From Octopus sinensis (lineage: Eukaryota), in contig NC_043026.1 of assembly GCF_006345805.1 (NCBI RefSeq), forward strand, positions 8,804,001 through 8,868,000: a stretch of 64,000 nt of DNA, in the 5' to 3' direction. The stretch's first letter is position 1, and every line of letters begins with the position of its first letter. Under the pieces are notes generated by a model, which was not told where the DNA came from, did no database searches, and was given only the letters and a program-made list of their open reading frames with translations. The position numbers were made by a program, and so were the translations under genes. This document shows positions 1 through 64,000 of the stretch, in pieces.

Positions 1-1790
1 TAAAAAAATTATTTTTATAAAAATTATATTTGAAATGTAACAAATATATTTGTTTAAAATCAATTAAAATTATGGCTTCTGTTGATGAAAGTTAATTCTT
101 ATCTAGTCACCCTATAGTCAGACATTCTAGCCATGACCTCACCAATGTGTTATTATCTAATATGTTTTTAAGGGCATTTTTGGGGGACTTTGTTGTTGGT
201 TTGTAATAGAGTTTATATTAAATGCAGACAATGTGAAATATTTCCCAGAAGCCATCCATCTGATAAATAATATCGAAGATGGTGAGAAAACATATTTAAT
301 GCATTGCACATTAAAATGTTGATGTAGGATAAAGATGTGCTGAGAGAGAAAATATATGTTGTCACCAAATTGTTTAATATTTAAACAATTCTTCTTGTTT
401 GCTTCAAGATATAAAATAGAAATGAAATCACCAGAACAATTCCATTTATATACAAAGTTTAATATTAAAATCAAAAAATCAGTTTAAAAAAATTTCATTG
501 ATTGAAAAAAGAAAATGATCAATTAGTAGAGTCGTTAGAACATATGGACTTAATACCTTGTGGTATTTATTCTCTTTGTCTGCTGAATTCAAATCCTGCT
601 GAGATTAATTTTGATTTTTATTATGCTAGTGTCAATAATTAAAATGCCAATCTGAGGTGGTGGTCTGATGGAATTATATATTTGACAGGATTCCTTGTAT
701 TATTTAACCCCTTCGCTACTGTATTTATTTTGAGATGATCTGTGTTTCTTTTAATTACTTTGGATAAAACAAAGAAGTTAGTAAAATAAATTCGTTATTA
801 TGAAGTTAGAGTTAGGAACATAAATTGTGACTAAGTTTTGGTGGAAGATTTTAATTTAAAACTTATGAAAATAAGACATTTGTACTCAGAGCCAGTTTCA
901 GCTGGGTTGTTAATGAAAGGGTTTATGTGGTTCTGTGTGATCTGAGTTCAAATCCTTATGTTGCCGCCCTGGGTTTCACACTTAATCTATAACATTTTTC
1001 AACACCATCACCTGGCCCTTTTAGCGGAGGATTTCTCTGATGTATATTAGGTCTCTTGTTTTGAGAATGTCTTTCTTCCATTCCCCACTCTTGAAGACCC
1101 TGGAAATATAAAGGGCCATCAGCAAGGCCCTTCTCCCTTGACTAAACTTTGAAAAAATTAAATTTACTAAAAACAATTTAACATCCATAAAATTGATTTA
1201 CAAACTTTAAATTTCACTTGAGAATTAGAAATCTACTGGAAACAACTTAAAATGCTGTATCCTTAGATGAACATTTCCATTCCCTTAATTTCCATCAAAT
1301 AGTTTTGACCTTGTCATAACCAAACTATCCTTTATATTATATTCTGGAAATGAAATGTTTTGCTTATAATGTAACTCTGTGAAATGTTTGAACAGTTCCT
1401 AGTATGAAAAATACTGCCTGAAAATAAAACAATTTTCAACATAACAGCATAATTATGTTTGAAATAGTTGTAAGGAATATTGTAAAGACTGTAAATGTGT
1501 TAATGAAGTTGTTAATGAAGATAATTATCATAAAAGTACTTACTTGAGTCAATAATTGCGTTTGAATTTCAGCCTGAAGTCTTTCTGTCTGTGAGTTCAG
1601 TTGAAAGAACTGGCAAAAATGTGATAATCCCTACTAGTGAGGCTTATTTATAAATAGCAGGAAGAAGTGGGCGTTAACGCCTCCTGTGTGTGTGTGTGTA
1701 GTGTGAAATTTGCACACAAGCTGTTATGTATTTGATCACGTAGACAAATGATAAAGCCTAGACATGTCCTACATGTGTGTCTCTATATTA

Positions 1791-1825
<35 letters not shown>

Positions 1826-1991
1826 TCATATATATGGATGTGTGTGTGCTAGGTTCCCACTACAGGGAAAAAGAGATAATTACTTGCAAACACACACACA
1901 CACACATATATAAATGTATATACAATTATTTCTGTGTGCATAGATAGATGCGTATTTACATATATATATAAATATAATACATACACATATA

Positions 1992-2215
1992 TACTTTGAT
2001 ACTTTGATAGGTTTCGGCCATTATTGGCCCAGGCCATGTCTAACTTAATAGCACCACCTGGTGAAGTCTTTCAAGTCAGAATTTGGGCACTATGGCCCAC
2101 TCAAGTAGAGAGTTATTGTTTACAGAGACATATCCGGGTGTAGGGTGTTTATCCGGGATTTCTTGAAGGAATCTGTCCAAAGACTTCTTGAACCCTATAG
2201 GGTCAGTTTCTGTTT
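1992..2215 (-). mobile_element. 3' end of a CR1-clade LINE
   Basis: Minus strand reads ETDPIGFKKSLDRFLQEIPDKHPTPGYVSVNNNSLLEW (CR1-like ORF2 C-terminus), then a short UTR and an 8-bp tail repeat (atcaaagt)x2. Confidence 0.6.
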
Positions 2216-2456
2216 TAATGTGTTTTGGTGTAATGTTAAAGAGAGCGGGGCCAATTGAGGTGAAATAATTGTGCCGTATTGTTGTTATGAGATGAGAGTG
2301 CGATTTTTGTTTTGGGCGGATATAATATATTTAGTGTGTGTGTGTGTGTGTGTATTGTATCTGCCTCCAGTCTAGTGATTAAGCAACTGCTATAATTAAC
2401 AGTATTACTAATTACGGCATACAAAGCAAATACACTGAGTAACTATTTATATATAT

Positions 2457-2506
<50 letters not shown>

Positions 2507-2509
<3 letters not shown>

Positions 2510-2660
2510 GATGGGCTTCTTTCAGTTTCCATCTACTAAATCCACTCACAAGTCTTTGCTCGGCCCAAAGACACTTGCCCAAGGTGCCATGCAATGGGAC
2601 TGAACCCACAACCATGTGGTTGGGAAGCAAGCTTCTTACTACAAAGGCACTCATGCCTAT
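2507..2660 (-). mobile_element. Partial tRNA-derived SINE (family also at 19200)
   Basis: Matches the 5' half of the 19200-19596 element: gggactgaaccc B-box complement, ttctttcagtttcc, gacacttgcccaagg. Confidence 0.65.
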
Positions 2661-3641
2661 ATATATATATATATGCAGACGTGTGTGTGCATACTTACAT
2701 ATACATAGATAGTCACACACACACACACACACACATGTACTGAAGAGCCTTGTGGTTTGCTAGAAGCCTTGTCATTGGAGACTGACAGCTTCTTACGATG
2801 TAGAAAGGCAAAAGTCATCTTTTTATATTTCGGGAAAGATGTAAATGTTACTTAACTGACCCTTTCCACATTGGAAGGGGCTCTCCATCTTCATCATTTT
2901 ATTAGTTTCATATGTGTGCGTGTGTGTTCAGCTTCATTTATATATCATCATCATCATCATCTTCATCACTGTACATATTTGTTTTGTCCACTTGTATGGA
3001 TTGGAGGGTCAGCGGTTCTCTCCCAGATGGGTCTCAGGATGTCATTTAGCCTTTAATATTTATTTTGGGTTTCGTTTCTATGGTGTGTTGTCCTTCACAA
3101 CATCAACTGTCTTACAGTGTCCTTGGTGCCTTCTTGTTCTGGATCCAGCCCTGGAGGGGATTAGAAGTGAGAAAGAGCGAGATATAAGGCATCTCAATAA
3201 ATGATGAGAGTGAATGGTTGATGTCAATATCAAATGGACATTGGTGGGAGCGAGTGTATGGGGTACATGTACATCTGATGAGCTCCCTTATATGTGGACC
3301 CCAAACAGTAGCAGAAGACTGATGTGCATGAGAGGGGTGTTGGGTGGGGGTGATATATGTCTCTTGGCTCTCTTGTTACAAGGGAATTGATGTAGAGGGA
3401 GCCATCGGAAAGATCCAGTGCTATCGTTAGTCACATCAATATGAGAGAAGAGGAGAGTGGCAGAAATGGAGATGAATAGGGGTATGTGATTGGAGAGGGG
3501 AGTGGTAGAAGGGGTAGTAGACCACTGATGGGGTGGGGGTATCTATATATGTGTATAAATTACATATACTTGCATACATTGTTCAATTTATTGTTTTGGT
3601 TTTCCATTTCTGATTTATATTTATATGTATGTATCTATCTA

Positions 3642-3683
<42 letters not shown>

Positions 3684-3779
3684 GCCCATGCTGGGGCACT
3701 GCCTTGAAACGGTTTAAACACATAAATTGACCCCATTTAAAAAAAATCTTGATATTTATTTTATTGATTTTTTTTTTGA

Positions 3780-4045
3780 TGAACCACTAGGTTACAGGAA
3801 TGTAAACACACACCAGTTGTCAAGCGATTGTGTGGAAGAAATACTCACAAAGATCTATGCATTTAGATGTATGTATACATATGATGGGCTTCTTTCAGTT
3901 TCCATCTACAAAATCCTCTCACAAAATTTTGGTGGGCGTGAGACTGTAGTAGAAGACACTTGCCCATGGTGGCACACTGTGGGACTGAAACCAGAACCAT
4001 GTGGCTGGGAAGCAGACTTCTTACCACCAACCCACGTCTGCACCT
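3780..4045 (-). mobile_element. tRNA-derived SINE copy
   Basis: Same diagnostic segments as the 19200 family, with internal (TA)n. Confidence 0.6.
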
Positions 4046-4068
4046 AAGTACTCTCTCACACACACATA

Positions 4069-4105
<37 letters not shown>

Positions 4106-4291
4106 ATATATATATATATATATATGGCTGTATCATCCTTTGCCTTTGCCATGGACAACATTGGTGACATGGAGAGCAGAGGCTGGAATGCATGGGCAAC
4201 TGCTGGACTTGTACCTCAGAGGGGAACTTTCTAAGTGCAATCCCATGGTCATTCATGACCGGGAGGGAGCCTTTATACTTTTACCCCCTTT

Positions 4292-4323
4292 CTCTCTTTC
4301 TCCCCCTTTCTCTCTCTCTCTCA

Positions 4324-4394
<71 letters not shown>

Positions 4395-4395
4395 G
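4292..4395. repeat. (CT)n microsatellite
   Basis: About 100 bp of ct repeats; explains the LSLSLS/ERERER ORFs. Confidence 0.95.
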
Positions 4396-4997
4396 ATTGG
4401 GATTCATGATCAAAAGCATTCCATCCATGACCATCCCAAAATTTTACATCTATTTTCAACTGCACTGTCTAAGGGGTCTTATGATATAAGACAAGGGTGT
4501 GATTAACAGCAAAATTGGCTGCTATTTCTTGTGTGTTGATTTACCACGTACATAGCCCCTCATTAGCTGAGAGTGTATGTTCTGTTTTGCTGATAAGAGA
4601 AGACTTTGGTCAACATTGTTAATCTAATCTGCTAAAAACAACAAAGAGAGAAGAGCATTTTATCAGGAGATAATGTCATGCGTTGGTAACATTGCTCATG
4701 TGTTGCAAGGTTGCTTAGTGATTGAGTTGGCGAGGGTGGGCATGGATGGCCCCATTGTCACTGCTTAACTCAGGACATAATGGGAACAAAGTCATTCCAA
4801 AGAACATATTTCAATATCTGAAGTGGTATTTAAAGTGGTGTGTGTCATATGGAGAGGTGTCTGATAAACAAGTACAAGAAAACTGTGTGTATGTACGTGT
4901 GTGTACATGTGTATGTATGTTGTATCCATGTGAATGCATATATGTGGGTATATATGTGTATGTATAGATATATATATATGTACATGTGTGTGTGTAT

Positions 4998-5028
<31 letters not shown>

Positions 5029-5044
5029 CATATATAGATAGATG

Positions 5045-5355
5045 TATGAGCTTACGATCGAGAGATTGTGAGCTCAAATCCCGGACTGGGCTGTGTGTTG
5101 TGTACTTGAGTAAGACACTTTATTTCACGTTGCTCCAGTTCACTCAGCCTTAGAAATGAGTTACAGTGTCACAGGTGGCAAGCTGTATCGGCCCCTTTGC
5201 CTTTCCCTTGGATAACACTGGTGGTGTAGAGTGGGGAGGCTGGTATGCATGGGTGACTGCTGGTCTTCCATAAACAACCTTGCCTGGACTTGTGCCTGGG
5301 AGGGTAACTTTCTAGGTGCAATCCCATGGTCAGTGTCGTGACCGAAGGGGGTCTC
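5045..5355 (+). mobile_element. SINE with CORE-like central domain
   Basis: Degenerate tRNA head (gagctcaaatccc), then cttgagtaagacactttatttcac, resembling the CORE-SINE domain. Related 3' piece at 4130-4270. Confidence 0.5.
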
Positions 5356-5384
5356 TCAGATATATATATGCATGTACGTGAAGG

Positions 5385-6722
5385 GATTCATGATGTGTCT
5401 GACTTCTATTTACTAAGATTTTGGTAGGTTAACTCTAAGGCCCTTCTATTCTAGACCTTGCTTCCATACCTGAAACTTTTTCTCTAGTTCTCGAAGTGAT
5501 TCATCTATTATAGCAAAGACATCAGCTTAGAGGAGCTCCCAGGCACAGTCTGTCATACATTCCTCTGTTATTGCCTGGAGAACTCTGATGAACAAGAGGG
5601 TGCTGGGAACCGATCCTTGGTGAATACCTACTTATACCCTGAATTCTTCACTGTACTCCTGGCCAACGATCACCTTGCTGATTGTGTCCCTGTACACTGC
5701 TTGAACGGCTCACCAACAACTCGTCTAACCCTAGTTTCAGCATTGACGCCGAGATAAGGGATCGGGGGCCCCTGTCAAAGGCTTTCTCCAAGTCAACAAA
5801 AGCCAAGTACAGAGGTTTATTTTTGGTTACATATTTCTCTTTGTTGTGGAGATCACTAGCATCTAAATCTGTCCAATAGAATCGAATGGATAGTTGTAGA
5901 ACTCTCTAGAATATTCTATTGGACAGATTTAGATGCTAGAACTCTCCATAATACTCCTGAAGCTTCCCTTCCAGAAATATAGCATCAGAGGTGCTTCTTC
6001 CTGGCACCACAAAACCAAAGTGCATCTCTTCTAGACTAACTCTCTCCCTAATTTGTTTGGTTAGGACCCTCTCTGCAACTTTCATCATTTGATTCAACAA
6101 TTTGATACCTCTGCAATTATTCCTATCTAAAGCATCACCTTCCCATTTGTAGCAGTTCACTATGGTGCTGCTACACCAGTCATTGGGTATGACTCCTTCG
6201 TGAACAACTTGATATGAGTGAGTAGACCATTACCCACACACGCCAAGATATTTTAAGGATCTCAGCAGTGATTCCTGATGGGCTGGGGCCTTTCCCTGTT
6301 TACATATTCTTAATTGCTTTATCTATCAAGATACTGTCGCTTTGGATAGCTGGTCCCTCACTTGGGTCAACATTTGGCAGACTCTCCTCCCATTCATTCT
6401 CCACGTCCAGCAGTCTTTCATAATGGAATTTCTAAGCCTCTTTCCTTGCCAAATCCTTAAATGCTAGTGAACCATCATCCATGTGGACACATTTCTCTCC
6501 TATGACATCACAAATCTCTCTCATACACTGTCTTGCATTCAAAAACACTTCAAGACTCTGGTTCTCATGTCGCTAAACATAGGCAAACTTCTTCTCTTCT
6601 CTCTGGCTAGATAGACCTGTCCCCTAGCTTTCCTTCTGGTTATCTGATACGGTTTCCTCCTACCCCCAATCTTCTTTGCTCTAATGGCCTTGTCAACAGC
6701 ATTGTTCCTCTACCATGTCACC
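5385..6722 (-). mobile_element. Decayed RTE-clade LINE, reverse transcriptase region
   Basis: ORF 5936-6160 GDALDRNNCRGIKLLNQMMKVAERVL...HFGFVVPGRSTSDAIF matches RTE RT domains; flanks carry stops and frameshifts. Confidence 0.8.
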
Positions 6723-6855
6723 CTAGGTCTGGATGGGACTTTGCACCAGCTGCAGATTTGGCACGTACATATGTAAACATATATGTTTATGTATGTATGT
6801 ATATGTATATGTACAAATATACGTATGTATGTGTATATGTGTGTGTATTAAATTA

Positions 6856-7785
6856 CTGGACCAGGTTATAAATGTCCCTGCAAGAGCCGTAGCCCAGTTA
6901 ATGAAGGAGACAGTTAACAATGAGTCCAGCGAGATGAATTTAGTGTGCGAGTGGGAGTTCAATCATGGGTCAGTCATGAGACCTCTCTTATTTTTCATAG
7001 TCGTCAAGGCCATAACGGAGGAATTTAAGACTGGTTACCCATGGGAACTCCTCTATGATGAAGATCTTGTTCTTACAGCTGAAACTTAGGAGAATTAATT
7101 TGAGAATTCCAAATGTGAAAACAAAACCAGGAATGAAAGGGTCTTAAAGTTAAGTTGGCAAAGACCCAAGTTCAAGTTAGCAGAAAAATAGGGCAGTAAT
7201 CCGTTTGGGTAAATGACCCTGTTCCATGTATAGAGAAGGTGTAGGCAGAAATTGCTTACAATGTCCTCAGTGCAAATCATGGATGCATAAGAGGTGTAGT
7301 GGTATGAGAAGAATGTAAAGAGAGAGAGAACAGAAGTTGTTTGTGGCAGATGTGCAGGAGCAATAAGTAATAAGAGAACATGGGAAATAGATGTTGTGGA
7401 ATACCTAGGCAGCTCCCTAGAAATAGTAGGCAGATTCTGTTATCTAGGTGAGCTAATTAACAGTGGAGGAGGATAGACTGAACAGATAGTTACTGGAATA
7501 AGATGTGAGTGGAGAAAGCTTAGAGAACTTTTACGTAAGTTGGTAATGAAAGACTTTTCTCTCAGAGTGAAAGGTAGGTTGTACGATGCCTATATACAAA
7601 CAGCAAAGCTACACAGTTGTGAAAGTTAGGAGTTGAATGCAGAAGATATAGAAAGAGAAGAAACTAGCATGCTCCACTGGATGTGCAATACCAGGGTGCT
7701 TTTAGGACAAAGAAATGTGCTGAGAAAATTGGAGACATCGGATGTGGTGTACAAGATAGATGACTGCGCTGGCATGGTCATGTAA
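6856..7785 (+). mobile_element. Second decayed RTE-clade LINE fragment (RT to C-terminus)
   Basis: HGSVMRPLLFFIVVKAITEEFKTGYPWELLYDEDLVL (YADD-type region); DNA similarity to the copy at 15175-15965. Confidence 0.75.
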
Positions 7786-8400
7786 GGTGGACAGAGGTGG
7801 AGGAAATGGTCTGATGACATTTTGGCACCTTGGACTGGCAGGTTCTAAGGATCGAGGAGCTCATTCTGTGAACCATATTGACTTTAGTGTTGATGAGAAC
7901 ACTCCAGTCGAGACTGTTTCCAACAGCTACTCCTAAGTCTCTACTTTTGGATGCTGTGAGTAGTTCCTCTGATGGAAGAGAATATGGTCGGCTGAGGGCA
8001 TTCTCTTTTGCAAACTGCACGTGTTCAGTTTGGTCTTCTTTGCTGCTTCAGTGTGTGAGACAGTTATGGTCGAGATAATATGCTGAGGGTTGACCTCGTT
8101 CACATCCCTTGCATCAATATCAGTGGGATCGCTAAAGGCAGGACAGTATTGTTTCTGTAGTACTTGAGCCATGTCTTTAGCGTTGTGGTGGAGAATCCTG
8201 TTATTGTCTCTCAATGGACCTACGGGTGGGGCAGCGGTCTTATGCTTGCTATGCATCAACAATGAAGTCAATGTAGCTTGCAGGACGAGCTCCTGGATCC
8301 TCGGAACTTTCCAGTCTGGAGAGCAAGATGCAATTGTTCCCCTACTCTCCTCTTTTGAGCAGCCACTCCTAAAATGATGCTGCCCCTACGGTTCCCCTGC
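7786..8400 (-). mobile_element. CR1-like LINE ORF2 remnant, RT core missing
   Basis: GPLRDNNRILHHNAKDMAQVLQKQY (pre-RT linker) lies next to SRDLGVAVGNSLDWSVLINTKVNMVHRMSSSILRT (post-RT). Confidence 0.55.
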
Positions 8401-9129
8401 CCCACACCAAACAAAACATTGAGAGAAATGAGTCACTCCAGAGAGCAATCATTAAAGAAATACAAAGTATGACTCGTCTTGATTATTGGGACCACATTAA
8501 AGCATTGAAACTTTATTCTCTCCAAAGCCATCTTGCACGATGTGGCGAATACATGACCAGCATTGCTGAAACAACATTAATATTTGATTCAGAATACATC
8601 CAGGGCTAGGGTGGCCACGTGCCACATGGCCCCTACACAATTCAGGATCACAACACATAAATCCATAGCAATATAATTCTTTTCCTCAACAGGACCCTAT
8701 TCCATATAATGTTATCCAAAAACAATTAAAAAAAAAGAAAATACTATCCCATTCCCTTTAAATGAAACCTGGACAAATTTTCTTAGGGGATACCAGAGAA
8801 ACCCCCAATACCTGGGTACATCTCACTCAACAGCTCCCTACGTAAATGGGCCCTGATACCACAAAATATGACTTGAAAACGATTTAATAGATCCTATGAG
8901 GGGATGCTATTAAGTCAGACATGGTTGGGGCTAGTCTTTGGCCAAAATGTATTTCAGTTTTTAAATTGATACATACATATATAGACATACGTACGTACAT
9001 ATGTATGTATGTATCATAATCATCATCTAACATAGCTTGTTTCTAGTTTATGTGTGTGTGTGTACTATACTAGTTTCAGTCATTAAACTACGCCCATGAT
9101 GGAGCAATGCCCTGATGACATTTAGTCAA

Positions 9130-9420
9130 ACGAATCAACTCCTGTACTTACTATGTTTTAAGACTGGAACCTATTCTGTCGATCTCGTTTTGCCAAGTCG
9201 CTAAGTTACAGGAACATGAACACACCAACACTGGTTGTCAAGCAGTGGGAGGGGACAGACTTGGAGATGAAACACACACTTGGAGATGATGGGCTTCTTT
9301 CAGTTTCCGTTTACCCTATCCTCTCACAAGGTTTTTCTCAGCCTGTGGCTGTAGTCGATGACAACTGCCCAAGGTGCCATGCAATGGGACTGAACCCAGA
9401 ACCATGTGGCTTTACAAAGT
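9130..9420 (-). mobile_element. tRNA-derived SINE copy
   Basis: Segments shared with the 19200 family. Confidence 0.55.
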
Positions 9421-9787
9421 GATACTACACACACACATACACAGTTATCATAGCTGTTGCTCTTGTATACACACACCGTACACCCATTAACGGCCCCTTA
9501 CCTACCCCCAACTCCTCTTTATATATCTTCTGTGATATTGCACCCCTATCAGCTCTTATCCTGTTTGCAGACCCTCCTCCCTGCCACCTGCCATCATTTA
9601 TTGTGAAATTCTCTTCAACTTTGAGATTTGCCAAAGAAATAAGAGATTGCAATATCAGAGGAAACAATGACTCCTTGCCATTATCTCCTTCACCTCAACT
9701 GCCAACACCACTGCATTGCACACACGCCCTTGCCTACACATCCATCTAGCTAATAGTCTCTTTCTGTCTGTCTCTCTTTCACTCCCC

Positions 9788-9824
<37 letters not shown>

Positions 9825-9832
9825 TGTATATA

Positions 9833-9881
<49 letters not shown>

Positions 9882-10090
9882 GTTAGGGAGCTTGCTTCCT
9901 AGCTACATGGTTTCGGGTTCAGTCCCCCTGCGTGGCACATTGGGCAGGTGTCTTCCACTATGGCCCCGAGCCAACCGAAGCTTTGTGATTGAATTCGGTA
10001 GGCGGGAGTTACTGCCATGTGTGTATGTGTGTGTATAGCTGCTCAGTGCCTCTGAGCAAGGTATGAACTGTAACTGCACAACATTGTGTA

Positions 10091-10467
10091 GTATATTTGC
10101 CACCTAAATGTGGCTAACCCTTAAGGGTTGATGCTACTGTAGCTTGTAGCCCCAGGAAAACATCTCCTCCAGCTGGCTATTGACAAACTTTCAGTGCCTA
10201 TCAGTATTTGCAAAGGGAAGCCATCCATCCCATCTTCAACCTGACGTGATACACACGGACCCGAGTTTCTGGACATTGACCTGTCCAGAAACTCCGGTCC
10301 ATGTGTATAATGTCAGACTGGAGAAGGGAAGGATGGCTTCCCTTTGCAAATACTGATAGGGCACAGAAAGTGTGTCAATAGCCAGCTGGAGGAGATGTCG
10401 TCCTGGGGCTACAAGCTACAGTAGCATCAACCCTTAAGGGTTAGCCACATTTAGGTGGCAAATATAC
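10091..10467. mobile_element. 377-bp foldback/MITE-like near-perfect palindrome
   Basis: Arms 10091-10275 and 10282-10467 are reverse complements with few mismatches; 6-nt loop ttgacc. Confidence 0.8.
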
Positions 10468-11539
10468 CTCACGGTATATATATATATGTATATTTATATA
10501 TATTTTAGTGGGGTAGGTCGACTTCATTGACCCTGCTGCCTCACTGGTACTTTCTTTATCGACCCTGAAAGAATTAAAAGCAATGTCAACTTTGGCAGAA
10601 TGTGAACTGAGAGTGCAAAGATGGACGGAATGGCGCTAAGCATCTTGTCCGATTTGCTCACGACTCTCCAAGCTTGCCACGGCAGAATCGCTAGCACAGC
10701 GGGAGAAATGATTAGCAGTATTTCGTTCACCTTCACATTCTGAGTTCAAATTCCGTCTACCAAATCCACTCAAAAGGCTTTGGTTGGCCCGAGGCTATGG
10801 TACAAGACACTTACCCAAGGTGCCATGCAGTGGGATTGAACCCAGAACCACACAGTTGGGAAGCAATCTATACAGATATACACATGTATTCTTTTATTCT
10901 TTTATTCTTTTACTTGTTTCAGTCATTTGACTGCGGCCATGCTGGGGCTTCACCTTGAAGCGTTTTTGTCAAACAATTCGACCCCCTCCCCAGGTAAGTA
11001 TTTTATGGGTTCCCATTGCCGAACCGCTAAGTTATGCAGACATCAATACACCGACTCCTGTTCTCAAGCGCTGATGAGTGGACACACACACACACACACA
11101 CACACGTTTATATTTGTGTGTGTGTCTGTGTTTGTCCTCTGACCAGCGCTTGATAGCCGATGTTGGTTTGTTTATATCCCCATAACTTAGCGGCTCTGCC
11201 TGTAAGCATTCAGTGATGCTCTACATATCACCAATAGCTTACCGGCTGCTATTTCTAGCAATGATCGTACTTCGTGTACGCCTGCTTTCTATATTTATAA
11301 TTCTACCTTTTATGGTGCTTTATTCTTGCTGAGCAATAAAATTATTTTCAATAATATTTATATTTGTATATATATACACACACGTGTATGCATACCACTT
11401 CTACATACACTCATTTATGTGTGTAAGCATATATACATATATGCATTTACGCGTGTAGAATCATACATCTCCCTCTCTCTGTATCTATCAACTCACTGAA
11501 AATGTTCAACACTTGATATTTCCTTTATAGTGAATTCTT

Positions 11540-11905
11540 GTGTAGTAAATACACACACACGCACACACACACTTTATCGGTCGCATATTGATAGTGTATG
11601 TGTTTTGTTTATCCGCCAGTTTGTTGCGGGATAGCATTCTGGGGAGACTCCCTACATAACGACAGGTGTTAAAGAACACTGAATGCATGGTACCTGGGAA
11701 CTACAATAATGGGGAAATATCGATATCTACCATTCTAGCTCATGTAGGGGACAGTTGTCTGGCCTGTTCGGAGACATTCAGTGTTCTTTAACACTCGGGG
11801 TCGCGTAGGGAGATTTCCCTCAATGCTATTCCGTGATAAATGTGTGTATAAAGATAATATATACACTATGCATGTACAGCCGAGACTGCTTGTATATACA
11901 AGAAC
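11540..11905. repeat. Diverged inverted repeat with ~85-bp spacer
   Basis: ...gtgttaaagaacactgaatg at ~11670-11690 mirrors cattcagtgttctttaacac at ~11776; opposite-strand ORFs 11506-11688 and 11781-11996 translate similarly. Confidence 0.6.
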
Positions 11906-12016
11906 CTGGATGTCTGGGTTATATTTGACGATCTGCTATGTCTTGTTTCTTAAGGAACCACTTGATATGTTGGCGAACAGTGAAAGGTATCATTGAGAAA
12001 AACAAAGTTAGCTGAG

Positions 12017-12985
12017 ATGGAGGTGTGGCTGGCATCTGCATATTAGAAACGAGTTACCTGTATCATGATGATCCAACCCAGGTACCCAAATGCCAACATC
12101 CTGACTGGTGCTCAACGCTTTGTGAACATTTTTAAGGCTGTAACACGTGACATGGAGAACTGCAATGGAGACTATGACACCATGGCCAGAAGGAAAGGGT
12201 ACATCAGTGGTCCTGACTGGATCTGAATGCCAAGGTTCATCCCACAACGGCAAGGGAAGGGGATGTAAGACCCAAACAAAGGAATGTGGGCTTTGGTGAG
12301 CGAGGTGGGTGTCAGAGTTGCCACTGTGAAGCTGATCCTGAAGAAGGACCTGTGCTACCACTACACGACTGGTAGCAAAGGACAAATTCTGATAGCCAAG
12401 TTCAAGGAGGACCTCCTGACCAAGGCCAAAAGATCTCCTGAACAAGGTAAGGCATCCCGTTGAACCAAGAATTGTCTGGTTATTCACAGTCGTAAGAAAA
12501 CAAATCCACGTGATGTGCTGTGTATCATGAAAAACAAAGTTGCCCAAAACAGTGATTGTCTTTGAGGGTATCTTGAGTGAGGGTGACATCGTGCTACCCC
12601 TCAGGGCTTTTGGGTCAATTCAAACGGTTATGTGGAGACTCTGTTGAAACCCTGGCTGGAGAAATTTCTGCTGGAATGCCATATGTGTGGAAGCAGGATT
12701 ACTATGTCCCCATACTTCCAGAAATAATCAAAAGTGGTTGTCGGAGAATTTATTTAACTTCACCAGCCCCCATTTCTTAATTTCTAAACCCCCTGATAGC
12801 AAATCCATGGATTATTATTGTGCAGTGCAGTTGGGAAAGACATGAACCTCTCTCTCTGCAACACAAAGTCTGAGCTGATGGCCAAGATGAAGAAGGCATT
12901 CGAAGATCATCTGAGAAACTCAACGAGGAACACAAGGGCTAGGTTCCAGAGACACCTTGAGGCCCTGGTGGCTACTTTGATTAAA
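12017..12985 (+). pseudogene. Decayed Tc1/mariner (maT/DD37D-like) transposase
   Basis: Plus-strand frames give DPNKGMWALVSEVGVRVATVKLILKKDL, SEGDIVLP..VNSNGYVE, GMPYVWKQD, HTSRNNQKWLSEN, NTKSELMAKMKKAF...ARFQRHLEALV; multiple stops and frameshifts. Confidence 0.7.
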
Positions 12986-13134
12986 CACACACACACACAC
13001 ATATATATATATTCTACGTTGCTTTTTCATATGCTAGTCTGTGGCCATGCTGGGGCACTGCCTTCATTAATTTAAATAATCAAATTGACTGCAGTATTAT
13101 TATTATTTCCTTATTTGGACTGAAAGTCTGACAG

Positions 13135-13490
13135 TTATTCTATTGCCCTGGTTCGCCAAACTGCAAGGTTACATGGACGTAAACAAACCAACACCTGCTT
13201 CCAAATAGTGCAAAGGAACAGACAAAAACTCATCAGCCTTCTTTTTAGTTTCCAACAAAGAAATCCCTTCTTGAGGATTTGGTTGGATTGGGGCTATAGT
13301 AGAAGACAATTATTCTATTGCTCTGGTTCGCCAAACTGCAAGGTTACATGGACGTAAACAAACCAACACCTGCTTCCAAATAGTGCAAAGGAACAGACAA
13401 AAACTCAACTCATCAGCCTTCTTTTTAGCTTCCAACAAAGAAATCCCTTCTTGAGGATTTGGTTTGATTGGGGCTATAGTAGAAGACACT
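13135..13490. repeat. Tandem duplication (~175-180 bp x2) of a SINE segment
   Basis: ttattctattgc..ggttcgccaaactgcaagg...agtagaagaca occurs twice head-to-tail. Confidence 0.85.
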
Positions 13491-13584
13491 TCCCCAAGGT
13501 GCCACTTCGTGGGACTGAACCCAGCAACGTGCGGTTGGGAAATAAGCTTCTTACCAAGTAGCCATTACTGGAAGCAGCCCAACA

Positions 13585-14995
13585 CTGATTGGGATTCATG
13601 ATCAAAAGCATTCCATCAATGACCGTCCCAAAATTTTACATCTATTTTGAACTGCACTATCTAAGGGGTCTTATGATATAAGACAAGGGTGTGATTAACG
13701 GCAAAATTGGCTGCTATTTCTTGTCTGTTGATTTACCACGTACCACAAGAAAACCATCCGAACGTGGCCGTAGCCAGTACCGCATCGACTGGCCTCCGTG
13801 CTGTGGGCACGTAACAAACACCATCCGATCGTGGCCGTTTGCCAGCCTCGTCTGGCACCTGTGTCGGTGGCACATAAAGAAACACCATCCGAGCGTGGCC
13901 GTTTGCCAGCCTCGTCTGGCACCTGTGTCGGTGGCACATAAAAAAACACCATCCGAGCGTGGCCGTTTGCCAGCCTCGTCTGGCACCTGTGTCGGTGGCA
14001 CATAAAATCACCCACTACACTCTCGGAGTGGTTGGCGTTAGGAAGGGCATCCAGCTGTAGAAACACTGCCAGATCTGACTGGACTGGTGCAGCTTTCGGG
14101 CTCCCCAGACCCCAGTTGAACCGTCCAACCCATGCTAGCATGGAAAGCGGACGTTAAATGATGATGATGATGATGATGATAGCCCCTCATTAGCTGAGAG
14201 TGTATGTTCTGTTTTGCTGATAAGAGAAGACTTTGGTCAACATTGTTAATCTAATCTGCTAAAAACAACAAAGAGAGAAGAGCATTTTATCAGGAGATAA
14301 TGTCATGCGTTGGTAACATTCCTCGTGTGTTGTAAGGTTGCTTAGTGATTGAGTTGGCGAGGGTGGGCATGGATGGCCCCATTGTCATTGCTTAACACAG
14401 GACGTAATGGGAACAAAGTCATTCCAAAGAACATATTTCAATATCTGAAGTGGTATTTAAAGTGGTGTGTGTCATATGGAGAGGTGTCTGATAAACAAGT
14501 ACAAGAAAACTGTGTGTATGTATGTTGTATCCATGTGAATGCATATATGTGGGTATATATGTGTATGTATAGATAGATATATGTGTGTGTGTGTGTGTGT
14601 GTGTATGTATATATACACACACAGAACGCAAAGATGGACGGAATGGCGCTAAGCATCTTGTCCGATTTGCTCACGACTCTCCAAGCTTGCCCCGGCAGAA
14701 TCGTTAGCACACCGGGAGAAATGATTAGCAGTATTTCGTTTGCCTTCACATTCTGAGTTCAAATTCCGTCTACCAAATCCACTCAGAAGGCTTTGGTTGG
14801 CCCGAGGCTATGGTACAAGACACTTACCCAAGGTGCCATGCAGTGGGATTGAACCCAGAACCATACAGTTGGGAAGCAATCTATACAGTTATACACATGT
14901 ATTCTTTTATTCTTTTACTTGTTTCAGTCATTTGACTGCGGCCATGCTGGGGCTTCACCTTGAAGCGTTTTTGTCAAACAATTTGCACACACCCC
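13585..14995. repeat. Local segmental duplicate of 4393-4960 and 10613-10990
   Basis: 13585-13743 plus 14179-14570 match 4393-4960; 14627-14995 matches 10613-10990. Confidence 0.85.
13744..14178 (+). mobile_element. RTE-tailed SINE-like element with ~63-bp internal units
   Basis: 3-4 units, then ggttggcgttaggaagggcatccag and tail acccatgctagcatggaaagcggacgttaa(atg)n. Absent from the paralogous site at 4551/4552. Confidence 0.85.
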
Positions 14996-15174
14996 CCCCC
15001 CCCCCCCCCCCCTCCACCCCACCCTCACCCTGGGTACTTCACCAAAGCAGTGGCAGAAGCAAGTGAAGTCCTGGGGCTGAGGAGAGAGAAGAGGAGGAGG
15101 AGGAGGAACGTCAGCTCTGCAGACCCAAAAGTGTGTCCCTTGATCCCTTATCTGGTGGTCATTCTGGAAACTAG

Positions 15175-15965
15175 GGATAGATGAATTGTTGGTGAGAGCT
15201 GTACAAGCCATGTACAGCGATGCTGTCAGTAAGGTGAGGGTTGGCAATGAGTATAGTGAAGAATTCCAGGTGGATGTAGGGGTTCACCCTCAACCCCCTC
15301 TTGTTCATCATAGCCCTCCAGGCAATAACAGAGACATTCAAGACAGGATGACCCTGGGAGTTCCTCTATGCTGGTGACCTTGCTCTAATAGCTGAGTCAC
15401 TGTGAGAACTAGAGAAGTTTCAAGTGTAAAAGCAAGGTCTAGAATCGAAGGGCCTTAGAGTCAACCTAGCAAAAACCGAAGTCTTAGTAAGTGGGAAGGC
15501 AGACAAACCACAAAATCTCTTCAGGTAGATGGCCCTGCTCGATCTGTAGGAAAGGCATAGGTAGAAACTCCATACGATGTACCTGGTGTAAGCTATGGAC
15601 ACACAAGAGGTGCAGCAATATCAAAGGTATGTTAATAGGGAAGATAAATTTTGTGTCACAGATGCACAGAGACAATAAACACTGAAGATGTACAGAAAAC
15701 AGATTCCATCATATGCCAGGGGGAGAAACTAGAAGTAGTTGATAGCTTCTGTTACCTAGGTGACCAAGGGAATAGCAGGGGGCGGGGATGCTCTGAGCGC
15801 ATAGCTGCTAGGATAAGAATAACTCCTACCCCTGCTGGTAAAAAAGATCTCTCACTCAGAGTGAAAGGTAGACTGTATGACGCATGTATGTGAACAGCTA
15901 TGTTACATGTCAGTGAAACATGGGCTGTGACTGCTGAAGACATGCTCAGGCTTCAAAGAAATGAA
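15175..15965 (+). mobile_element. Decayed RTE-clade LINE fragment
   Basis: LVRAVQAMYSDAVSKVRVGNEYSEEFQVDVGVH; Cys-rich WPCSICRKGIGRNSIRCTWCKLWTHKRCS; LEVVDSFCYLGD. Confidence 0.8.
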
Positions 15966-16103
15966 ATTATTAGGTTGTCACCCATGAAATGTTGTATTTG
16001 AAAGGTAATAATAAAATGTTTCAGAAGTGTCAGAGAACCGATTTATTTAATCAAAGTATGATCCATTTTCATTTGTGATGTTTACCCAACGTTTCTCTGT
16101 CAT

Positions 16104-16845
16104 ATGGATGGAAGCACTCCATCGGTTACGACGATGAGGGTTCCGGTTGATCCGAATCAACGGAACAGCCTGCTCGTGAAATTAACGTGTAAGTGGCTGA
16201 GCACTCCACAGACACGTGTACCCTTAACGTAGTTCTCGGGGATATTCAGCATGACACAGAGAGTGACAAGGCCGGCCCCTTGAAATGGATGGAAGCACTC
16301 CGTCGGTTACGACGACGACGAGGGTTCCGGTTGATCCGAATCAACGGAACAGCCTGCTCGTGAAATTAACGTGTAAGTGGCTGAGCACTCCACAGACACG
16401 TGTACCCTTAACGTAGTTCTCGGGGATATTCAGCGTGACACAGAGAGTGACAAGGCCGGCCCCTTGAAATGGATGGAAGCACTCCGTCGGTTACGACGAC
16501 GACGAGGGTTCCGGTTGATCCGAATCAACGGAACAGCCTGCTCGTGAAATTATCGTGTAAGTGGCTGAGTACTCCACAGACACGTGCACCCTTAACGTAG
16601 TTCTCGGGGATATTCAGCGTGACACAGAGAGTGACAAGGCCGGCCCTTTGAAATACAGGTACAACAGAAACAGGAAGTAAGAGTGAGAGAAAGTTGTGGT
16701 GAAAGAGTACAGCAGGGATCACTACCATCCCCTGCCAGAGCCTCGTGGAGCTTTAGATGTTTTCGCTGAATAAACACTCACAACGCCCGGTCTGGGAATC
16801 GAAACCGCGAGACCGCTGCCCTAACCACTGGGCCATTGCACCTCC
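16104..16845 (-). mobile_element. tRNA-derived SINE with triplicated 3' end (181-184 bp x3)
   Basis: Head caatggcccagtggttagggcagcgg...ggtttcgattccc; the tail unit atggatggaagcactcc starts at 16104, 16285 and 16469. Internally deleted copies at ~36745, 48045 and 60412. Confidence 0.85.
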
Positions 16846-17244
16846 ACCTATGTCATATATTCCATCTTTAAAAAAAAAAATTTCTTCTTTTGCTGTGATA
16901 AACTGTCCGAATGCTTCAATTACCTCTTCTCTATTTAACAATGTTTTATTGCTTATGAAAAGCTCAAAATGCTTAAAGAAGTGATGATCCGTAGGAGAGA
17001 TATCAGGGCAATAGGAACTGTGCAGCGGTTTGTAAGGCATCTTTCCATGCCAGCATGGAAAGCGGATGTTGATGATATACACATACATACATACATATAT
17101 ACATACACACATATATATGCACATACATACACACATATACACATACATACATGAATAGGCTTTCGATACAACAGCTGCACCCACAAAGCAAATTAAATAA
17201 AATTTGGGATTTTTCAGAGGGTCAAAATTAGTAAGAAAAACAGG

Positions 17245-17645
17245 ACTCTTTTACTCGTTTTAGTCATTTGACTGTGGCCATGCTGGAGCACCGCCTTTAA
17301 TCGAGCAACTCAACCCTGGGACTTATTCTTTTGTAAGCCCAGTACTTATTCTATCGGTCTCTTTTGCCGAACCGCTAAGTAACGGGGACATAAACACACC
17401 AGCATCGGTTGTCAAGTAATGTTAGGGGGACAAACACAGACACACAAACATACACGCACATACATATATACATACATATATACATATATATGACAGGCTT
17501 CTTTCAGTTTCCGTCTACCAAATCCACTCACAAGGCATTGGTTGGTCCGAGGCTATAGTAGAAGACACTTGCCCAAGGTGCCACGCAATGGGACTGAACC
17601 CAGAACCATGTGGTTGGTAAACAAGCTAATTACCACACAGCCACT
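17245..17645 (-). mobile_element. Near full-length tRNA-derived SINE
   Basis: Reverse complement of the 19200-19596 element. Confidence 0.8.
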
Positions 17646-17699
17646 AAATAAAAAAAAGGAAGGGCTGCTAAGCCTAAACAAGGTTGTGGTGGCAAACGC

Positions 17700-17940
17700 A
17701 TAAATCAAGTTTGGACAGGAGACAAAATCCCTAATTTTATTAAATTTGCTTTAATAAAATTTGCGGGAGCAACTGTTTCGTCGAAAGCGGATCTTGTTGT
17801 GAAATGCTCGAAATATGAGAGTAGAAAAAACAGCCAACGACTGATGAAGGGTCGTTCTTTTGTGTTGCTTGTCTTGTTTTCCATTTGTGTCTTTTCGCTG
17901 TTTGAAAAAATACTTCGTATTCCATGTACTCGTACTTCCT
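17700..17940 (+). mobile_element. Possible Penelope-like element 3' remnant
   Basis: KFALIKFAGATVSSKADLVVKCSKY resembles the EK..II...LLN...EL...CRH end of Penelope ORFs; followed by acgactgatgaagggtcgt. Confidence 0.3.
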
Positions 17941-17984
17941 GTTTTTTTTTTTAACGTTTCATGATGTCCTGTGCTTCACATATG

Positions 17985-17991
17985 CATCATC

Positions 17992-18023
<32 letters not shown>

Positions 18024-18768
18024 CGTCACCATCATCATAATAATAATAATCGTCACCATCATTATCATTGTCATCATCATCGTCACCATCATTATCATCG
18101 TCACCATCATTATCATCGTCATCATCGTCACCATCATTATCATCATCATCATCACTATCATCGTCACCATCATCACCATCATCATCATCATCGTCACCAT
18201 CATCATAATAATAATCGTCACCATCATTATCATTGTCATCATCATCGTCACCATCATTATCATCATTATCATCATCATCATCATCACCATCATCATCATC
18301 GTCACCATCATCATAATAATAATCATCACCATCATTATCATCGTCACCATCATCACCATCATCATCGTCACCATTATCATAATAATAATCGTCACCATCA
18401 TTATCGTCATCATCGTCACCATCATTATCATCATCATCATCATCACCATCATCATCATCGTCACCATCATCATAATAATAATCATCACCATCATTATCAT
18501 CGTCACCATCATCACCATCATCATCATCATCGTCACCATCATCATAATAATAATCATCGTCACCATCATTATCATCATCATCACCATCATCATCATCATC
18601 GTCACCATCATTATCATCGTCACCATCATAATAATAATCATCGTTACTATCACTATCATCGTCATCATCATCACCATCATCATCATCGTCATCATAATCA
18701 TCATCGTTATCATCATCTTTGTCATCATCATCACCATAATAATCATCATCATCATCATCATCATCGTT
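17985..18768. repeat. ~780-bp compound (CAT/CAC/CGT/AAT)n trinucleotide array
   Basis: Continuous with the (cat)n tail of the element at 18765-19138; recurring cgtcaccatcat and cataataataat submotifs. Confidence 0.95.
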
Positions 18769-19138
18769 TAACGTCCGTTTTCCATGCTGTCATGGGTTGG
18801 ACGGTTCAACTGGGGTCTGGGAAGCCAGAAGGCTGCACCAGGCTCCAGTTTGATCTGGCAGTGTTTATACAAATGGATACCCTTCCTAACGCTAACCACT
18901 CCGTGAGTGTACTGGGTGCTTTTTACGTCCCACAGGCACAGGTGCCGGACGAGGCTGGCAAACGGCCACGATCGGATGGTGCATTTTACATGCCACCGGC
19001 ACGGGGGCCAGGTGATGCTGGCAACGGCCACGAACGGATGGTGCTTTTTACGTGTCACCGGCATGGAGGCCAGTCGGGGCGGTGCTGGCAACGGCCACGT
19101 TCGGAATGGTTCTCTTACGTGCCATCGGCACTGGTATC
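18765..19138 (-). mobile_element. RTE-tailed SINE-like element with 63-bp units, 5' end intact
   Basis: Same body as 13744; 5' end gataccagtgccgatggcacgtaagagaacc is shared with the copy ending at 27817. Confidence 0.85.
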
Positions 19139-19199
19139 TCAGCTACAATTTCCATTGATGTTGATCGATTTTGATTTTCATTTTCACTATATATATATA

Positions 19200-19596
19200 G
19201 GCGCAGGAGTGGCTGTGTGGTAAGTAGCTTGCTTACAAACCACATGGTTCCGGGTTCAGTCCCACTACGTGGCATCTTGGGAAAGTGTCTTCTGCTATAG
19301 CCCTGGGCCAACCAATTCCTTGTGAGTGGATTTAGTAGACGGAAACTGAAAGAAGCCCGTCGTATGTATGTATATATATATATGTGTGTGTATGTTTGTG
19401 TCTGTGTTTGTCCCCCTAGCATTGCTTGACAACCGATGCTGGTGTGTTTACGTCCCCGTAACTTGGCGGTTCGGCAAAAAGAGACCGATAGAATAAGTAC
19501 TGGGCTTACAAAGAATAATTCCCGGGGTCGATTTGCTCGGCTAAAGGCGGTGCTCCAGCATGGCCAGTCAAATGACTGAAACAAGTAAAAGAGTAT
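19200..19596 (+). mobile_element. Full-length tRNA-derived SINE
   Basis: A-box-like tggctgtgtgg, B-box-like ggttcagtccc, central (TA/TG)n, tail gtcaaatgactgaaacaagtaaaagagta. Confidence 0.85.
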
Positions 19597-20014
19597 AGAT
19601 GTAAGTATGTACATATATGTATGTATATATGCATATATATATCTATATATATATTATTTATATGATACACACATATACATTAACCTCAACCAGTCGCTCT
19701 TAATAATCTTGAATCATCTAACAATGGCCAGTGTTTCGTGTATGTTTGTGTCGGTATCTTTTATTTTGTACTTGTTTCAGTCATTTGGCTGTGGCCATGC
19801 TGGGGCACCACCTTGAAGAACTTTTAGTTGAATGAATCAACCCCTGAACTTAGGTTTCTGTGAAGCCTGGTACTTATTCCATCAGTCTCTTTGCTGAACT
19901 GCTAGGTTACAGTGACATAAACCCATCAGCATTCGTTGTCAAGCGATAGTAGGGGTCAAAACACAGACACACACACAAATATATATACATACATATATAT
20001 ATATATATATATAT

Positions 20015-20499
20015 GACACATAAAAGCACCCTCCGTTCGTGGCCGTTTGCCAGCTCTGTCTGGCCCCCGTGTCGGTGGCACGTAAAAGCACCATCCGTTC
20101 GTGTCCGTTGCCAGCCTCGCCTGGGCCCCGTGCCGGTGACACGTAAAAGCACCCTCCGTTCGTGGCTGTTTGCCAGCTCTGTCTGGCCCCCGTGTCGGTG
20201 GCACGTAAAAGCACCATCCGTTCGTGTCCGTTGCCAGCCTCGCCTGGGCCCCGTGCTGGTGACACGTAAAAGCACCATCCGTTCATGGCCGTTTGCCAGC
20301 TCTGTCTGGCACTTGTGCAGGTGGCATGTAAAAAGCACCCACTACACTCACGGAGTGGTTCGCGTTAGGAAGGGCATCCAGCCGTAGAAACACTGCCAGA
20401 TCTGACTGGGCCTGATGAAGCCTTCCAGCTTCACAGACCCCAGCTGAACCGTCCAACCCATGCTAGCATGGAAAGCGGAAGCTAAATGATGATGATGAT
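20015..20499 (+). mobile_element. RTE-tailed SINE-like element with ~5 units in a 123-bp dimer pattern
   Basis: aaaagcaccctccg at 20022 and 20145; two alternating unit types; (atg)n tail. Confidence 0.85.
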
Positions 20500-20734
20500 A
20501 TATATATACACACACACACAGATGAGCTTCTTTCAGTTTCTGCGTTCCAAATCCACTCACCACGCTTTGGTCGACCCAAGGCTATAGTAGAAGACACTTG
20601 CCCAAGCTGCCATGCAGTGGGATTGAACCCAGATCCATGCAGTGGGGAAGCAAGCTTCTTACCACACAGCCACACCTTTCATAACAAAATTCATGCAAAA
20701 CAAATTCAAAATCTGGAAGAAATTGCTTTCATTA

Positions 20735-21640
20735 AAAAAAAGTATCCCACAGGTAAGTTACCTGAGATGTGGTGACATAAACTATAGAGTTGGGAGGTTG
20801 TTATCACACACTGCTCTACTTCCTCTCCTGTGCGAATACATTTATAGTTAAAGAGTGCCCCTTTTCTTTCTTTGGCCTAAAAGGAGCTTTGACAATTACA
20901 GCAATTCCCTGATGAGTAGCTTGGTTATTGCCATGGAGAAAGCCCACAACACTATCACCAATTTAGGAGGAGCTCAAAATGCTTATTGTTCTTATGAATT
21001 GTCACATTGATAGTCATACATCTATATGAATAGATACACATTTAGTTAACACCAGAAGTACCGAGCGGTCATTTATCACCAATTCTGCTTATTACATTTT
21101 AATTTCTACAACTGTATTGAATGTGCTATCATGAACATCATATCAAGTATATGTGCATAGATATATATTTTTATGGAGAAAGCCCACAACACTACCATTT
21201 TAGGAGGAGCTCATGTTTTTAAAAAGCATATCCCACAGGTAAGTTATTTTACAAACTATAGAGGTGGGAAGTTGTTACCACACACAGTTCTTTCTCCATT
21301 CCTGTGTGAATATACAGTTGTAGAAAGTGTCCCTTATTTATTTACTTTTTTGTCATAGAAGGAACTTCCACAATTACATCAATTCCCTGATGAGTAGCTT
21401 GGTTACTGCCATGGAGAAAGCCCAGAACACTATCACCAATTTAGGAGGAGCTCAAAATGCTTATTGTTCTTATGAATTGTCACATTGATAGTCACACATC
21501 TATATGAATAGATACACATTTAGTGAACACTACAAATGCCGAGGGGTCATTTATCACCAATTCTGCTTATTACTTTTTAATTTCTACAACTGTATTGAAT
21601 GGTGCAATCATGAGCATCATTTCATGTGTATAGATATATA
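20735..21640. repeat. 478-bp tandem duplication; third related copy at ~28790-29100
   Basis: ttccctgatgagtagc at 20905 and 21383; minus strand retains KCI(H/R)TG(E/D) finger-linker remnants. Confidence 0.75.
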
Positions 21641-21969
21641 ATTTTTGCATGCAAATAAATGCTAAAAGAATGCATTTTCAAATCCTTTATTCACTGCATT
21701 TGTTTATATTTAAAATAAATTCTATTACATAAAAATTTTCATTGGCAATCAAAAATGATTGCCATGGTCCTTGCACTAAGAAATATTGGTATTTCCTGTG
21801 TTAATCTTTTAGAATTTAAATCAGCCATATCCGGCCCAAATTCTCTACTTATTTTTTAATCAAACTAGCCAGACTTGGCCTCTTATGCCTACCCGACAAT
21901 GTCATTCTAAAAATAAACACTCCATTCAAATTTGAAAGCTGTCAGATAATGCCCGATGAATTCAAAATA

Positions 21970-22562
<593 letters not shown>

Positions 22563-23477
22563 TCAGTCATATGGCTTCTCTCCTATATGGAAACGTTTGT
22601 GAGTAGCTAAGCTGTCACTTTGGCAGAATGATTTACCACAGACATCACAGTGACAAGGCTTCTCCCCAGTATGAATACGTTTGTGTACAGTCAAGTTATA
22701 ATTTCGAGAGAATGATTTACCACAGATGTCACAGTCAAATGGTTTCTGCCCTGTATGAATACATTTGTGTTTAGTTAGGGTAATACTTTTAGAGAAAGAC
22801 TTGCCACAGATGTTGCAGTGATATGGCTTCTCCCCTGTATGAACACGTATGTGAGTAGTTAAAACACTACTTTGAGAGAATGATTTACCACAGATGTTAC
22901 AGTGAAATGGCTTCTCTCCTGTATGAACGCGTATGTGAGTAGTTAAGATACTTTGGTCAGAGAATGATGTACCACAGACATCACAGTGATAAGGCTTCTC
23001 TCCTGTATGAAGACGTTTGTGTGAAGTCAAGCTACCTTTCTGAAAGAATGATTTACCACAAATGTCACAGTGAAATGGCTTCTCTCCTGTATGAACACGC
23101 TTGTGATAATTTAAGGCACTTCGGTTGGAGAATGACATACTACAGACATCACAGGGATATGGCTTCTCCCCTGTATGCAGACGTTTGTGTCTAGTCAAGT
23201 TATGTTTTTGAAAGAATGATTTACCACAGATGTCACAGTGAAATGGCTTCTCCACTGTATGAATACGCTTGTGTTTAGTTACATGAAGTTTTTGAGAGAA
23301 TGATTTACCACAGATGTCGCAGTAAAATGGTTTCTCTACTGTATGAATAAGTTTGTGCTTATTTAAGTAAGCCTTTTGAGAGAAGGACTTTTTACACACA
23401 TCACAGTCATGTGACAATTTTTGTTTCCCTTTTTCTTCTGGAAAAATCAGTTCCTTTAATTTCCCACTCTTTTCCAT
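22563..23477 (-). CDS. C2H2 zinc-finger protein Z0 (10 intact fingers, truncated by frameshift)
   Basis: 304 aa; [24 protein letters not shown] leader, then 10 C-x2-C-x12-H-x3-H fingers with TGEKP linkers. Confidence 0.85.
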
Positions 23478-23495
23478 TATTTTTCTTCGAAAATC

Positions 23496-23539
<44 letters not shown>

Positions 23540-23856
23540 CTTCTTTTCTGCTTCTAGAGTTTTTTTTTGGTTTTTTTTACAAATATTTCATTTACTGTAT
23601 TTCAGTCCATTGTTACTTTTGTCTCAAAACTCTTTAGTGAATTTATCCAAGAGACACATCTTGTAGACACTCTGGCCAGTGATGTCCAGAAGGTTTACTA
23701 ATAACACATTTCAGAGTAAATATATCAGAGGAATTCTGCCATAGATTTATAGAAACAATCTTATATATCTGTTCTGTACAATATTTCCATTTTGGTCTTT
23801 AAAAGATGATAAATAATGAGAATGTATCTTCAGTTATGCCAATGTCATCTGATATT

Positions 23857-24999
23857 CTGAAATAATAAAGAAACAACAGTGTAAGATATAGAGGCTACTT
23901 AAAAAAATACAGATTCAACATTTCCATAAAGGTAAGTTCTAGAAATAAACATTTACCTGAACAACAGAACTTTTTAATTTATTAAAATTGACATGAGAAA
24001 ATCTTGTGTGTAGCTAATGTGTTTGTAAACTCCAGCTACACATTCACATTTATATATATATATGTAAAGTTGAAGTTGTCTGTGTATGGCAGGTTTGGTA
24101 GCCTTCAACTAACACTATCTCCTCTGAGACCCTGCAGCGCAAGTTGACCAAAATTGAGAGTATGATAGAAGAAGACTTGCTCTTCCTTCCCACCAAAAAT
24201 TATTTACATCAAAAAGGTGCTTTTTTTCTATGAAACGAAAGATTGCCAAAATCGATATTTTAATCTGCAATCTCAATTACAATCGGGTTGAAAGTTGGGG
24301 AAAATTTTCTTGAAAATAAAAAAATGGACCTGCAACCTATTTTCAGTCCTAAACATAATGTAGCAATACCCACAGTATAACAATTGGGGAGGCACATGGC
24401 CTAGTGGTTAGAGCAGCGGACTAGCGGTCGACGGATCGCGGGTTCGAATCACAGACCGAACGATGTGTGTGTTTATGAGCGAAAACACCTCGGCTCCGGC
24501 AGAAGGTAATGGTGAAACTTCTGCTGACTCTTTCGCCACAACTTTCTCTCACTCTTTCCTCCTGCATATTGCAGCTCACCTGCGACGGACTGGCGTCCAG
24601 TCCAGGTGGGGAACCTATACGCCAGGGAAACCGGCCCTTATGAGCAAGGCATGGCTCGGGAAGGAACGAACAACACAGTATAACAATTACGAACACGTTG
24701 GGAGAAATAGGAAATTACTCATTTTGCCCCGCTTACTAATTTCGTCCCCTTCCCCATATCAAGTGACAAGCATTCGATCAATTATAATAAAGCATTGGAT
24801 TCTCAGCATTTCTGTGGTTGGAGTTTATTTGGGAATATTTCCTCAACTAAAACACACAACAAACAAACGCGGAAAAATGATGGAGCGTGTAGGAGGTTGC
24901 CGCCATAGCTAGAAATAGCAGCCAAATTACGCACACATCAAAGGACATCTGAGATACGAATTATTAAAAGATTAAATGTTTTTATTGTTTAATACTCAC
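23857..24999 (-). other. Predicted 5'-UTR intron of Z0
   Basis: Donor GTGAGT at 24999; acceptor tttctttattatttcAG at 23857. Both sites are positionally conserved in all six ZF genes. Confidence 0.55.
24386..24673 (+). mobile_element. tRNA-derived SINE with 15-bp target-site duplication
   Basis: cacagtataacaatt at 24371-24385 and 24674-24688; A box tggcctagtgg, B box ggttcgaatc; absent from the homologous A-gene introns. Confidence 0.9.
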
Positions 25000-25154
25000 G
25001 AAAATGTTTTTACAAAGGATGGTGTTGTCGTTGTTATGAGTGCTTCAGGTGGTTGAGAAATCTATTATAAATGTGTTTGGGAGTGAATTGAGAGAAATTC
25101 TGGCACCAGACACGTGTGTCAAGACGTAATGAATGGAGACGGAAGTACGTTTCG

Positions 25155-25164
25155 TGCGCATGCG
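25155..25164. promoter_or_regulatory. NRF1-like motif upstream of Z0 exon 1
   Basis: tgcgcatgcg, ~155 bp from the predicted donor; conserved in all paralogs. Confidence 0.5.
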
Positions 25165-25476
25165 TATAAAATACTGGCTTCAAATTTTAGCACAAGGCCA
25201 GCAATTTTGGGGGGGGGGGTGAAATATTGGTTTCAAATTTTGGCACTAGGCCAGCAATTTTGGCAGAGGGGTGGTGCGTAATTTGATTCCATGGACCTCA
25301 GTTGTCGAATTCCAGAAAAAAAAGGATATTTTCTAATGAAATTTTCAACAAATTCGCTTCAGATGCTGTAGATTACGACTGTGAAAAAGTCGTTTTGTCT
25401 TCTGCTATAGCCTCGGGCCGACCAAAGCCTTGCGAGTGGATTTGGTAGACGGAAACTGAAAGAAGCCCGTCGTATA

Positions 25477-25533
<57 letters not shown>

Positions 25534-25612
25534 TAGCAGTATCGCCCGGCGTTGCTCTGGTTTGTAAGGGAAATAACACACATACACACACACATATATA
25601 TATACATACATA

Positions 25613-25952
25613 CGACAGGCTTCTTTCAGTTTCCGTCTACTAAATCCACTCACAAGGCATTGGTCAGCCCGGGGCTATAGCAGAAGACACTTGCCCAAGA
25701 TGCCACGCAGTGGGACTGAACCCAGAACCATGTGGTTGGTTAGCAAGCTACTTACCACACAGCCACACCTGCGCCTATATATATATATGTATATATACGA
25801 CGGGCTTCTTTCAGTTTCCGTCTACTAAATCCACTCACAAGGCATTGGTCGGCCCGGGGCTATAGTAGACAACACTTGCCCAAGATGCCACGCAGTGGGA
25901 CTGAACCCGCAACCATGTGGTTGGTTAGCAAGCTACTTACCACACAGCCACT
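25613..25952 (-). mobile_element. Two tandem 5'-half SINE copies (19200 family)
   Basis: acgac(a/g)ggcttctttcagtttccg...cctgcgcc occurs twice; a partial third copy at ~25400-25470. Confidence 0.75.
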
Positions 25953-26170
25953 CCTGCGCCTATATATAAAAAAAATACAAATTTTACGGAAAGTGACGAT
26001 GTTCTTCAAATGTAAACAAATACACATGATGTAAACGGGACTAATATCGAAAGAATACCCTATAGTAGAAGACACTTGCCCAGTGTCATATAGTGGGATT
26101 GAACCTAGAACCATGAGGTTGAGAAGCAAATTATTTACCACATAGCCACTCTTGCACCTATGTATATACA

Positions 26171-27817
26171 CCATCATCATCATCGTTTAACGTCCATTTT
26201 CCATGCTAGCATGGGTTGGACGGTTCAACTGGGGTCTGGGAAGCCAGAAGGCTGCACCAGGCTCCAGTCTGATCTGGCAGTGTTTCTACGGCTGAATGCC
26301 CTTCCTAACGTCAACCACTCCGTGAGTGTAGTGGGTGCTTTTTACGTACCACCGGCACAGATGTCAGACGAGGCTGGCAAACGGCCACGATCGGATGGTG
26401 CTTTTTACGTACCACCGGCACAGGTGCCAGACGAGGCTGGCAAACGGCCACGATCGGATGGTGCTTTTTACGTACCACCGGCACAGGTGCCAGACGAGGC
26501 TGGCAAACGGCCACGATCGGAGGGTGCTTTTTACGTGCCACCGACACAGGTGCCAGATGAGTCTGGCAAACGGCCACGATCGGATGGTACTTTTTACGTA
26601 CCACCGGCACAGGTGCCAGACAAGGCTGGCAAATGGCCACGTTCGGATGGTGCTTTTTACGTACCACCGGCACAGGTGCCAGACGAGGCTGGCAAACGGC
26701 CACGATCGGATGGTGCTTTTTACGTACCACCGGCACAGGTGCCAGACGAGGCTGGCAAACGGCCACGATCGGATGGTGCTTTTTACGTGCCACCGACACG
26801 GAGGCCAGACAAGGCTGGCAAACAGCCACGATCAGTTGGTGCTTTATACGTGCCACCGGCACAGGTGCCAGACGAGGCTGGCAAACGGCCACGATCGGAT
26901 GGTTCTTTTTACGTACCACCGGCACAGGTGCCAGACGAGGCTGGCAAACAGCCACGATCGGATGGTACTTTTTACGTACCACCGGCACAGGTGCCAGACG
27001 AGGCTGGCAAACGGCCACGATCGGATGGTGCTTTTTACGTGCCACCGGCACGGAGGCCAGACAAGGCTGGCAAACAGCCACGATCAGTTGGTGCTTTATA
27101 CGTGCCACCGGCACAGGTGCCAGACGAGGCTGGCAAACGGCCACGATCGGATGGTTCTTTTTACGTACCACCGGCACAGGTGCCAGACGAGGCTGGCAAA
27201 CAGCCACGATCGGATGGTACTTTTTACGTACCACCGGCACAGGTGCCAGACGAGGCTGGCAAACGGCCACGATCGGATGGTGCTTTTTACGTGCCACCGG
27301 CACGGAGGCCAGACAAGGCTGGCAAACAGCCACGATCAGTTGGTGCTTTATACGTGCCACCGGCACAGGTGCCAGACGAGGCTGGCAAACGGCCACGATC
27401 GGATGGTTCTTTTTACGTACCACCGGCACAGGTGCCAGACGAGGCTGGCAAACAGCCACGATCGGATGGTACTTTTTACGTACCACCGGCACAGGTGCCA
27501 GACGAGGCTGGCAAACGGCCACGATCGGATGGTGCTTTTTACGTGCCACCGGCACGGAGGCCAGACAGGGCTGGCAAACAGCCACGATCAGATGGTGCTT
27601 TATACGTGCCACCGGCACAGGTGCCAGACGAGGCTGGCAAACGGCCACGATCGGATGGTTCTTTTTACGTACTACCAGCACAGATGCCAGATGAGGCTGG
27701 CAAACAGCCACGATCGGATGGTGCTTTTTACGTGCCACTGGCACGGAGGCCAATTGGGGCGGTGCTGGCAACGGTCACGTTCGGATGGTTCTCTTATGTG
27801 CCACCGGCACTGGTATC
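26171..27817 (-). mobile_element. RTE-tailed SINE-like element with ~23 x 63-bp minisatellite
   Basis: Unit ccaccggcacaggtgccagacgaggctggcaaacggccacgatcggatggtgctttttacgta; variant marker recurs at 26809, 27061, 27313 and 27565 (252-bp higher-order repeat). Confidence 0.92.
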
Positions 27818-28175
27818 ACTTTTATTCATTCACTTGTTTGTCATTTTTGACAGTGGTCATGCTGGAGCACCGCCTTTAGTAGAACAAGTCAATTCCAGAA
27901 TTTATTCTTTGAAAGCTTAGCACTTATTCTATCAGTCTGTTTTGTTAAACCGCTAATACTGTAATTCTTTTGTGTGTGTGTGTCTAGGTGTGAGTATATA
28001 CAAACAATAGCTTCTTTCAAATTTCATATACCAAATCGACAAGGTTTGGGTCAACCTCAGACTATATAAGAAGACATTTGACCAAGGTGCCATGCAGTGG
28101 GACTGACCCCAGAACAATGTATTTGGGAGCAGGGTTTTTACCACACATTTATGCTAATTGGTTTTGACACTTAGT

Positions 28176-28742
28176 GAACTGGCAGAATCGTTAGCACGCC
28201 GGCAAAATGCTTAGCGGTATTTCGTCTGCCGCTAAGTTCCGAGTTCAAATTCCGCTGAGGTTGACTTTGCCTTTCGTCCCTTCGGGGTCGATTAAATAAG
28301 TACCAGTTACGCACTGGGGTTGATATAATCAACTTAATCCCTTTGTTTGTCCCTTCTGTGTTTAGCCCCTTGTGGGTAGTAAAGAAATAGGTATTTCGTC
28401 AGCCGCTACGTTCTGAGTTCAAATTCCGCCGAGGTCGACTTTGCCTTTCGTCCTTTCAGGGTCAATTAAATAAGTACCAGTTACGCACTGGGGGTCGATA
28501 TAATCGACTTAATCCGTTTGTCTGTCCTTGTTTGTCCCCTCTGTGTTTAGCCCCTTGTGGGTAGTAAAGAAATAGGTATTTCGTCTGCCGCTTAGTTCTG
28601 AGTTCAAATTCTGCCGAGGTCGACTTTGCCTTTTGTGGTCGCTTAAGTAAGTACCAGTTACGCACTGGGGTCGATATAATCGACTTAATCCGTTTGTCTG
28701 TCCCCTCTGTATGTAGCCCCTTGTGGGTAGTAAAGAAATAGG
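28176..28742 (+). mobile_element. SINE (third family) with triplicated 3' portion
   Basis: gagttcaaattccgc...gactttgccttt...ccccttgtgggtagtaaagaaatagg x3. Minus-strand duplicated-tail copies at ~37333-37697 and ~48640-48985; a single-tail copy at ~61005-61205. Confidence 0.8.
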
Positions 28743-29103
28743 TTTTGGCACTTTTGTAACAAAACTCATGGAAAACAAAATTTTGCGATCTGAGAAAAAT
28801 TGCCTTTATTAAAAAAATATCCCACAGGAAAATTGTCTTAGCTGTGGCGACATAAAACCCTGATTGGGAGGCAGTTACCACACACACTTGAACCACATCT
28901 CCTGTGTGAATACATTTATAGTTAGACAGTGTGTCACCTTTTTTCCTTTTCTGTTCTGGCATAGAATGAACTTTGACAAATCCAGCAATTCCCTGATGAA
29001 CAGCCTGGTTTTTGCCATGGAGAATGCCTGCAGCACTACCACCAATTTAGGAATTTAAAATGGTTATTTTTCTCATGAATTGTCACGTTGATAGTCACAC
29101 ATA

Positions 29104-29274
29104 GGCGCAGGAGTGGCTGTGTGGTAAGTAGCTTGCTAACCAACCACATGGTTCCAGGTTCAGTCCCACTGCATGGCATCTGGGGCAAGTGTCTTCTGCT
29201 ATAGCCCCGGGCCAACCAATGCCTTGTGAGTGGATTTGGTAGATGGTAACTGAAAGAAGCCTGTCGTATATGTG

Positions 29275-29305
<31 letters not shown>

Positions 29306-29517
29306 ATGCGTTTGTGTCTGTGTTTGTCCCCCTAGCATTGCTTGACAACCGATGCTGGTGTGTTTACATCCCCGTTACTTAGCGGTTCGGCAAAAGAGAC
29401 TGATAGAATAAGTACTGGGCTTACAAAGAATAAGTCCCGGGGTCGATTTGCTCGACAAAAAGGCGGCGCTCCAGGATGGCCATAGTCAAATGACTGAAAC
29501 GAGTAAAAGAGTAGAGT
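29104..29517 (+). mobile_element. Full-length tRNA-derived SINE at the left edge of the cassette array
   Basis: Same family as 19200; cassette homology begins 7 bp after its tail. Confidence 0.85.
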
Positions 29518-31160
29518 ACATCTCCCTCAACCTATGTCTTCCACCCACATGTAACAAGAAAACTTTTTACACACCCTACCCCCAACAAACCAATCTACAT
29601 CTCTTCTTCACATTCCTTCCATACACTATGCCTACCTCTCACTCCCCCAATCCTGTCCTCATGGTGCTGTTCCTCTTTATCATTGCTATCCGGTAGCCCC
29701 CTGACCCTATATAATACCCAGCTTGTCATCACTCAACGCCCCCTACACTCTAATCATGCTTCCTTTGCAGTATCCTATTCCTTTATTACCCACAAGGGGC
29801 TAAACACAGAGGGGAGACAAACAAGGACAGACAAAGGGATTAAGTCAATTACATCGACCCCAGTGCATAACTGGTACTTATTTAATCGACCCCGAAAGGA
29901 TGAAAAGCAAAGTCGACCTCAGCGGAATTTGAACTCAGAGCCTAACGTTTCTGCCAGCTCACCACCTTTGCAGTATCCTGTCCCTTATATTATGACGTTT
30001 AAACCTCAAGGGTATGCCCTGGCCCTTGCCACCATCTATATCTCTTTCTTCCCTTACTCAACCATCCTCATCTATGCTCTAATCCCCTCCCTAGTGAATA
30101 CGCCCATCATTTTGCCACTATCTCCATCGTGTTGTCTCCCACCCTCTATCTCCTTCTCCTGCATTTCCCTCAGGCTGGGTAACCATGTATCTCCTTTGTG
30201 GCAGCACACCCGTTTCTGTCTTCATTCCACATCTCTCTCTCTCTCTCTCTCTCTCTCTGGCCTGGTAAACTTGTACTTCCTCTACAGCAACGGACAGATC
30301 ACAACAACAGATGCTGCCCAACACACAGAACCAAACCATGAAGATGCTACAGAATTTCAACTATGATACAACTCCCACTGTTCCAGATAGAGTTCGTTAA
30401 AACTTGCCAAACCTGTTACTTCACAATATGTAAGACATTTGCCATGTATTTTTATAAGGGGTTGTAATAAATAATAGTTGCATTGAATTTACCTGGTTCT
30501 TCTTGTCATTCTTTTATATAAAGGTAACTCCAGGCACACAAACTAGACCAGCCACAGTTAACTCGCCAGCAAAACTCATAACCAATGCTACAGAATTTCA
30601 ACTGTGATACAACTTCCACTGTTCCAGATAGAGTTCGTTAAAATTTCTGATGGTTCAACTGGGGTCTGGGAAGCCAGAAGGCTGCACTAGGCCCAGTCTG
30701 ATCTGACAAAGTTTCTATGGCTGGATGCCCTTCCTAATGCCAACCACTCCGTGAGTGTCATGGGTTGCTTTTTATGTGCCACCGCATGGGGGCCAGGCGA
30801 GGCTGGCAACAGCCATGATCGGATGGTGCTTTTTACGTGCAACCTGCACGGAGGACAGACGGGCTGCGCTGGCAGCGGCCACATTCGGATGGTTCCTTTG
30901 TCTGTGTATATGTCTATAAACTACTCGTAGTAATACCTGTCATTAATTGGGTAATTGCTTTTATTCTTTCTTGAGAGCCCCATTCAGAGTATTATTATAT
31001 GTATAGTTTACCCCTCCTGTATGTGTGTATTTTATAAGAGAAAAATGAAATAACTGAAGTAGGAAAAAGACCAGTTTCATACACAGGCTTCTGTTTTATT
31101 TATCAAAACACTAATGGCAATTATATACTCTTTACTCTTTTACTTGTTTCAGTCATTGAC

Positions 31161-32116
31161 TTTGAGTAAGTCCTCAACACCACCGTCTTCCTTTCAAGCT
31201 CTTTTAACCATTTTTTGGGAGCTGTCAAGTCCCACACAAGAAATTCCTTTGCCATTTCAACACAAAGTTCAATTACAGTTCAAAATGTAAGAAAATAAAA
31301 CAAGACACAAAAAAAGAAGGGAAGAAATAAAATAAAAAATAACAGTTCAAAAAAGAGTTCTTTTATTTTTTTAAATAAACGAAAGCTTTGAAGAAGAGAG
31401 TTCAAATCCAGGCGAAGAAATAAATTAATTTTCGGCTGAAAAGGTTCTCCTGGCCAAATGTACATAGGTTCCTTGGTATGAATCGTCTTTACCCGTAATT
31501 GGTAAAAGAAATCCAAACACAATACTGGCTACAGCCAACGGTAACTGTACCAGGTTCTAATCATTCGGGCGAGGATACGTCCCTCCACTGCTTTTTTTTT
31601 TTTTAATGAATCCAAAATATTCACACTAAATTCACAAAACAGCAGCCACCGAGAGCAGGCGAAATTTGTTAACAAAAAAGAACAATATAACAAATTACAC
31701 CCAGCTCAGATAAAACAAAATCACTGGCCTCGACAACCTTCTCTGTTTTTGTCCTTTTTTCTTGTAATTGGCCAGAGCCAAAACACTCACGTCCACCTTG
31801 CAAAAACAGTCCTTCCTGCCTTGTACTCCTTGGTAATCCACAGACACTAAGATAATTTTCGCAAAGAAATTAATCTTTGCAGAGGGGCTACGCCTCCTCG
31901 AAAACACAATTCTCACTGCAAAGTGAGTCTTTATAGGCGGCCACAGGCAGGCAAATGTCTGGAGCAGACTGGAGTCTATTACTCACCAAAAAATATTAAA
32001 TACAGGGCAACAAACTCCACTAAGCCCTCAAAAAATACGACAAACGCCTACCTGTAGTCAAGCCTCAAAGTTCAATATTTCACGACGAAAGACGTGACAT
32101 CAAGCAGCAAGAACTC
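31161..32116 (-). mobile_element. Truncated ORF1-element copy (5' region plus ~32 codons)
   Basis: ATG at 31255: MAKEFLVWDLTAPKKWLKELERKTVVLRTYSK, homologous to the ORF starting at 33480; joined to a SINE tail. Confidence 0.8.
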
Positions 32117-34084
32117 GCGGGCTGGACATAGACATTAATTAATGATGGTGATGGAACGAAGATGGTGATGGGAGAAGACGAAAGCGCCCGCCGACCCCTG
32201 CTTCTCTAAGACAATGTCCTTTTTTCAATAAGTTCAAAAATGTTCAAAATTTTACAAATGTCACAAGAGGCAACGAACCTCTTTTTCAATATGATGCACA
32301 GCATCCACAGGTTTCAGTTACCCGGCCGACCAGCGCTCTTGCTTCCTTGAAACACTCACCCGCTTCCAACCAGGCCGCACAAGTAGAAATGTAAAGGTAT
32401 TCGCGATCCTGCACAGATCATTTTCCAATAGGAGCTCCGCAGCTACCTGCGAAGGCCACTTAGGGTCCTCTGTGCAGGACCGGAGACCCTTCCATTGGCC
32501 TCTCCATTTCATTTTCCTTATCTTGTTCTCCATGGTCCCTCCTTTGTGGAAGAGGACCACATAATTGACCTCCGACGGTTCATCCACCTGAGGAGGCTCG
32601 GGAGAGGCCGTCTGTGTGTCAAAATCTGCACGGCGGCGTCCCGTTTCTTTTCTTTTTTCCTTGGGCCGCGGGAGGTTTAGGTTCTGGTGTTGCACACAAC
32701 GGATCCTCTTTTTCTCTCACAGCTTCCGGGTCTTTTGGTGGGTCACCATTGTTTCCCACTTTTCTTTTTCTCGTTGAGGAAGTTATTGCTTCCTCGTTCT
32801 GTTTCTCTCCCTCCTTTGAGGAGACAGGAAGAGGCTCCAACATCAACTGCTCTAGCATCCTACTTTGGTCCTTGGGGCAGTTCTTCTTAATGTGGCCGGT
32901 CTCCAGGCACAGGTGACACCTGGGGGGGGGGGGGGCGTCCCTCAAGCATCACCGGATACCTGGACACGGCCATCCTCAAGAAATCTGGGAAAACCAGACT
33001 TTTGGCTGATTGGGTCCACAGGGTCAACACAGCTTTTGCCCCTTCCCAATCAGCCGCAGGCAACACTTTTACATTCAGCAGCTTGGAACTGCTACCATCC
33101 AGACCCCAGCGGATAGAATCCTCTATCCACTCGGGTTCAACGCCGGGTGGTAAGCCGCAGATCCAGGCTCTCAATAATTTTTCTCCCTTGTAATTTGGGA
33201 GAAACAACACTTCTTTGCCCTCAAGGGGCTGGCTTGCAAAATCGCAAGCTTCTTTTGGGGAGTCAAACAGCAACCAGACCGTTGCGTATTTCACTCCCCG
33301 TGCGATAAATTTAAGGGCTGGCATGTAATCCGCCAGCTCGTTCAGTATGGTGGCCTTCGGGAAGACGGCTGTGGTGTGGAGCGACTTCGAGTAAGTCCTC
33401 AACACCACAGCCTCCTCCTCCAGCTCTTTTAAGTACTTTTTGGGAGGTGTCAATTCCCACACCGTAAATTCCTTTGCCATGGTAACACAAAGTTCAATAA
33501 CAGTTCGAAGTATAAAGATATAAAAATAGACACAAAAAGGAGAATGAAAAATACAACAGAAGGGAAGAAACAAAATTAGAAATAGCAGGTCAAAAAAGTT
33601 CTTTTTCAAAAAATAAATGAGAGCTCGAAGAAGAGAGTTCAAATCCAGACAAAGGAATTAAATTTTTTCTTTTTTCTCTTTTCTCTTTTTTAGGCCAAAA
33701 AAGGTACTCCAGGCCAAATGTCCAGCTGGTAAAACACCTTGCAAAAAGAATCCATGGTACTCCGTGGTAAATCCGGTGGAAAACACAAAGACAATTTCAA
33801 AACACATTAATTTTTGCGGAGGGGCTACGCCTCCTCGCAAACACAATTCTCACTGCAAAGTGAGTCTGTAAAGGCGGCCACAGGCAGGAAAATGTCTGGA
33901 GCAGACTGGAGTCTATTACTCACCAAAATATATTAAATACAGGGCAACAAACTTCACTAAGCCCTCAAAAAATACGACAAACGCCTACCTGTAGTCGAGC
34001 CTCAAAGTTCAATATTTCACAACGAAAGATGTGACATCAAGCACCAAGAACTCTCCGCCAAAAACAAACACGTCCGTCTCCGAC
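32117..34084 (-). mobile_element. Tx1/L1-like element carrying ORF1 only
   Basis: GC-richer 1.9-kb block present only in unit 1; its 5' ~230 bp matches 31891-32116; no endonuclease or RT motifs. Confidence 0.7.
32318..33480 (-). pseudogene. gag-like ORF1 (RRM-like segment plus CCHC zinc knuckle), frameshifted
   Basis: MAKEFTVWELT...RAWICGLPPGVEPEWI...EGRPP / RCHLCLETGHIKKNC (C-x2-C-x4-H-x4-C). Frame breaks in a 14-nt C run (32922-32935); a 13-nt run would restore it. A possible second shift lies near 32650. Confidence 0.75.
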
Positions 34085-34401
34085 AAAGATAACCAAGCTA
34101 CTTACCACACAACTACTCCTGTTTACTCAATTTGAAAACTCTTTGTATTGTCTTTTGTCTCTTGTGTCTGTGTGTGTGCGCCTAAGTTCATATATGAGTA
34201 GTGTCCATTTAATATCACGCAAAAATTGATAAAAATTTGAGAATTAAAATTAAATATCTTTTTTCTAATTGATAGAATTTTACTAAACCTTTGGATGGCA
34301 AATTGAAAATAATGTGAATAAATAAACATCACATTCGACAGAATAACCTGCATGGTAAAGAGTTTCAGTAACCCCTTAGAGATTATGATTTAGTTTAAAT
34401 A

Positions 34402-35406
34402 TCAGTGGGATTGCTTCTTCCCCTTATGAACACATTTGTGAGAAGTTAAGCTGCTATGTTGAGTGAATGACCTACCACAGATATCACAAGGAAATAGCTT
34501 CTCTCCTGTATGGATACGTTTATGGGTCATTAGGTTACTACTGGTAGAGAAAGATTTATTACAGACATCACAAGAATATGGTGTCTCTCCTGTATGAATA
34601 CGTTTATGAGTAGTTAGGTGGCCACTTTGAGAGAATGATTTACCACAGATTTCACAGTGAAATGGTGTCTCTCCTGTATGAATACGTTTGTGTAAAGTCA
34701 AATAAATTTCTTCAGTGAATAATTTACCACAGATATCACAAGAATATGGTGTTTCTCCTGTATGAATACGTCTGTGTCCAGTTAAGTTAGAACTCACGGT
34801 GAATGATTTACCACAGATATCACAATGATAGTGTGACTCTCCTGTATGAATACGTTTATGATAAGTTAGAGCACTTTTACCAGGAAATAATTTACCACAG
34901 ATATTACAGGAATATGGCTTCTTTCCTGTATGAATAGGTTTGTGATTAGTTAAAGCACTTCTTTGAGAGAATGATTTACCACAAATATCACACTGAAATG
35001 ACTTCTCTCCTATATGAAGACGTTTATGATAAGTTAGAGCACTTTTACCAGGAAATAATTTACCACAGATATTACAGGAATATGGCTTCTTTCCTGTATG
35101 AATAGGTTTGTGTTTAGTTAAAGCACTTCTTTGAGAGAATGATTTACCACAGGTTTCACAGTGAAATGGCTTCTCTCCAGTATGAACACGTATGTGAGAA
35201 TTTAAATGATTTCGGTCAGAGAATGATTTACCACAGATTTCACAGTGAAATAGCTTCTCTCCTGTATGAATACGTTTGTGCTTATTTAAGTTACCTTTAC
35301 TTGAGAAAGACTTTTTACACACATCACAGTCATGTGACAATTTTTGTCTCTCTTTTTTGCTATCTTCTGGTAAAATCTGTTCCTTCACTTTCTCACTCTT
35401 TTCCAT
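34402..35406 (-). CDS. C2H2 zinc-finger protein A1 (11 fingers)
   Basis: 334-aa intact ORF, TGE(K/T)P linkers, C-terminus HKGKKQSH. Confidence 0.93.
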   Translation of the reverse strand: MEKSEKVKEQILPEDSKKERQKLSHDCDVCKKSFSSKGNLNKHKRIHTGEKLFHCEICGKSFSDRNHLNSHIRVHTGEKPFHCETCGKSFSQRSALTKHKPIHTGKKPYSCNICGKLFPGKSALTYHKRLHIGEKSFQCDICGKSFSQRSALTNHKPIHTGKKPYSCNICGKLFPGKSALTYHKRIHTGESHYHCDICGKSFTVSSNLTGHRRIHTGETPYSCDICGKLFTEEIYLTLHKRIHTGETPFHCEICGKSFSQSGHLTTHKRIHTGETPYSCDVCNKSFSTSSNLMTHKRIHTGEKLFPCDICGRSFTQHSSLTSHKCVHKGKKQSH

Positions 35407-35761
35407 TATTTTTCCTTCAACTTCACCATATACCTTCTTTTTTTATTCTTTTTGCTTCTGTAGTCTTTTGTTTACAAATATTTCAACTGTTGTATTTCTG
35501 GCCACTGTTACCTTTGTCACAAAACAACTAAATTTATCCACATTCAATCTGCAAACAGGCTCATCTTGTAGACACTCCAGCCAGTGATGTCCAGAAGGTT
35601 TGCTAATAACACAATTCAGAGTAAATATATCAGAGGAATTCCACCAAAGATTTATAGAAACAATCTTATATATATGTTCTGTACAATATTTTCATTTTGG
35701 TCTTTAAAAGATGATAAATAATGAGAATGTATCTTCAGTTATGCCAATGTCATCTGATATT

Positions 35762-38060
35762 CTGAAACAATAAAGAAACAACAATGTAAGATATAGAGGC
35801 TACTTAAAAAAATACAGATTCAACATTTCCATAAAGATAAACTCTAGAAACAAACATTTAACTGAACAACAGAACTTTCTAATTTATTAATATTGACATC
35901 ACAAAATCCTGTTTGAAGCTAACATATTTCTAAACTCCCGCTCCACATTCATAAATACACACACACACTTTTTTACTGGTTTCAGTTGTTTTCACTGTGG
36001 TCATGCTGGAGCACCAACTTTAAAGGCTTCAGTCAATAGAATCAATGCTAGGACTTATTTTTTGAGCTTAGCACTTATTCTATCAGCCACTTTTGCCAAA
36101 CCACAGGTTTATGGGGACATAAACACACCAACACTGTTTGTCAAGTGTTGAATAGGTGGGAGGACAACACACCCACCCACACACAAATATATTGGGCTTC
36201 CTTCAGCTTCCATCTCCCAAATCCATTCACAAGGCCAGAGGATATTGTAGAAAATGTATGTCTGTGACTAGTTACCTAACAGCTCACAATTTCTTCTCTT
36301 TAACTCCATAAAGGGAAAAAATTACTGGAAATAGTCATTACTCATTTTGCCCCATGAGGAGATTTCACGAATGATTACAAAATGTTTATCAGCTAAGCAA
36401 ATGGCCTTCCCTGAATGCATTGAAATCATTATAACAGAATCACTATTTCAGGAAATTATCATTGTTCTCTTTGAGTGTGTAGAAAGAGAAATTTGGCAGA
36501 GGCAAGAAAAGGTGAAATTGTCTCTTCAAATTATCCAGAATTACATTTGAAAACAAAGACTCAAACATCAATATCTATCCTTCGACATCTTAAAGATCAG
36601 AAATGCAAAAAGCTATTTAAGTATCGAATTCAAATGAAAGAGAATCAGAGAAAAATTGCAAATGATGTGAAATTAATGAATATCGAATAAATGGGGGGAA
36701 AAAAATCAACATAAAATATCATCAACAGTTTCTTCAAGATCTCTTCGTGGTTAGGGCAGCAGACTCGCGGTCGTAGGATTGCGGTTTCGATTCCCAGACC
36801 GGGCGTTGTGAGTGTTTATTGAGCGAAAACACCAAAAAGCTCCACGAGGCCCCGGCAGGGGATGGTGGTGATCCCTGCTGTACTCTTTCACCACAACTTT
36901 CTCTCACTCTTACTTCCTGTTCTGTTGTACCTGTATTTCAAAGGGCCGGCCTTGTCACTCTGTGTCACGCTGAATGTCCCCGAGAACTACGTTAAGGGTA
37001 CACGTGTTTGTGGAGTGCTCATCGTCGTAACCGACGGAGTGCTTCCATCCACTAACAAGAGATTATTGAAAGTAGTCATTACTCATTTTGCCCCATCTTA
37101 GTCATGATTTTGATAATTGAAAATTACCAAATTAGACACTAAACGGGGGGTAAAAATTGATCTGGAATCTAAGAGAGAGAAGAATATTGATGGTTAAACA
37201 CCGAACATCATCCAGATAATTTATTAGTAACCTCGATTATTATCGGATTGAGAGTTGAGGGAAAATTTCTTGATAATAAAAAGGACCTGCAACTCCAACA
37301 ACTATAAGGACAAATTCCCAGTCCTAAATATATATTTCTTTACTCACCACAAGGGGCTACACACTGAGGGGACAAACAAGGCCAGAAAAACGGATTAAGT
37401 CGATTATATCGACTCCGAAAGGATGAAAGGCAAAGTCGGCCTCGGCGGAATCTGAACTCAGAACGTAACGGCAGACGAAATATCTATTTTTTTACTGCCC
37501 ACAAGGGGCTAAACACAGAGGGGAGAAACAAGGACAGACATAGGTATTAAGTCGATTACATCGACCCCAGTGCGTAACTGGTACTTTATTTATCGACCCC
37601 GAAAGGATGAGAGGCAAAGTCGACCCCGGCGGAATTTGAACTCAGAACGTAACGGCAGACGAAATATGTCCACGCATTTCTGCCAGCTCGCCGCCATCCC
37701 CAGTCCTAAAATATAATGTAGCAATACTCACAAAAATCATAAATCCAAACAAATTAGGAGAAACGGGAAAATACTCATTTTGCCCCGCTTACTAATTATG
37801 TCCCTTACCTTATATCAAGAAACAAGGGTTCGATAAATTATAATAAAGCATTGGATTCTCAGCATTTCTGTGGTTGGAGTTTATTTTAAGAACATTTCTC
37901 CACCTAAAACACACAACAAACAAACTTAAAGAAGAAACGATGGAGCGTGTAGGAGGTTGCCGCCATAGCTAGAAATAGCAGCCAAATGTGGAACAGATCA
38001 AAGGACATCTGAGACACCAAAGTATTAAAAGATTAAATGTTTTCGTTGTTTAATACTTAC
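35762..38060 (-). other. Predicted 5'-UTR intron of A1 (also 47068-49354 for A2, 59436-61566 for A3)
   Basis: GTAAGT donor and polypyrimidine-TTTCAG acceptor at homologous positions. Confidence 0.55.
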
Positions 38061-38217
38061 GAAAATGTCTTTATAAAGGATGGTGTTGTTGTTAGATGTG
38101 CGTCAGGTGGTTGAGAAATCTATTACAAATGTGTTTCGGAGTTAATTGAGAGAAATTCTGGCACCAGACATCAAATGTTTGTCGTAACGTAATGAATGGG
38201 GGCGTACGTACGTTTCG

Positions 38218-39452
38218 TGCGCATGCGTATGAAATATTGGTTTCAAATTTTGGCACAACGCCAGCAATATCGGCGGAGGTGTTGGGGGGGGGCCTAAGTC
38301 GCTTACCTTGACCTCAGTAGACAACTAGTATTTATTTTATTGTGTCCCGCCCCAGCAAAGATATTAAAGGCAAAGTCGACCTCGTCGTAATTTACGCATA
38401 TATACATAAATATCGATGTAGGCACAACACGTGCACCCCACCGATGTCTGGGTGTTTTTTTTTTAGGGGGGGGGGGTCCCAAAAATGTTTTCGGATTCTG
38501 ATATCATCGATATAGAATACGATTTTGGCAAACTATCGCGTTTTCGTAGAACACCTATTTACTGTATCTGTAGAAAAAACGGCCGTTGAAGAAAATATCT
38601 TACAAATATCTTACAAATATCTTACAAACTACAGAATTTTCTCAATAAAGCCAAAAGGAAAAGGTGTTTTATGTAACACATTCTACCAGTATACGAAGTT
38701 TAAAATTTTTTAGTTACCTAGAAATTATGTTAAAAACTGCCGTTCAAACAGAAAAGATCCCCAATCTTTTTCTTAAACGAGGGACATATTCATACGGCAC
38801 AGAATGTTTTTTTTACCTCAATAGACGTGAGTGATTGGTTGAAATTGCCGAAATGCTTGAAATTAAAGACGAAATATCTTACAAACTACAGAATTTTCTC
38901 AATAAAGCCAAGAGGAAAAGATGTTTTATGTAACACATTCTACCAGTATACGAAGTTTAAAACTTTTTAGTTACCTAGAAATTATGTTAAAAACTGCCGT
39001 TCAAACAGAAAAGATCCCCAATCTGTTTCTTAAACAAGGGACATATTCATACGGCACAGAATGTTTTTTTACCTCAATAGACGTGAGTGATTGGTTGAAA
39101 TTGCCGAAATGCTTGAAATTAAAGACGAAATATCTTACAAACTACAGAATTTTCTCAATAAAGCCAACAGGAAAAGATGTTTTATGTAACACATTCTACC
39201 AGTATACGAAGTTTAAAACTTTTTAGTTACCTAGAAATTATGTTAAAAACTGCCGTTCAAACAGAAAAGATCCATTAAACTTTGCCTTTCACCTTTTTCT
39301 GCTAGGGTTCAATAAAATAAATACCAGTTGACTACTCGGGTCCATGAAATCGACTGACACTTGACCCTCCCCGAAATTTCTGGTTTTCTACCAAAATCTT
39401 TAAAAAACAAAAGAAAAAAAGAAGAAAAACCAGTATTTCATACGCATGCGCA
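38218..39452. promoter_or_regulatory. Putative bidirectional promoter core of A1/B1
   Basis: Mirror NRF1-like motifs at 38218-38227 and 39443-39452 end inverted arms (~37940-38235 vs ~39430-39715). Repeated at 49515/50737 and 61724. Confidence 0.55.
38617..39273. repeat. 256-bp satellite, ~2.6 copies
   Basis: Same monomer as 62110-64000; preceded by (atatcttacaa)x3. Confidence 0.9.
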
Positions 39453-39603
39453 CTAAGCGTATTTCCGCCTAAATTCCTTCATTTTAACAAACTTGATTTC
39501 AGTCGGAATTTCTCTCAATTCACTCCCAAACACATTTATAATACATTTCTCAACCACCTGACGCACTTCTAACAACAACACCATCCTTTTTAAAACCATT
39601 TCC

Positions 39604-40308
39604 GTAAGTATTAAACTATTTAATTTCTAAATACTTCGTGTCTCAGATGTCCTTTGATTTGTGCGACATTTGGCTGCTATTTCTAGCTATGGAGGCTACC
39701 TTCTACACTTTCCATCATTTTCCCACGTTTCTTGTGTTTTCACTGTGGATAAATGCCAGAAACGGCCTCAGACTCACCGATATCTTAAATCGTAAACAGA
39801 AGCAACCAGGGGCGAAGAATAGGGTTGAAAAAAAATCATAAATGTGTTTATGAAGAGAAAAACTTCAAAAGATGGGAAAGTGAAACGAGGAGGGTTGTCT
39901 TAGGATGTGCTAGAAACAACAGCCAAATCTCCCTTAAATCACACTTTTTCCTTTGAAAATATTTACAATATTTTATTTTTTTGTTACCGAAAAGGTTTCT
40001 CCCATCGTTTTTAAGGGCAAAAATATGTTTGTTTTTTTTTTTTCAAGTGAAAAGTGAAGGGGCTGGTGGTAAATATATATATATACACACACACACACAT
40101 ATGAATGTTGTGCAGTAAGAATGTGTAACTGGAATTTAGAAATATGTTAACTTCACACAAGATTTTCTGATGTAAATTTTAATAAATTAAAAAAGTTCTG
40201 TTGTTCAGGTAAATGTTTATTTCTAGAGTTTATCTTTATGGAAACGTTGAATCTGTATTTTTTTCAGTAGCCTCTATATCTTACACTGTTGTTTCTTTAT
40301 TATTTCAG
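39604..40308 (+). other. Predicted 5'-UTR intron of B1 (50898-52156 for B2)
   Basis: GTAAGT at 39604; ttctttattatttcAG ending at 40308. Confidence 0.55.
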
Positions 40309-40596
40309 AATATCAGATGACATTGGCATAACTGAAGATACATTCTCATTATTTATCATCTTTTAAAGACCAAAATGAAAATATTGTACAGAACAGATAT
40401 ATAAGATTGTTTCTACAAATCTGTGGTGGAATTCCTCTGATATATTTACTCTGAAATGTGTTATTAGCAAATCTTCTGGACATCACTGGCTGGAGTGTCT
40501 ACAAGATGTGTCTCTTTGCAAATTAAACTTGGGTAAATTTACTAACGAGTTTTGGGACAAAGGTAACAGTGGACAGAAATACAGCAGTCGAAATAC

Positions 40597-40631
40597 TTGC
40601 AAACAAAAGACTATAGAAGTACAAAGAAGAA

Positions 40632-40683
<52 letters not shown>

Positions 40684-42174
40684 GAGAAACTAAAGGATCT
40701 GACTTTTCCAGAAGAAAAAGGGAAACAAAAATTGTCACATGACTGTGATGTGTGTAAAAAGTCCTTCTCTGAAAAGGGTAACTTGTATAAGCACAAACGT
40801 ATTCATACGGTAGAGAAGCCATTTCATTGTGACAACTGTGGTAAATCATTCTCTCAAAAGGGTCGCTTGAATATGCACAAGCGTATTCATACAGGGGAGA
40901 AACCATTTCACTGTGACACCTGTGGTAAATCATTCTCTCAAAATAATAACTTGACTAAACACAAACGTATTCATACTGGAGAGAAGCCTTATCGTTGTGA
41001 TGTCTGTGGTAAATCATTCTCTGACCGAAGTGATTTAAATTCTCACAAGCGTATTCATACAGGAGAGACACCGTATTCTTGTGATATCTGTGGTAAATCA
41101 TTCACTCAAAGTGGGAACTTAGCTAAACACAAACGTTTCCATACAGGAGAGAAGCTATATCAGTGCAACATCTGTGGCAAATCTTTCTCTGCCAGTAGGA
41201 ACCTAACTACTCATAAACGTATTCATACAGGAGAGAAGCCATATCAGTGCAACATCTGTGGCAAATCTTTCTCTTCCTGTAGTAACATAACTAAACACAG
41301 ACGTATTCATACAGGAGAGACACCACATTCTTGTGACATCTGTGGTACATCATTCTCTCAAAGTGGGAGTTTAAATGCTCACAAACGTATTCATACAGGA
41401 GAGAAGCTGTATTACTGCGACATCTGTGGCAAATCTTTCTCTCTTAGTAGTAACCTAACTACACATAAGCGTATTCATACAGGAGAGAAGCCCTATCACT
41501 GTGATGTCTGTGGTACATCATTCTCTCAAAGTGGGAACTTAACTGCTCACAAACGTATTCATACAGGAGAGAAGCTGTATCAGTGCGACATCTGTGGCAA
41601 ATCTTTCTCTCTTAGTACGAACCTAACTAGACATAAGCGTATTCATACAGGAGAGAAGCCCTATCACTGTGATGTCTGTGGTACATCATTCTCTGTCCAA
41701 AGTGTTTTAAAATCTCACAAACATGATCATAGAGGAGAGAAGCCATTTCACTGTGATGTCTGTGGTAAATCATTCTTTCAAAAAGGTAACTTGACTACAC
41801 ACAAACGTATTCATACAGGGGAGAGACCATATTCTTGTGATATCTGTGGTAAATCATTCTCTGAAAGTGGCAGCCTAACTACTCATAAACGTATTCATAC
41901 AGGAGAGACACCATATCACTGTGATATCTGTGGTAAATCATTCTCTGACCAAAGTGCTTCCATTTCTCACAAACGTATTCATACAGGAGAGACACCATAT
42001 TCTTGTGATATCTGTGGTAGGTCATTCACTCAACATGGCAGCTTAACTTCTCACAAACGTATCCATACAGGAGAGAAGCCATATCCTTGTGATATCTGTG
42101 GAAGGTCATTCACTCAACGTGGCAACTTAACTTCTCACAAACGTGTTCATCAGGGGAAGAAGCAATCCCACTGA
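40597..42174 (+). CDS. C2H2 zinc-finger gene B1 (17 fingers); family start ATG deleted
   Basis: Open frame with 17 fingers. The track start is a TTG; the MEKSG ATG of the paralogs is missing next to the (TA)n; the first in-frame ATG is inside finger 2. Confidence 0.8.
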
Positions 42175-44413
42175 TATTTGTGCTAAATCATAATCTGTAA
42201 GGGGTGACTGAACCCTTTACCATGCAGATTATTCTGTCGAATGTGAGGGTTATTTATTCACATAATTTTCAATTTGTCCTGCATTAACCCACAGCTTTCA
42301 AATTTTGATGATATGATTGTGTATTTTCACAATGACATTGTAGGGTAGGTGTAAGAAGCCAACTCTGACTACTTTGATCATAAAATAGGCAGAATATTTG
42401 GGCCAGATATGGCTGGTTTAAATTCTAAAGAGTGGACAGTAGATGTACCAACACTTCTTACTTCTCACAAGGACCATAAGGGGCCATTATTGACTGCCAT
42501 TGAAAATATTTCATCATCATCATTTAACGTCCGTTTTCCATGCTAGCATGGGTTGGACGGTTCAACTGGGGTCTGGGAAGCCCGAAGGCTGCACCAGGTT
42601 GTCTGATCTGGCAGTGTTTCTACAGCTGGATGCCCTTCCTAATGCCAACCACTCCATGAGTGTAGTGGGTGCTTTTTACGTGCCACCTGCACAGGTGCCA
42701 GACGAGGCTGGCAAATGGCCACGATCGGATATTTTAAATACAGTCCTGCCCTGTCTCACTGTAGCATTGCTCTCCGCTAGTCCTGACCTGTATGTTCCAC
42801 CCCCATTCCCTGTCTTACTGTATTATTGCTACTGGCTTGCCCTCAACCTATGTCTTCCACCCACATGTAACAAGAAAACTTTTTACACACCCTGCCCCCA
42901 ACAAACCAATCTACATCTCTTCTTCACATTCCTTCCATACACTATGCCTACCTCTCACTCCCCCAATCCTGTCCTCATGGTGCTGTTCCTCTGTATCATT
43001 GCTATCCGGTAGCCCCCTGACCCTATATAATACCCAGGTTGTCATCACTCAACACACCCTACACTCTAATCATGCTTCCTTTGCAGTATCCTATTCCTTT
43101 ACTCCCCACAAGGGGCTAAACACAGAGGGGACAAACGGATTAAGTCGATTACATCGACCCCAGTGCATAACTGGTACTTATTTAATGGACCTCGGCGGAA
43201 TTTGAACTCAGAGCCCAACGGCAGGCGAAATACCGCCTTTGCAGTATCCTGTCCCTTATATTATGACGTTTAAACCCCAAGGTTGTGCCCTGGCACTTGC
43301 CACCATCTATATCTCTTTCTTCCTTTACTCAAGGATCCCCATTTATGTTCTGATCCCCTCCCTAGTGAATACGCCCATCATTTAGCCACTATATCCATCG
43401 TGTTGTCTCCCACCCTCTATCACCTTCTCCTGCTTTTCCCTCGGGCTGGGTAACCATGTATCTCCTTTGTGGCGGCACACCCGTTTCTGTCTTCATCCTG
43501 ATCTCTCTCTCTGGCCTGGTAAACTTGTACTTCCTCTACAGCAACGGACAGATCTCAACAACAGATGCTGCCCAACAAACAGAACCAAGCCATGAAGATG
43601 CTACAGAATTTCAACTGTGATACAACTCCCACTGTTCCAGATAGAGTTTGTTAAAACTTGCCAAACCTGTTACTTCACAATTTGTAAGAAATTTGCCATG
43701 TATTTTTATAAAGAGTTGTAATAAATAATAGTTGCCTTCAATTTACCTGGTTCTTCTTGTCATTCTTTTATATAAAGGTAACTCCAGGCACACAAACTAG
43801 ACCAGCCACAGTTAACTCGCCAGCAAAACTCATAACCAATGCTACAGAATTTCAACTGTGATACAACTTCCACTATTCCAGATCGAGTTTGTTAAAATTT
43901 CTGACGGTTCAACTGGGGTCTGGGAAACCAGAAGGCTGCACTAGGCCCAGTCTGATCTGACAAAGTTTCTACAGCTGGATGCCCTTCCTAATGCCAACCA
44001 CTCCGTTAGTGTAGTGGTTGCTTTCACGTGCCACTGGCACGGAGGCCAAACGATGCTGGCAACAGCTACAATCGGATGGTGCTTTTTACGTGCAACCTGC
44101 ACGGAGGACAGACGGGCTGCGCTGGCAGCGGCCACGTTCAGATGGTTCCTTTGTGTGTGTATATGTATATATACTACTCGTAGTAATACCTGTCATTAAT
44201 TGGGTAATTGCTTTTATTCTTTCTTGAGAGCCCCATTCAAAGTATTATTATATGTATAGTTTACCCCTCCTGTATGTGTGTATTTTATAAGAGAAAAATG
44301 AAATAACTGAAGTAGGAAAAAGACCAGTTTCATACACAGGCTTCTGTTTTATTTATCAAAACACTAATGGCAATTATATACTCCTTACTCTTTTACTTGT
44401 TTCAGTCATTGAC

Positions 44414-45389
44414 TTTGAGTAAGTCCTCAACACCACCGTCTTCCTTTCAAGCTCTTTTAACCATTTTTTGGGAGCTGTCAAGTCCCACACAAGAAATTCC
44501 TTTGCCATTTCAACACAAAGTTCAATTACAGTTCAAAATGTAAGAAAATAAAACAAGACACAAAAAAAGAAGGGAAGAAATAAAATAAAAAATAACAGTT
44601 CAAAAAAGAGTTCTTTTATTTTTTTAAATAAACGAAAGCTTTGAAGAAGAGAGTTCAAATCCAGGCAAAGAAATAAATTAATTTTCGGCCGAAAAGGTAC
44701 TCCTGGCCAAATGTACATAGGTTCCTTGGTATGAATCGTCTTTACCGTAATTGGTAAAAGAAATCCAAACACAATACTGGCTACAGCCAACGGTAACTGT
44801 ACCAGGTTCTAATCATTCGGGCGAGGATACGTCCCTCCACTGCTTTTTTTTTTTTTAATGAATCCAAAATATTCCCACTAAATTCACAAAACAGCAGCAG
44901 GCGAAATTTGTTAACAAAAAATAACAATATAACAAATTACACCCAGCTCAGATAAAACAAAATCACTGGCCTCGACAACCTTCTCTGTTTTTGTTCTTTT
45001 TTCTTGTAATTGTCCAGAGCCAAAACACTCACGTCCACCTTGCAAAAACAGTCCTTCCTGCCTTGTACTCCTTGGTAATCCACAGACACGAAGATAATTT
45101 TCGCAAAGAAATTAATTTTTGCGGAGGGGCTATGCCTCCTCGAAAACACAATTCTCACTGCAAAGTGAGTCTTTATAGGCGGCCACAGGCAGGCAAATGT
45201 CTGGAGCAGATTGGAGTCTATTACTCACCAAAAAATATTAAATACAGGGCAACAAACTCCACTAAACCCTCAAAATATACGACAAACGCCTACCTGTAGT
45301 CGAGCCTCAAAGTTCAATATTTCACGACGAAAGACGTGACATCAAGCAGCAAGAACTCTCTGCCAAAAACAAACACATCTGTCTCCGAC
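44414..45389 (-). mobile_element. Truncated ORF1-element copy (also 56771-57757)
   Basis: Matches 31161-32116 plus the terminal 31 bp seen at 34054-34084; lies between a SINE head and a SINE tail. Confidence 0.8.
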
Positions 45390-45706
45390 AAAGGTAAGCA
45401 AGCTACTTACCACACAACTACTCCTGTTTACTCAATTTGAAAACTCTTTGTATTGTCTTTTGTCTCCTGTGTCTGTGTGTGTGCGCCTAAGTTCATATAT
45501 GAGTAGTGTCCCTTTAATATCACGCAAAAATTGATAAAAATTTGAGAATTAAAATTAAATATCTTTTTTCTAATTGATAGAATTTTACTAAACCTTTGGA
45601 TGGCAAATTGAAAATAATGTGAATATATAAACATCGCATTCGACAGAATAACGTACATGGTAAAGGGTTTCAGTAACCCCTTAGAGATTATGATTTAGTT
45701 TAAATA

Positions 45707-46711
45707 TTAGTGGGATTGCTTCTTCCCCTTATGAACACATTTGTGAGAAGTTAAGCTGCTATGTTGAGTAAATGACCTTCCACAGATATCACAAGAATAT
45801 GGTGTCTCTCCTGTATGAATACGTTTATGGGTCATTAGGTTACTACTGGTAGAGAAAGATTTATTACAGACATCACAAGAATATGGTGTCTCTCCTGTAT
45901 GAATACGTTTATGTTTAGCTAAGTTGCCACTTTGAGAGAATGATTTACCACAGATTTCACAGTGAAATAGTGTCTCTCCTGTATGAATACGTTTGTGTAA
46001 AGTCAAATAAATATTTTGAGAGAATAATTTACCACAGATATCACAAGAATATGGTGTTTCTCCTGTATGAATACGTCTGTGTCCAGTTAAGTTAGAACTC
46101 ATGGTGAATGATTTACCACAGATATCACAAGGATATGGTGACTCTCCTGTATGAATACGTTTATGATAAGTTAGAGCACTTTTACCAGGAAATAATTTAC
46201 CACAGATATTACAGGAATATGGCTTCTTTCCTGTATGAATACGCTTGTGATTAGTTAAAGCACTTCTATGAGAGAATGATTTACCACAGATGTCACATTG
46301 AAATGGCTTCTCTCCTGTATGACAATGCTGGTGATTATTTAAAACACTTTGGTCAGAGAATCTTGTACCACAGACACTACAATGATATGGTGACTCTCCT
46401 GTATGAATACGTTTATGTTGAGTTAGAGCACTGTTATCAGAAAATAATTTGCCACAGATATTACAGGAATATGGCTTCTCTCCTGTATGAATACGTTTAT
46501 GTTTAGCTAAGCTGCCACTTTGAGAGAATGATTTACCACAGATTTCACAGTGAAATGGCTTCTCTCCTGTATGAATACGTTTGTGACTATTTAAGTTACA
46601 TTTACTTGAGAAAGACTTTTTACACACATCACAGTCATGTGACAATTTTTGTCTCTCTTTTTTGCTAACTTCTGGTAAAATCTGTTCCTTCACTTTCTCA
46701 CTCTTTTCCAT
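45707..46711 (-). CDS. C2H2 zinc-finger protein A2 (11 fingers)
   Basis: 334-aa intact ORF. Confidence 0.93.
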   Translation of the reverse strand: MEKSEKVKEQILPEVSKKERQKLSHDCDVCKKSFSSKCNLNSHKRIHTGEKPFHCEICGKSFSQSGSLAKHKRIHTGEKPYSCNICGKLFSDNSALTQHKRIHTGESPYHCSVCGTRFSDQSVLNNHQHCHTGEKPFQCDICGKSFSHRSALTNHKRIHTGKKPYSCNICGKLFPGKSALTYHKRIHTGESPYPCDICGKSFTMSSNLTGHRRIHTGETPYSCDICGKLFSQNIYLTLHKRIHTGETLFHCEICGKSFSQSGNLAKHKRIHTGETPYSCDVCNKSFSTSSNLMTHKRIHTGETPYSCDICGRSFTQHSSLTSHKCVHKGKKQSH

Positions 46712-49700
46712 TATTTTTCCTTCAACTTCACAATATACCTTCTTTTTTTATTCTTTTTGCTTCTATAGTCTTTTGTTTACAAATATTTCAACTGTTGTAT
46801 TTCTGGCCACTGTTACCTTTGTCACAAAACAACTAAATTTATCCACATTCAATCTGCAAACAGGCTCATCTTGTAGACACTCCAGCCAGTGATGTCCAGA
46901 AGGTTTGCTAATAACACATTTCAGAGTAAATATATCAGAGGAATTCCACCACAGATTTATAGAAACAATCTTATATATCTGTTCTGTACAATATTTCCAT
47001 TTTGGTCTTTAAAAAGCTGATAAATAATGAGAATGTATCTTCAGTTATGCCAATGTCATCTGATATTCTGAAATAATAAAGAAACAACAGTGTAAGATAT
47101 GGAGGCTACTTAAAAAAATACAGATTCAACATTTCCATAAAGATAAACTCTAGAAATAAACATTTAACTGAACAACAGAACTTTCTAATTTATTAATATT
47201 TACATCACAAAATCCTGTTTGAAGCTAAAATATTTCTAAACTCCAGCTCCACATTCATAAAAACACACACATACACTTTTTTACTGGTTTCAGTTGTTTT
47301 GACTGTGGTCATGCTGGAGCACCAACTTTAAAGGCTTCAGTCAATAGAATCAATGCTAGGACTTATTTTTTGAGCTTAGCACTTATTCTATCAGCCACTT
47401 TTGCCAAACCACAGGTTTATGGGGACATAAACACACCAACACTGTTTGTCAAGTGTTGAAGGGGTGGGAGGACAACACACCCACATATATATTGGGCTTC
47501 CTTCAGTTTCCATCTCCCAAATCCATTCACAAGGCCAGAGGATATTGTAGAAAATGTATGTCTGTGACTAGTTACCTAACAGCTCACAATTTCTTCTCTT
47601 TAATTCCATAAAGGGAAAAAATTACTGGAAATAGTCATTACTCATTTTGCCCCATGAGGAGATTCCACGAATGATTACAAAAAGTTTATCAGCCAAGCAA
47701 ATGGCCTTCCCTGAATGCATTGAAAACATTATAACAGAATCACTCTTTCAGGAAATTATCATTGTTCTCTTTGAGTGTGTAGAAAGAGAAATTTGGCAGA
47801 GGCAAGAAAAGGTGAAATTGTCTCTTCAAATTATCCAGAATTACATTTGAAAACAAAGACTCAAACATCAATATCTATCCTTCGACATCTTAAAGATCAG
47901 AAATGCAAAAAGCTATTTAAGTATCGAATTCAAATGAAAGAGAATCAGAGAAAAATTGCAAATGATGTGAAATTAATGAATATCGAATAAATGGGGGGAA
48001 AAAATCAACATAAAATATCATCAACAGTTTCTTCAAGATCTCTTCGTGGTTAGGGCAGCGGACTCGCGGTCGTAGGATTGCGGTTTCGATTCCCAGACCG
48101 GGCGTTGTGAGTGTTTATTGAGCGAAAACACCAAAAAGCTCCACGAGGCCCCGGCAGGGGATGGTGGTGATCCCTGCTGTACTCTTTCACCACAACTTTC
48201 TCTCACTCTTACTTCCTGTTTCTGTTGTACCTGTATTTCAAAGGGCCGGCCTTGTCACTCTGTGTCACGCTGAATGTCCCCGAGAACTACGTTAAGGGTA
48301 CACGTGTTTGTGGAGTGCTCATCGTCGTAACCGACGGAGTGCTTCCATCCACTAACAAGAGATTATTGAAAGTAGTCATTACTCATTTTGCCCCATCTTA
48401 GTCATAATTTTTGATAATTGAAAATTACCAAATTAGACACTAAACGGGGGTTAAAAATTGATCTGGAATCTAAGAGAGAGAAGAATATTGATGGTTAAAC
48501 ACCGAACATCATCCAGATAATTTATTAGTAACCTCGATTATTATCGGATTGAGAGTTGAGGGAAAATTTCTTGATATTAAAAAGGACCTGCAACTCCAAC
48601 AACTATAAGGACAAATTCCCAGTCCTAAATATATATTTCTTTACTCACCACAAGGGGCTACACACTGAGGGGACAAACAAGGCCAGAAAAACGGATTAAG
48701 TCGATTATATCGACCCCGAAAGGATGAAAGGCAAAGTCGACCCCGGCGGAATTTGAACTCAGAACGTAACGGCAGACGAAATATCTATTTTTTTACTGCC
48801 CACAAGGGGCTAAACACAGAGGGAAGAAACAAGGACAGACATAGGTATTAAGTCGATTACATCGACCCCAGTGCGTAACTGGTACTTTATTTATCGACCC
48901 CGCCGGAATTTAAACTCAGAACGTAACGGCAGACGAAATACGTCCACGCATTTCGCCCGGGGTGTTAACCCTTCTGCCAGCTCGCCGCCATCCCCAGTCC
49001 TAAAATATAATGTAGCAATACTCACAAAAATCATAAATCCAAACAAATTAGGAGAAACGGGAAAATACTCATTTTGCCCCGCTTACTAATTATGTCCCTT
49101 ACCTTATATCAAGAAACAAGGGTTCGATAAATTATAATAAAGCATTGGATTCTCAGCATTTCTGTGGTTGGAGTTTATTTTAAGAACATTTCTCCACCTA
49201 AAACACACAACAAACAAACTTAAAGAAGAAACGATGGAGCGTGTAGGAGGTTGCCGCCATAGCTAGAAATAGCAGCCAAATGTGGAACAGATCAAAGGAC
49301 ATCTGAGACACCAAAGTATTAAAAGATTAAATGTTTTCGTTGTTTAATACTTACGGAAATGTCTTTATAAAGGATGGTGTTGTTGTTGTTATGAGTGCTT
49401 CAGGTGGTTGAGAAATCTATTACAAATGTGTTTAGGAGTGAATTGAGAGAAATTCTGGCACCAGACATCAAATGTTTGTCGTAACGTAATGAATGGGGGC
49501 GTACGTACGTTTCGTGCGCATGCGTATGAAATATTGGTTTCAAATTTTGACACAACGCCAGCAATATCGGCGGAGGTGTTGGGGGGGGGGGCCTAAGTCG
49601 CTTACCTTGACCTCAGTAGACAACTAGTATTTATTTTATTGTGTCCCGCCCCAGCAAAGATATTAAAGGCAAAGTCGACCTCGTCGTAATTTACGCATAT

Positions 49701-49914
49701 ATACATAAATATCGATGTAGGCACAACACGTGCACCCCACCGATGTCTGGGGTTTTTTTTTTGGGGGGGGGGTCCAAAAAATGTTTTCGGATTCTGATAT
49801 CATCGATATAGAATACGATTTTGCCAAAATATCGCGTTTTCGTAGAACACCTATTTACTGTATCTGTAGAAAAAACGGCCGTTGAAGAAAATATCTTACA
49901 AATATCTTACAAAC

Positions 49915-50568
49915 ATGTTACAAACTACAGAATTTTCTCAATAAAGCCAACAGGAAAAGATGTTTTATGTAACACATTCTACCAGTATACGAAGTTTAAA
50001 ACTTTTTAGTTACCTAGAAATTATGTTAAAAACTGCCGTTCAAACAGAAAAGATCCCCAATCTGTTTCTTAAACAAGGGACATATTCATACGGCACAGAA
50101 TGTTTTTTTACCTCAATAGACGTGAGTGATTGGTTGAAATTGCCGAAATGCTTGAAATTAAAGACGAAATATCTTACAAACTACACAATTTTCTCAATAA
50201 AGCCAAGAGGAAAATATGTTTTATGTAACACATTCTACCAGTATACGAAGTTTAAAACTTTTTAGTTACCTAGAAATTATGTTAAAAACTGCCGTTCAAA
50301 CAGAAAAGATCCCCAATCTGTTTCTTAAACAAGGGACATATTCATACGGCACAGAATGTTTTTTTACCTCAATAGACGTGAGTGATTGGTTGAAATTGCC
50401 GAAATGCTTGAAATTAAAGACGAAATATCTTACAAACTACACAATTTTCTCAATGAAGCCAACAGGAAAAGATGTTTTATGTAACACATTCTACCAGTAT
50501 ACGAAGTTTAAAACTTTTTAGTTACCTAGAAATTATGTTAAAAACTGCCGTTCAAACAGAAAAGATCC
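49915..50568. repeat. 256-bp satellite, ~2.6 copies
   Basis: ORF-track period 49960 to 50216 = 256. Confidence 0.9.
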
Positions 50569-51892
50569 ATAAACTTTGCCTTTCACTTTTTTCTGCTGGG
50601 GTTCAATAAAATAAATACCAGTTGACTACTCGGGTCCATGAAATCGACTGACACTTGACCCTCCCCGAAATTTCTGGTTTTCTACCAAAATCTTTAAAAA
50701 ACAAAAGAAAAAAAGAAGAAAAACCAGTTTTTCATACGCATGCGCACTAAGCGTATTTCCGCCTCCATTCATTCATTTTAACAAACTTGATTCAAGTCGG
50801 AATTTCTCTCAATTCACTCCCAAACACATTTATAATACATTTCTCAACCACCTGACGCACTTCTAACAACAACACCATCCTTTATAAAGACATTTCCGTA
50901 AGTATTAAACTATTTAATTTCTAAATACTTCCTGTCTCAGATGTCCTTTGATTTGTGCGACATTTGGCTGCTATTTCTAGCTATGGAGGCTACCTTCTAC
51001 ACTTTCCATCATTTTCCCACGTTTCTTGTGTTTTCACTGTGGATAAATGCCAGAAACGGCCTCAGACTCACCGATATTTTAAATCGTAAACAGAAGCAAC
51101 CAGGGGCGAAGAATAGGGTTGAAAAAAAATCATAAATGTGTTTATGAAGAGAAAAACTTCAAAAGATGGGAAAGTGAAACGAGGAGGGTTGTCTTAGGAC
51201 GTGCTAGAAACAACAGCCAAATCTCCCTTAAATCACACTTTTTCCTTTGAAAATATTTACAATATTTTATTTTTTTGTTACCGAAAAGGTTTCTCCCATC
51301 GTTTTTAAGGGCAAAAATATGTTTGTTTTTTTTTTTTTTTCATTTTCGTTTTCTACATAGTTACGGACAAAACCCTTTGTAACTTTCGTCCTGTGTTTTG
51401 TCCCTTTATGTTTTAATTGATTTTTGTTAGCCCTTGTGGCCAATAAACGAACGAATTATTATTATTATTATTATTTTGTTGTCTTTGAACGACGATAATT
51501 TCCTGAAACAGTGATTCTGTTATAATGGTTTCAATGCATTTAGGGAAGGCCATTTGCTTAGCTGATGTACTTTTTGTAGGCATTTAAACAAGAGGTCTAT
51601 AAGTCCCCTATTCATCAAGCAAAGTATAAACTCAACCACATTTCAAACTTCACTTTCATAAATTTCACAATATCATCATCATCATCGTTTAGCATCCGTT
51701 TTCCATGCTAGCATGGGTTGGACGGTTCAACCGGGGTCTGGGAAGCCAGAAGGCTGCACCAGGCCCAGTCTGATCTGGCAAAGTTTCTACGGCTGGATGC
51801 CTTTCCTAACGCCAACCACTCCGTGAGTGTAGTGGGTGCTTTTTACGTGTCAGACGAGTCTGGCGACCGGCCATGCTCGGATGGTGCTTTTT

Positions 51893-51946
<54 letters not shown>

Positions 51947-52519
51947 TATATAAATGTTGTGCAGTAGGTATGTGTAACTGGAATTTAGAAATATGTTAAC
52001 TTCACACAAGATTTTCTGATGTAAATTTTAATAAATTAAAAAGTTCTGTTGTTCAGGTAAATGTTTGTTTCTAGAGTTTATCTCTATGGAAATGTTGAAT
52101 CTGTATTTTTTTAAGTAGCCTCTATATCTTACACTGTTGTTTCTTTATTATTTCAGAATATCAGATGACATTGGCATAACTGAAGATACATTCTCATTAT
52201 TTATCATCTTTTAAAGACCAAAATAGAAATATTGTACAGAACAGATATATAAGATTGTTTCTATAAATCTATGGCAGAATTCCTCTGATATATTTACTCT
52301 GAAATGTGTTATTAGCAAATCTTCTGGACATCACTGGCTGGAGTGTCTACAAGATGTGTCTCTTTGCAAATTAAACTTGGGTAAATTTACTAACGAGTTT
52401 TGGGACAAAAGTAACACTGGACAGAAATACAGCAGTCAAAATACTTGCAAACAAAAGACTATAGAAGTACAAAGAAGAAAACATATATATATATATTTTG
52501 TGATTTTCAAAGAAAAATA

Positions 52520-54021
52520 ATGGAAAAGAGTGGGAAACTAAAGGATTTGACTTTTCCAGGAGAAAAAGGGAAACAAAAATTGTCACATGACTGTGATGTG
52601 TGTAAAAAGTCCTTCTCTGAAAAGGGTAACTTGAATAAGCATAAACGTATTCATACGTTAGAGAAGCCATTTCATTGTGACATCTGTGGTAAATCATTCT
52701 CTCAAAAGGGTCGCTTAAATATGCACAAGCGTATTCATACAGGGGAGAAACCATTTCACTGTGAGATCTGTGGTAAATCATTCTCTCAAAAGGTTCACTT
52801 CAATATGCACAAGCGTGTTCATACAGAAGAGAAGCCATATCAGTGTAACATTTGTGGTAGACCATTCTCTCAGAAAAAGACTTGACTACACACAAACATA
52901 TTCATACAGGAGAGAAACCGTACTCCTGTAATATCTGTGGTTATTCATTCTCTCACAGGAGTTCTTTAACTTCTCACAAACGAATTCATACAGGTGAGAT
53001 CCCATGTTCCTGTGACGTCTGCGGTAAATCATTCTCTCGCAACAGTGCTCTTGCTTCTCACAATCGTACACATACAGGAGAGAAACCATATTCTTGTAAT
53101 ATCTGTGGTAAATCATTCTCTCGCAATAGTGCTTTAACTTCTCATAAACGTATTCATACAGGAGAGAAGCCATATCAGTGCAGCATCTGTGGCAAATCTT
53201 TCTCTCTTAGTAGGAACCTAACTTCTCATAAATATATTCATACAGGAGAGACACCATATTCTTGTGATATCTGTGGTAAATCATTCACTCATAGTGGGAA
53301 CTTAACTGCTCACAAACGTTTCCATACAGGAGAGAAGCCATATCAGTGCAACATCTGTGGCAAATCTTTCTCTGCCAGTAGGAACCTAACTACTCATAAA
53401 TATATTCATACAGGAGAGACACCATATTCTTGTGATATCTGTGGTAAATCATTCACTCAAATTGGGAACTTAACTGCTCACAAAAATATTCATACAGGAG
53501 AGAAGCTGTATCACTGCGACATCTGTGGCAAATCTTTCTCTCTTAGTAGGAACCTAACTATACATAAGCGTATTCATACAGGAGAGAAGCCATATCAGTG
53601 CAACATCTGTGGCAAATCTTTCTCTCTTAGTAGGAACCTAACTATACATAAGCGTATTCATACAGGAGAGAAGCCATATCAGTGCAACATCTGTGGCAAA
53701 TCTTTCTCTCTTAGTAGGAACCTAACTACACATAAGCGTATTCATACAGGAGAGAAGCCCTATCACTGTGATATCTGTGGTAAATCATTCTCTCAAAATG
53801 GGTGTTTAACTGCTCACAAACGTATTCATACAGGAGAGAAGCCATATCAGTGCAACATCTGTGGCAAATCTTTCTCTGTCAGTAGTACCCTAACTACTCA
53901 TAAACGTATTCATACAGGAGAGACACCATATTCTTGTGATATCTGTGGAAGGTCATTCACTCAACATGGCAGCTTAACTTCTCACAAACGTGTTCATCAG
54001 GGGAAGAAGCAATCCCACTGA
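52520..54021 (+). pseudogene. C2H2 zinc-finger gene B2 (17 fingers) with a 1-nt frameshift in finger 4
   Basis: ATG at 52520 ([12 protein letters not shown]); cagaaaaagacttgact is one A short of continuing the frame; 13 intact fingers follow. Could be a homopolymer error. Confidence 0.8.
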
Positions 54022-54430
54022 TATTTGTGCTAAATCATAATCTGTAAGGGGTGACTGAACCCTTTACCATGCAGATTATTCTGTCGAATGTGAGGGTTAT
54101 TTATTCCCATTATTTTCAATTTGTCCTGCATTAACCCACAGCTTTCAAATTTTGATGATATGATTGTGTATTTTCACAATGACATTGTAGGGTAGGTGTT
54201 AGAAGCCGACTCTGACTAGTTTGATCATAAAATAGGTAGAATATTTGGGCCAGATATGGCTGGTTTAAATTCTAAAGAGTGGACACTAGATGTACCAACA
54301 CTTCTTACTTCTCACAAGGACCATAAGGGGCCATTATTGACTGCCATTGAAAATATTTCATCATCATCATTTAACGTCCGTTTTCCATGCTAGCATGGGT
54401 TGGACGGTTCAACTGGGGTCTGGGAAGCCA

Positions 54431-54882
54431 GTCATTATCATCATTGTTCGACCGTGGTCGAGACAATGGAATTTACCATGCTACGCCAGACTTCACGGTC
54501 CATCATGGCATTACGGAGGTCCTGTTGCTGGATGCCTGTATCCCTGGAGATTACATCAGGGTAGGAGAGTGTGCGCCCTCTGGTATCGCGAGCAGATGGC
54601 TTCCAGAGGAGAAGAGCAGAAATTGCCTTATTTTCAGCTCTACAACAATATCCAGCCAACTGGACTCTCCTACCTTTCACAAGAGATGACACAGGTAGTA
54701 GTTTCCCATTTATTTGTACTTTGGTTGGATGACGCTTCCACGAGAGATTTTGAGTTCTCATAAGGAGGCGAGTGTAGGTTCCATCCAACCGCCTCTCAAG
54801 CTTCTTTGATAACGTCCAGGTTTCTGAGCCATAGAGTAGAATTGGTTAGTCTCTGCTTAGATTTGATGACCAGATGCCAGGC
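54431..54882 (-). mobile_element. 5'-truncated RTE-clade LINE inserted in an RTE-tailed SINE
   Basis: DGTYTRLLMRTQNLSWKRHPT...RRVQLAGYCCRA...RGRTLSYPDVISRDTG...DREVWR* with an atgatgataatgac tail; absent at the homologous site ~42580. Confidence 0.8.
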
Positions 54883-57800
54883 CGTCTGATCTGGCAGTGT
54901 TTCTACAGCTGGATGCCCTTCCTAATGCCAACCACTCTGTGAGTGTAGTGGGTGCTTTTTATGTGCCACCTGCACAGGTGCCAGACGAGGCTGGCAAACG
55001 GCCACGATCGGATATTTTAAATACAGTCCTGCCCTGTCTCACTGTAGCATTGCGCTTTGCTATTCCTGACCTGTATGTTCCACCCCCATTCCCTGTCTTA
55101 CTATATTATTGCTATTGGCTTGCCCTCAACTTATGTCTTCCACCCACATGTAACAAGAAAACTTTTTACACACCCTACCCCCAACAAACCAATCTACATC
55201 TCTTCTTCACATTCCTTCCATACACTATGCCTACCTCTCACTCCCCCAATCCTGTCCTCATGGTGCTGTTCATCTGTATCATTGCTATCCGGTAGCCCCC
55301 TGACCCTATATAATACCCAGGTTGTCATCACTCAACACACCCTACACTCTAATCATGCTTCCTTTGCAGTATCCTATTCCTTTACTACCCACAAGGGGCT
55401 ACACACAGAGAGGAGACAAACAAGGACAGATAAAGGGATTAAGTTGATTACATCGACACCAGTGCGTAACTGGTACTTATTTAATCGACCCCGAAAGGAT
55501 GAAAAGCAAAGTCGACCTCGGCGGAATTTGAACACAGAGCCTAACTTTTCTGCCAGCTCGCCGCCTATGCAGTATCCTGTCCCTTATATTATGACGTTTG
55601 AACATCAAGGGTATGCCCTGGCACTTGCCACCATCTATATCTCCCTCTTCCTTTACTCAACCATCCTCATCTATGCTCTAATCCCCTCCCTAGTGAATAC
55701 GCCCATCATTTTGCCACAATGTCCATCGTGTTGTCTCCCACCCTTATCTCCTCCTGCATTTCCCTCAGGCTGGGTAACCATGTATCTCCTTTGTGGCGGC
55801 ACACCCTTTCCTGATCTCTCTCTCTCTCTGGCCTGGTATACTTGTACTTCCTCTACAGCAACAGACAGATCACAACAAAAGATGCTGCCCAACACACAGA
55901 ACCAAGCCATGAACATGCTACAGAATTTCAACTGTGATACAACTTCCACTGTTCCAGATAGAGTTACTTAAAACTTGCCAAACCTGTTACTTCACCATTT
56001 GTAAGACATTTGCCATGTATTTTTATAAGGGGTTGTAATAAATAACAGTTGCTTTGAATTTACCTGGTTCTTCTTGTCATTCTTTTGTATTCGGTAACTC
56101 CAGGCAGACAGAATAGACCAGTGAATGCATAACCAACACACAGCTACATCAAGATGAACCAGCCACAGTTAACTCGCAAGCAAAACTCATAACCAATGCT
56201 ACGGAATTTCAACTGTGATACAACTTCCACTGTTCCAGATAGAGTTCATTAAAATTTGTGATGGTTCAACTGGGGTCTGGGAAACCAGAAGGCTGCACCA
56301 GGCCCAGTCTGATCTGACAAAGTTTCTACGGCTGGATGCCCTTCCTAATGCCAACCACTCCGTTAGTGTAGTGGTTGCTTTCACGTGCCACTGGCACGGA
56401 GGCCAAAGGATGCTGGAAACAGCTACGATCGGATGGTGCTTTTTACGTGCAACCTGCATGGAGGACAGTCGGGCTGCGCTGGCAGCGGCCACATTCGGAT
56501 GGTTCCTTTGTGTGTGTATATGTATATATACTACTCGTAGTAATACCTGTCATTAATTGGGTAATTGCTTTTATTCTTTCTTGAGAGCCCCATTCAGAGT
56601 ATTATTATATGTATAGTTTACCCCTCCTGTATGTGTGTATTTTATAAGAGAAAAATGAAATAACTGAAGTAGGAAAAAGACCAGTTTCATACACAGGCTT
56701 CTGTTTTATTTATCAGAACACTAATGGCAATTATATACTCTTTACTCTTTTACTTGTTTCAGTCAGTGACTTTGAGTAAGTCCTCAACACCACCGTCTTC
56801 CTTTCAAGCTCTTTTAACCATTTTTTGGGAGCTGTCAAGTCCCACACAAGAAATTCCTTTGCCATTTCAACACAAAGTTCAATTACAGTTCAAAATGTAA
56901 GAAAATAAAACAAGACACAAAAAAAGAAGGGAAGAAATAAAATAAAAAATAACAGTTCAAAAAAGAGTTCTTTTATTTTTTTAAATAAACGAAAGCTTTG
57001 AAGAAGAGAGTTCAAATCCAGGCAAAGAAATAAATTAATTTTCGGCCGAAAAGGTACTCCTGGCCAAATGTACATAGGTTCCTTGGTATGAATCGTCTTT
57101 ACCCGTAATTGGTAAAAGAAATCCAAACGCAATACTGGCTACAGCCAACGGTAACTGTAACAGGTTCTAATCATTCGGGTGAGGATACGTCCCTCCACTG
57201 TTTTTGTTTTTTTTATGAATCCAAAATATTCCCACTAAATTCACAAAACAGCAGCCACCGAGAGCAGGCGAAATTTGTTAACAAAGAATAACAATATAAC
57301 AAATTACACCCAGCTCAGATAAAACAAAATCACTGGCCTCGACAACCTTCTCTGTTTTTGTTCTTTTTTCTTGTAATTGGCCAGAGCCAAAACACTCACG
57401 TCCACCTTGCAAAAACAGTCCTTCCTGCCTCGGTACTCCTTGGTAATCCACAGACACGAAGATAATTTTCGCAAAGAAATTAATTTTTGCGGAGGGGCTA
57501 TGCCTCCTCGAAAACACAATTCTCACTGCAAAGTGAGTCTTTATAGGCGGCCACAGGCAGGCAAATGTCTGGAGCAGATTGGAGTCTATTACTCACCAAA
57601 AAATATTAAATACAGGGCAACAAACTCCACTAAAGCCTCAAAATATACGACAAACGCCTACCTGTAGTCGAGCCTCAAAGTTCAATATTTCACGACGAAA
57701 GACGTGACATCAAGCAGCAAGAACTCTCTGCCAAAAACAAACACGTCCGTCTCCGACAAAGGTAAGCAAGCTACTTACCACACAACTACTCCTGTTTACT

Positions 57801-58074
57801 CAATTTGAAAACTCTTTGTATTGTCTTTTGTCTCCTGTGTCTGTGTGTGTGCGCCTAAGTTCATATATGAGTAGTGTCCCTTTAATATCACGCAAAAATT
57901 GATAAAAATTTGAGAATTAAAATTAAATATCTTTTTTCTAATTGATAGAATTTTACTAAACCTTTGGATGGCAAATTGAAAATAATGTGAATATATAAAC
58001 ATCGCATTCGACAGAATAACGTACATGGTAAAGGGTTTCAGTAACCCCTTAGAGATTATGATTTAGTTTAAATA

Positions 58075-59079
58075 TTAGTGGGATTGCTTCTTCCCCTTAT
58101 GAACACATTTGTGAGAAGTTAAGCTGCTATGTTGAGTAAATGACCTTCCACAGATATCACAAGAATATGGTGTCTCTCCTGTATGAATACGTTTATGGGT
58201 CATTAGGTTACTACTGGTAGAGAAAGATTTATTACAGACATCACAAGAATATGGTGTCTCTCCTGTATGAATACGTTTATGTTTAGCTAAGTTGCCACTT
58301 TGAGAGAATGATTTACCACAGATTTCACAGTGAAATAGTGTCTCTCCTGTATGAATACGTTTGTGTAAAGTCAAATAAATATTTTGAGAGAATAATTTAC
58401 CACAGATATCACAAGAATATGGTGTTTCTCCTGTATGAATACGTCTGTGTCCAGTTAAGTTAGAACTCATGGTGAATGATTTACCACAGATATCACAAGG
58501 ATATGGTGACTCTCCTGTATGAATACGTTTATGATAAGTTAGAGCACTTTTACCAGGAAATAATTTACCACAGATATTACAGGAATATGGCTTCTTTCCT
58601 GTATGAATACGCTTGTGATTAGTTAAAGCACTTCTATGAGAGAATGATTTACCACAGATGTCACATTGAAATGGCTTCTCTCCTGTATGACAATGCTGGT
58701 GATTATTTAAAACACTTTGGTCAGAGAATCTTGTACCACAGACACTACAATGATATGGTGACTCTCCTGTATGAATACGTTTATGTTGAGTTAGAGCACT
58801 GTTATCAGAAAATAATTTGCCACAGATATTACAGGAATATGGCTTCTCTCCTGTATGAATACGTTTATGTTTAGCTAAGCTGCCACTTTGAGAGAATGAT
58901 TTACCACAGATTTCACAGTGAAATGGCTTCTCTCCTGTATGAATACGTTTGTGACTATTTAAGTTACATTTACTTGAGAAAGACTTTTTACACACATCAC
59001 AGTCATGTGACAATTTTTGTCTCTCTTTTTTGCTAACTTCTGGTAAAATCTGTTCCTTCACTTTCTCACTCTTTTCCAT
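58075..59079 (-). CDS. C2H2 zinc-finger protein A3 (11 fingers; translation identical to A2)
   Basis: 334-aa intact ORF. Confidence 0.93.
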   Translation of the reverse strand: MEKSEKVKEQILPEVSKKERQKLSHDCDVCKKSFSSKCNLNSHKRIHTGEKPFHCEICGKSFSQSGSLAKHKRIHTGEKPYSCNICGKLFSDNSALTQHKRIHTGESPYHCSVCGTRFSDQSVLNNHQHCHTGEKPFQCDICGKSFSHRSALTNHKRIHTGKKPYSCNICGKLFPGKSALTYHKRIHTGESPYPCDICGKSFTMSSNLTGHRRIHTGETPYSCDICGKLFSQNIYLTLHKRIHTGETLFHCEICGKSFSQSGNLAKHKRIHTGETPYSCDVCNKSFSTSSNLMTHKRIHTGETPYSCDICGRSFTQHSSLTSHKCVHKGKKQSH

Positions 59080-62000
59080 TATTTTTCCTTCAACTTCACA
59101 ATATACCTTCTTTTTTTATTCTTTTTGCTTCTATAGTCTTTTGTTTACAAATATTTCAACTGTTGTATTTCTGGCCACTGTTACCTTTGTCACAAAACAA
59201 CTAAATTTATCCACATTCAATCTGCAAACAGGCTCATCTTGTAGACACTCCAGCCAGTGATGTCCAGAAGGTTTGCTAATAACACATTTCAGAGTAAATA
59301 TATCAGAGGAATTCCACCACAGATTTATAGAAACAATCTTATATATCTGTTCTGTACAATATTTCCAATTTGGTCTTTGAAAAGCTGATAAATAATGAGA
59401 ATGTATCTTCAGTTATGCCAATGTCATCTGATATTCTGAAATAATAAAGAAACAACAGTGTAAGATATAGAGGCTACTTAAAAAAATACAGATTCAACAT
59501 TTCCATAAAGATAAACTCTAGAAATAAACATTTAACTGAACAACAGAACTTTCTAATTTATTAATATTTACATCACAAAATCCTGTTTGAAGCTAAAATA
59601 TTTCTAAACTCCAGCTCCACATTCATAAAAACACACACATACACTTTTTTACTGGTTTCAGTTGTTTTGACTGTGGTCATGCTGGAGCACCAACTTTAAA
59701 GGCTTCAGTCAATAGAATCAATGCTAGGACTTATTTTTGAGCTTAGCACTTATTCTATCAGCCACTTTTGCCAAACCACAGGTTTATGGGGACATAAACA
59801 CACCAACACTGTTTGTCAAGTGTTGAAGGGGTGGGAGGACGACACACCCACATATATATTGGGCTTCCTTCAGTTTCCATCTCCCAAATCCATTCACAAG
59901 GCCAGAGGATATTGTAGAAAATGTATGTCTGTGACTAGTTACCTAACAGCTCACAATTTCTTCTCTTTAATTCCATAAAGGGAAAAAATTACTGGAAATA
60001 GTCATTACTCATTTTGCCCCATGAGGAGATTCCACGAATGATTACAAAAAGTCTATCAGCCAAGCAAATGGCCTTCCCTGAATGCATTGAAAACATTATA
60101 ACAGAATCACTATTTCAGGAAATTATCATTGTTCTCTTTGAGTGTGTAGAAAGAGAAATTTGGCAGAGGCAAGAAAAGGTGAAATTGTCTCTTCAAATTA
60201 TCCAGAATTACATTTGAAAACAAAGACTCAAACACATCAATATCTATCCTTCGACATCTTAAAGATCAGAAATGCAAAAAGCTATTTAAGTATCGAATTC
60301 AAATGAAAGAGAATCAGAGAAAAATTGCAAATGATGTGAAATTAATGAATATCGAATAAATGGGGGGAAAAAATCAACATAAAATATCATCAACAGTTTC
60401 TTCAAGATCTCTTCGTGGTTAGGGCAGCGGACTCGCGGTCGTAGGATTGCGGTTTCGATTCCCAGACCGGGCGTTGTGAGTGTTTATTGAGCGAAAACAC
60501 CAAAAAGCTCCACGAGGCCCCGGCAGGGGATGGTGGTGATCCCTGCTGTACTCTTTCACCACAACTTTCTCTCACTCTTACTTCCTGTTTCTGTTGTACC
60601 TGCATTTCAAAGGGCCGGCCTTGTCACTCTGTGTCACGCTGAATGTCCCCGAGAACTACGTTAAGGGTACACGTGTTTGTGGAGTGCTCATCGTCGTAAC
60701 CGACGGAGTGCTTCCATCCACTAACAAGAGATTATTGAAAGTAGTCATTACTCATTTTGCCCCATCTTAGTCATGATTTTTGATAATTGAAAATTACCAA
60801 ATTAGACACTAAACGGGGGTTAAAAATTGATCTGGAATCTAAGAGAGAGAAGAATATTGATGGTTAAACACCGAACATTATCCAGATAATTTATTAGTAA
60901 CCTCGATTATTATCGGATTGAGAGTTGAGGGAAAATTTCTTGATATTAAAAAGGACCTGCAACTCCAACAACTATAAGGACAAATTCCCAGTCCTAAATA
61001 TATATTTCTTTACTCACCACAAGGGGCTAGACACTGAGGGGACAAACAAGGCCAGAAAAACGGATTAAGTCGATTATATCGACCCCAAAAGGATGAAAGG
61101 CAAAGTCGACCCCGGCGGAATTTGAACTCAGAACGTAACGGCAGACGAAATATGTCCACGCATTTCGCCCGGGGTGTTAACCCTTCTGCCAGCTCGCCGC
61201 CATCCCCAGTCCTAAAATATAATGTAGCAATACTCACAAAAATCATAAATCCAAACAAATTAGGAGAAACGGGAAAATACTCATTTTGCCCCGCTTACTA
61301 ATTATGTCCCTTACCTTATATCAAGAAACAAGGGTTCGATAAATTATAATAAAGCATTGGATTCTCAGCATTTCTGTGGTTGGAGTTTATTTTAAGAACA
61401 TTTCTCCACCTAAAACACACAACAAACAAACTTAAAGAAGAAACGATGGAGCGTGTAGGAGGTTGCCGCCATAGCTAGAAATAGCAGCCAAATGTGGAAC
61501 AGATCAAAGGACATCTGAGACACCAAAGTATTAAAAGATTAAATGCTTTCGTTGTTTAATACTTACGGAAATGTCTTTATAAAGGATGGTGTTGTTGTTG
61601 GAAGTGCGTCAGGTGGTTGAGAAATCTATTACAAATGTGTTTAGGAGTGAATTGAGAGAAATTCAGGCACCAGACATCAAATGTTTGTCGTAACGTAATG
61701 AATGGGGGCGTACGTACGTTTAGTGCGCATGCGTATGAAATATTGGTTTCAAATTTTGGCACAACGCCAGCAATATCGGCGGAGGTGTTGGGGGGGGGGG
61801 CTAAGTCGCTTACCTTGACCTCAGTAGACAACTAGTATTTATTTTATTGTGTCCCGCCCCAGCAAAGATATTAAAGGCAAAGTCGACCTCGTCGTAATTT
61901 ACGCATATATACATAAATATCGATGTAGGCACAACACGTGCACCCCACCGATGTCTGGGTGTTTTTTTTTGGGGGGGGGGGTCCCAAAAATGTTTTCGGA

Positions 62001-62109
62001 TTCTGATATCATCGATATAGAATACGATTTTGCCAAAATATCGCGTTTTCGTAGAACACCTATTTACTGTATCTGTAGAAAAAACGGCCGTTGAAGAAAA
62101 TATCTTACA

Positions 62110-64000
62110 AACATGTTACAAACTACAGAATTTTCTCAATAAAGCCAAGAGGAAAAGATGTTTTATGTAACACATTCTACCAGTATACGAAGTTTAAAAC
62201 TTTTTAGTTACCTAGAAATTATGTTAAAAACTGCCGTTCAAACAGAAAAGATCCCCAATCTTTTTCTTAAACGAGGGACATATTCATACGGCACAGAATG
62301 TTTTTTTACCTCAATAGACGTGAGTGATTGGTTGAAATTGCCGAAATGCTTGAAATTAAAGACGAAATATCTTACAAACTACAGAATTTTCTCAATAAAG
62401 CCAAGAGGAAAAGATGTTTTATGTAACACATTCTACCAGTATACGAAGTTTAAAACTTTTTAGTTACCTAGAAATTATGTTAAAAACTGCCGTTCAAACA
62501 GAAAAGATCCCCAATCTGTTTCTTAAACAAGGGACATATTCATACGGCACAGAATGTTTTTTTACCTCAATAGACGTGAGTGATTGGTTGAAATTGCCGA
62601 AATGCTTGAAATTAAAGACGAAATATCTTACAAACTACAGAATTTTCTCAATAAAGCCAAAAGGAAAAGGTGTTTTATGTAACACATTCTACCAGTATAC
62701 GAAGTTTAAAATTTTTTAGTTACCTAGAAATTATGTTAAAAACTGCCGTTCAAACAGAAAAGATCCCCAATCTTTTTCTTAAACGAGGGACATATTCATA
62801 CGGCACAGAATGTTTTTTTACCTCAATAGACGTGAGTGATTGGTTGAAATTGCCGAAATGCTTGAAATTAAAGACGAAATATCTTACAAACTACAGAATT
62901 TTCTCAATAAAGCCAAGAGGAAAAGATGTTTTATGTAACACATTCTACCAGTATACGAAGTTTAAAACTTTTTAGTTACCTAGAAATTATGTTAAAAACT
63001 GCCGTTCAAACAGAAAAGATCCCCAATCTGTTTCTTAAACAAGGGACATATTCATACGGCACAGAATGTTTTTTTACCTCAATAGACGTGAGTGATTGGT
63101 TGAAATTGCCGAAATGCTTGAAATTAAAGACGAAATATCTTACAAACTACAGAATTTTCTCAATAAAGCCAAAAGGAAAAGGTGTTTTATGTAACACATT
63201 CTACCAGTATACGAAGTTTAAAATTTTTTAGTTACCTAGAAATTATGTTAAAAACTGCCGTTCAAACAGAAAAGATCCCCAATCTTTTTCTTAAACGAGG
63301 GACATATTCATACGGCACAGAATGTTTTTTTACCTCAATAGACGTGAGTGATTGGTTGAAATTGCCGAAATGCTTGAAATTAAAGACGAAATATCTTACA
63401 AACTACAGAATTTTCTCAATAAAGCCAAGAGGAAAAGATGTTTTATGTAACACATTCTACCAGTATACGAAGTTTAAAACTTTTTAGTTACCTAGAAATT
63501 ATGTTAAAAACTGCCGTTCAAACAGAAAAGATCCCCAATCTGTTTCTTAAACAAGGGACATATTCATACGGCACAGAATGTTTTTTTACCTCAATAGACG
63601 TGAGTGATTGGTTGAAATTGCCGAAATGCTTGAAATTAAAGACGAAATATCTTACAAACTACAGAATTTTCTCAATAAAGCCAAAAGGAAAAGGTGTTTT
63701 ATGTAACACATTCTACCAGTATACGAAGTTTAAAATTTTTAGTTACCTAGAAATTATGTTAAAAACTGCCGTTCAAACAGAAAAGATCCCCAATCTTTTT
63801 CTTAAACGAGGGACATATTCATACGGCACAGAATGTTTTTTTACCTCAATAGACGTGAGTGATTGGTTGAAATTGCCGAAATGCTTGAAATTAAAGACGA
63901 AATATCTTACAAACTACAGAATTTTCTCAATAAAGCCAAGAGGAAAAGATGTTTTATGTAACACATTCTACCAGTATACGAAGTTTAAAACTTTTTAGTT
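62110..64000. repeat. Expanded 256-bp satellite (>=7 copies) with 512-bp dimer structure
   Basis: ORF starts at 62158, 62414, 62670, 62926, 63182 and 63438; alternating caagaggaaaagatg/caaaaggaaaaggtg and cgagggac/caagggac variants. Confidence 0.95.

What the first reader, a model, noticed from the sequence alone, without database searches (positions are those of the whole stretch)
29524..64000. Tandemly amplified head-to-head zinc-finger gene-pair cassette built from an inverted duplication
Seen: a 12-13 kb unit repeats about three times, each with a minus-strand 11-finger gene and (units 1-2) a plus-strand 17-finger gene. A and B mirror each other in promoter arm, predicted exon 1, splice sites, ~550-bp upstream leader region, ~110-bp 3' UTR and KKQSH C-terminus. 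Known: octopus genomes have large clustered C2H2 expansions. Inference: one gene was duplicated as an inverted pair sharing a promoter, and the pair then amplified by unequal crossover as a co-regulated two-protein module. This is a concrete mechanism for cluster growth and the best candidate for a novel system here.
Basis: partly seen in the sequence, partly recalled or inferred. Interest (0 to 1): 0.8.

Follow-up and report, generated by a model that had tools for sequence, protein, structure and literature searches.

The report
Tandem array of divergent octopus zinc-finger pairs
This is a real, recently amplified block of two back-to-back zinc-finger genes in an octopus (Octopus sinensis) gene cluster, but it is an ordinary way for such clusters to grow and one partner of each pair looks damaged, so it is not a new kind of system.

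Summary
A 12.3-13.3 kb unit starts at 29524, 42840 and 55123. Each unit carries a minus-strand 11-finger gene (A1-A3, intact 334-aa ORFs). Units 1 and 2 also carry a plus-strand 17-finger gene (B1, B2). A and B mirror each other in a ~0.5 kb promoter arm, a 547-bp leader, the first and last fingers, the KKQSH end and ~105 nt after the stop. A 256-bp satellite lies between the two promoter arms.

Within-type divergence (2-3%) is far below A-versus-B divergence (14-22%), so the pair existed before it was amplified. However, each gene has its own promoter copy, 1.23 kb apart and more than 2.3 kb apart in unit 3. B1 has lost its ATG to a (TA)22 tract, B2 has a 1-nt frameshift, and B1/B2 pN/pS is about 1.3. 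A fourth, decayed gene (A0, 21808-25260) has no partner.

The array's left edge is the 5' end of a SINE-like repeat that recurs at each unit junction. Identity between units is mosaic. A public O. sinensis record holds a recombinant unit.

Verdict: birth-and-death growth of a known expanded family by block duplication. It is a new member of a known kind, of low to moderate interest.

The parts
21808..24046 (-). A0: decayed family member outside the stated range. It has about 17 finger remnants, an ORF at 22563-23477 that stops after finger 10, a conserved leader, and a 3' flank like that of B.
24650..25260 (-). A0 promoter arm (CGCATGCGCA at 25155). No satellite and no B partner follow it.
26172..27814 (+). 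SINE-like repeat marking the left edge of array homology. Its 63-bp tail is expanded to 22 copies (26334-27814). 27815-29523 is filled with other interspersed repeats.
29524..42839 (.). Unit 1 (13,316 bp): spacer, A1, satellite, B1, junction SINE.
32117..33799 (.). Unit-1-specific insert flanked by 254-bp direct repeats (31863-32116 and 33800-34053, 94%). It carries a 251-aa ORF (32887-33642, minus strand).
34299..35953 (-). A1 last-exon arm: about 105-nt 3' tail, ORF 34402-35406 (334 aa, 11 fingers, intact) and 547-bp leader with a TTTCAG acceptor-like site.
37700..38400 (-). A1 promoter and putative exon-1 arm (CGCATGCGCA at 38218, donor-like CCG|GTAAGT, CpG o/e 1.04).
38615..39273 (.). 256-bp satellite, 2.6 copies, at the centre of the unit-1 inverted pair.
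39285..39800 (+). B1 promoter and putative exon-1 arm (CGCATGCGCA at 39443).
40116..42276 (+). B1 last-exon arm: leader, a (TA)22 tract at 40636-40679 in place of the ATG, 17 intact fingers from 40738, stop codon ending at 42174, 3' tail.
42505..42730 (+). Junction copy of the SINE-like repeat between unit 1's B1 and the unit-2 spacer.
42840..55122 (.). Unit 2 (12,283 bp).
45604..47257 (-). A2 last-exon arm. The ORF 45707-46711 (334 aa, 11 fingers) has an exact product match in O. sinensis CM016888.1.
48995..49700 (-). A2 promoter arm (CGCATGCGCA at 49515).
49911..50568 (.). 256-bp satellite, 2.6 copies (unit 2).
50580..51100 (+). B2 promoter arm (CGCATGCGCA at 50737).
51338..51918 (.). Unit-2-specific insertion in the B2 intron. 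It includes a copy of the SINE-like repeat at 51669-51897.
51970..54123 (+). B2 last-exon arm. ATG at 52520, then a 1-nt deletion in an A-run inside finger 4 (about 52874) gives a stop at 52883. Thirteen further fingers follow in the +2 frame, to 54021.
54352..54965 (+). Junction copy of the SINE-like repeat, split by a private 447-bp insertion (54430-54876).
55123..64000 (.). Unit 3, cut off by the end of the window.
57972..59625 (-). A3 last-exon arm. The ORF 58075-59079 encodes a protein identical to A2.
61205..61900 (-). A3 promoter arm (CGCATGCGCA at 61724).
62109..64000 (.). 256-bp satellite, at least 7.4 copies, organised as 512-bp dimers. It runs off the end of the window.

Best explanation
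The region is part of a lineage-specific C2H2 poly-zinc-finger gene cluster of Octopus sinensis, growing and decaying by the usual birth-and-death route.

An old paralogue pair sits head to head. A has 11 fingers and B has 17, and they are about 15-20% diverged outside a homogenised leader block. Each gene has its own copy of a CpG-rich promoter arm, and a 256-bp satellite lies between the arms. The whole block (spacer, A, satellite, B) was later copied head to tail at least three times. This was most likely by unequal homologous exchange between copies of a SINE-like repeat that bounds the unit (inferred).

Since then the units have exchanged sequence, giving mosaic identity and a recombinant unit in another record. 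The finger arrays have been remodelled by exchange between fingers. Units have also gained private repeat insertions and changed satellite copy number.

The A copies are intact and moderately constrained. They probably encode sequence-specific DNA-binding proteins with no recognisable effector domain. B1, B2 and A0 each carry a different lesion and look like genes on the way out.

Shown here: the architecture, the divergence pattern and the lesions. Inferred: the exchange mechanism, promoter function and loss of B function.
For: - Collinear unit homology and its identities.
- Six and only six finger arrays in the window.
- Pfam finds only C2H2 families in A2 (zf-H2C2_2 E=3.8e-91, zf-C2H2 E=1.8e-64).
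- Within-type versus between-type distances.
- Mosaic identity between units 1 and 2: 93.6-94.5% in the left spacer, 95-97% around A, 98-99.8% in the A intron and promoter, 80-85% in finger arrays.
- Finger matrices: A1 fingers 3-4 are copies of fingers 5-6 (90-94%). B1 and B2 share only terminal and a few internal fingers. B2 has 94-98% identical internal finger repeats.
- Lesions: A0 has a stop after finger 10, B1 has lost its ATG in the window and in both L001 copies, and B2 is frameshifted.
- pN/pS is 0.56 for A1/A2 and 1.26 for B1/B2.
- The SINE-like repeat sits at the array edge and at both junctions, with no homology to its left.
- Private insertions show the units are separate loci.
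- L001, from O. sinensis GCA_006345805.1, repeats the same block with a 12,651-bp period. One of its units shows 256 consecutive unit-2-type sites followed by about 250 unit-1-type sites.
- Promoter arms have CpG o/e 0.92-1.04 against 0.27-0.41 in gene bodies.
- Literature: octopus C2H2 expansions are clustered and tandem (PMC12513265, PMC9068888). Multigene mixed-orientation tandem blocks and the birth-and-death model are described in mammalian ZNF clusters (PMC2443715). Intragenic finger duplication and deletion are described in mouse (PMC5363842).
Against: - No transcript, read-depth or spanning-read data could be consulted, so copy number, transcription starts and splice sites are unverified.
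- The B2 frameshift lies in a homopolymer and could be a long-read consensus error.
- All B1-type copies keep 17 open fingers, so they might still be translated from a non-AUG or internal start.
- pN/pS rests on 3.5 synonymous and 17.5 non-synonymous changes.
- The relation between L001 and the window is unresolved. L001 could be further units of the same array, another haplotype, or another assembly of the same locus.
- With three lineages (A0, A, B) and no outgroup, the deep branching order cannot be rooted.
Confidence: 0.75

Rival explanations
1. First reader's model. An inverted duplication made a two-gene module driven by one shared bidirectional promoter, and selection amplified the module because the two proteins act together.
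For: - The genes are divergent, with mirrored and conserved promoter arms.
- The central 3 kb is uniformly rich in CpG, flanked by CpG-poor gene bodies on both sides.
- The pair was copied as a block.
- B arrays remain open reading frames of 17 fingers.
Against: - There are two promoter copies, not one. They are 1.23 kb apart in units 1 and 2 and more than 2.3 kb apart in unit 3, with a variable satellite between them.
- B1 lacks an ATG in three copies, and B2 is frameshifted.
- B1/B2 pN/pS is about 1.26.
- A0 exists without a partner.
- Published octopus data report that C2H2 duplicates within one expansion clade often fall in different co-expression modules (PMC12513265).
Confidence: 0.1
2. 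The copy number or unit order is partly an assembly artefact, for example haplotypes or mis-joined long reads laid out in tandem. The true locus would then have fewer units or a different arrangement.
For: - Units 2 and 3 differ by only about 1.2%.
- The public O. sinensis record L001 shares a 6.4-kb stretch at 99.8-100% identity and 256 of 256 informative sites with the window, yet has different neighbours.
- That assembly has 5.2% duplicated BUSCOs (PMC10700109).
- The B2 frameshift lies in an A-run.
Against: - The window has no N gaps.
- Units carry private insertions of 1.68 kb, 580 bp and 447 bp and have different satellite lengths.
- B1 and B2 finger arrays are structurally different.
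- L001's own two units differ from each other by 1.1-2.5%.
- At least two A/B units must therefore be real.
Confidence: 0.1
3. The head-to-head arrangement arose by inversion of one member of an older head-to-tail tandem array (A0, A, B ancestor), not by an inverted duplication. Only the later block amplification is.
For: - A0 lies 10 kb away in the A orientation.
- A0 shares with B a 17-finger array length, the N-terminal variant (EEKGKQK, without the 6-bp insert) and at least 175 bp of 3' flank (42255-42429 vs 21978-21808, 81%) that A1-A3 lack.
- Inversions within tandemly arrayed gene clusters are a recognised process (PMC3283317, abstract).
Against: No inversion breakpoints can be recognised at this level of divergence. 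The three-lineage comparison is unrooted. The two routes leave the same present-day structure.
Confidence: 0.4

Closest known systems
Tandem and block (multigene) duplication in mammalian C2H2/KRAB-ZNF clusters under birth-and-death evolution (PMC2443715; mouse clusters PMC5363842)
   Same: Local clusters grow by head-to-tail copying of blocks that can hold several genes in mixed orientation. One described example is a (-,+,+) triplet repeated in tandem. Some copies become pseudogenes. Finger arrays are remodelled by internal duplication and deletion.
   Different: The octopus genes have no KRAB, SCAN or other effector domain; only 24 non-finger residues precede the first finger. The unit is small (12-13 kb). 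It consists of a mirrored pair with a satellite exactly between two promoter copies.
Octopus and coleoid lineage-specific C2H2 expansions (Albertin et al. 2015, cited from memory; PMC9068888; PMC12513265)
   Same: Same organism group and gene class. The genes are clustered on a few chromosomes and duplicates occur in tandem.
   Different: In the passages I read, those papers describe the expansions at the phylogenetic and expression level. I found no description of this unit architecture, but I did not read the supplements.
Human 19p12 ZNF91-family cluster with interspersed beta-satellite blocks (Eichler et al. 1998; I saw only its reference-list entry in PMC2443715, and the content is from memory)
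   Same: A zinc-finger gene cluster associated with satellite repeats (the paper's title). From memory, the duplicated ZNF units alternate with the satellite blocks.
   Different: The satellites are unrelated and the scale is very different (the human units are far larger, as I recall). Here the satellite sits between two divergent promoters. No sequence comparison was made.
Bidirectional promoter gene pairs
   Same: The genes are divergent, and the region between them is CpG-rich and carries a CGCATGCGCA palindrome. That palindrome resembles the NRF1 site common in such promoters; the motif identity is from memory.
   Different: There are two separate, duplicated promoter cores at least 1.23 kb apart with a variable satellite between them. 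The transcription starts are unknown.

Membership tests
Krueppel-type C2H2 poly-zinc-finger genes | Tandem CX2CX12HX3H fingers joined by TGEKP-like linkers, encoded as an 84-bp periodic array | tested here: met
   There are 11 (A1-A3), 17 (B1), 16 plus 1 broken (B2) and 12 or more (A0) fingers. TRF finds period-84 arrays. Pfam gives zf-H2C2_2 E=3.8e-91 and zf-C2H2 E=1.8e-64.
KRAB-, SCAN-, BTB- or ZAD-type ZNF subfamilies | An N-terminal effector domain upstream of the fingers | tested here: not met
   Only 24 residues precede finger 1. Pfam finds only zinc-finger-type families in A2. The leader has stops in all three frames. An effector exon further upstream cannot be excluded without transcripts.
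Tandem block duplication (tandemly arrayed genes, birth-and-death) | Head-to-tail units that are collinear through genes and intergenic DNA | tested here: met
   The periods are 13,316 and 12,283 bp, and 12,651 bp in L001.
Tandem block duplication (tandemly arrayed genes, birth-and-death) | Same-position paralogues in different units are closer to each other than to the other gene in their own unit | tested here: met
   A-A 2.2-2.6%, B-B 3.3% and A-B 14-16% in the promoter arm; 1.1%, 9.8% and 18-22% in the 3' leader.
Tandem block duplication (tandemly arrayed genes, birth-and-death) | Some copies are inactivated | tested here: met
   A0 has a premature stop and a degenerate tail. B1 has lost its ATG. 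B2 has a frameshift, which could be a sequencing error.
Tandem block duplication by non-allelic homologous recombination | A repeat at the array edge and at the unit junctions, and recombinant units | tested here: inconclusive
   The SINE-like repeat is present at 26172, 42505 and 54352, and homology begins exactly at its 5' end. L001 holds a recombinant unit. The right edge of the array lies outside the window, and the mechanism itself cannot be observed.
Tandem block duplication | Copy number confirmed by reads or by an independent assembly | not testable with these tools
   Only L001 (O. sinensis CM016888.1) was available. It shows the same block repeated but in a different arrangement.
Bidirectional-promoter gene pair | One shared promoter, with divergent transcription starts within about 1 kb | tested here: not met
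   Each gene has its own conserved core. The A and B cores are 1.23 kb apart in units 1 and 2 and more than 2.3 kb apart in unit 3. The transcription starts themselves are unknown.
Bidirectional-promoter gene pair | Co-expression of the two genes | not testable with these tools
   No expression data were available.
Gene-conversion-maintained palindrome (ampliconic type) | Arms kept nearly identical (over 99%) along their length | tested here: not met
   The arms are 80-82% identical. Only a 310-bp leader core is near-identical, with 2 fixed differences in 309 sites.

The most novel reading that the evidence does not exclude
The mirrored CpG-rich promoter arms and the 310-bp near-identical leader core could form a subfamily-specific regulatory cassette. 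The core has 2 fixed A/B differences in 309 sites, against 17-18% in the sequence on either side. It would be kept uniform in both orientations by selection rather than by chance conversion, so that A-type and B-type transcripts are produced together, as coding or non-coding RNA. The variable central satellite would set the spacing between the two promoters. In that reading the block is amplified as a regulatory unit even though B no longer needs to encode a full protein.
Probability: 0.1. Interest if true: 0.5.

Novelty: new member of a known kind. Interest (0 to 1): 0.25.

Why it matters
This is a clean, base-level example of how an octopus C2H2 cluster grows. A two-gene block bounded by a SINE-like repeat is copied in tandem. 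The units then exchange sequence, the finger arrays are reshuffled by exchange between fingers, and some copies decay.

Its value is as a worked example for people studying cephalopod gene-family expansion. It is also a warning for annotation and assembly: near-identical units, homopolymer frameshifts and start codons lost in microsatellites all occur here. It does not reveal a new mechanism or system.

The one feature that might repay further work is the sharply bounded, near-identical 310-bp leader block shared by all six genes.

Tried and rejected
- Whole-protein homology search with A2 and the exhaustive representative-library search. Both were swamped by generic poly-zinc-finger proteins, with best identities of 60% or less. 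They said nothing about species or subfamily.
- A search with the 47-aa non-finger N-terminus found no protein sharing three 5-residue words. No annotated protein with this N-terminus is therefore in that database.
- Exact-sequence look-ups of A1, A0 and B1 found nothing. Only the A2 product is on record.
- Rfam and tRNA scans of the window gave no hits.
- The conserved leader core does not fold better than shuffled controls (z=+1.3), so a structured RNA was rejected.
- A coding reading of the leader was rejected because there are stops in all three frames.
- Pfam found nothing in the spacer ORFs.
- I tried to place A0 as sister to A or to B. With three lineages and no outgroup the site counts only measure branch lengths, so the attempt was dropped.
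- The Albertin et al. 2015 paper is not held in the library.
Full report
**1. What is in the sequence**

A self-comparison of the window and unit-against-unit BLAST show a head-to-tail repeat whose units start at 29524, 42840 and 55123. The periods are 13,316 and 12,283 bp. The third unit is cut off by the end of the window.

Homology between units runs through everything:
- the spacer (29915-32116 vs 43188-45358, 94.7%);
- the minus-strand gene and its intron (33783-37601 vs 45086-48902, 95.4%);
- the promoter region and a 256-bp satellite (37678-40043 vs 48972-51337, 98.1%);
- the plus-strand gene (40070-42582 vs 51919-54429, 86.0%);
- units 2 and 3, which are 98.8% identical over 5 kb (43801-48784 vs 56158-61153).

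A six-frame scan finds exactly six zinc-finger arrays in the 64 kb.
- A1, A2 and A3 (34402-35406, 45707-46711, 58075-59079, minus strand) are intact 334-aa ORFs with 11 fingers. A2 and A3 encode the same protein.
- B1 and B2 (plus strand) have 17 finger units.

Pfam sees only C2H2 families in A2. Only 24 residues precede the first finger.

**2. The mirror symmetry is real**

A and B are head to head. Their inverted homology covers the following:
- The last-exon arm (34299-35953 vs 42276-40116, about 80-82%). It consists of about 105 nt after the stop codon, the first and last fingers (85% and 92-95%), the KKQSH C-terminus and a 547-bp leader.
- A separate upstream arm (37935-38243 vs 39720-39427, 81.9%, E=4e-82, and 38297-38342 vs 39355-39310).

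Aligning the six upstream arms shows conserved blocks present once per gene and nowhere else in the window. One is CGCATGCGCA (6 matches, 0.01 expected). Another is CTAGCTATGGMGGCWACCT (6 matches, 0 expected). There is also a donor-like CCG|GTAAGT.

These arms and the sequence between them have CpG observed/expected of 0.92-1.09. The gene bodies have 0.27-0.41 and the spacer 0.53. This is what unmethylated promoters next to methylated gene bodies would look like, but that is an inference.

The leader contains a TTTCAG acceptor-like site about 390 nt upstream of the ATG and several short upstream ORFs. Without transcripts, the exon-1 and splice assignments remain plausible but unverified.

**3.

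(a) The promoter is not shared. Each gene has its own copy. The A and B cores are 1.23 kb apart in units 1 and 2. In unit 3 they are more than 2.3 kb apart, because the central 256-bp satellite has 2.6, 2.6 and at least 7.4 copies. In unit 3 the satellite is organised as 512-bp dimers.

(b) The B genes are damaged.
- In B1 a (TA)22 tract (40636-40679) replaces the ATG that A0, A1-A3 and B2 have at the homologous position. Upstream there are in-frame stops, and the first in-frame ATG is inside finger 2, at 40873.
- B2 keeps its ATG (52520), but a 1-nt deletion in an A-run inside finger 4 gives a stop at 52883. The remaining 13 fingers continue in another frame. Because the deletion is in a homopolymer, it could be a consensus error.
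- For orthologous fingers, pN/pS is 0.56 for A1/A2 and 1.26 for B1/B2. The counts are small.

(c) A0 has about 17 finger remnants, a stop after finger 10 and a degenerate tail. It has its own promoter arm (24650-25260) but no satellite and no B partner.

**4. History**

In the promoter arm, A1-A3 differ by 2.2-2.6%, B1-B2 by 3.3%, A versus B by 14-16%, and A0 by 10-12% from A and 15% from B. In the 3' leader, A versus B is 18-22%. The A/B pair is therefore much older than its amplification and was copied as a block.

The first step is less clear. A0 shares three features with B that A1-A3 lack: the 17-finger array length, the N-terminal variant, and at least 175 bp of 3' flank. With three lineages and no outgroup the tree cannot be rooted. 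An older head-to-tail array followed by inversion of one gene fits as well as an inverted duplication.

**5. Mechanism of amplification and later change**

Array homology begins exactly at the 5' end of a SINE-like repeat at 26172. Copies of that repeat sit at both unit junctions (42505 and 54352). To the left of the repeat the sequences are unrelated. Its 63-bp tail is expanded to 22 copies at 26334-27814. This is the layout expected if unequal exchange between flanking repeat copies made the first duplicate. That remains an inference.

Identity between units is mosaic. For units 1 and 2 it is:
- 93.6-94.5% in the left spacer;
- 95-97% around A;
- 98-99.8% in the A intron and promoter;
- 80-85% in the finger arrays.

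The low values in the arrays are structural. A1 fingers 3-4 are copies of its fingers 5-6. B1 and B2 share only their terminal fingers and a few internal ones. B2 contains 94-98% identical internal repeats of one or two fingers.

Units also carry private insertions:
- 1.68 kb flanked by 254-bp direct repeats in unit 1;
- 580 bp, including a SINE-like copy, in the B2 intron;
- 447 bp inside the unit-2/3 junction repeat.

These differences show that the units are separate loci and not a trivial assembly duplication.

**6. Independent record**

The exact A2 product is encoded in CM016888.1 of GCA_006345805.1, the Octopus sinensis assembly (PMC10700109). That 21-kb locus (L001) shows the same block with a 12,651-bp period: A upstream region, satellite, B1-like gene, spacer, A2, satellite (about 4.6 copies), B1-like gene. 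Both B1-like copies also lack the ATG.

One L001 unit matches window unit 2 at 256 consecutive informative sites (42840-49388). It is then mosaic through the promoter and satellite. After that it matches window unit 1 at about 250 consecutive sites (40120-42353). L001's own two units differ from each other by 1.1-2.5%.

The species is therefore O. sinensis or something indistinguishable from it. The block recurs beyond the window, and units have recombined. I could not determine whether L001 represents further units of the same array, another haplotype, or another assembly of this locus. By analogy a B gene probably follows the unit-3 satellite, but this is not shown.

**7. An unexplained detail**

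A sharply bounded block of about 310 bp covers the putative acceptor and the first 200 nt of the leader. It has only 2 fixed A/B differences in 309 sites. The flanking sequence has 17 in 93 on one side and 24 in 138 on the other. Recent copy-specific changes inside the block are not depleted.

The block has stops in all frames, no unusual RNA fold (z=+1.3) and no Rfam match. The pattern fits gene conversion among all six genes before the amplification better than ongoing strong constraint. Selection on a regulatory element is not excluded.

**8. Comparison with what is known**

Coleoid C2H2 genes are known to be massively expanded, clustered on a few chromosomes and duplicated in tandem. Paralogues often fall in different expression modules (PMC9068888, PMC12513265).

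In mammalian ZNF clusters, tandem duplication of multigene blocks with mixed orientation has been described, along with birth-and-death turnover (PMC2443715). So has internal finger duplication and deletion (PMC5363842).

The present locus is an octopus instance of that kind. Its particular features are the small mirrored two-gene unit, the satellite between two promoter copies, the SINE-like boundary and the homogenised leader block. It fails the tests for a single bidirectional promoter and for a conversion-maintained palindrome.

**9. Verdict**

The best explanation is birth-and-death block duplication with decay of the B partners (confidence 0.75). The co-regulated two-protein module is unlikely (about 0.1). 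This is a new member of a known kind, with interest 0.25.

Noticed in passing
window 46868-47179 (A2), and the homologous positions in A0, A1, A3, B1 and B2: A sharply bounded block of about 310 bp in the leader is almost identical in all six genes. It has 2 fixed A/B differences in 309 sites, against 17-18% in the sequence on either side. It is non-coding, has no unusual RNA fold and has no Rfam match.
   Followed up: partly
window 21808-25260: A0 is a fourth, decayed member of the family just outside the stated range. It has about 17 finger remnants and a stop after finger 10. It has its own promoter arm but no satellite and no partner. Its 3' flank matches that of B, not that of A1-A3.
   Followed up: yes
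window 26172-27814; other copies near 13753-14181, 18751-18928, 20022-20510, 30649-30893, 42505-42730, 43903-44030, 51669-51897, 54352-54965 and 56256-56387: An abundant SINE-like repeat (CATCATCATC...TTCCATGCTAGCATGGGTTGGACGGTT...) has a 63-bp unit in its 3' tail. At 26334-27814 that unit is expanded to a 22-copy satellite with 54% G+C. The repeat was not classified.
   Followed up: partly
window 32117-33799: A unit-1-specific 1.68-kb insert is flanked by 254-bp direct repeats (94% identical). Its 251-aa ORF (32887-33642, minus strand) has no Pfam match. Its single database homologue is the uncharacterized protein LOC115225585 of Octopus sinensis (68% identity). It is probably a mobile-element remnant.
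   Followed up: partly
window 62109-64000: The unit-3 satellite is organised as 512-bp dimers. Copies at a 512-bp offset are 99.6% identical, against 98.0% at a 256-bp offset. In units 1 and 2 the satellite ends at monomer position 146, next to the B arm.
   Followed up: yes
window 45786-46786 vs 58154-59154: A2 and A3 are 100% identical over at least 1 kb of coding sequence, while their flanks differ by 0.4-0.8%. This suggests very recent conversion or constraint.
   Followed up: no
window 17985-18765, 16104-16654 and 25594-25968: A long, imperfect CAT microsatellite (260 units) creates spurious His-rich ORFs. There are also two short tandem arrays, 184 bp x3 and 185 bp x2, made of interspersed-repeat sequence.
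   Followed up: no
L001 (O. sinensis CM016888.1:8,887,673-8,908,677), reverse-complement coordinates 3420-4383 and 16162-17018: Insertions of about 0.9 kb lie between the B promoter arm and the B leader. Over about 450 aligned bases, the one in L001's complete unit is 98% identical to the unit-2 insertion of the window. They are combined there with a B1-type gene, so L001 holds recombinant units.
   Followed up: partly

What the first reader, a model, noticed from the sequence alone, without database searches (positions are those of the whole stretch)
34402..59079. Recognition helices diversify while flanks stay near-identical (PRDM9/KZFP-like behaviour)
A1 vs A2 helices (-1 to +6): F1 SKGNLNK/SKCNLNS, F2 DRNHLNS/QSGSLAK, F3 QRSALTK/DNSALTQ, F4 GKSALTY/DQSVLNN, F5 QRSALTN/HRSALTN, F8 EEIYLTL/QNIYLTL, F9 [14 protein letters not shown]; F6, F10 and F11 are unchanged. 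B1 and B2 share fingers 1, 2 and a QHGSLTS finger near the end, but internal arrays differ despite both having 17 fingers. Surrounding non-coding DNA differs only by scattered substitutions. This suggests rapid specificity change, possibly an arms race with repeats (inference).
Basis: partly seen in the sequence, partly recalled or inferred. Interest (0 to 1): 0.72.

Follow-up and report, generated by a model that had tools for sequence, protein, structure and literature searches.

The report
Octopus zinc-finger genes swap fingers
This is a young tandem cluster of octopus zinc-finger genes whose DNA-reading helices differ mostly because finger-coding segments were copied over one another inside each gene, which is an ordinary way for such genes to evolve and does not prove an arms race.

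Summary
The coding regions differ at 99 of 1005 nt, against 2.5% in the flanks. However, 68 of those 99 differences sit in one 234-nt block (fingers 2-4), where synonymous and framework sites are as diverged as the helices (dS 0.42, against 0.07 in the rest of the gene).

Two recent in-register copying events inside the genes explain much of that block. In A1, 132 nt of F3-F4 match F5-F6 at 131/132. In A2, 80 nt of F2 match F9 at 79/80.

B1 and B2 differ by gain, loss and duplication of whole fingers. B1 has lost its ATG, and B2 carries a 1-bp frameshift in finger 4. The youngest copies (A2, A3 and a third copy in Octopus sinensis) are identical.

Outside the swapped fingers the structural core is under purifying selection (omega about 0.1-0.2). 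Contact residues change at or somewhat above the synonymous rate (omega 1.3-2.4), and whether that excess is significant depends on the test. No KRAB, SET or other effector domain is present.

Helix turnover is therefore real and resembles KZFP/PRDM9 evolution in mode, but it is driven mainly by recombination. The arms race with repeats is untested. I file this as a new member of a known kind.

The parts
29524..42593 (.). Tandem unit U1 (holds A1 and B1, arranged head to head)
   Evidence: Self-BLAST collinear blocks to U2 and U3 at 94-98% identity
42594..54876 (.). Tandem unit U2 (holds A2 and B2)
   Evidence: Collinear with U1 at 94-98% and with U3 at 98.8%
54877..64000 (.). Tandem unit U3 (holds A3; runs off the window inside the 256-bp repeat)
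   Evidence: Region 43801-48784 matches 56158-61153 at 98.8%
34402..35406 (-). A1: 334-aa protein with 11 C2H2 fingers and a 24-aa N-terminal leader; no other domain
   Evidence: ORF, finger map, Pfam finds C2H2 families only
34984..35217 (-). Divergent block of A1 relative to A2 (gene nt 190-423, from the F2 helix to the start of F5): 68 of the 99 differences
   Evidence: For the three whole fingers F2-F4, dS is 0.42 and dN is 0.29
35020..35151 (-). A1 recipient tract (F3 nt 16 to F4 nt 63), overwritten by the F5-F6 sequence
   Evidence: 131/132 identical to 34852-34983, but 36/132 different from the positional A2 sequence
34852..34983 (-). A1 donor tract (F5 nt 16 to F6 nt 63)
   Evidence: The A1-specific Pro codon (HKPIH) is shared by F3 and F5
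45707..46711 (-). A2: 334 aa, 11 fingers
   Evidence: The exact protein is on record in O. sinensis GCA_006345805.1
46477..46556 (-). A2 F2 tract that matches A2 F9 (QSGSLAK / QSGNLAK)
   Evidence: 79/80 identical to 45889-45968; the same spans in A1 differ at 15/80
45889..45968 (-). A2 F9 partner of the F2 tract
58075..59079 (-). A3: identical to A2 at all 1005 nt
   Evidence: Flanks between U2 and U3 differ at 14/2680
40738..42174 (+). B1 array: 17 intact fingers plus the stop codon
40634..40680 (+). (TA)n run in B1 that replaces the ATG and the first codons present in B2, C, A1 and A2
   Evidence: Alignment, sequence, translation. The same state is seen in the O. sinensis copy B1''
52520..54021 (+). 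B2: ATG, F1-F3, a frameshifted F4, then 13 intact fingers in another frame
52838..52920 (+). B2 finger 4: 83 bp instead of 84 (1 bp missing, in the part of the helix-coding stretch that holds an A5 run). Gives a premature stop at 52883-52885
22563..23477 (-). C: an older paralogue with 10 fingers and a stop codon, followed by decayed fingers down to 21957
   Evidence: The 5' flank is homologous to those of A and B
38615..39273 (.). 256-bp tandem repeat between A1 and B1 (2.6 copies). Also at 49911-50568 (2.6 copies) and 62109-64000 (at least 7.4 copies)

Best explanation
The region is a young tandem segmental duplication, with units of about 11.3-12.4 kb and at least three units in the window. 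It belongs to a lineage-specific octopus cluster of poly-C2H2 zinc-finger genes that have no effector domain. Each unit holds an 11-finger gene (A) and a 17-finger gene (B), arranged head to head. The source is Octopus sinensis or a very close relative.

The finger arrays are 84-bp coding repeats. They are remodelled by in-register, non-allelic recombination between fingers: gene conversion or synthesis-dependent repair within one array, and unequal exchange that adds or removes whole fingers.

Shown:
- In the A1 lineage, F5-F6 overwrote F3-F4.
- In the A2 lineage, F2 and F9 exchanged sequence.
- B1 and B2 differ by indels and duplications of whole fingers.
- The zinc-binding and hydrophobic core is under purifying selection.

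Inferred from the established C2H2 recognition rule (residues -1, 2, 3 and 6 of each helix read about 3 bp): each such event replaces several recognition helices at once, so it changes about 9 bp of the predicted target in a single step.

A smaller number of single substitutions fall preferentially on contact residues, at about or somewhat above the neutral rate.

The cluster is turning over by birth and death. The youngest copies are identical. B1 has lost its start codon. B2 is frameshifted. C is truncated. A1 is collecting non-canonical linkers.
For: (1) 68 of the 99 A1/A2 differences lie in gene nt 190-423. The maximum in 20,000 permutations was 43. In F2-F4, dS is 0.42, against 0.07 in the rest of the gene and 0.025 in the flanks (Fisher p = 3e-13 against the flanks).

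(2) The A1 tract 35020-35151 is 131/132 identical to 34852-34983, the stretch 168 bp away in the same gene. It is 36/132 different from its positional counterpart in A2. The A2 tract 46477-46556 is 79/80 identical to 45889-45968. Non-positional finger pairs average 60.5 +/- 5.5 of 84 nt; these pairs score 76-81.

(3) Polarity: the unusual Pro codon (HKPIH) is found in A1-F3 and A1-F5 but not in A2-F5 or other fingers. The copying therefore happened in the A1 lineage after the duplication.

(4) B1 and B2: only F1, F2 and the last finger are positional orthologues. B2 F12-F14 are 80-82/84 identical to one another. The B arrays show 168-bp and 252-bp periodicity. B2-F17 carries the helix of B1-F16 but matches B1-F17 best overall, at 81/84.

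(5) C compared with an O. vulgaris C-like gene: 10 fingers against 6, with the shared fingers 79-84/84 identical.

(6) The youngest copies do not differ. A2 = A3 = the O. sinensis copy A2' (0/1005). B1 = B1' (0/1437). B1'' has one change.

(7) Selection: for the core framework, pN/pS is 0.10 in A1/A2 (p = 5e-4) and 0.17 pooled over 19 positional finger pairs (p = 1e-5). For contact sites it is 1.27-1.5, not significant.

(8) Outside the block there are five multi-nucleotide codon changes, against 1.18 expected (p = 0.003).

(9) Finger gain, loss and conversion is a documented mode of evolution for KZFP clusters and PRDM9 (PMC5363842, PMC2779102).
Against: - No orthologous outgroup could be obtained, so the ancestral states of F2-F4 are inferred only from internal paralogy.
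- The helices of A1-F2 (DRNHLNS) and A2-F4 (DQSVLNN) have no close donor in the window (best 70-71/84).
- The first 15 nt of A1-F3 are not explained by the 132-nt tract.
- Helix changes in F1, F5, F7, F8 and F9 have no in-register donor in the window.
- Contact-site change exceeds the flank rate (p = 2e-4). In a finger-paralogue spanning-tree analysis it also exceeds pooled synonymous change (pN/pS 1.9-2.4, p = 1e-3 to 1e-6). A real substitution-driven, possibly selected component therefore exists.
- The lesions in B1 and B2 could be assembly errors, since one lies in a (TA)n run and the other in a stretch that holds an A5 run.
- A second O. sinensis locus, or a second assembly of this one, shows a different unit order. 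Copy number and unit order are therefore not settled.
Confidence: 0.78

Rival explanations
1. One reading: positive selection on point substitutions at DNA-contacting residues, driven by an arms race with transposable elements, is the main cause of the helix differences.
For: - In the eight A fingers outside the swapped block, 7/32 contact residues differ against 12/192 other residues (p = 0.009).
- Contact pN is 0.109 against a flank divergence of 0.025 (p = 2e-4).
- The finger-paralogue spanning-tree analysis gives contact pN/pS of 1.9-2.4 against pooled synonymous sites (p = 1e-3 to 1e-6). Positions -1, +3 and +6 are the highest.
- A2-F3 and A2-F6 differ at 6 nt, all within nt 21-54, and 5 of them are nonsynonymous.
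- Octopus ZNF motifs were predicted to match TE consensus sequences (PMC10547256).
- Seven copies of a SINE-like element lie in the window, two of them just 3' of B1 and B2.
Against: - Two thirds of the A1/A2 differences lie in a block where synonymous sites are equally diverged, and the block contains demonstrable copy tracts.
- Against synonymous sites, contact change is not significant in positional pairs (pN/pS 1.27-1.5, p = 0.2-0.5). It is only marginal against local synonymous sites (p = 0.06-0.2).
- Conversion between fingers changes helices preferentially without any selection, because fingers differ mainly in their helices.
- These values are far below the 10-14 reported for PRDM9 positions -1, 3 and 6 (PMC2779102).
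- The youngest duplicates show no helix change.
- No binding data and no effector domain are available. The cephalopod arms race is described as an open question (PMC12513265).
Confidence: 0.2
2. Relaxed constraint or decay: these are redundant copies drifting towards pseudogenes, and the helix differences are neutral.
For: - B1 lacks the family's ATG.
- B2 has a frameshift and a stop codon in F4.
- C is truncated, with decayed fingers downstream.
- In A1/A2, linker pN/pS is about 0.9-1.05.
- Almost all non-canonical framework states are in A1 (GEKL twice, GESH, HIGEKS, HKPIH twice), against one in A2 (GETL).
- Contact pN/pS cannot be distinguished from 1 in positional pairs.
Against: - The core framework is strongly constrained (pN/pS 0.07-0.17, p = 1e-3 to 1e-5).
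- All 11 fingers of A1, A2 and A3 and all 17 fingers of B1 keep the C2H2 pattern and an open reading frame.
- The A2 coding sequence shows 0/1005 differences between copies whose flanks differ by 0.5%. About 5 differences would be expected (my Poisson estimate gives P about 0.006; counts).
- The 13 fingers after the B2 frameshift are all intact, so the lesion is either very recent or an error.
Confidence: 0.2
3. Assembly artefact: chimeric or duplicated assembly of a repetitive locus produced the apparent copies and mosaics.
For: - U2 and U3 differ by only about 0.5%, which is of the order one might expect between haplotypes. That comparison is my own judgement and was not tested.
- The O. sinensis locus L001 has the order B1''-A2'-B1' instead of B1-A2-B2, at 99.3-99.5% identity.
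- Both lesions lie in low-complexity sequence: one in a (TA)n run, the other in a stretch that holds an A5 run.
Against: - A1 and A2 differ throughout their units by 1.7-5%, and each has its own insertions. They are therefore distinct loci.
- The copy tracts are in frame, 80-132 nt long, and lie inside 1-kb arrays that single long reads would span.
- The same A2 and B1 sequences recur independently in the public O. sinensis assembly.
Confidence: 0.05

Closest known systems
Octopus- and coleoid-specific C2H2 zinc-finger gene expansions (PMC12513265; clusters on O. sinensis chromosomes, PMC9795677)
   Same: - These are multi-finger C2H2 genes in tandem clusters in an octopus genome.
- The A2 protein is encoded exactly on O. 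sinensis CM016888.1.
- A C-like paralogue exists in O. vulgaris.
   Different: Those papers treat phylogeny, timing and expression of the family. They do not describe finger-level conversion between tandem duplicates, and they state that the TE arms race is an open question. Expression of these particular genes was not examined here.
Mammalian KRAB zinc-finger protein (KZFP) clusters
   Same: - Tandem segmental duplication and birth-and-death turnover with pseudogenes.
- Duplication, deletion and reshuffling of finger units between close paralogues (PMC5363842).
- Contact residues are the most variable positions.
   Different: - No KRAB domain or any other effector domain; the leader is only 24-26 aa.
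- A protostome lineage, so an independent expansion.
- Silencing of TEs has not been shown.
PRDM9 zinc-finger array
   Same: - The array sits in a single exon.
- It changes by non-allelic gene conversion or intra-exon duplication between fingers.
- Finger number is variable (PMC2779102).
   Different: - No PR/SET, KRAB or SSXRD domain.
- The fingers are not homogenised: 75% matches by TRF and 72% mean pairwise identity, whereas PRDM9 has many identical fingers.
- Contact omega is 1.3-2.4, against 10-14 for PRDM9.
Cyprinid FiNZ-ZNF genes (PMC10547256)
   Same: A large lineage-specific poly-ZF family outside the KZFPs, proposed to track TEs, with contact residues among the most variable positions.
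   Different: - FiNZ genes have a conserved N-terminal FiNZ domain; these genes have only a short leader.
- FiNZ genes show significant positive selection in several clades and have knock-down evidence. None of that exists here.

Membership tests
Poly-C2H2 (Krueppel-type) zinc-finger proteins | Tandem C-x2-C-x12-H-x3-H fingers joined by TGEKP-like linkers | tested here: met
   11 fingers (A), 17 (B1) and 10 (C) with an 84-bp period. Pfam zf-C2H2 and zf-H2C2_2 score E = 1e-53 to 1e-145
Octopus lineage-specific C2H2 expansion | Encoded in tandem clusters in an octopus genome | tested here: met
   The A2 protein is on O. sinensis CM016888.1, and L001 is 99.3-99.5% identical to the window. There are three tandem units plus the older paralogue C
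Octopus lineage-specific C2H2 expansion | Expression in neural or embryonic tissue, as reported for the family | not testable with these tools
   No transcript data were available. The literature covers the family as a whole only (PMC12513265)
KRAB-ZFP (KZFP) | N-terminal KRAB domain (PF01352) that recruits TRIM28 | tested here: not met
   Pfam lists only zinc-finger-type matches for A1, A2, B1 and C, none of them KRAB, SCAN, BTB or SET. The 5.2-kb A-B intergenic region has only short ORFs; their domains were not searched
KRAB-ZFP (KZFP) | Binding to and repression of transposable elements | not testable with these tools
   This needs ChIP, DAP-seq or SELEX and perturbation experiments
PRDM9 | PR/SET methyltransferase domain together with KRAB and SSXRD | tested here: not met
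   No such Pfam hits
PRDM9 | Minisatellite-like array of near-identical fingers that differ mainly at positions -1, 3 and 6 | tested here: not met
   TRF gives 75-79% matches. Mean non-positional finger identity is 60.5/84. Only local runs are highly similar (B2 F12-F14, 80-82/84), and they differ in the framework as well as the helix
PRDM9 / KZFP-like evolutionary mode | dN/dS significantly above 1 at contact residues | tested here: inconclusive
   Positional pairs give 1.27-1.5 (p = 0.2-0.5). The finger-paralogue spanning tree gives 1.9-2.4 against pooled pS (p = 1e-3 to 1e-6), but 1.4-2.3 against local pS (p = 0.06-0.2). The result is confounded by conversion
PRDM9 / KZFP-like evolutionary mode | Array change by non-allelic conversion or unequal exchange between fingers | tested here: met
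   Copy tracts of 132 nt (131/132) and 80 nt (79/80); whole-finger indels in B and C
FiNZ-ZNF | Conserved FiNZ N-terminal domain; restricted to cyprinid fish | not tested
   No FiNZ profile was available. The leader is only 24-26 aa and the host is an octopus, so membership is implausible

The most novel reading that the evidence does not exclude
In this reading, an octopus poly-zinc-finger family with no effector domain uses in-register copying of finger 'cassettes' within its arrays to generate new DNA specificities. Real diversifying selection then acts on the contact residues as the proteins track a fast-evolving repeat family, for example the SINE-like element that sits next to the B genes. 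This would be an independent protostome counterpart of the KZFP/PRDM9 Red-Queen dynamic, working without KRAB or SET domains.
Probability: 0.15. Interest if true: 0.6.

Novelty: new member of a known kind. Interest (0 to 1): 0.3.

Why it matters
Whether the very large octopus C2H2 expansion is shaped by conflict with transposons is explicitly an open question (PMC12513265). This locus gives a clean, datable example of how octopus finger arrays actually change between duplicates that are 0.5-5% diverged. The main route is recombination between fingers that swaps several helices at once, on a selectively maintained structural core.

It also carries a methodological warning. Pairwise dN/dS or helix comparisons between such paralogues will mimic 'helix-specific diversification' unless finger shuffling is modelled first.

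The locus itself is an ordinary member of a known class.

Tried and rejected
- **Orthologue search.** A full-length A1 query was swamped by vertebrate ZNFs. The only octopus hit was a C-like O. vulgaris protein at 57% identity. A query with the N-terminal leader returned nothing. Exact look-ups of A1, A2 and C in the protein collection, and of A1 and C among gene calls, found nothing.
- **The O. vulgaris locus of that hit (L002).** It is not syntenic with the window and sits among transposon ORFs. It served only for a comparison at the level of single fingers.
- **PRDM9-type homogenised minisatellite.** Rejected: 75% matches within the arrays.
- **KRAB, SCAN, BTB or SET effector.** Rejected by Pfam. 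The A-B intergenic region has only short ORFs, and their domains were not searched.
- **Donors inside the window for the single helix substitutions.** None were found for F1, F5 (the A2 allele), F7, F8 and F9, so those are not explained by local conversion.
- **Structured RNAs.** No Rfam match anywhere in the window.
- **Neighbouring ORFs** (32887-33642, 12008-12589, 29683-30366). No Pfam family.
- **Albertin et al. 2015.** Not held in the library.
- **The third protein search and the representative-library search.** Not used. The first search showed that no close A orthologue is indexed.

Full report
**What is in the window.** A self-comparison shows a tandem segmental duplication with three units: U1 at about 29.5-42.6 kb, U2 at 42.6-54.9 kb, and U3 from 54.9 kb to the end of the window. 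The units are collinear at 94-98% (U1 against U2) and 98.8% (U2 against U3). Each unit carries a minus-strand gene with 11 C2H2 fingers: A1 at 34402-35406, A2 at 45707-46711 and A3 at 58075-59079. U1 and U2 also carry, head to head about 5 kb away, a plus-strand gene with 17 finger units: the B1 array at 40738-42174, and B2 at 52520-54021. U3 runs off the window before the place where its B gene would lie. An older paralogue, C, lies upstream at 22563-23477 (minus strand). It shares the 5' flank and the short N-terminal leader. Pfam finds only C2H2-type families in A1, A2, B1 and C. No KRAB, SCAN, BTB or SET domain is present.

**Source organism.** The exact A2 protein is encoded on Octopus sinensis chromosome record CM016888.1 (locus L001). 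That locus is 99.3-99.5% identical to the window, but its unit order is B1''-A2'-B1'. It is therefore either a further part of the same array or a structural variant or different assembly of it. C2H2 clusters and tandem duplication are already described for O. sinensis chromosomes (PMC9795677).

**Checking the observation.** A1 and A2 differ at 99/1005 coding positions, while 2674 aligned flank positions differ at 66 (2.5%). For B1 and B2, the first two fingers and the last one are positional orthologues (81-82/84 nt), the internal arrays are not collinear, and the flanks differ by 1.6-3.5%.

- A3 is identical to A2 at all 1005 nt.
- F7 also differs, at position -1.
- B2's fourth unit is 83 bp long, which shifts the frame and gives a stop at 52883-52885.
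- B1 has a (TA)n run where the other four genes have the ATG and first codons. The O. sinensis copy B1'' shows the same state.

**The differences are a block, not scattered helix substitutions.** A sliding comparison gives 19-28 mismatches per 100 bp across 34981-35280, against 0-6 per 100 bp in nearly all of the rest of the 3.8-kb alignment, including the rest of the gene; only its first window, at the far end of the 3' flank, reaches 10. Sixty-eight of the 99 differences lie in gene nt 190-423. No permutation out of 20,000 exceeded 43.

In fingers 2-4, synonymous divergence is 0.42 and non-helix framework dN is 0.20. In the rest of the gene dS is 0.07. The synonymous excess in the block is significant against both the flanks (p = 3e-13) and the rest of the gene (p = 3e-5). 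Positive selection on contact codons cannot raise synonymous and framework divergence in this way. Replacement by paralogous sequence can.

**The replacements can be identified.** At the DNA level, A1-F3 is closest to A1-F5 (79/84) and A1-F4 is closest to F6 (78/84). A2-F2 is closest to A2-F9 (81/84) and A2-F3 to A2-F6 (78/84). The positional A1/A2 pairs for F2-F4 score only 65, 63 and 59. Non-positional pairs in general average 60.5 +/- 5.5.
- In A1, a continuous 132-nt stretch (35020-35151, from F3 nt 16 to F4 nt 63) is 131/132 identical to the stretch 168 bp downstream in the same gene (34852-34983).
- In A2, an 80-nt stretch (46477-46556) is 79/80 identical to the F9 region (45889-45968). 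The same spans in A1 differ at 15/80.
- The rare Pro codon in HKPIH is shared by A1-F3 and A1-F5 and is absent from A2-F5. This places the A1 event after the A1/A2 split.

So each lineage had at least one in-register copying event inside the gene after the duplication. These events account for the changed helices of F2 (in A2) and of F3 and F4 (in A1). The helix states QSGNLAK and QSGSLAK in A2-F9 and A2-F2 belong to the same exchange.

Some residual mosaicism is not resolved. The first 15 nt of A1-F3 are unexplained, and the helices of A1-F2 and A2-F4 have no close partner in the window.

**B and C tell the same story at coarser grain.** The B arrays are built from alternating finger types (168-bp and 252-bp periodicity). 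B2 has six units where B1 has two. B1 has five units where B2 has two. B2 F12-F14 are 80-82/84 identical to one another. B2's last finger carries the helix of B1-F16 (QHGSLTS) but matches B1-F17 best overall, at 81/84. The equal count of 17 units is a coincidence. C has 10 fingers and an O. vulgaris C-like gene has 6. The shared fingers are 79-84/84 identical, and only one shared helix has changed.

**Selection after shuffled fingers are removed.**

A1 against A2, outside F2-F4:

| Site class | pN | Comparison |
|---|---|---|
| Core framework | 0.007 | about 0.1 of pS; p = 5e-4 to 8e-4 |
| Linkers | 0.066 | about equal to pS |
| Contact residues | 0.109 | against pS 0.067-0.073: ratio 1.5-1.8, p = 0.2-0.45 |
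| Contact residues | 0.109 | against flank divergence 0.025: p = 2e-4 |

- Synonymous sites outside the block are themselves higher than the flanks (p = 0.006).
- Multi-nucleotide codon changes are over-represented outside the block (5 against 1.18 expected, p = 0.003). This suggests micro-conversion or clustered mutation.
- Pooling 19 positional finger pairs from A, B and C gives contact pN/pS of 1.27 (p = 0.47) and core pN/pS of 0.17 (p = 1e-5).
- A broader analysis ran along minimum spanning trees of all fingers within 12, 8 or 6 nt of each other. It gives contact pN/pS of 1.9-2.4 against pooled synonymous sites (p = 1e-6 to 1e-3). Against synonymous sites of the same codons the ratio is 1.4-2.3 (p = 0.06-0.2). 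Positions -1, +3 and +6 are the highest.

That analysis is confounded by partial conversion, which homogenises frameworks and leaves helices different.

My reading is as follows. The fold is clearly under purifying selection, so at least the A genes have been functional. Contact residues evolve at or moderately above the neutral rate. Diversifying selection is plausible but not demonstrated, and it is far weaker than the values of 10-14 reported for PRDM9 (PMC2779102).

**Turnover.** The youngest copies show no change. A2, A3 and A2' are identical. B1 equals B1', and B1'' has one framework change. Between U2 and U3 the flanks differ at 14/2680, so about five coding differences would be expected and none is seen (counts; the expectation is my own estimate). 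This fits constraint or very recent homogenisation.

Other signs of turnover:
- B1 has lost its start codon.
- B2 is frameshifted.
- C is truncated, with decayed fingers beyond its stop codon.
- A1 holds nearly all the non-canonical linker and framework states (GEKL twice, GESH, HIGEKS, HKPIH twice), against one in A2.

The cluster therefore looks like birth-and-death evolution. The lesions in B1 and B2 need read-level confirmation, because both lie in low-complexity sequence.

**Comparison with known systems.** In behaviour this matches what is described for KZFP clusters: duplication, deletion and repetition of finger triplets between neighbouring paralogues, with many pseudogenes (PMC5363842). 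It also matches PRDM9, where non-allelic conversion between fingers is documented (PMC2779102).

In membership it is neither. It has no KRAB or SET domain. The arrays are not homogenised (75% matches). The host is a mollusc. It belongs to the octopus-specific C2H2 expansion (PMC12513265, PMC9795677).

For octopus ZNFs, TE targeting has so far only been predicted computationally (PMC10547256), and the arms race is called an open question (PMC12513265).

**Verdict.** Helix turnover between near-identical units is real. Its main cause is recombination between finger repeats, which is shown here. A smaller substitution component is concentrated at contact residues, and its selective nature is unresolved. 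The arms race with repeats remains an untested inference. This is a new member of a known kind and of modest interest.

Noticed in passing
window 14115, 18779, 20443, 26198, 42535, 51700, 54382: A SINE-like element (core TTTCCATGCTAGCATGGGTTGGACGGTTCAAC) occurs seven times, against none expected by chance. Copies lie directly 3' of B1 and of B2. One copy lies in a 582-bp insertion (51338-51919) upstream of B2 that is absent upstream of B1, so it was inserted after the duplication.
   Followed up: partly
window 38615-39273, 49911-50568, 62109-64000: A 256-bp tandem repeat sits between the head-to-head A and B genes. It has 2.6 copies in U1 and U2 but at least 7.4 copies in U3, where it runs off the window. 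Its copy number has therefore changed between units that are 99.5% identical.
   Followed up: partly
window 26334-27744 (related: 13816-14007, 20014-20339): A GC-rich 63-bp tandem repeat has 22 copies at 91% matches, next to a copy of the SINE-like element. It produces long spurious ORFs in several frames.
   Followed up: no
window 17985-18765: A (CAT)n-like microsatellite of about 260 units reads as a His-rich ORF. It is probably not coding.
   Followed up: no
window 21957-23477 (-) and L002 10001-10579: Gene C ends at a stop codon after finger 10, and recognisable but broken fingers continue downstream. An O. vulgaris C-like gene at a non-syntenic, transposon-rich locus has the same stop codon but only 6 fingers.
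   Followed up: partly
window 32117-33782: About 1.7 kb of extra DNA is present in U1 but absent from U2 and U3. It contains a 251-aa ORF (32887-33642, minus strand) with no Pfam match. It may be a mobile-element fragment.
   Followed up: partly
L001 (O. sinensis CM016888.1, 8887673-8908677): The public O. sinensis record has the unit order B1''-A2'-B1', with the A2 and B1 arrays identical or nearly identical to those in the window. No B2-type gene follows A2 there. The array either has more units than the window shows or is structurally polymorphic or assembled differently.
   Followed up: partly
window 34402-35406 (A1): A1 carries most of the departures from the canonical finger and linker motif: TGEKL twice, TGESH, HIGEKS, and a proline between the two zinc-binding histidines in F3 and F5. 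This suggests that A1 is under weaker constraint than A2 and A3.
   Followed up: partly
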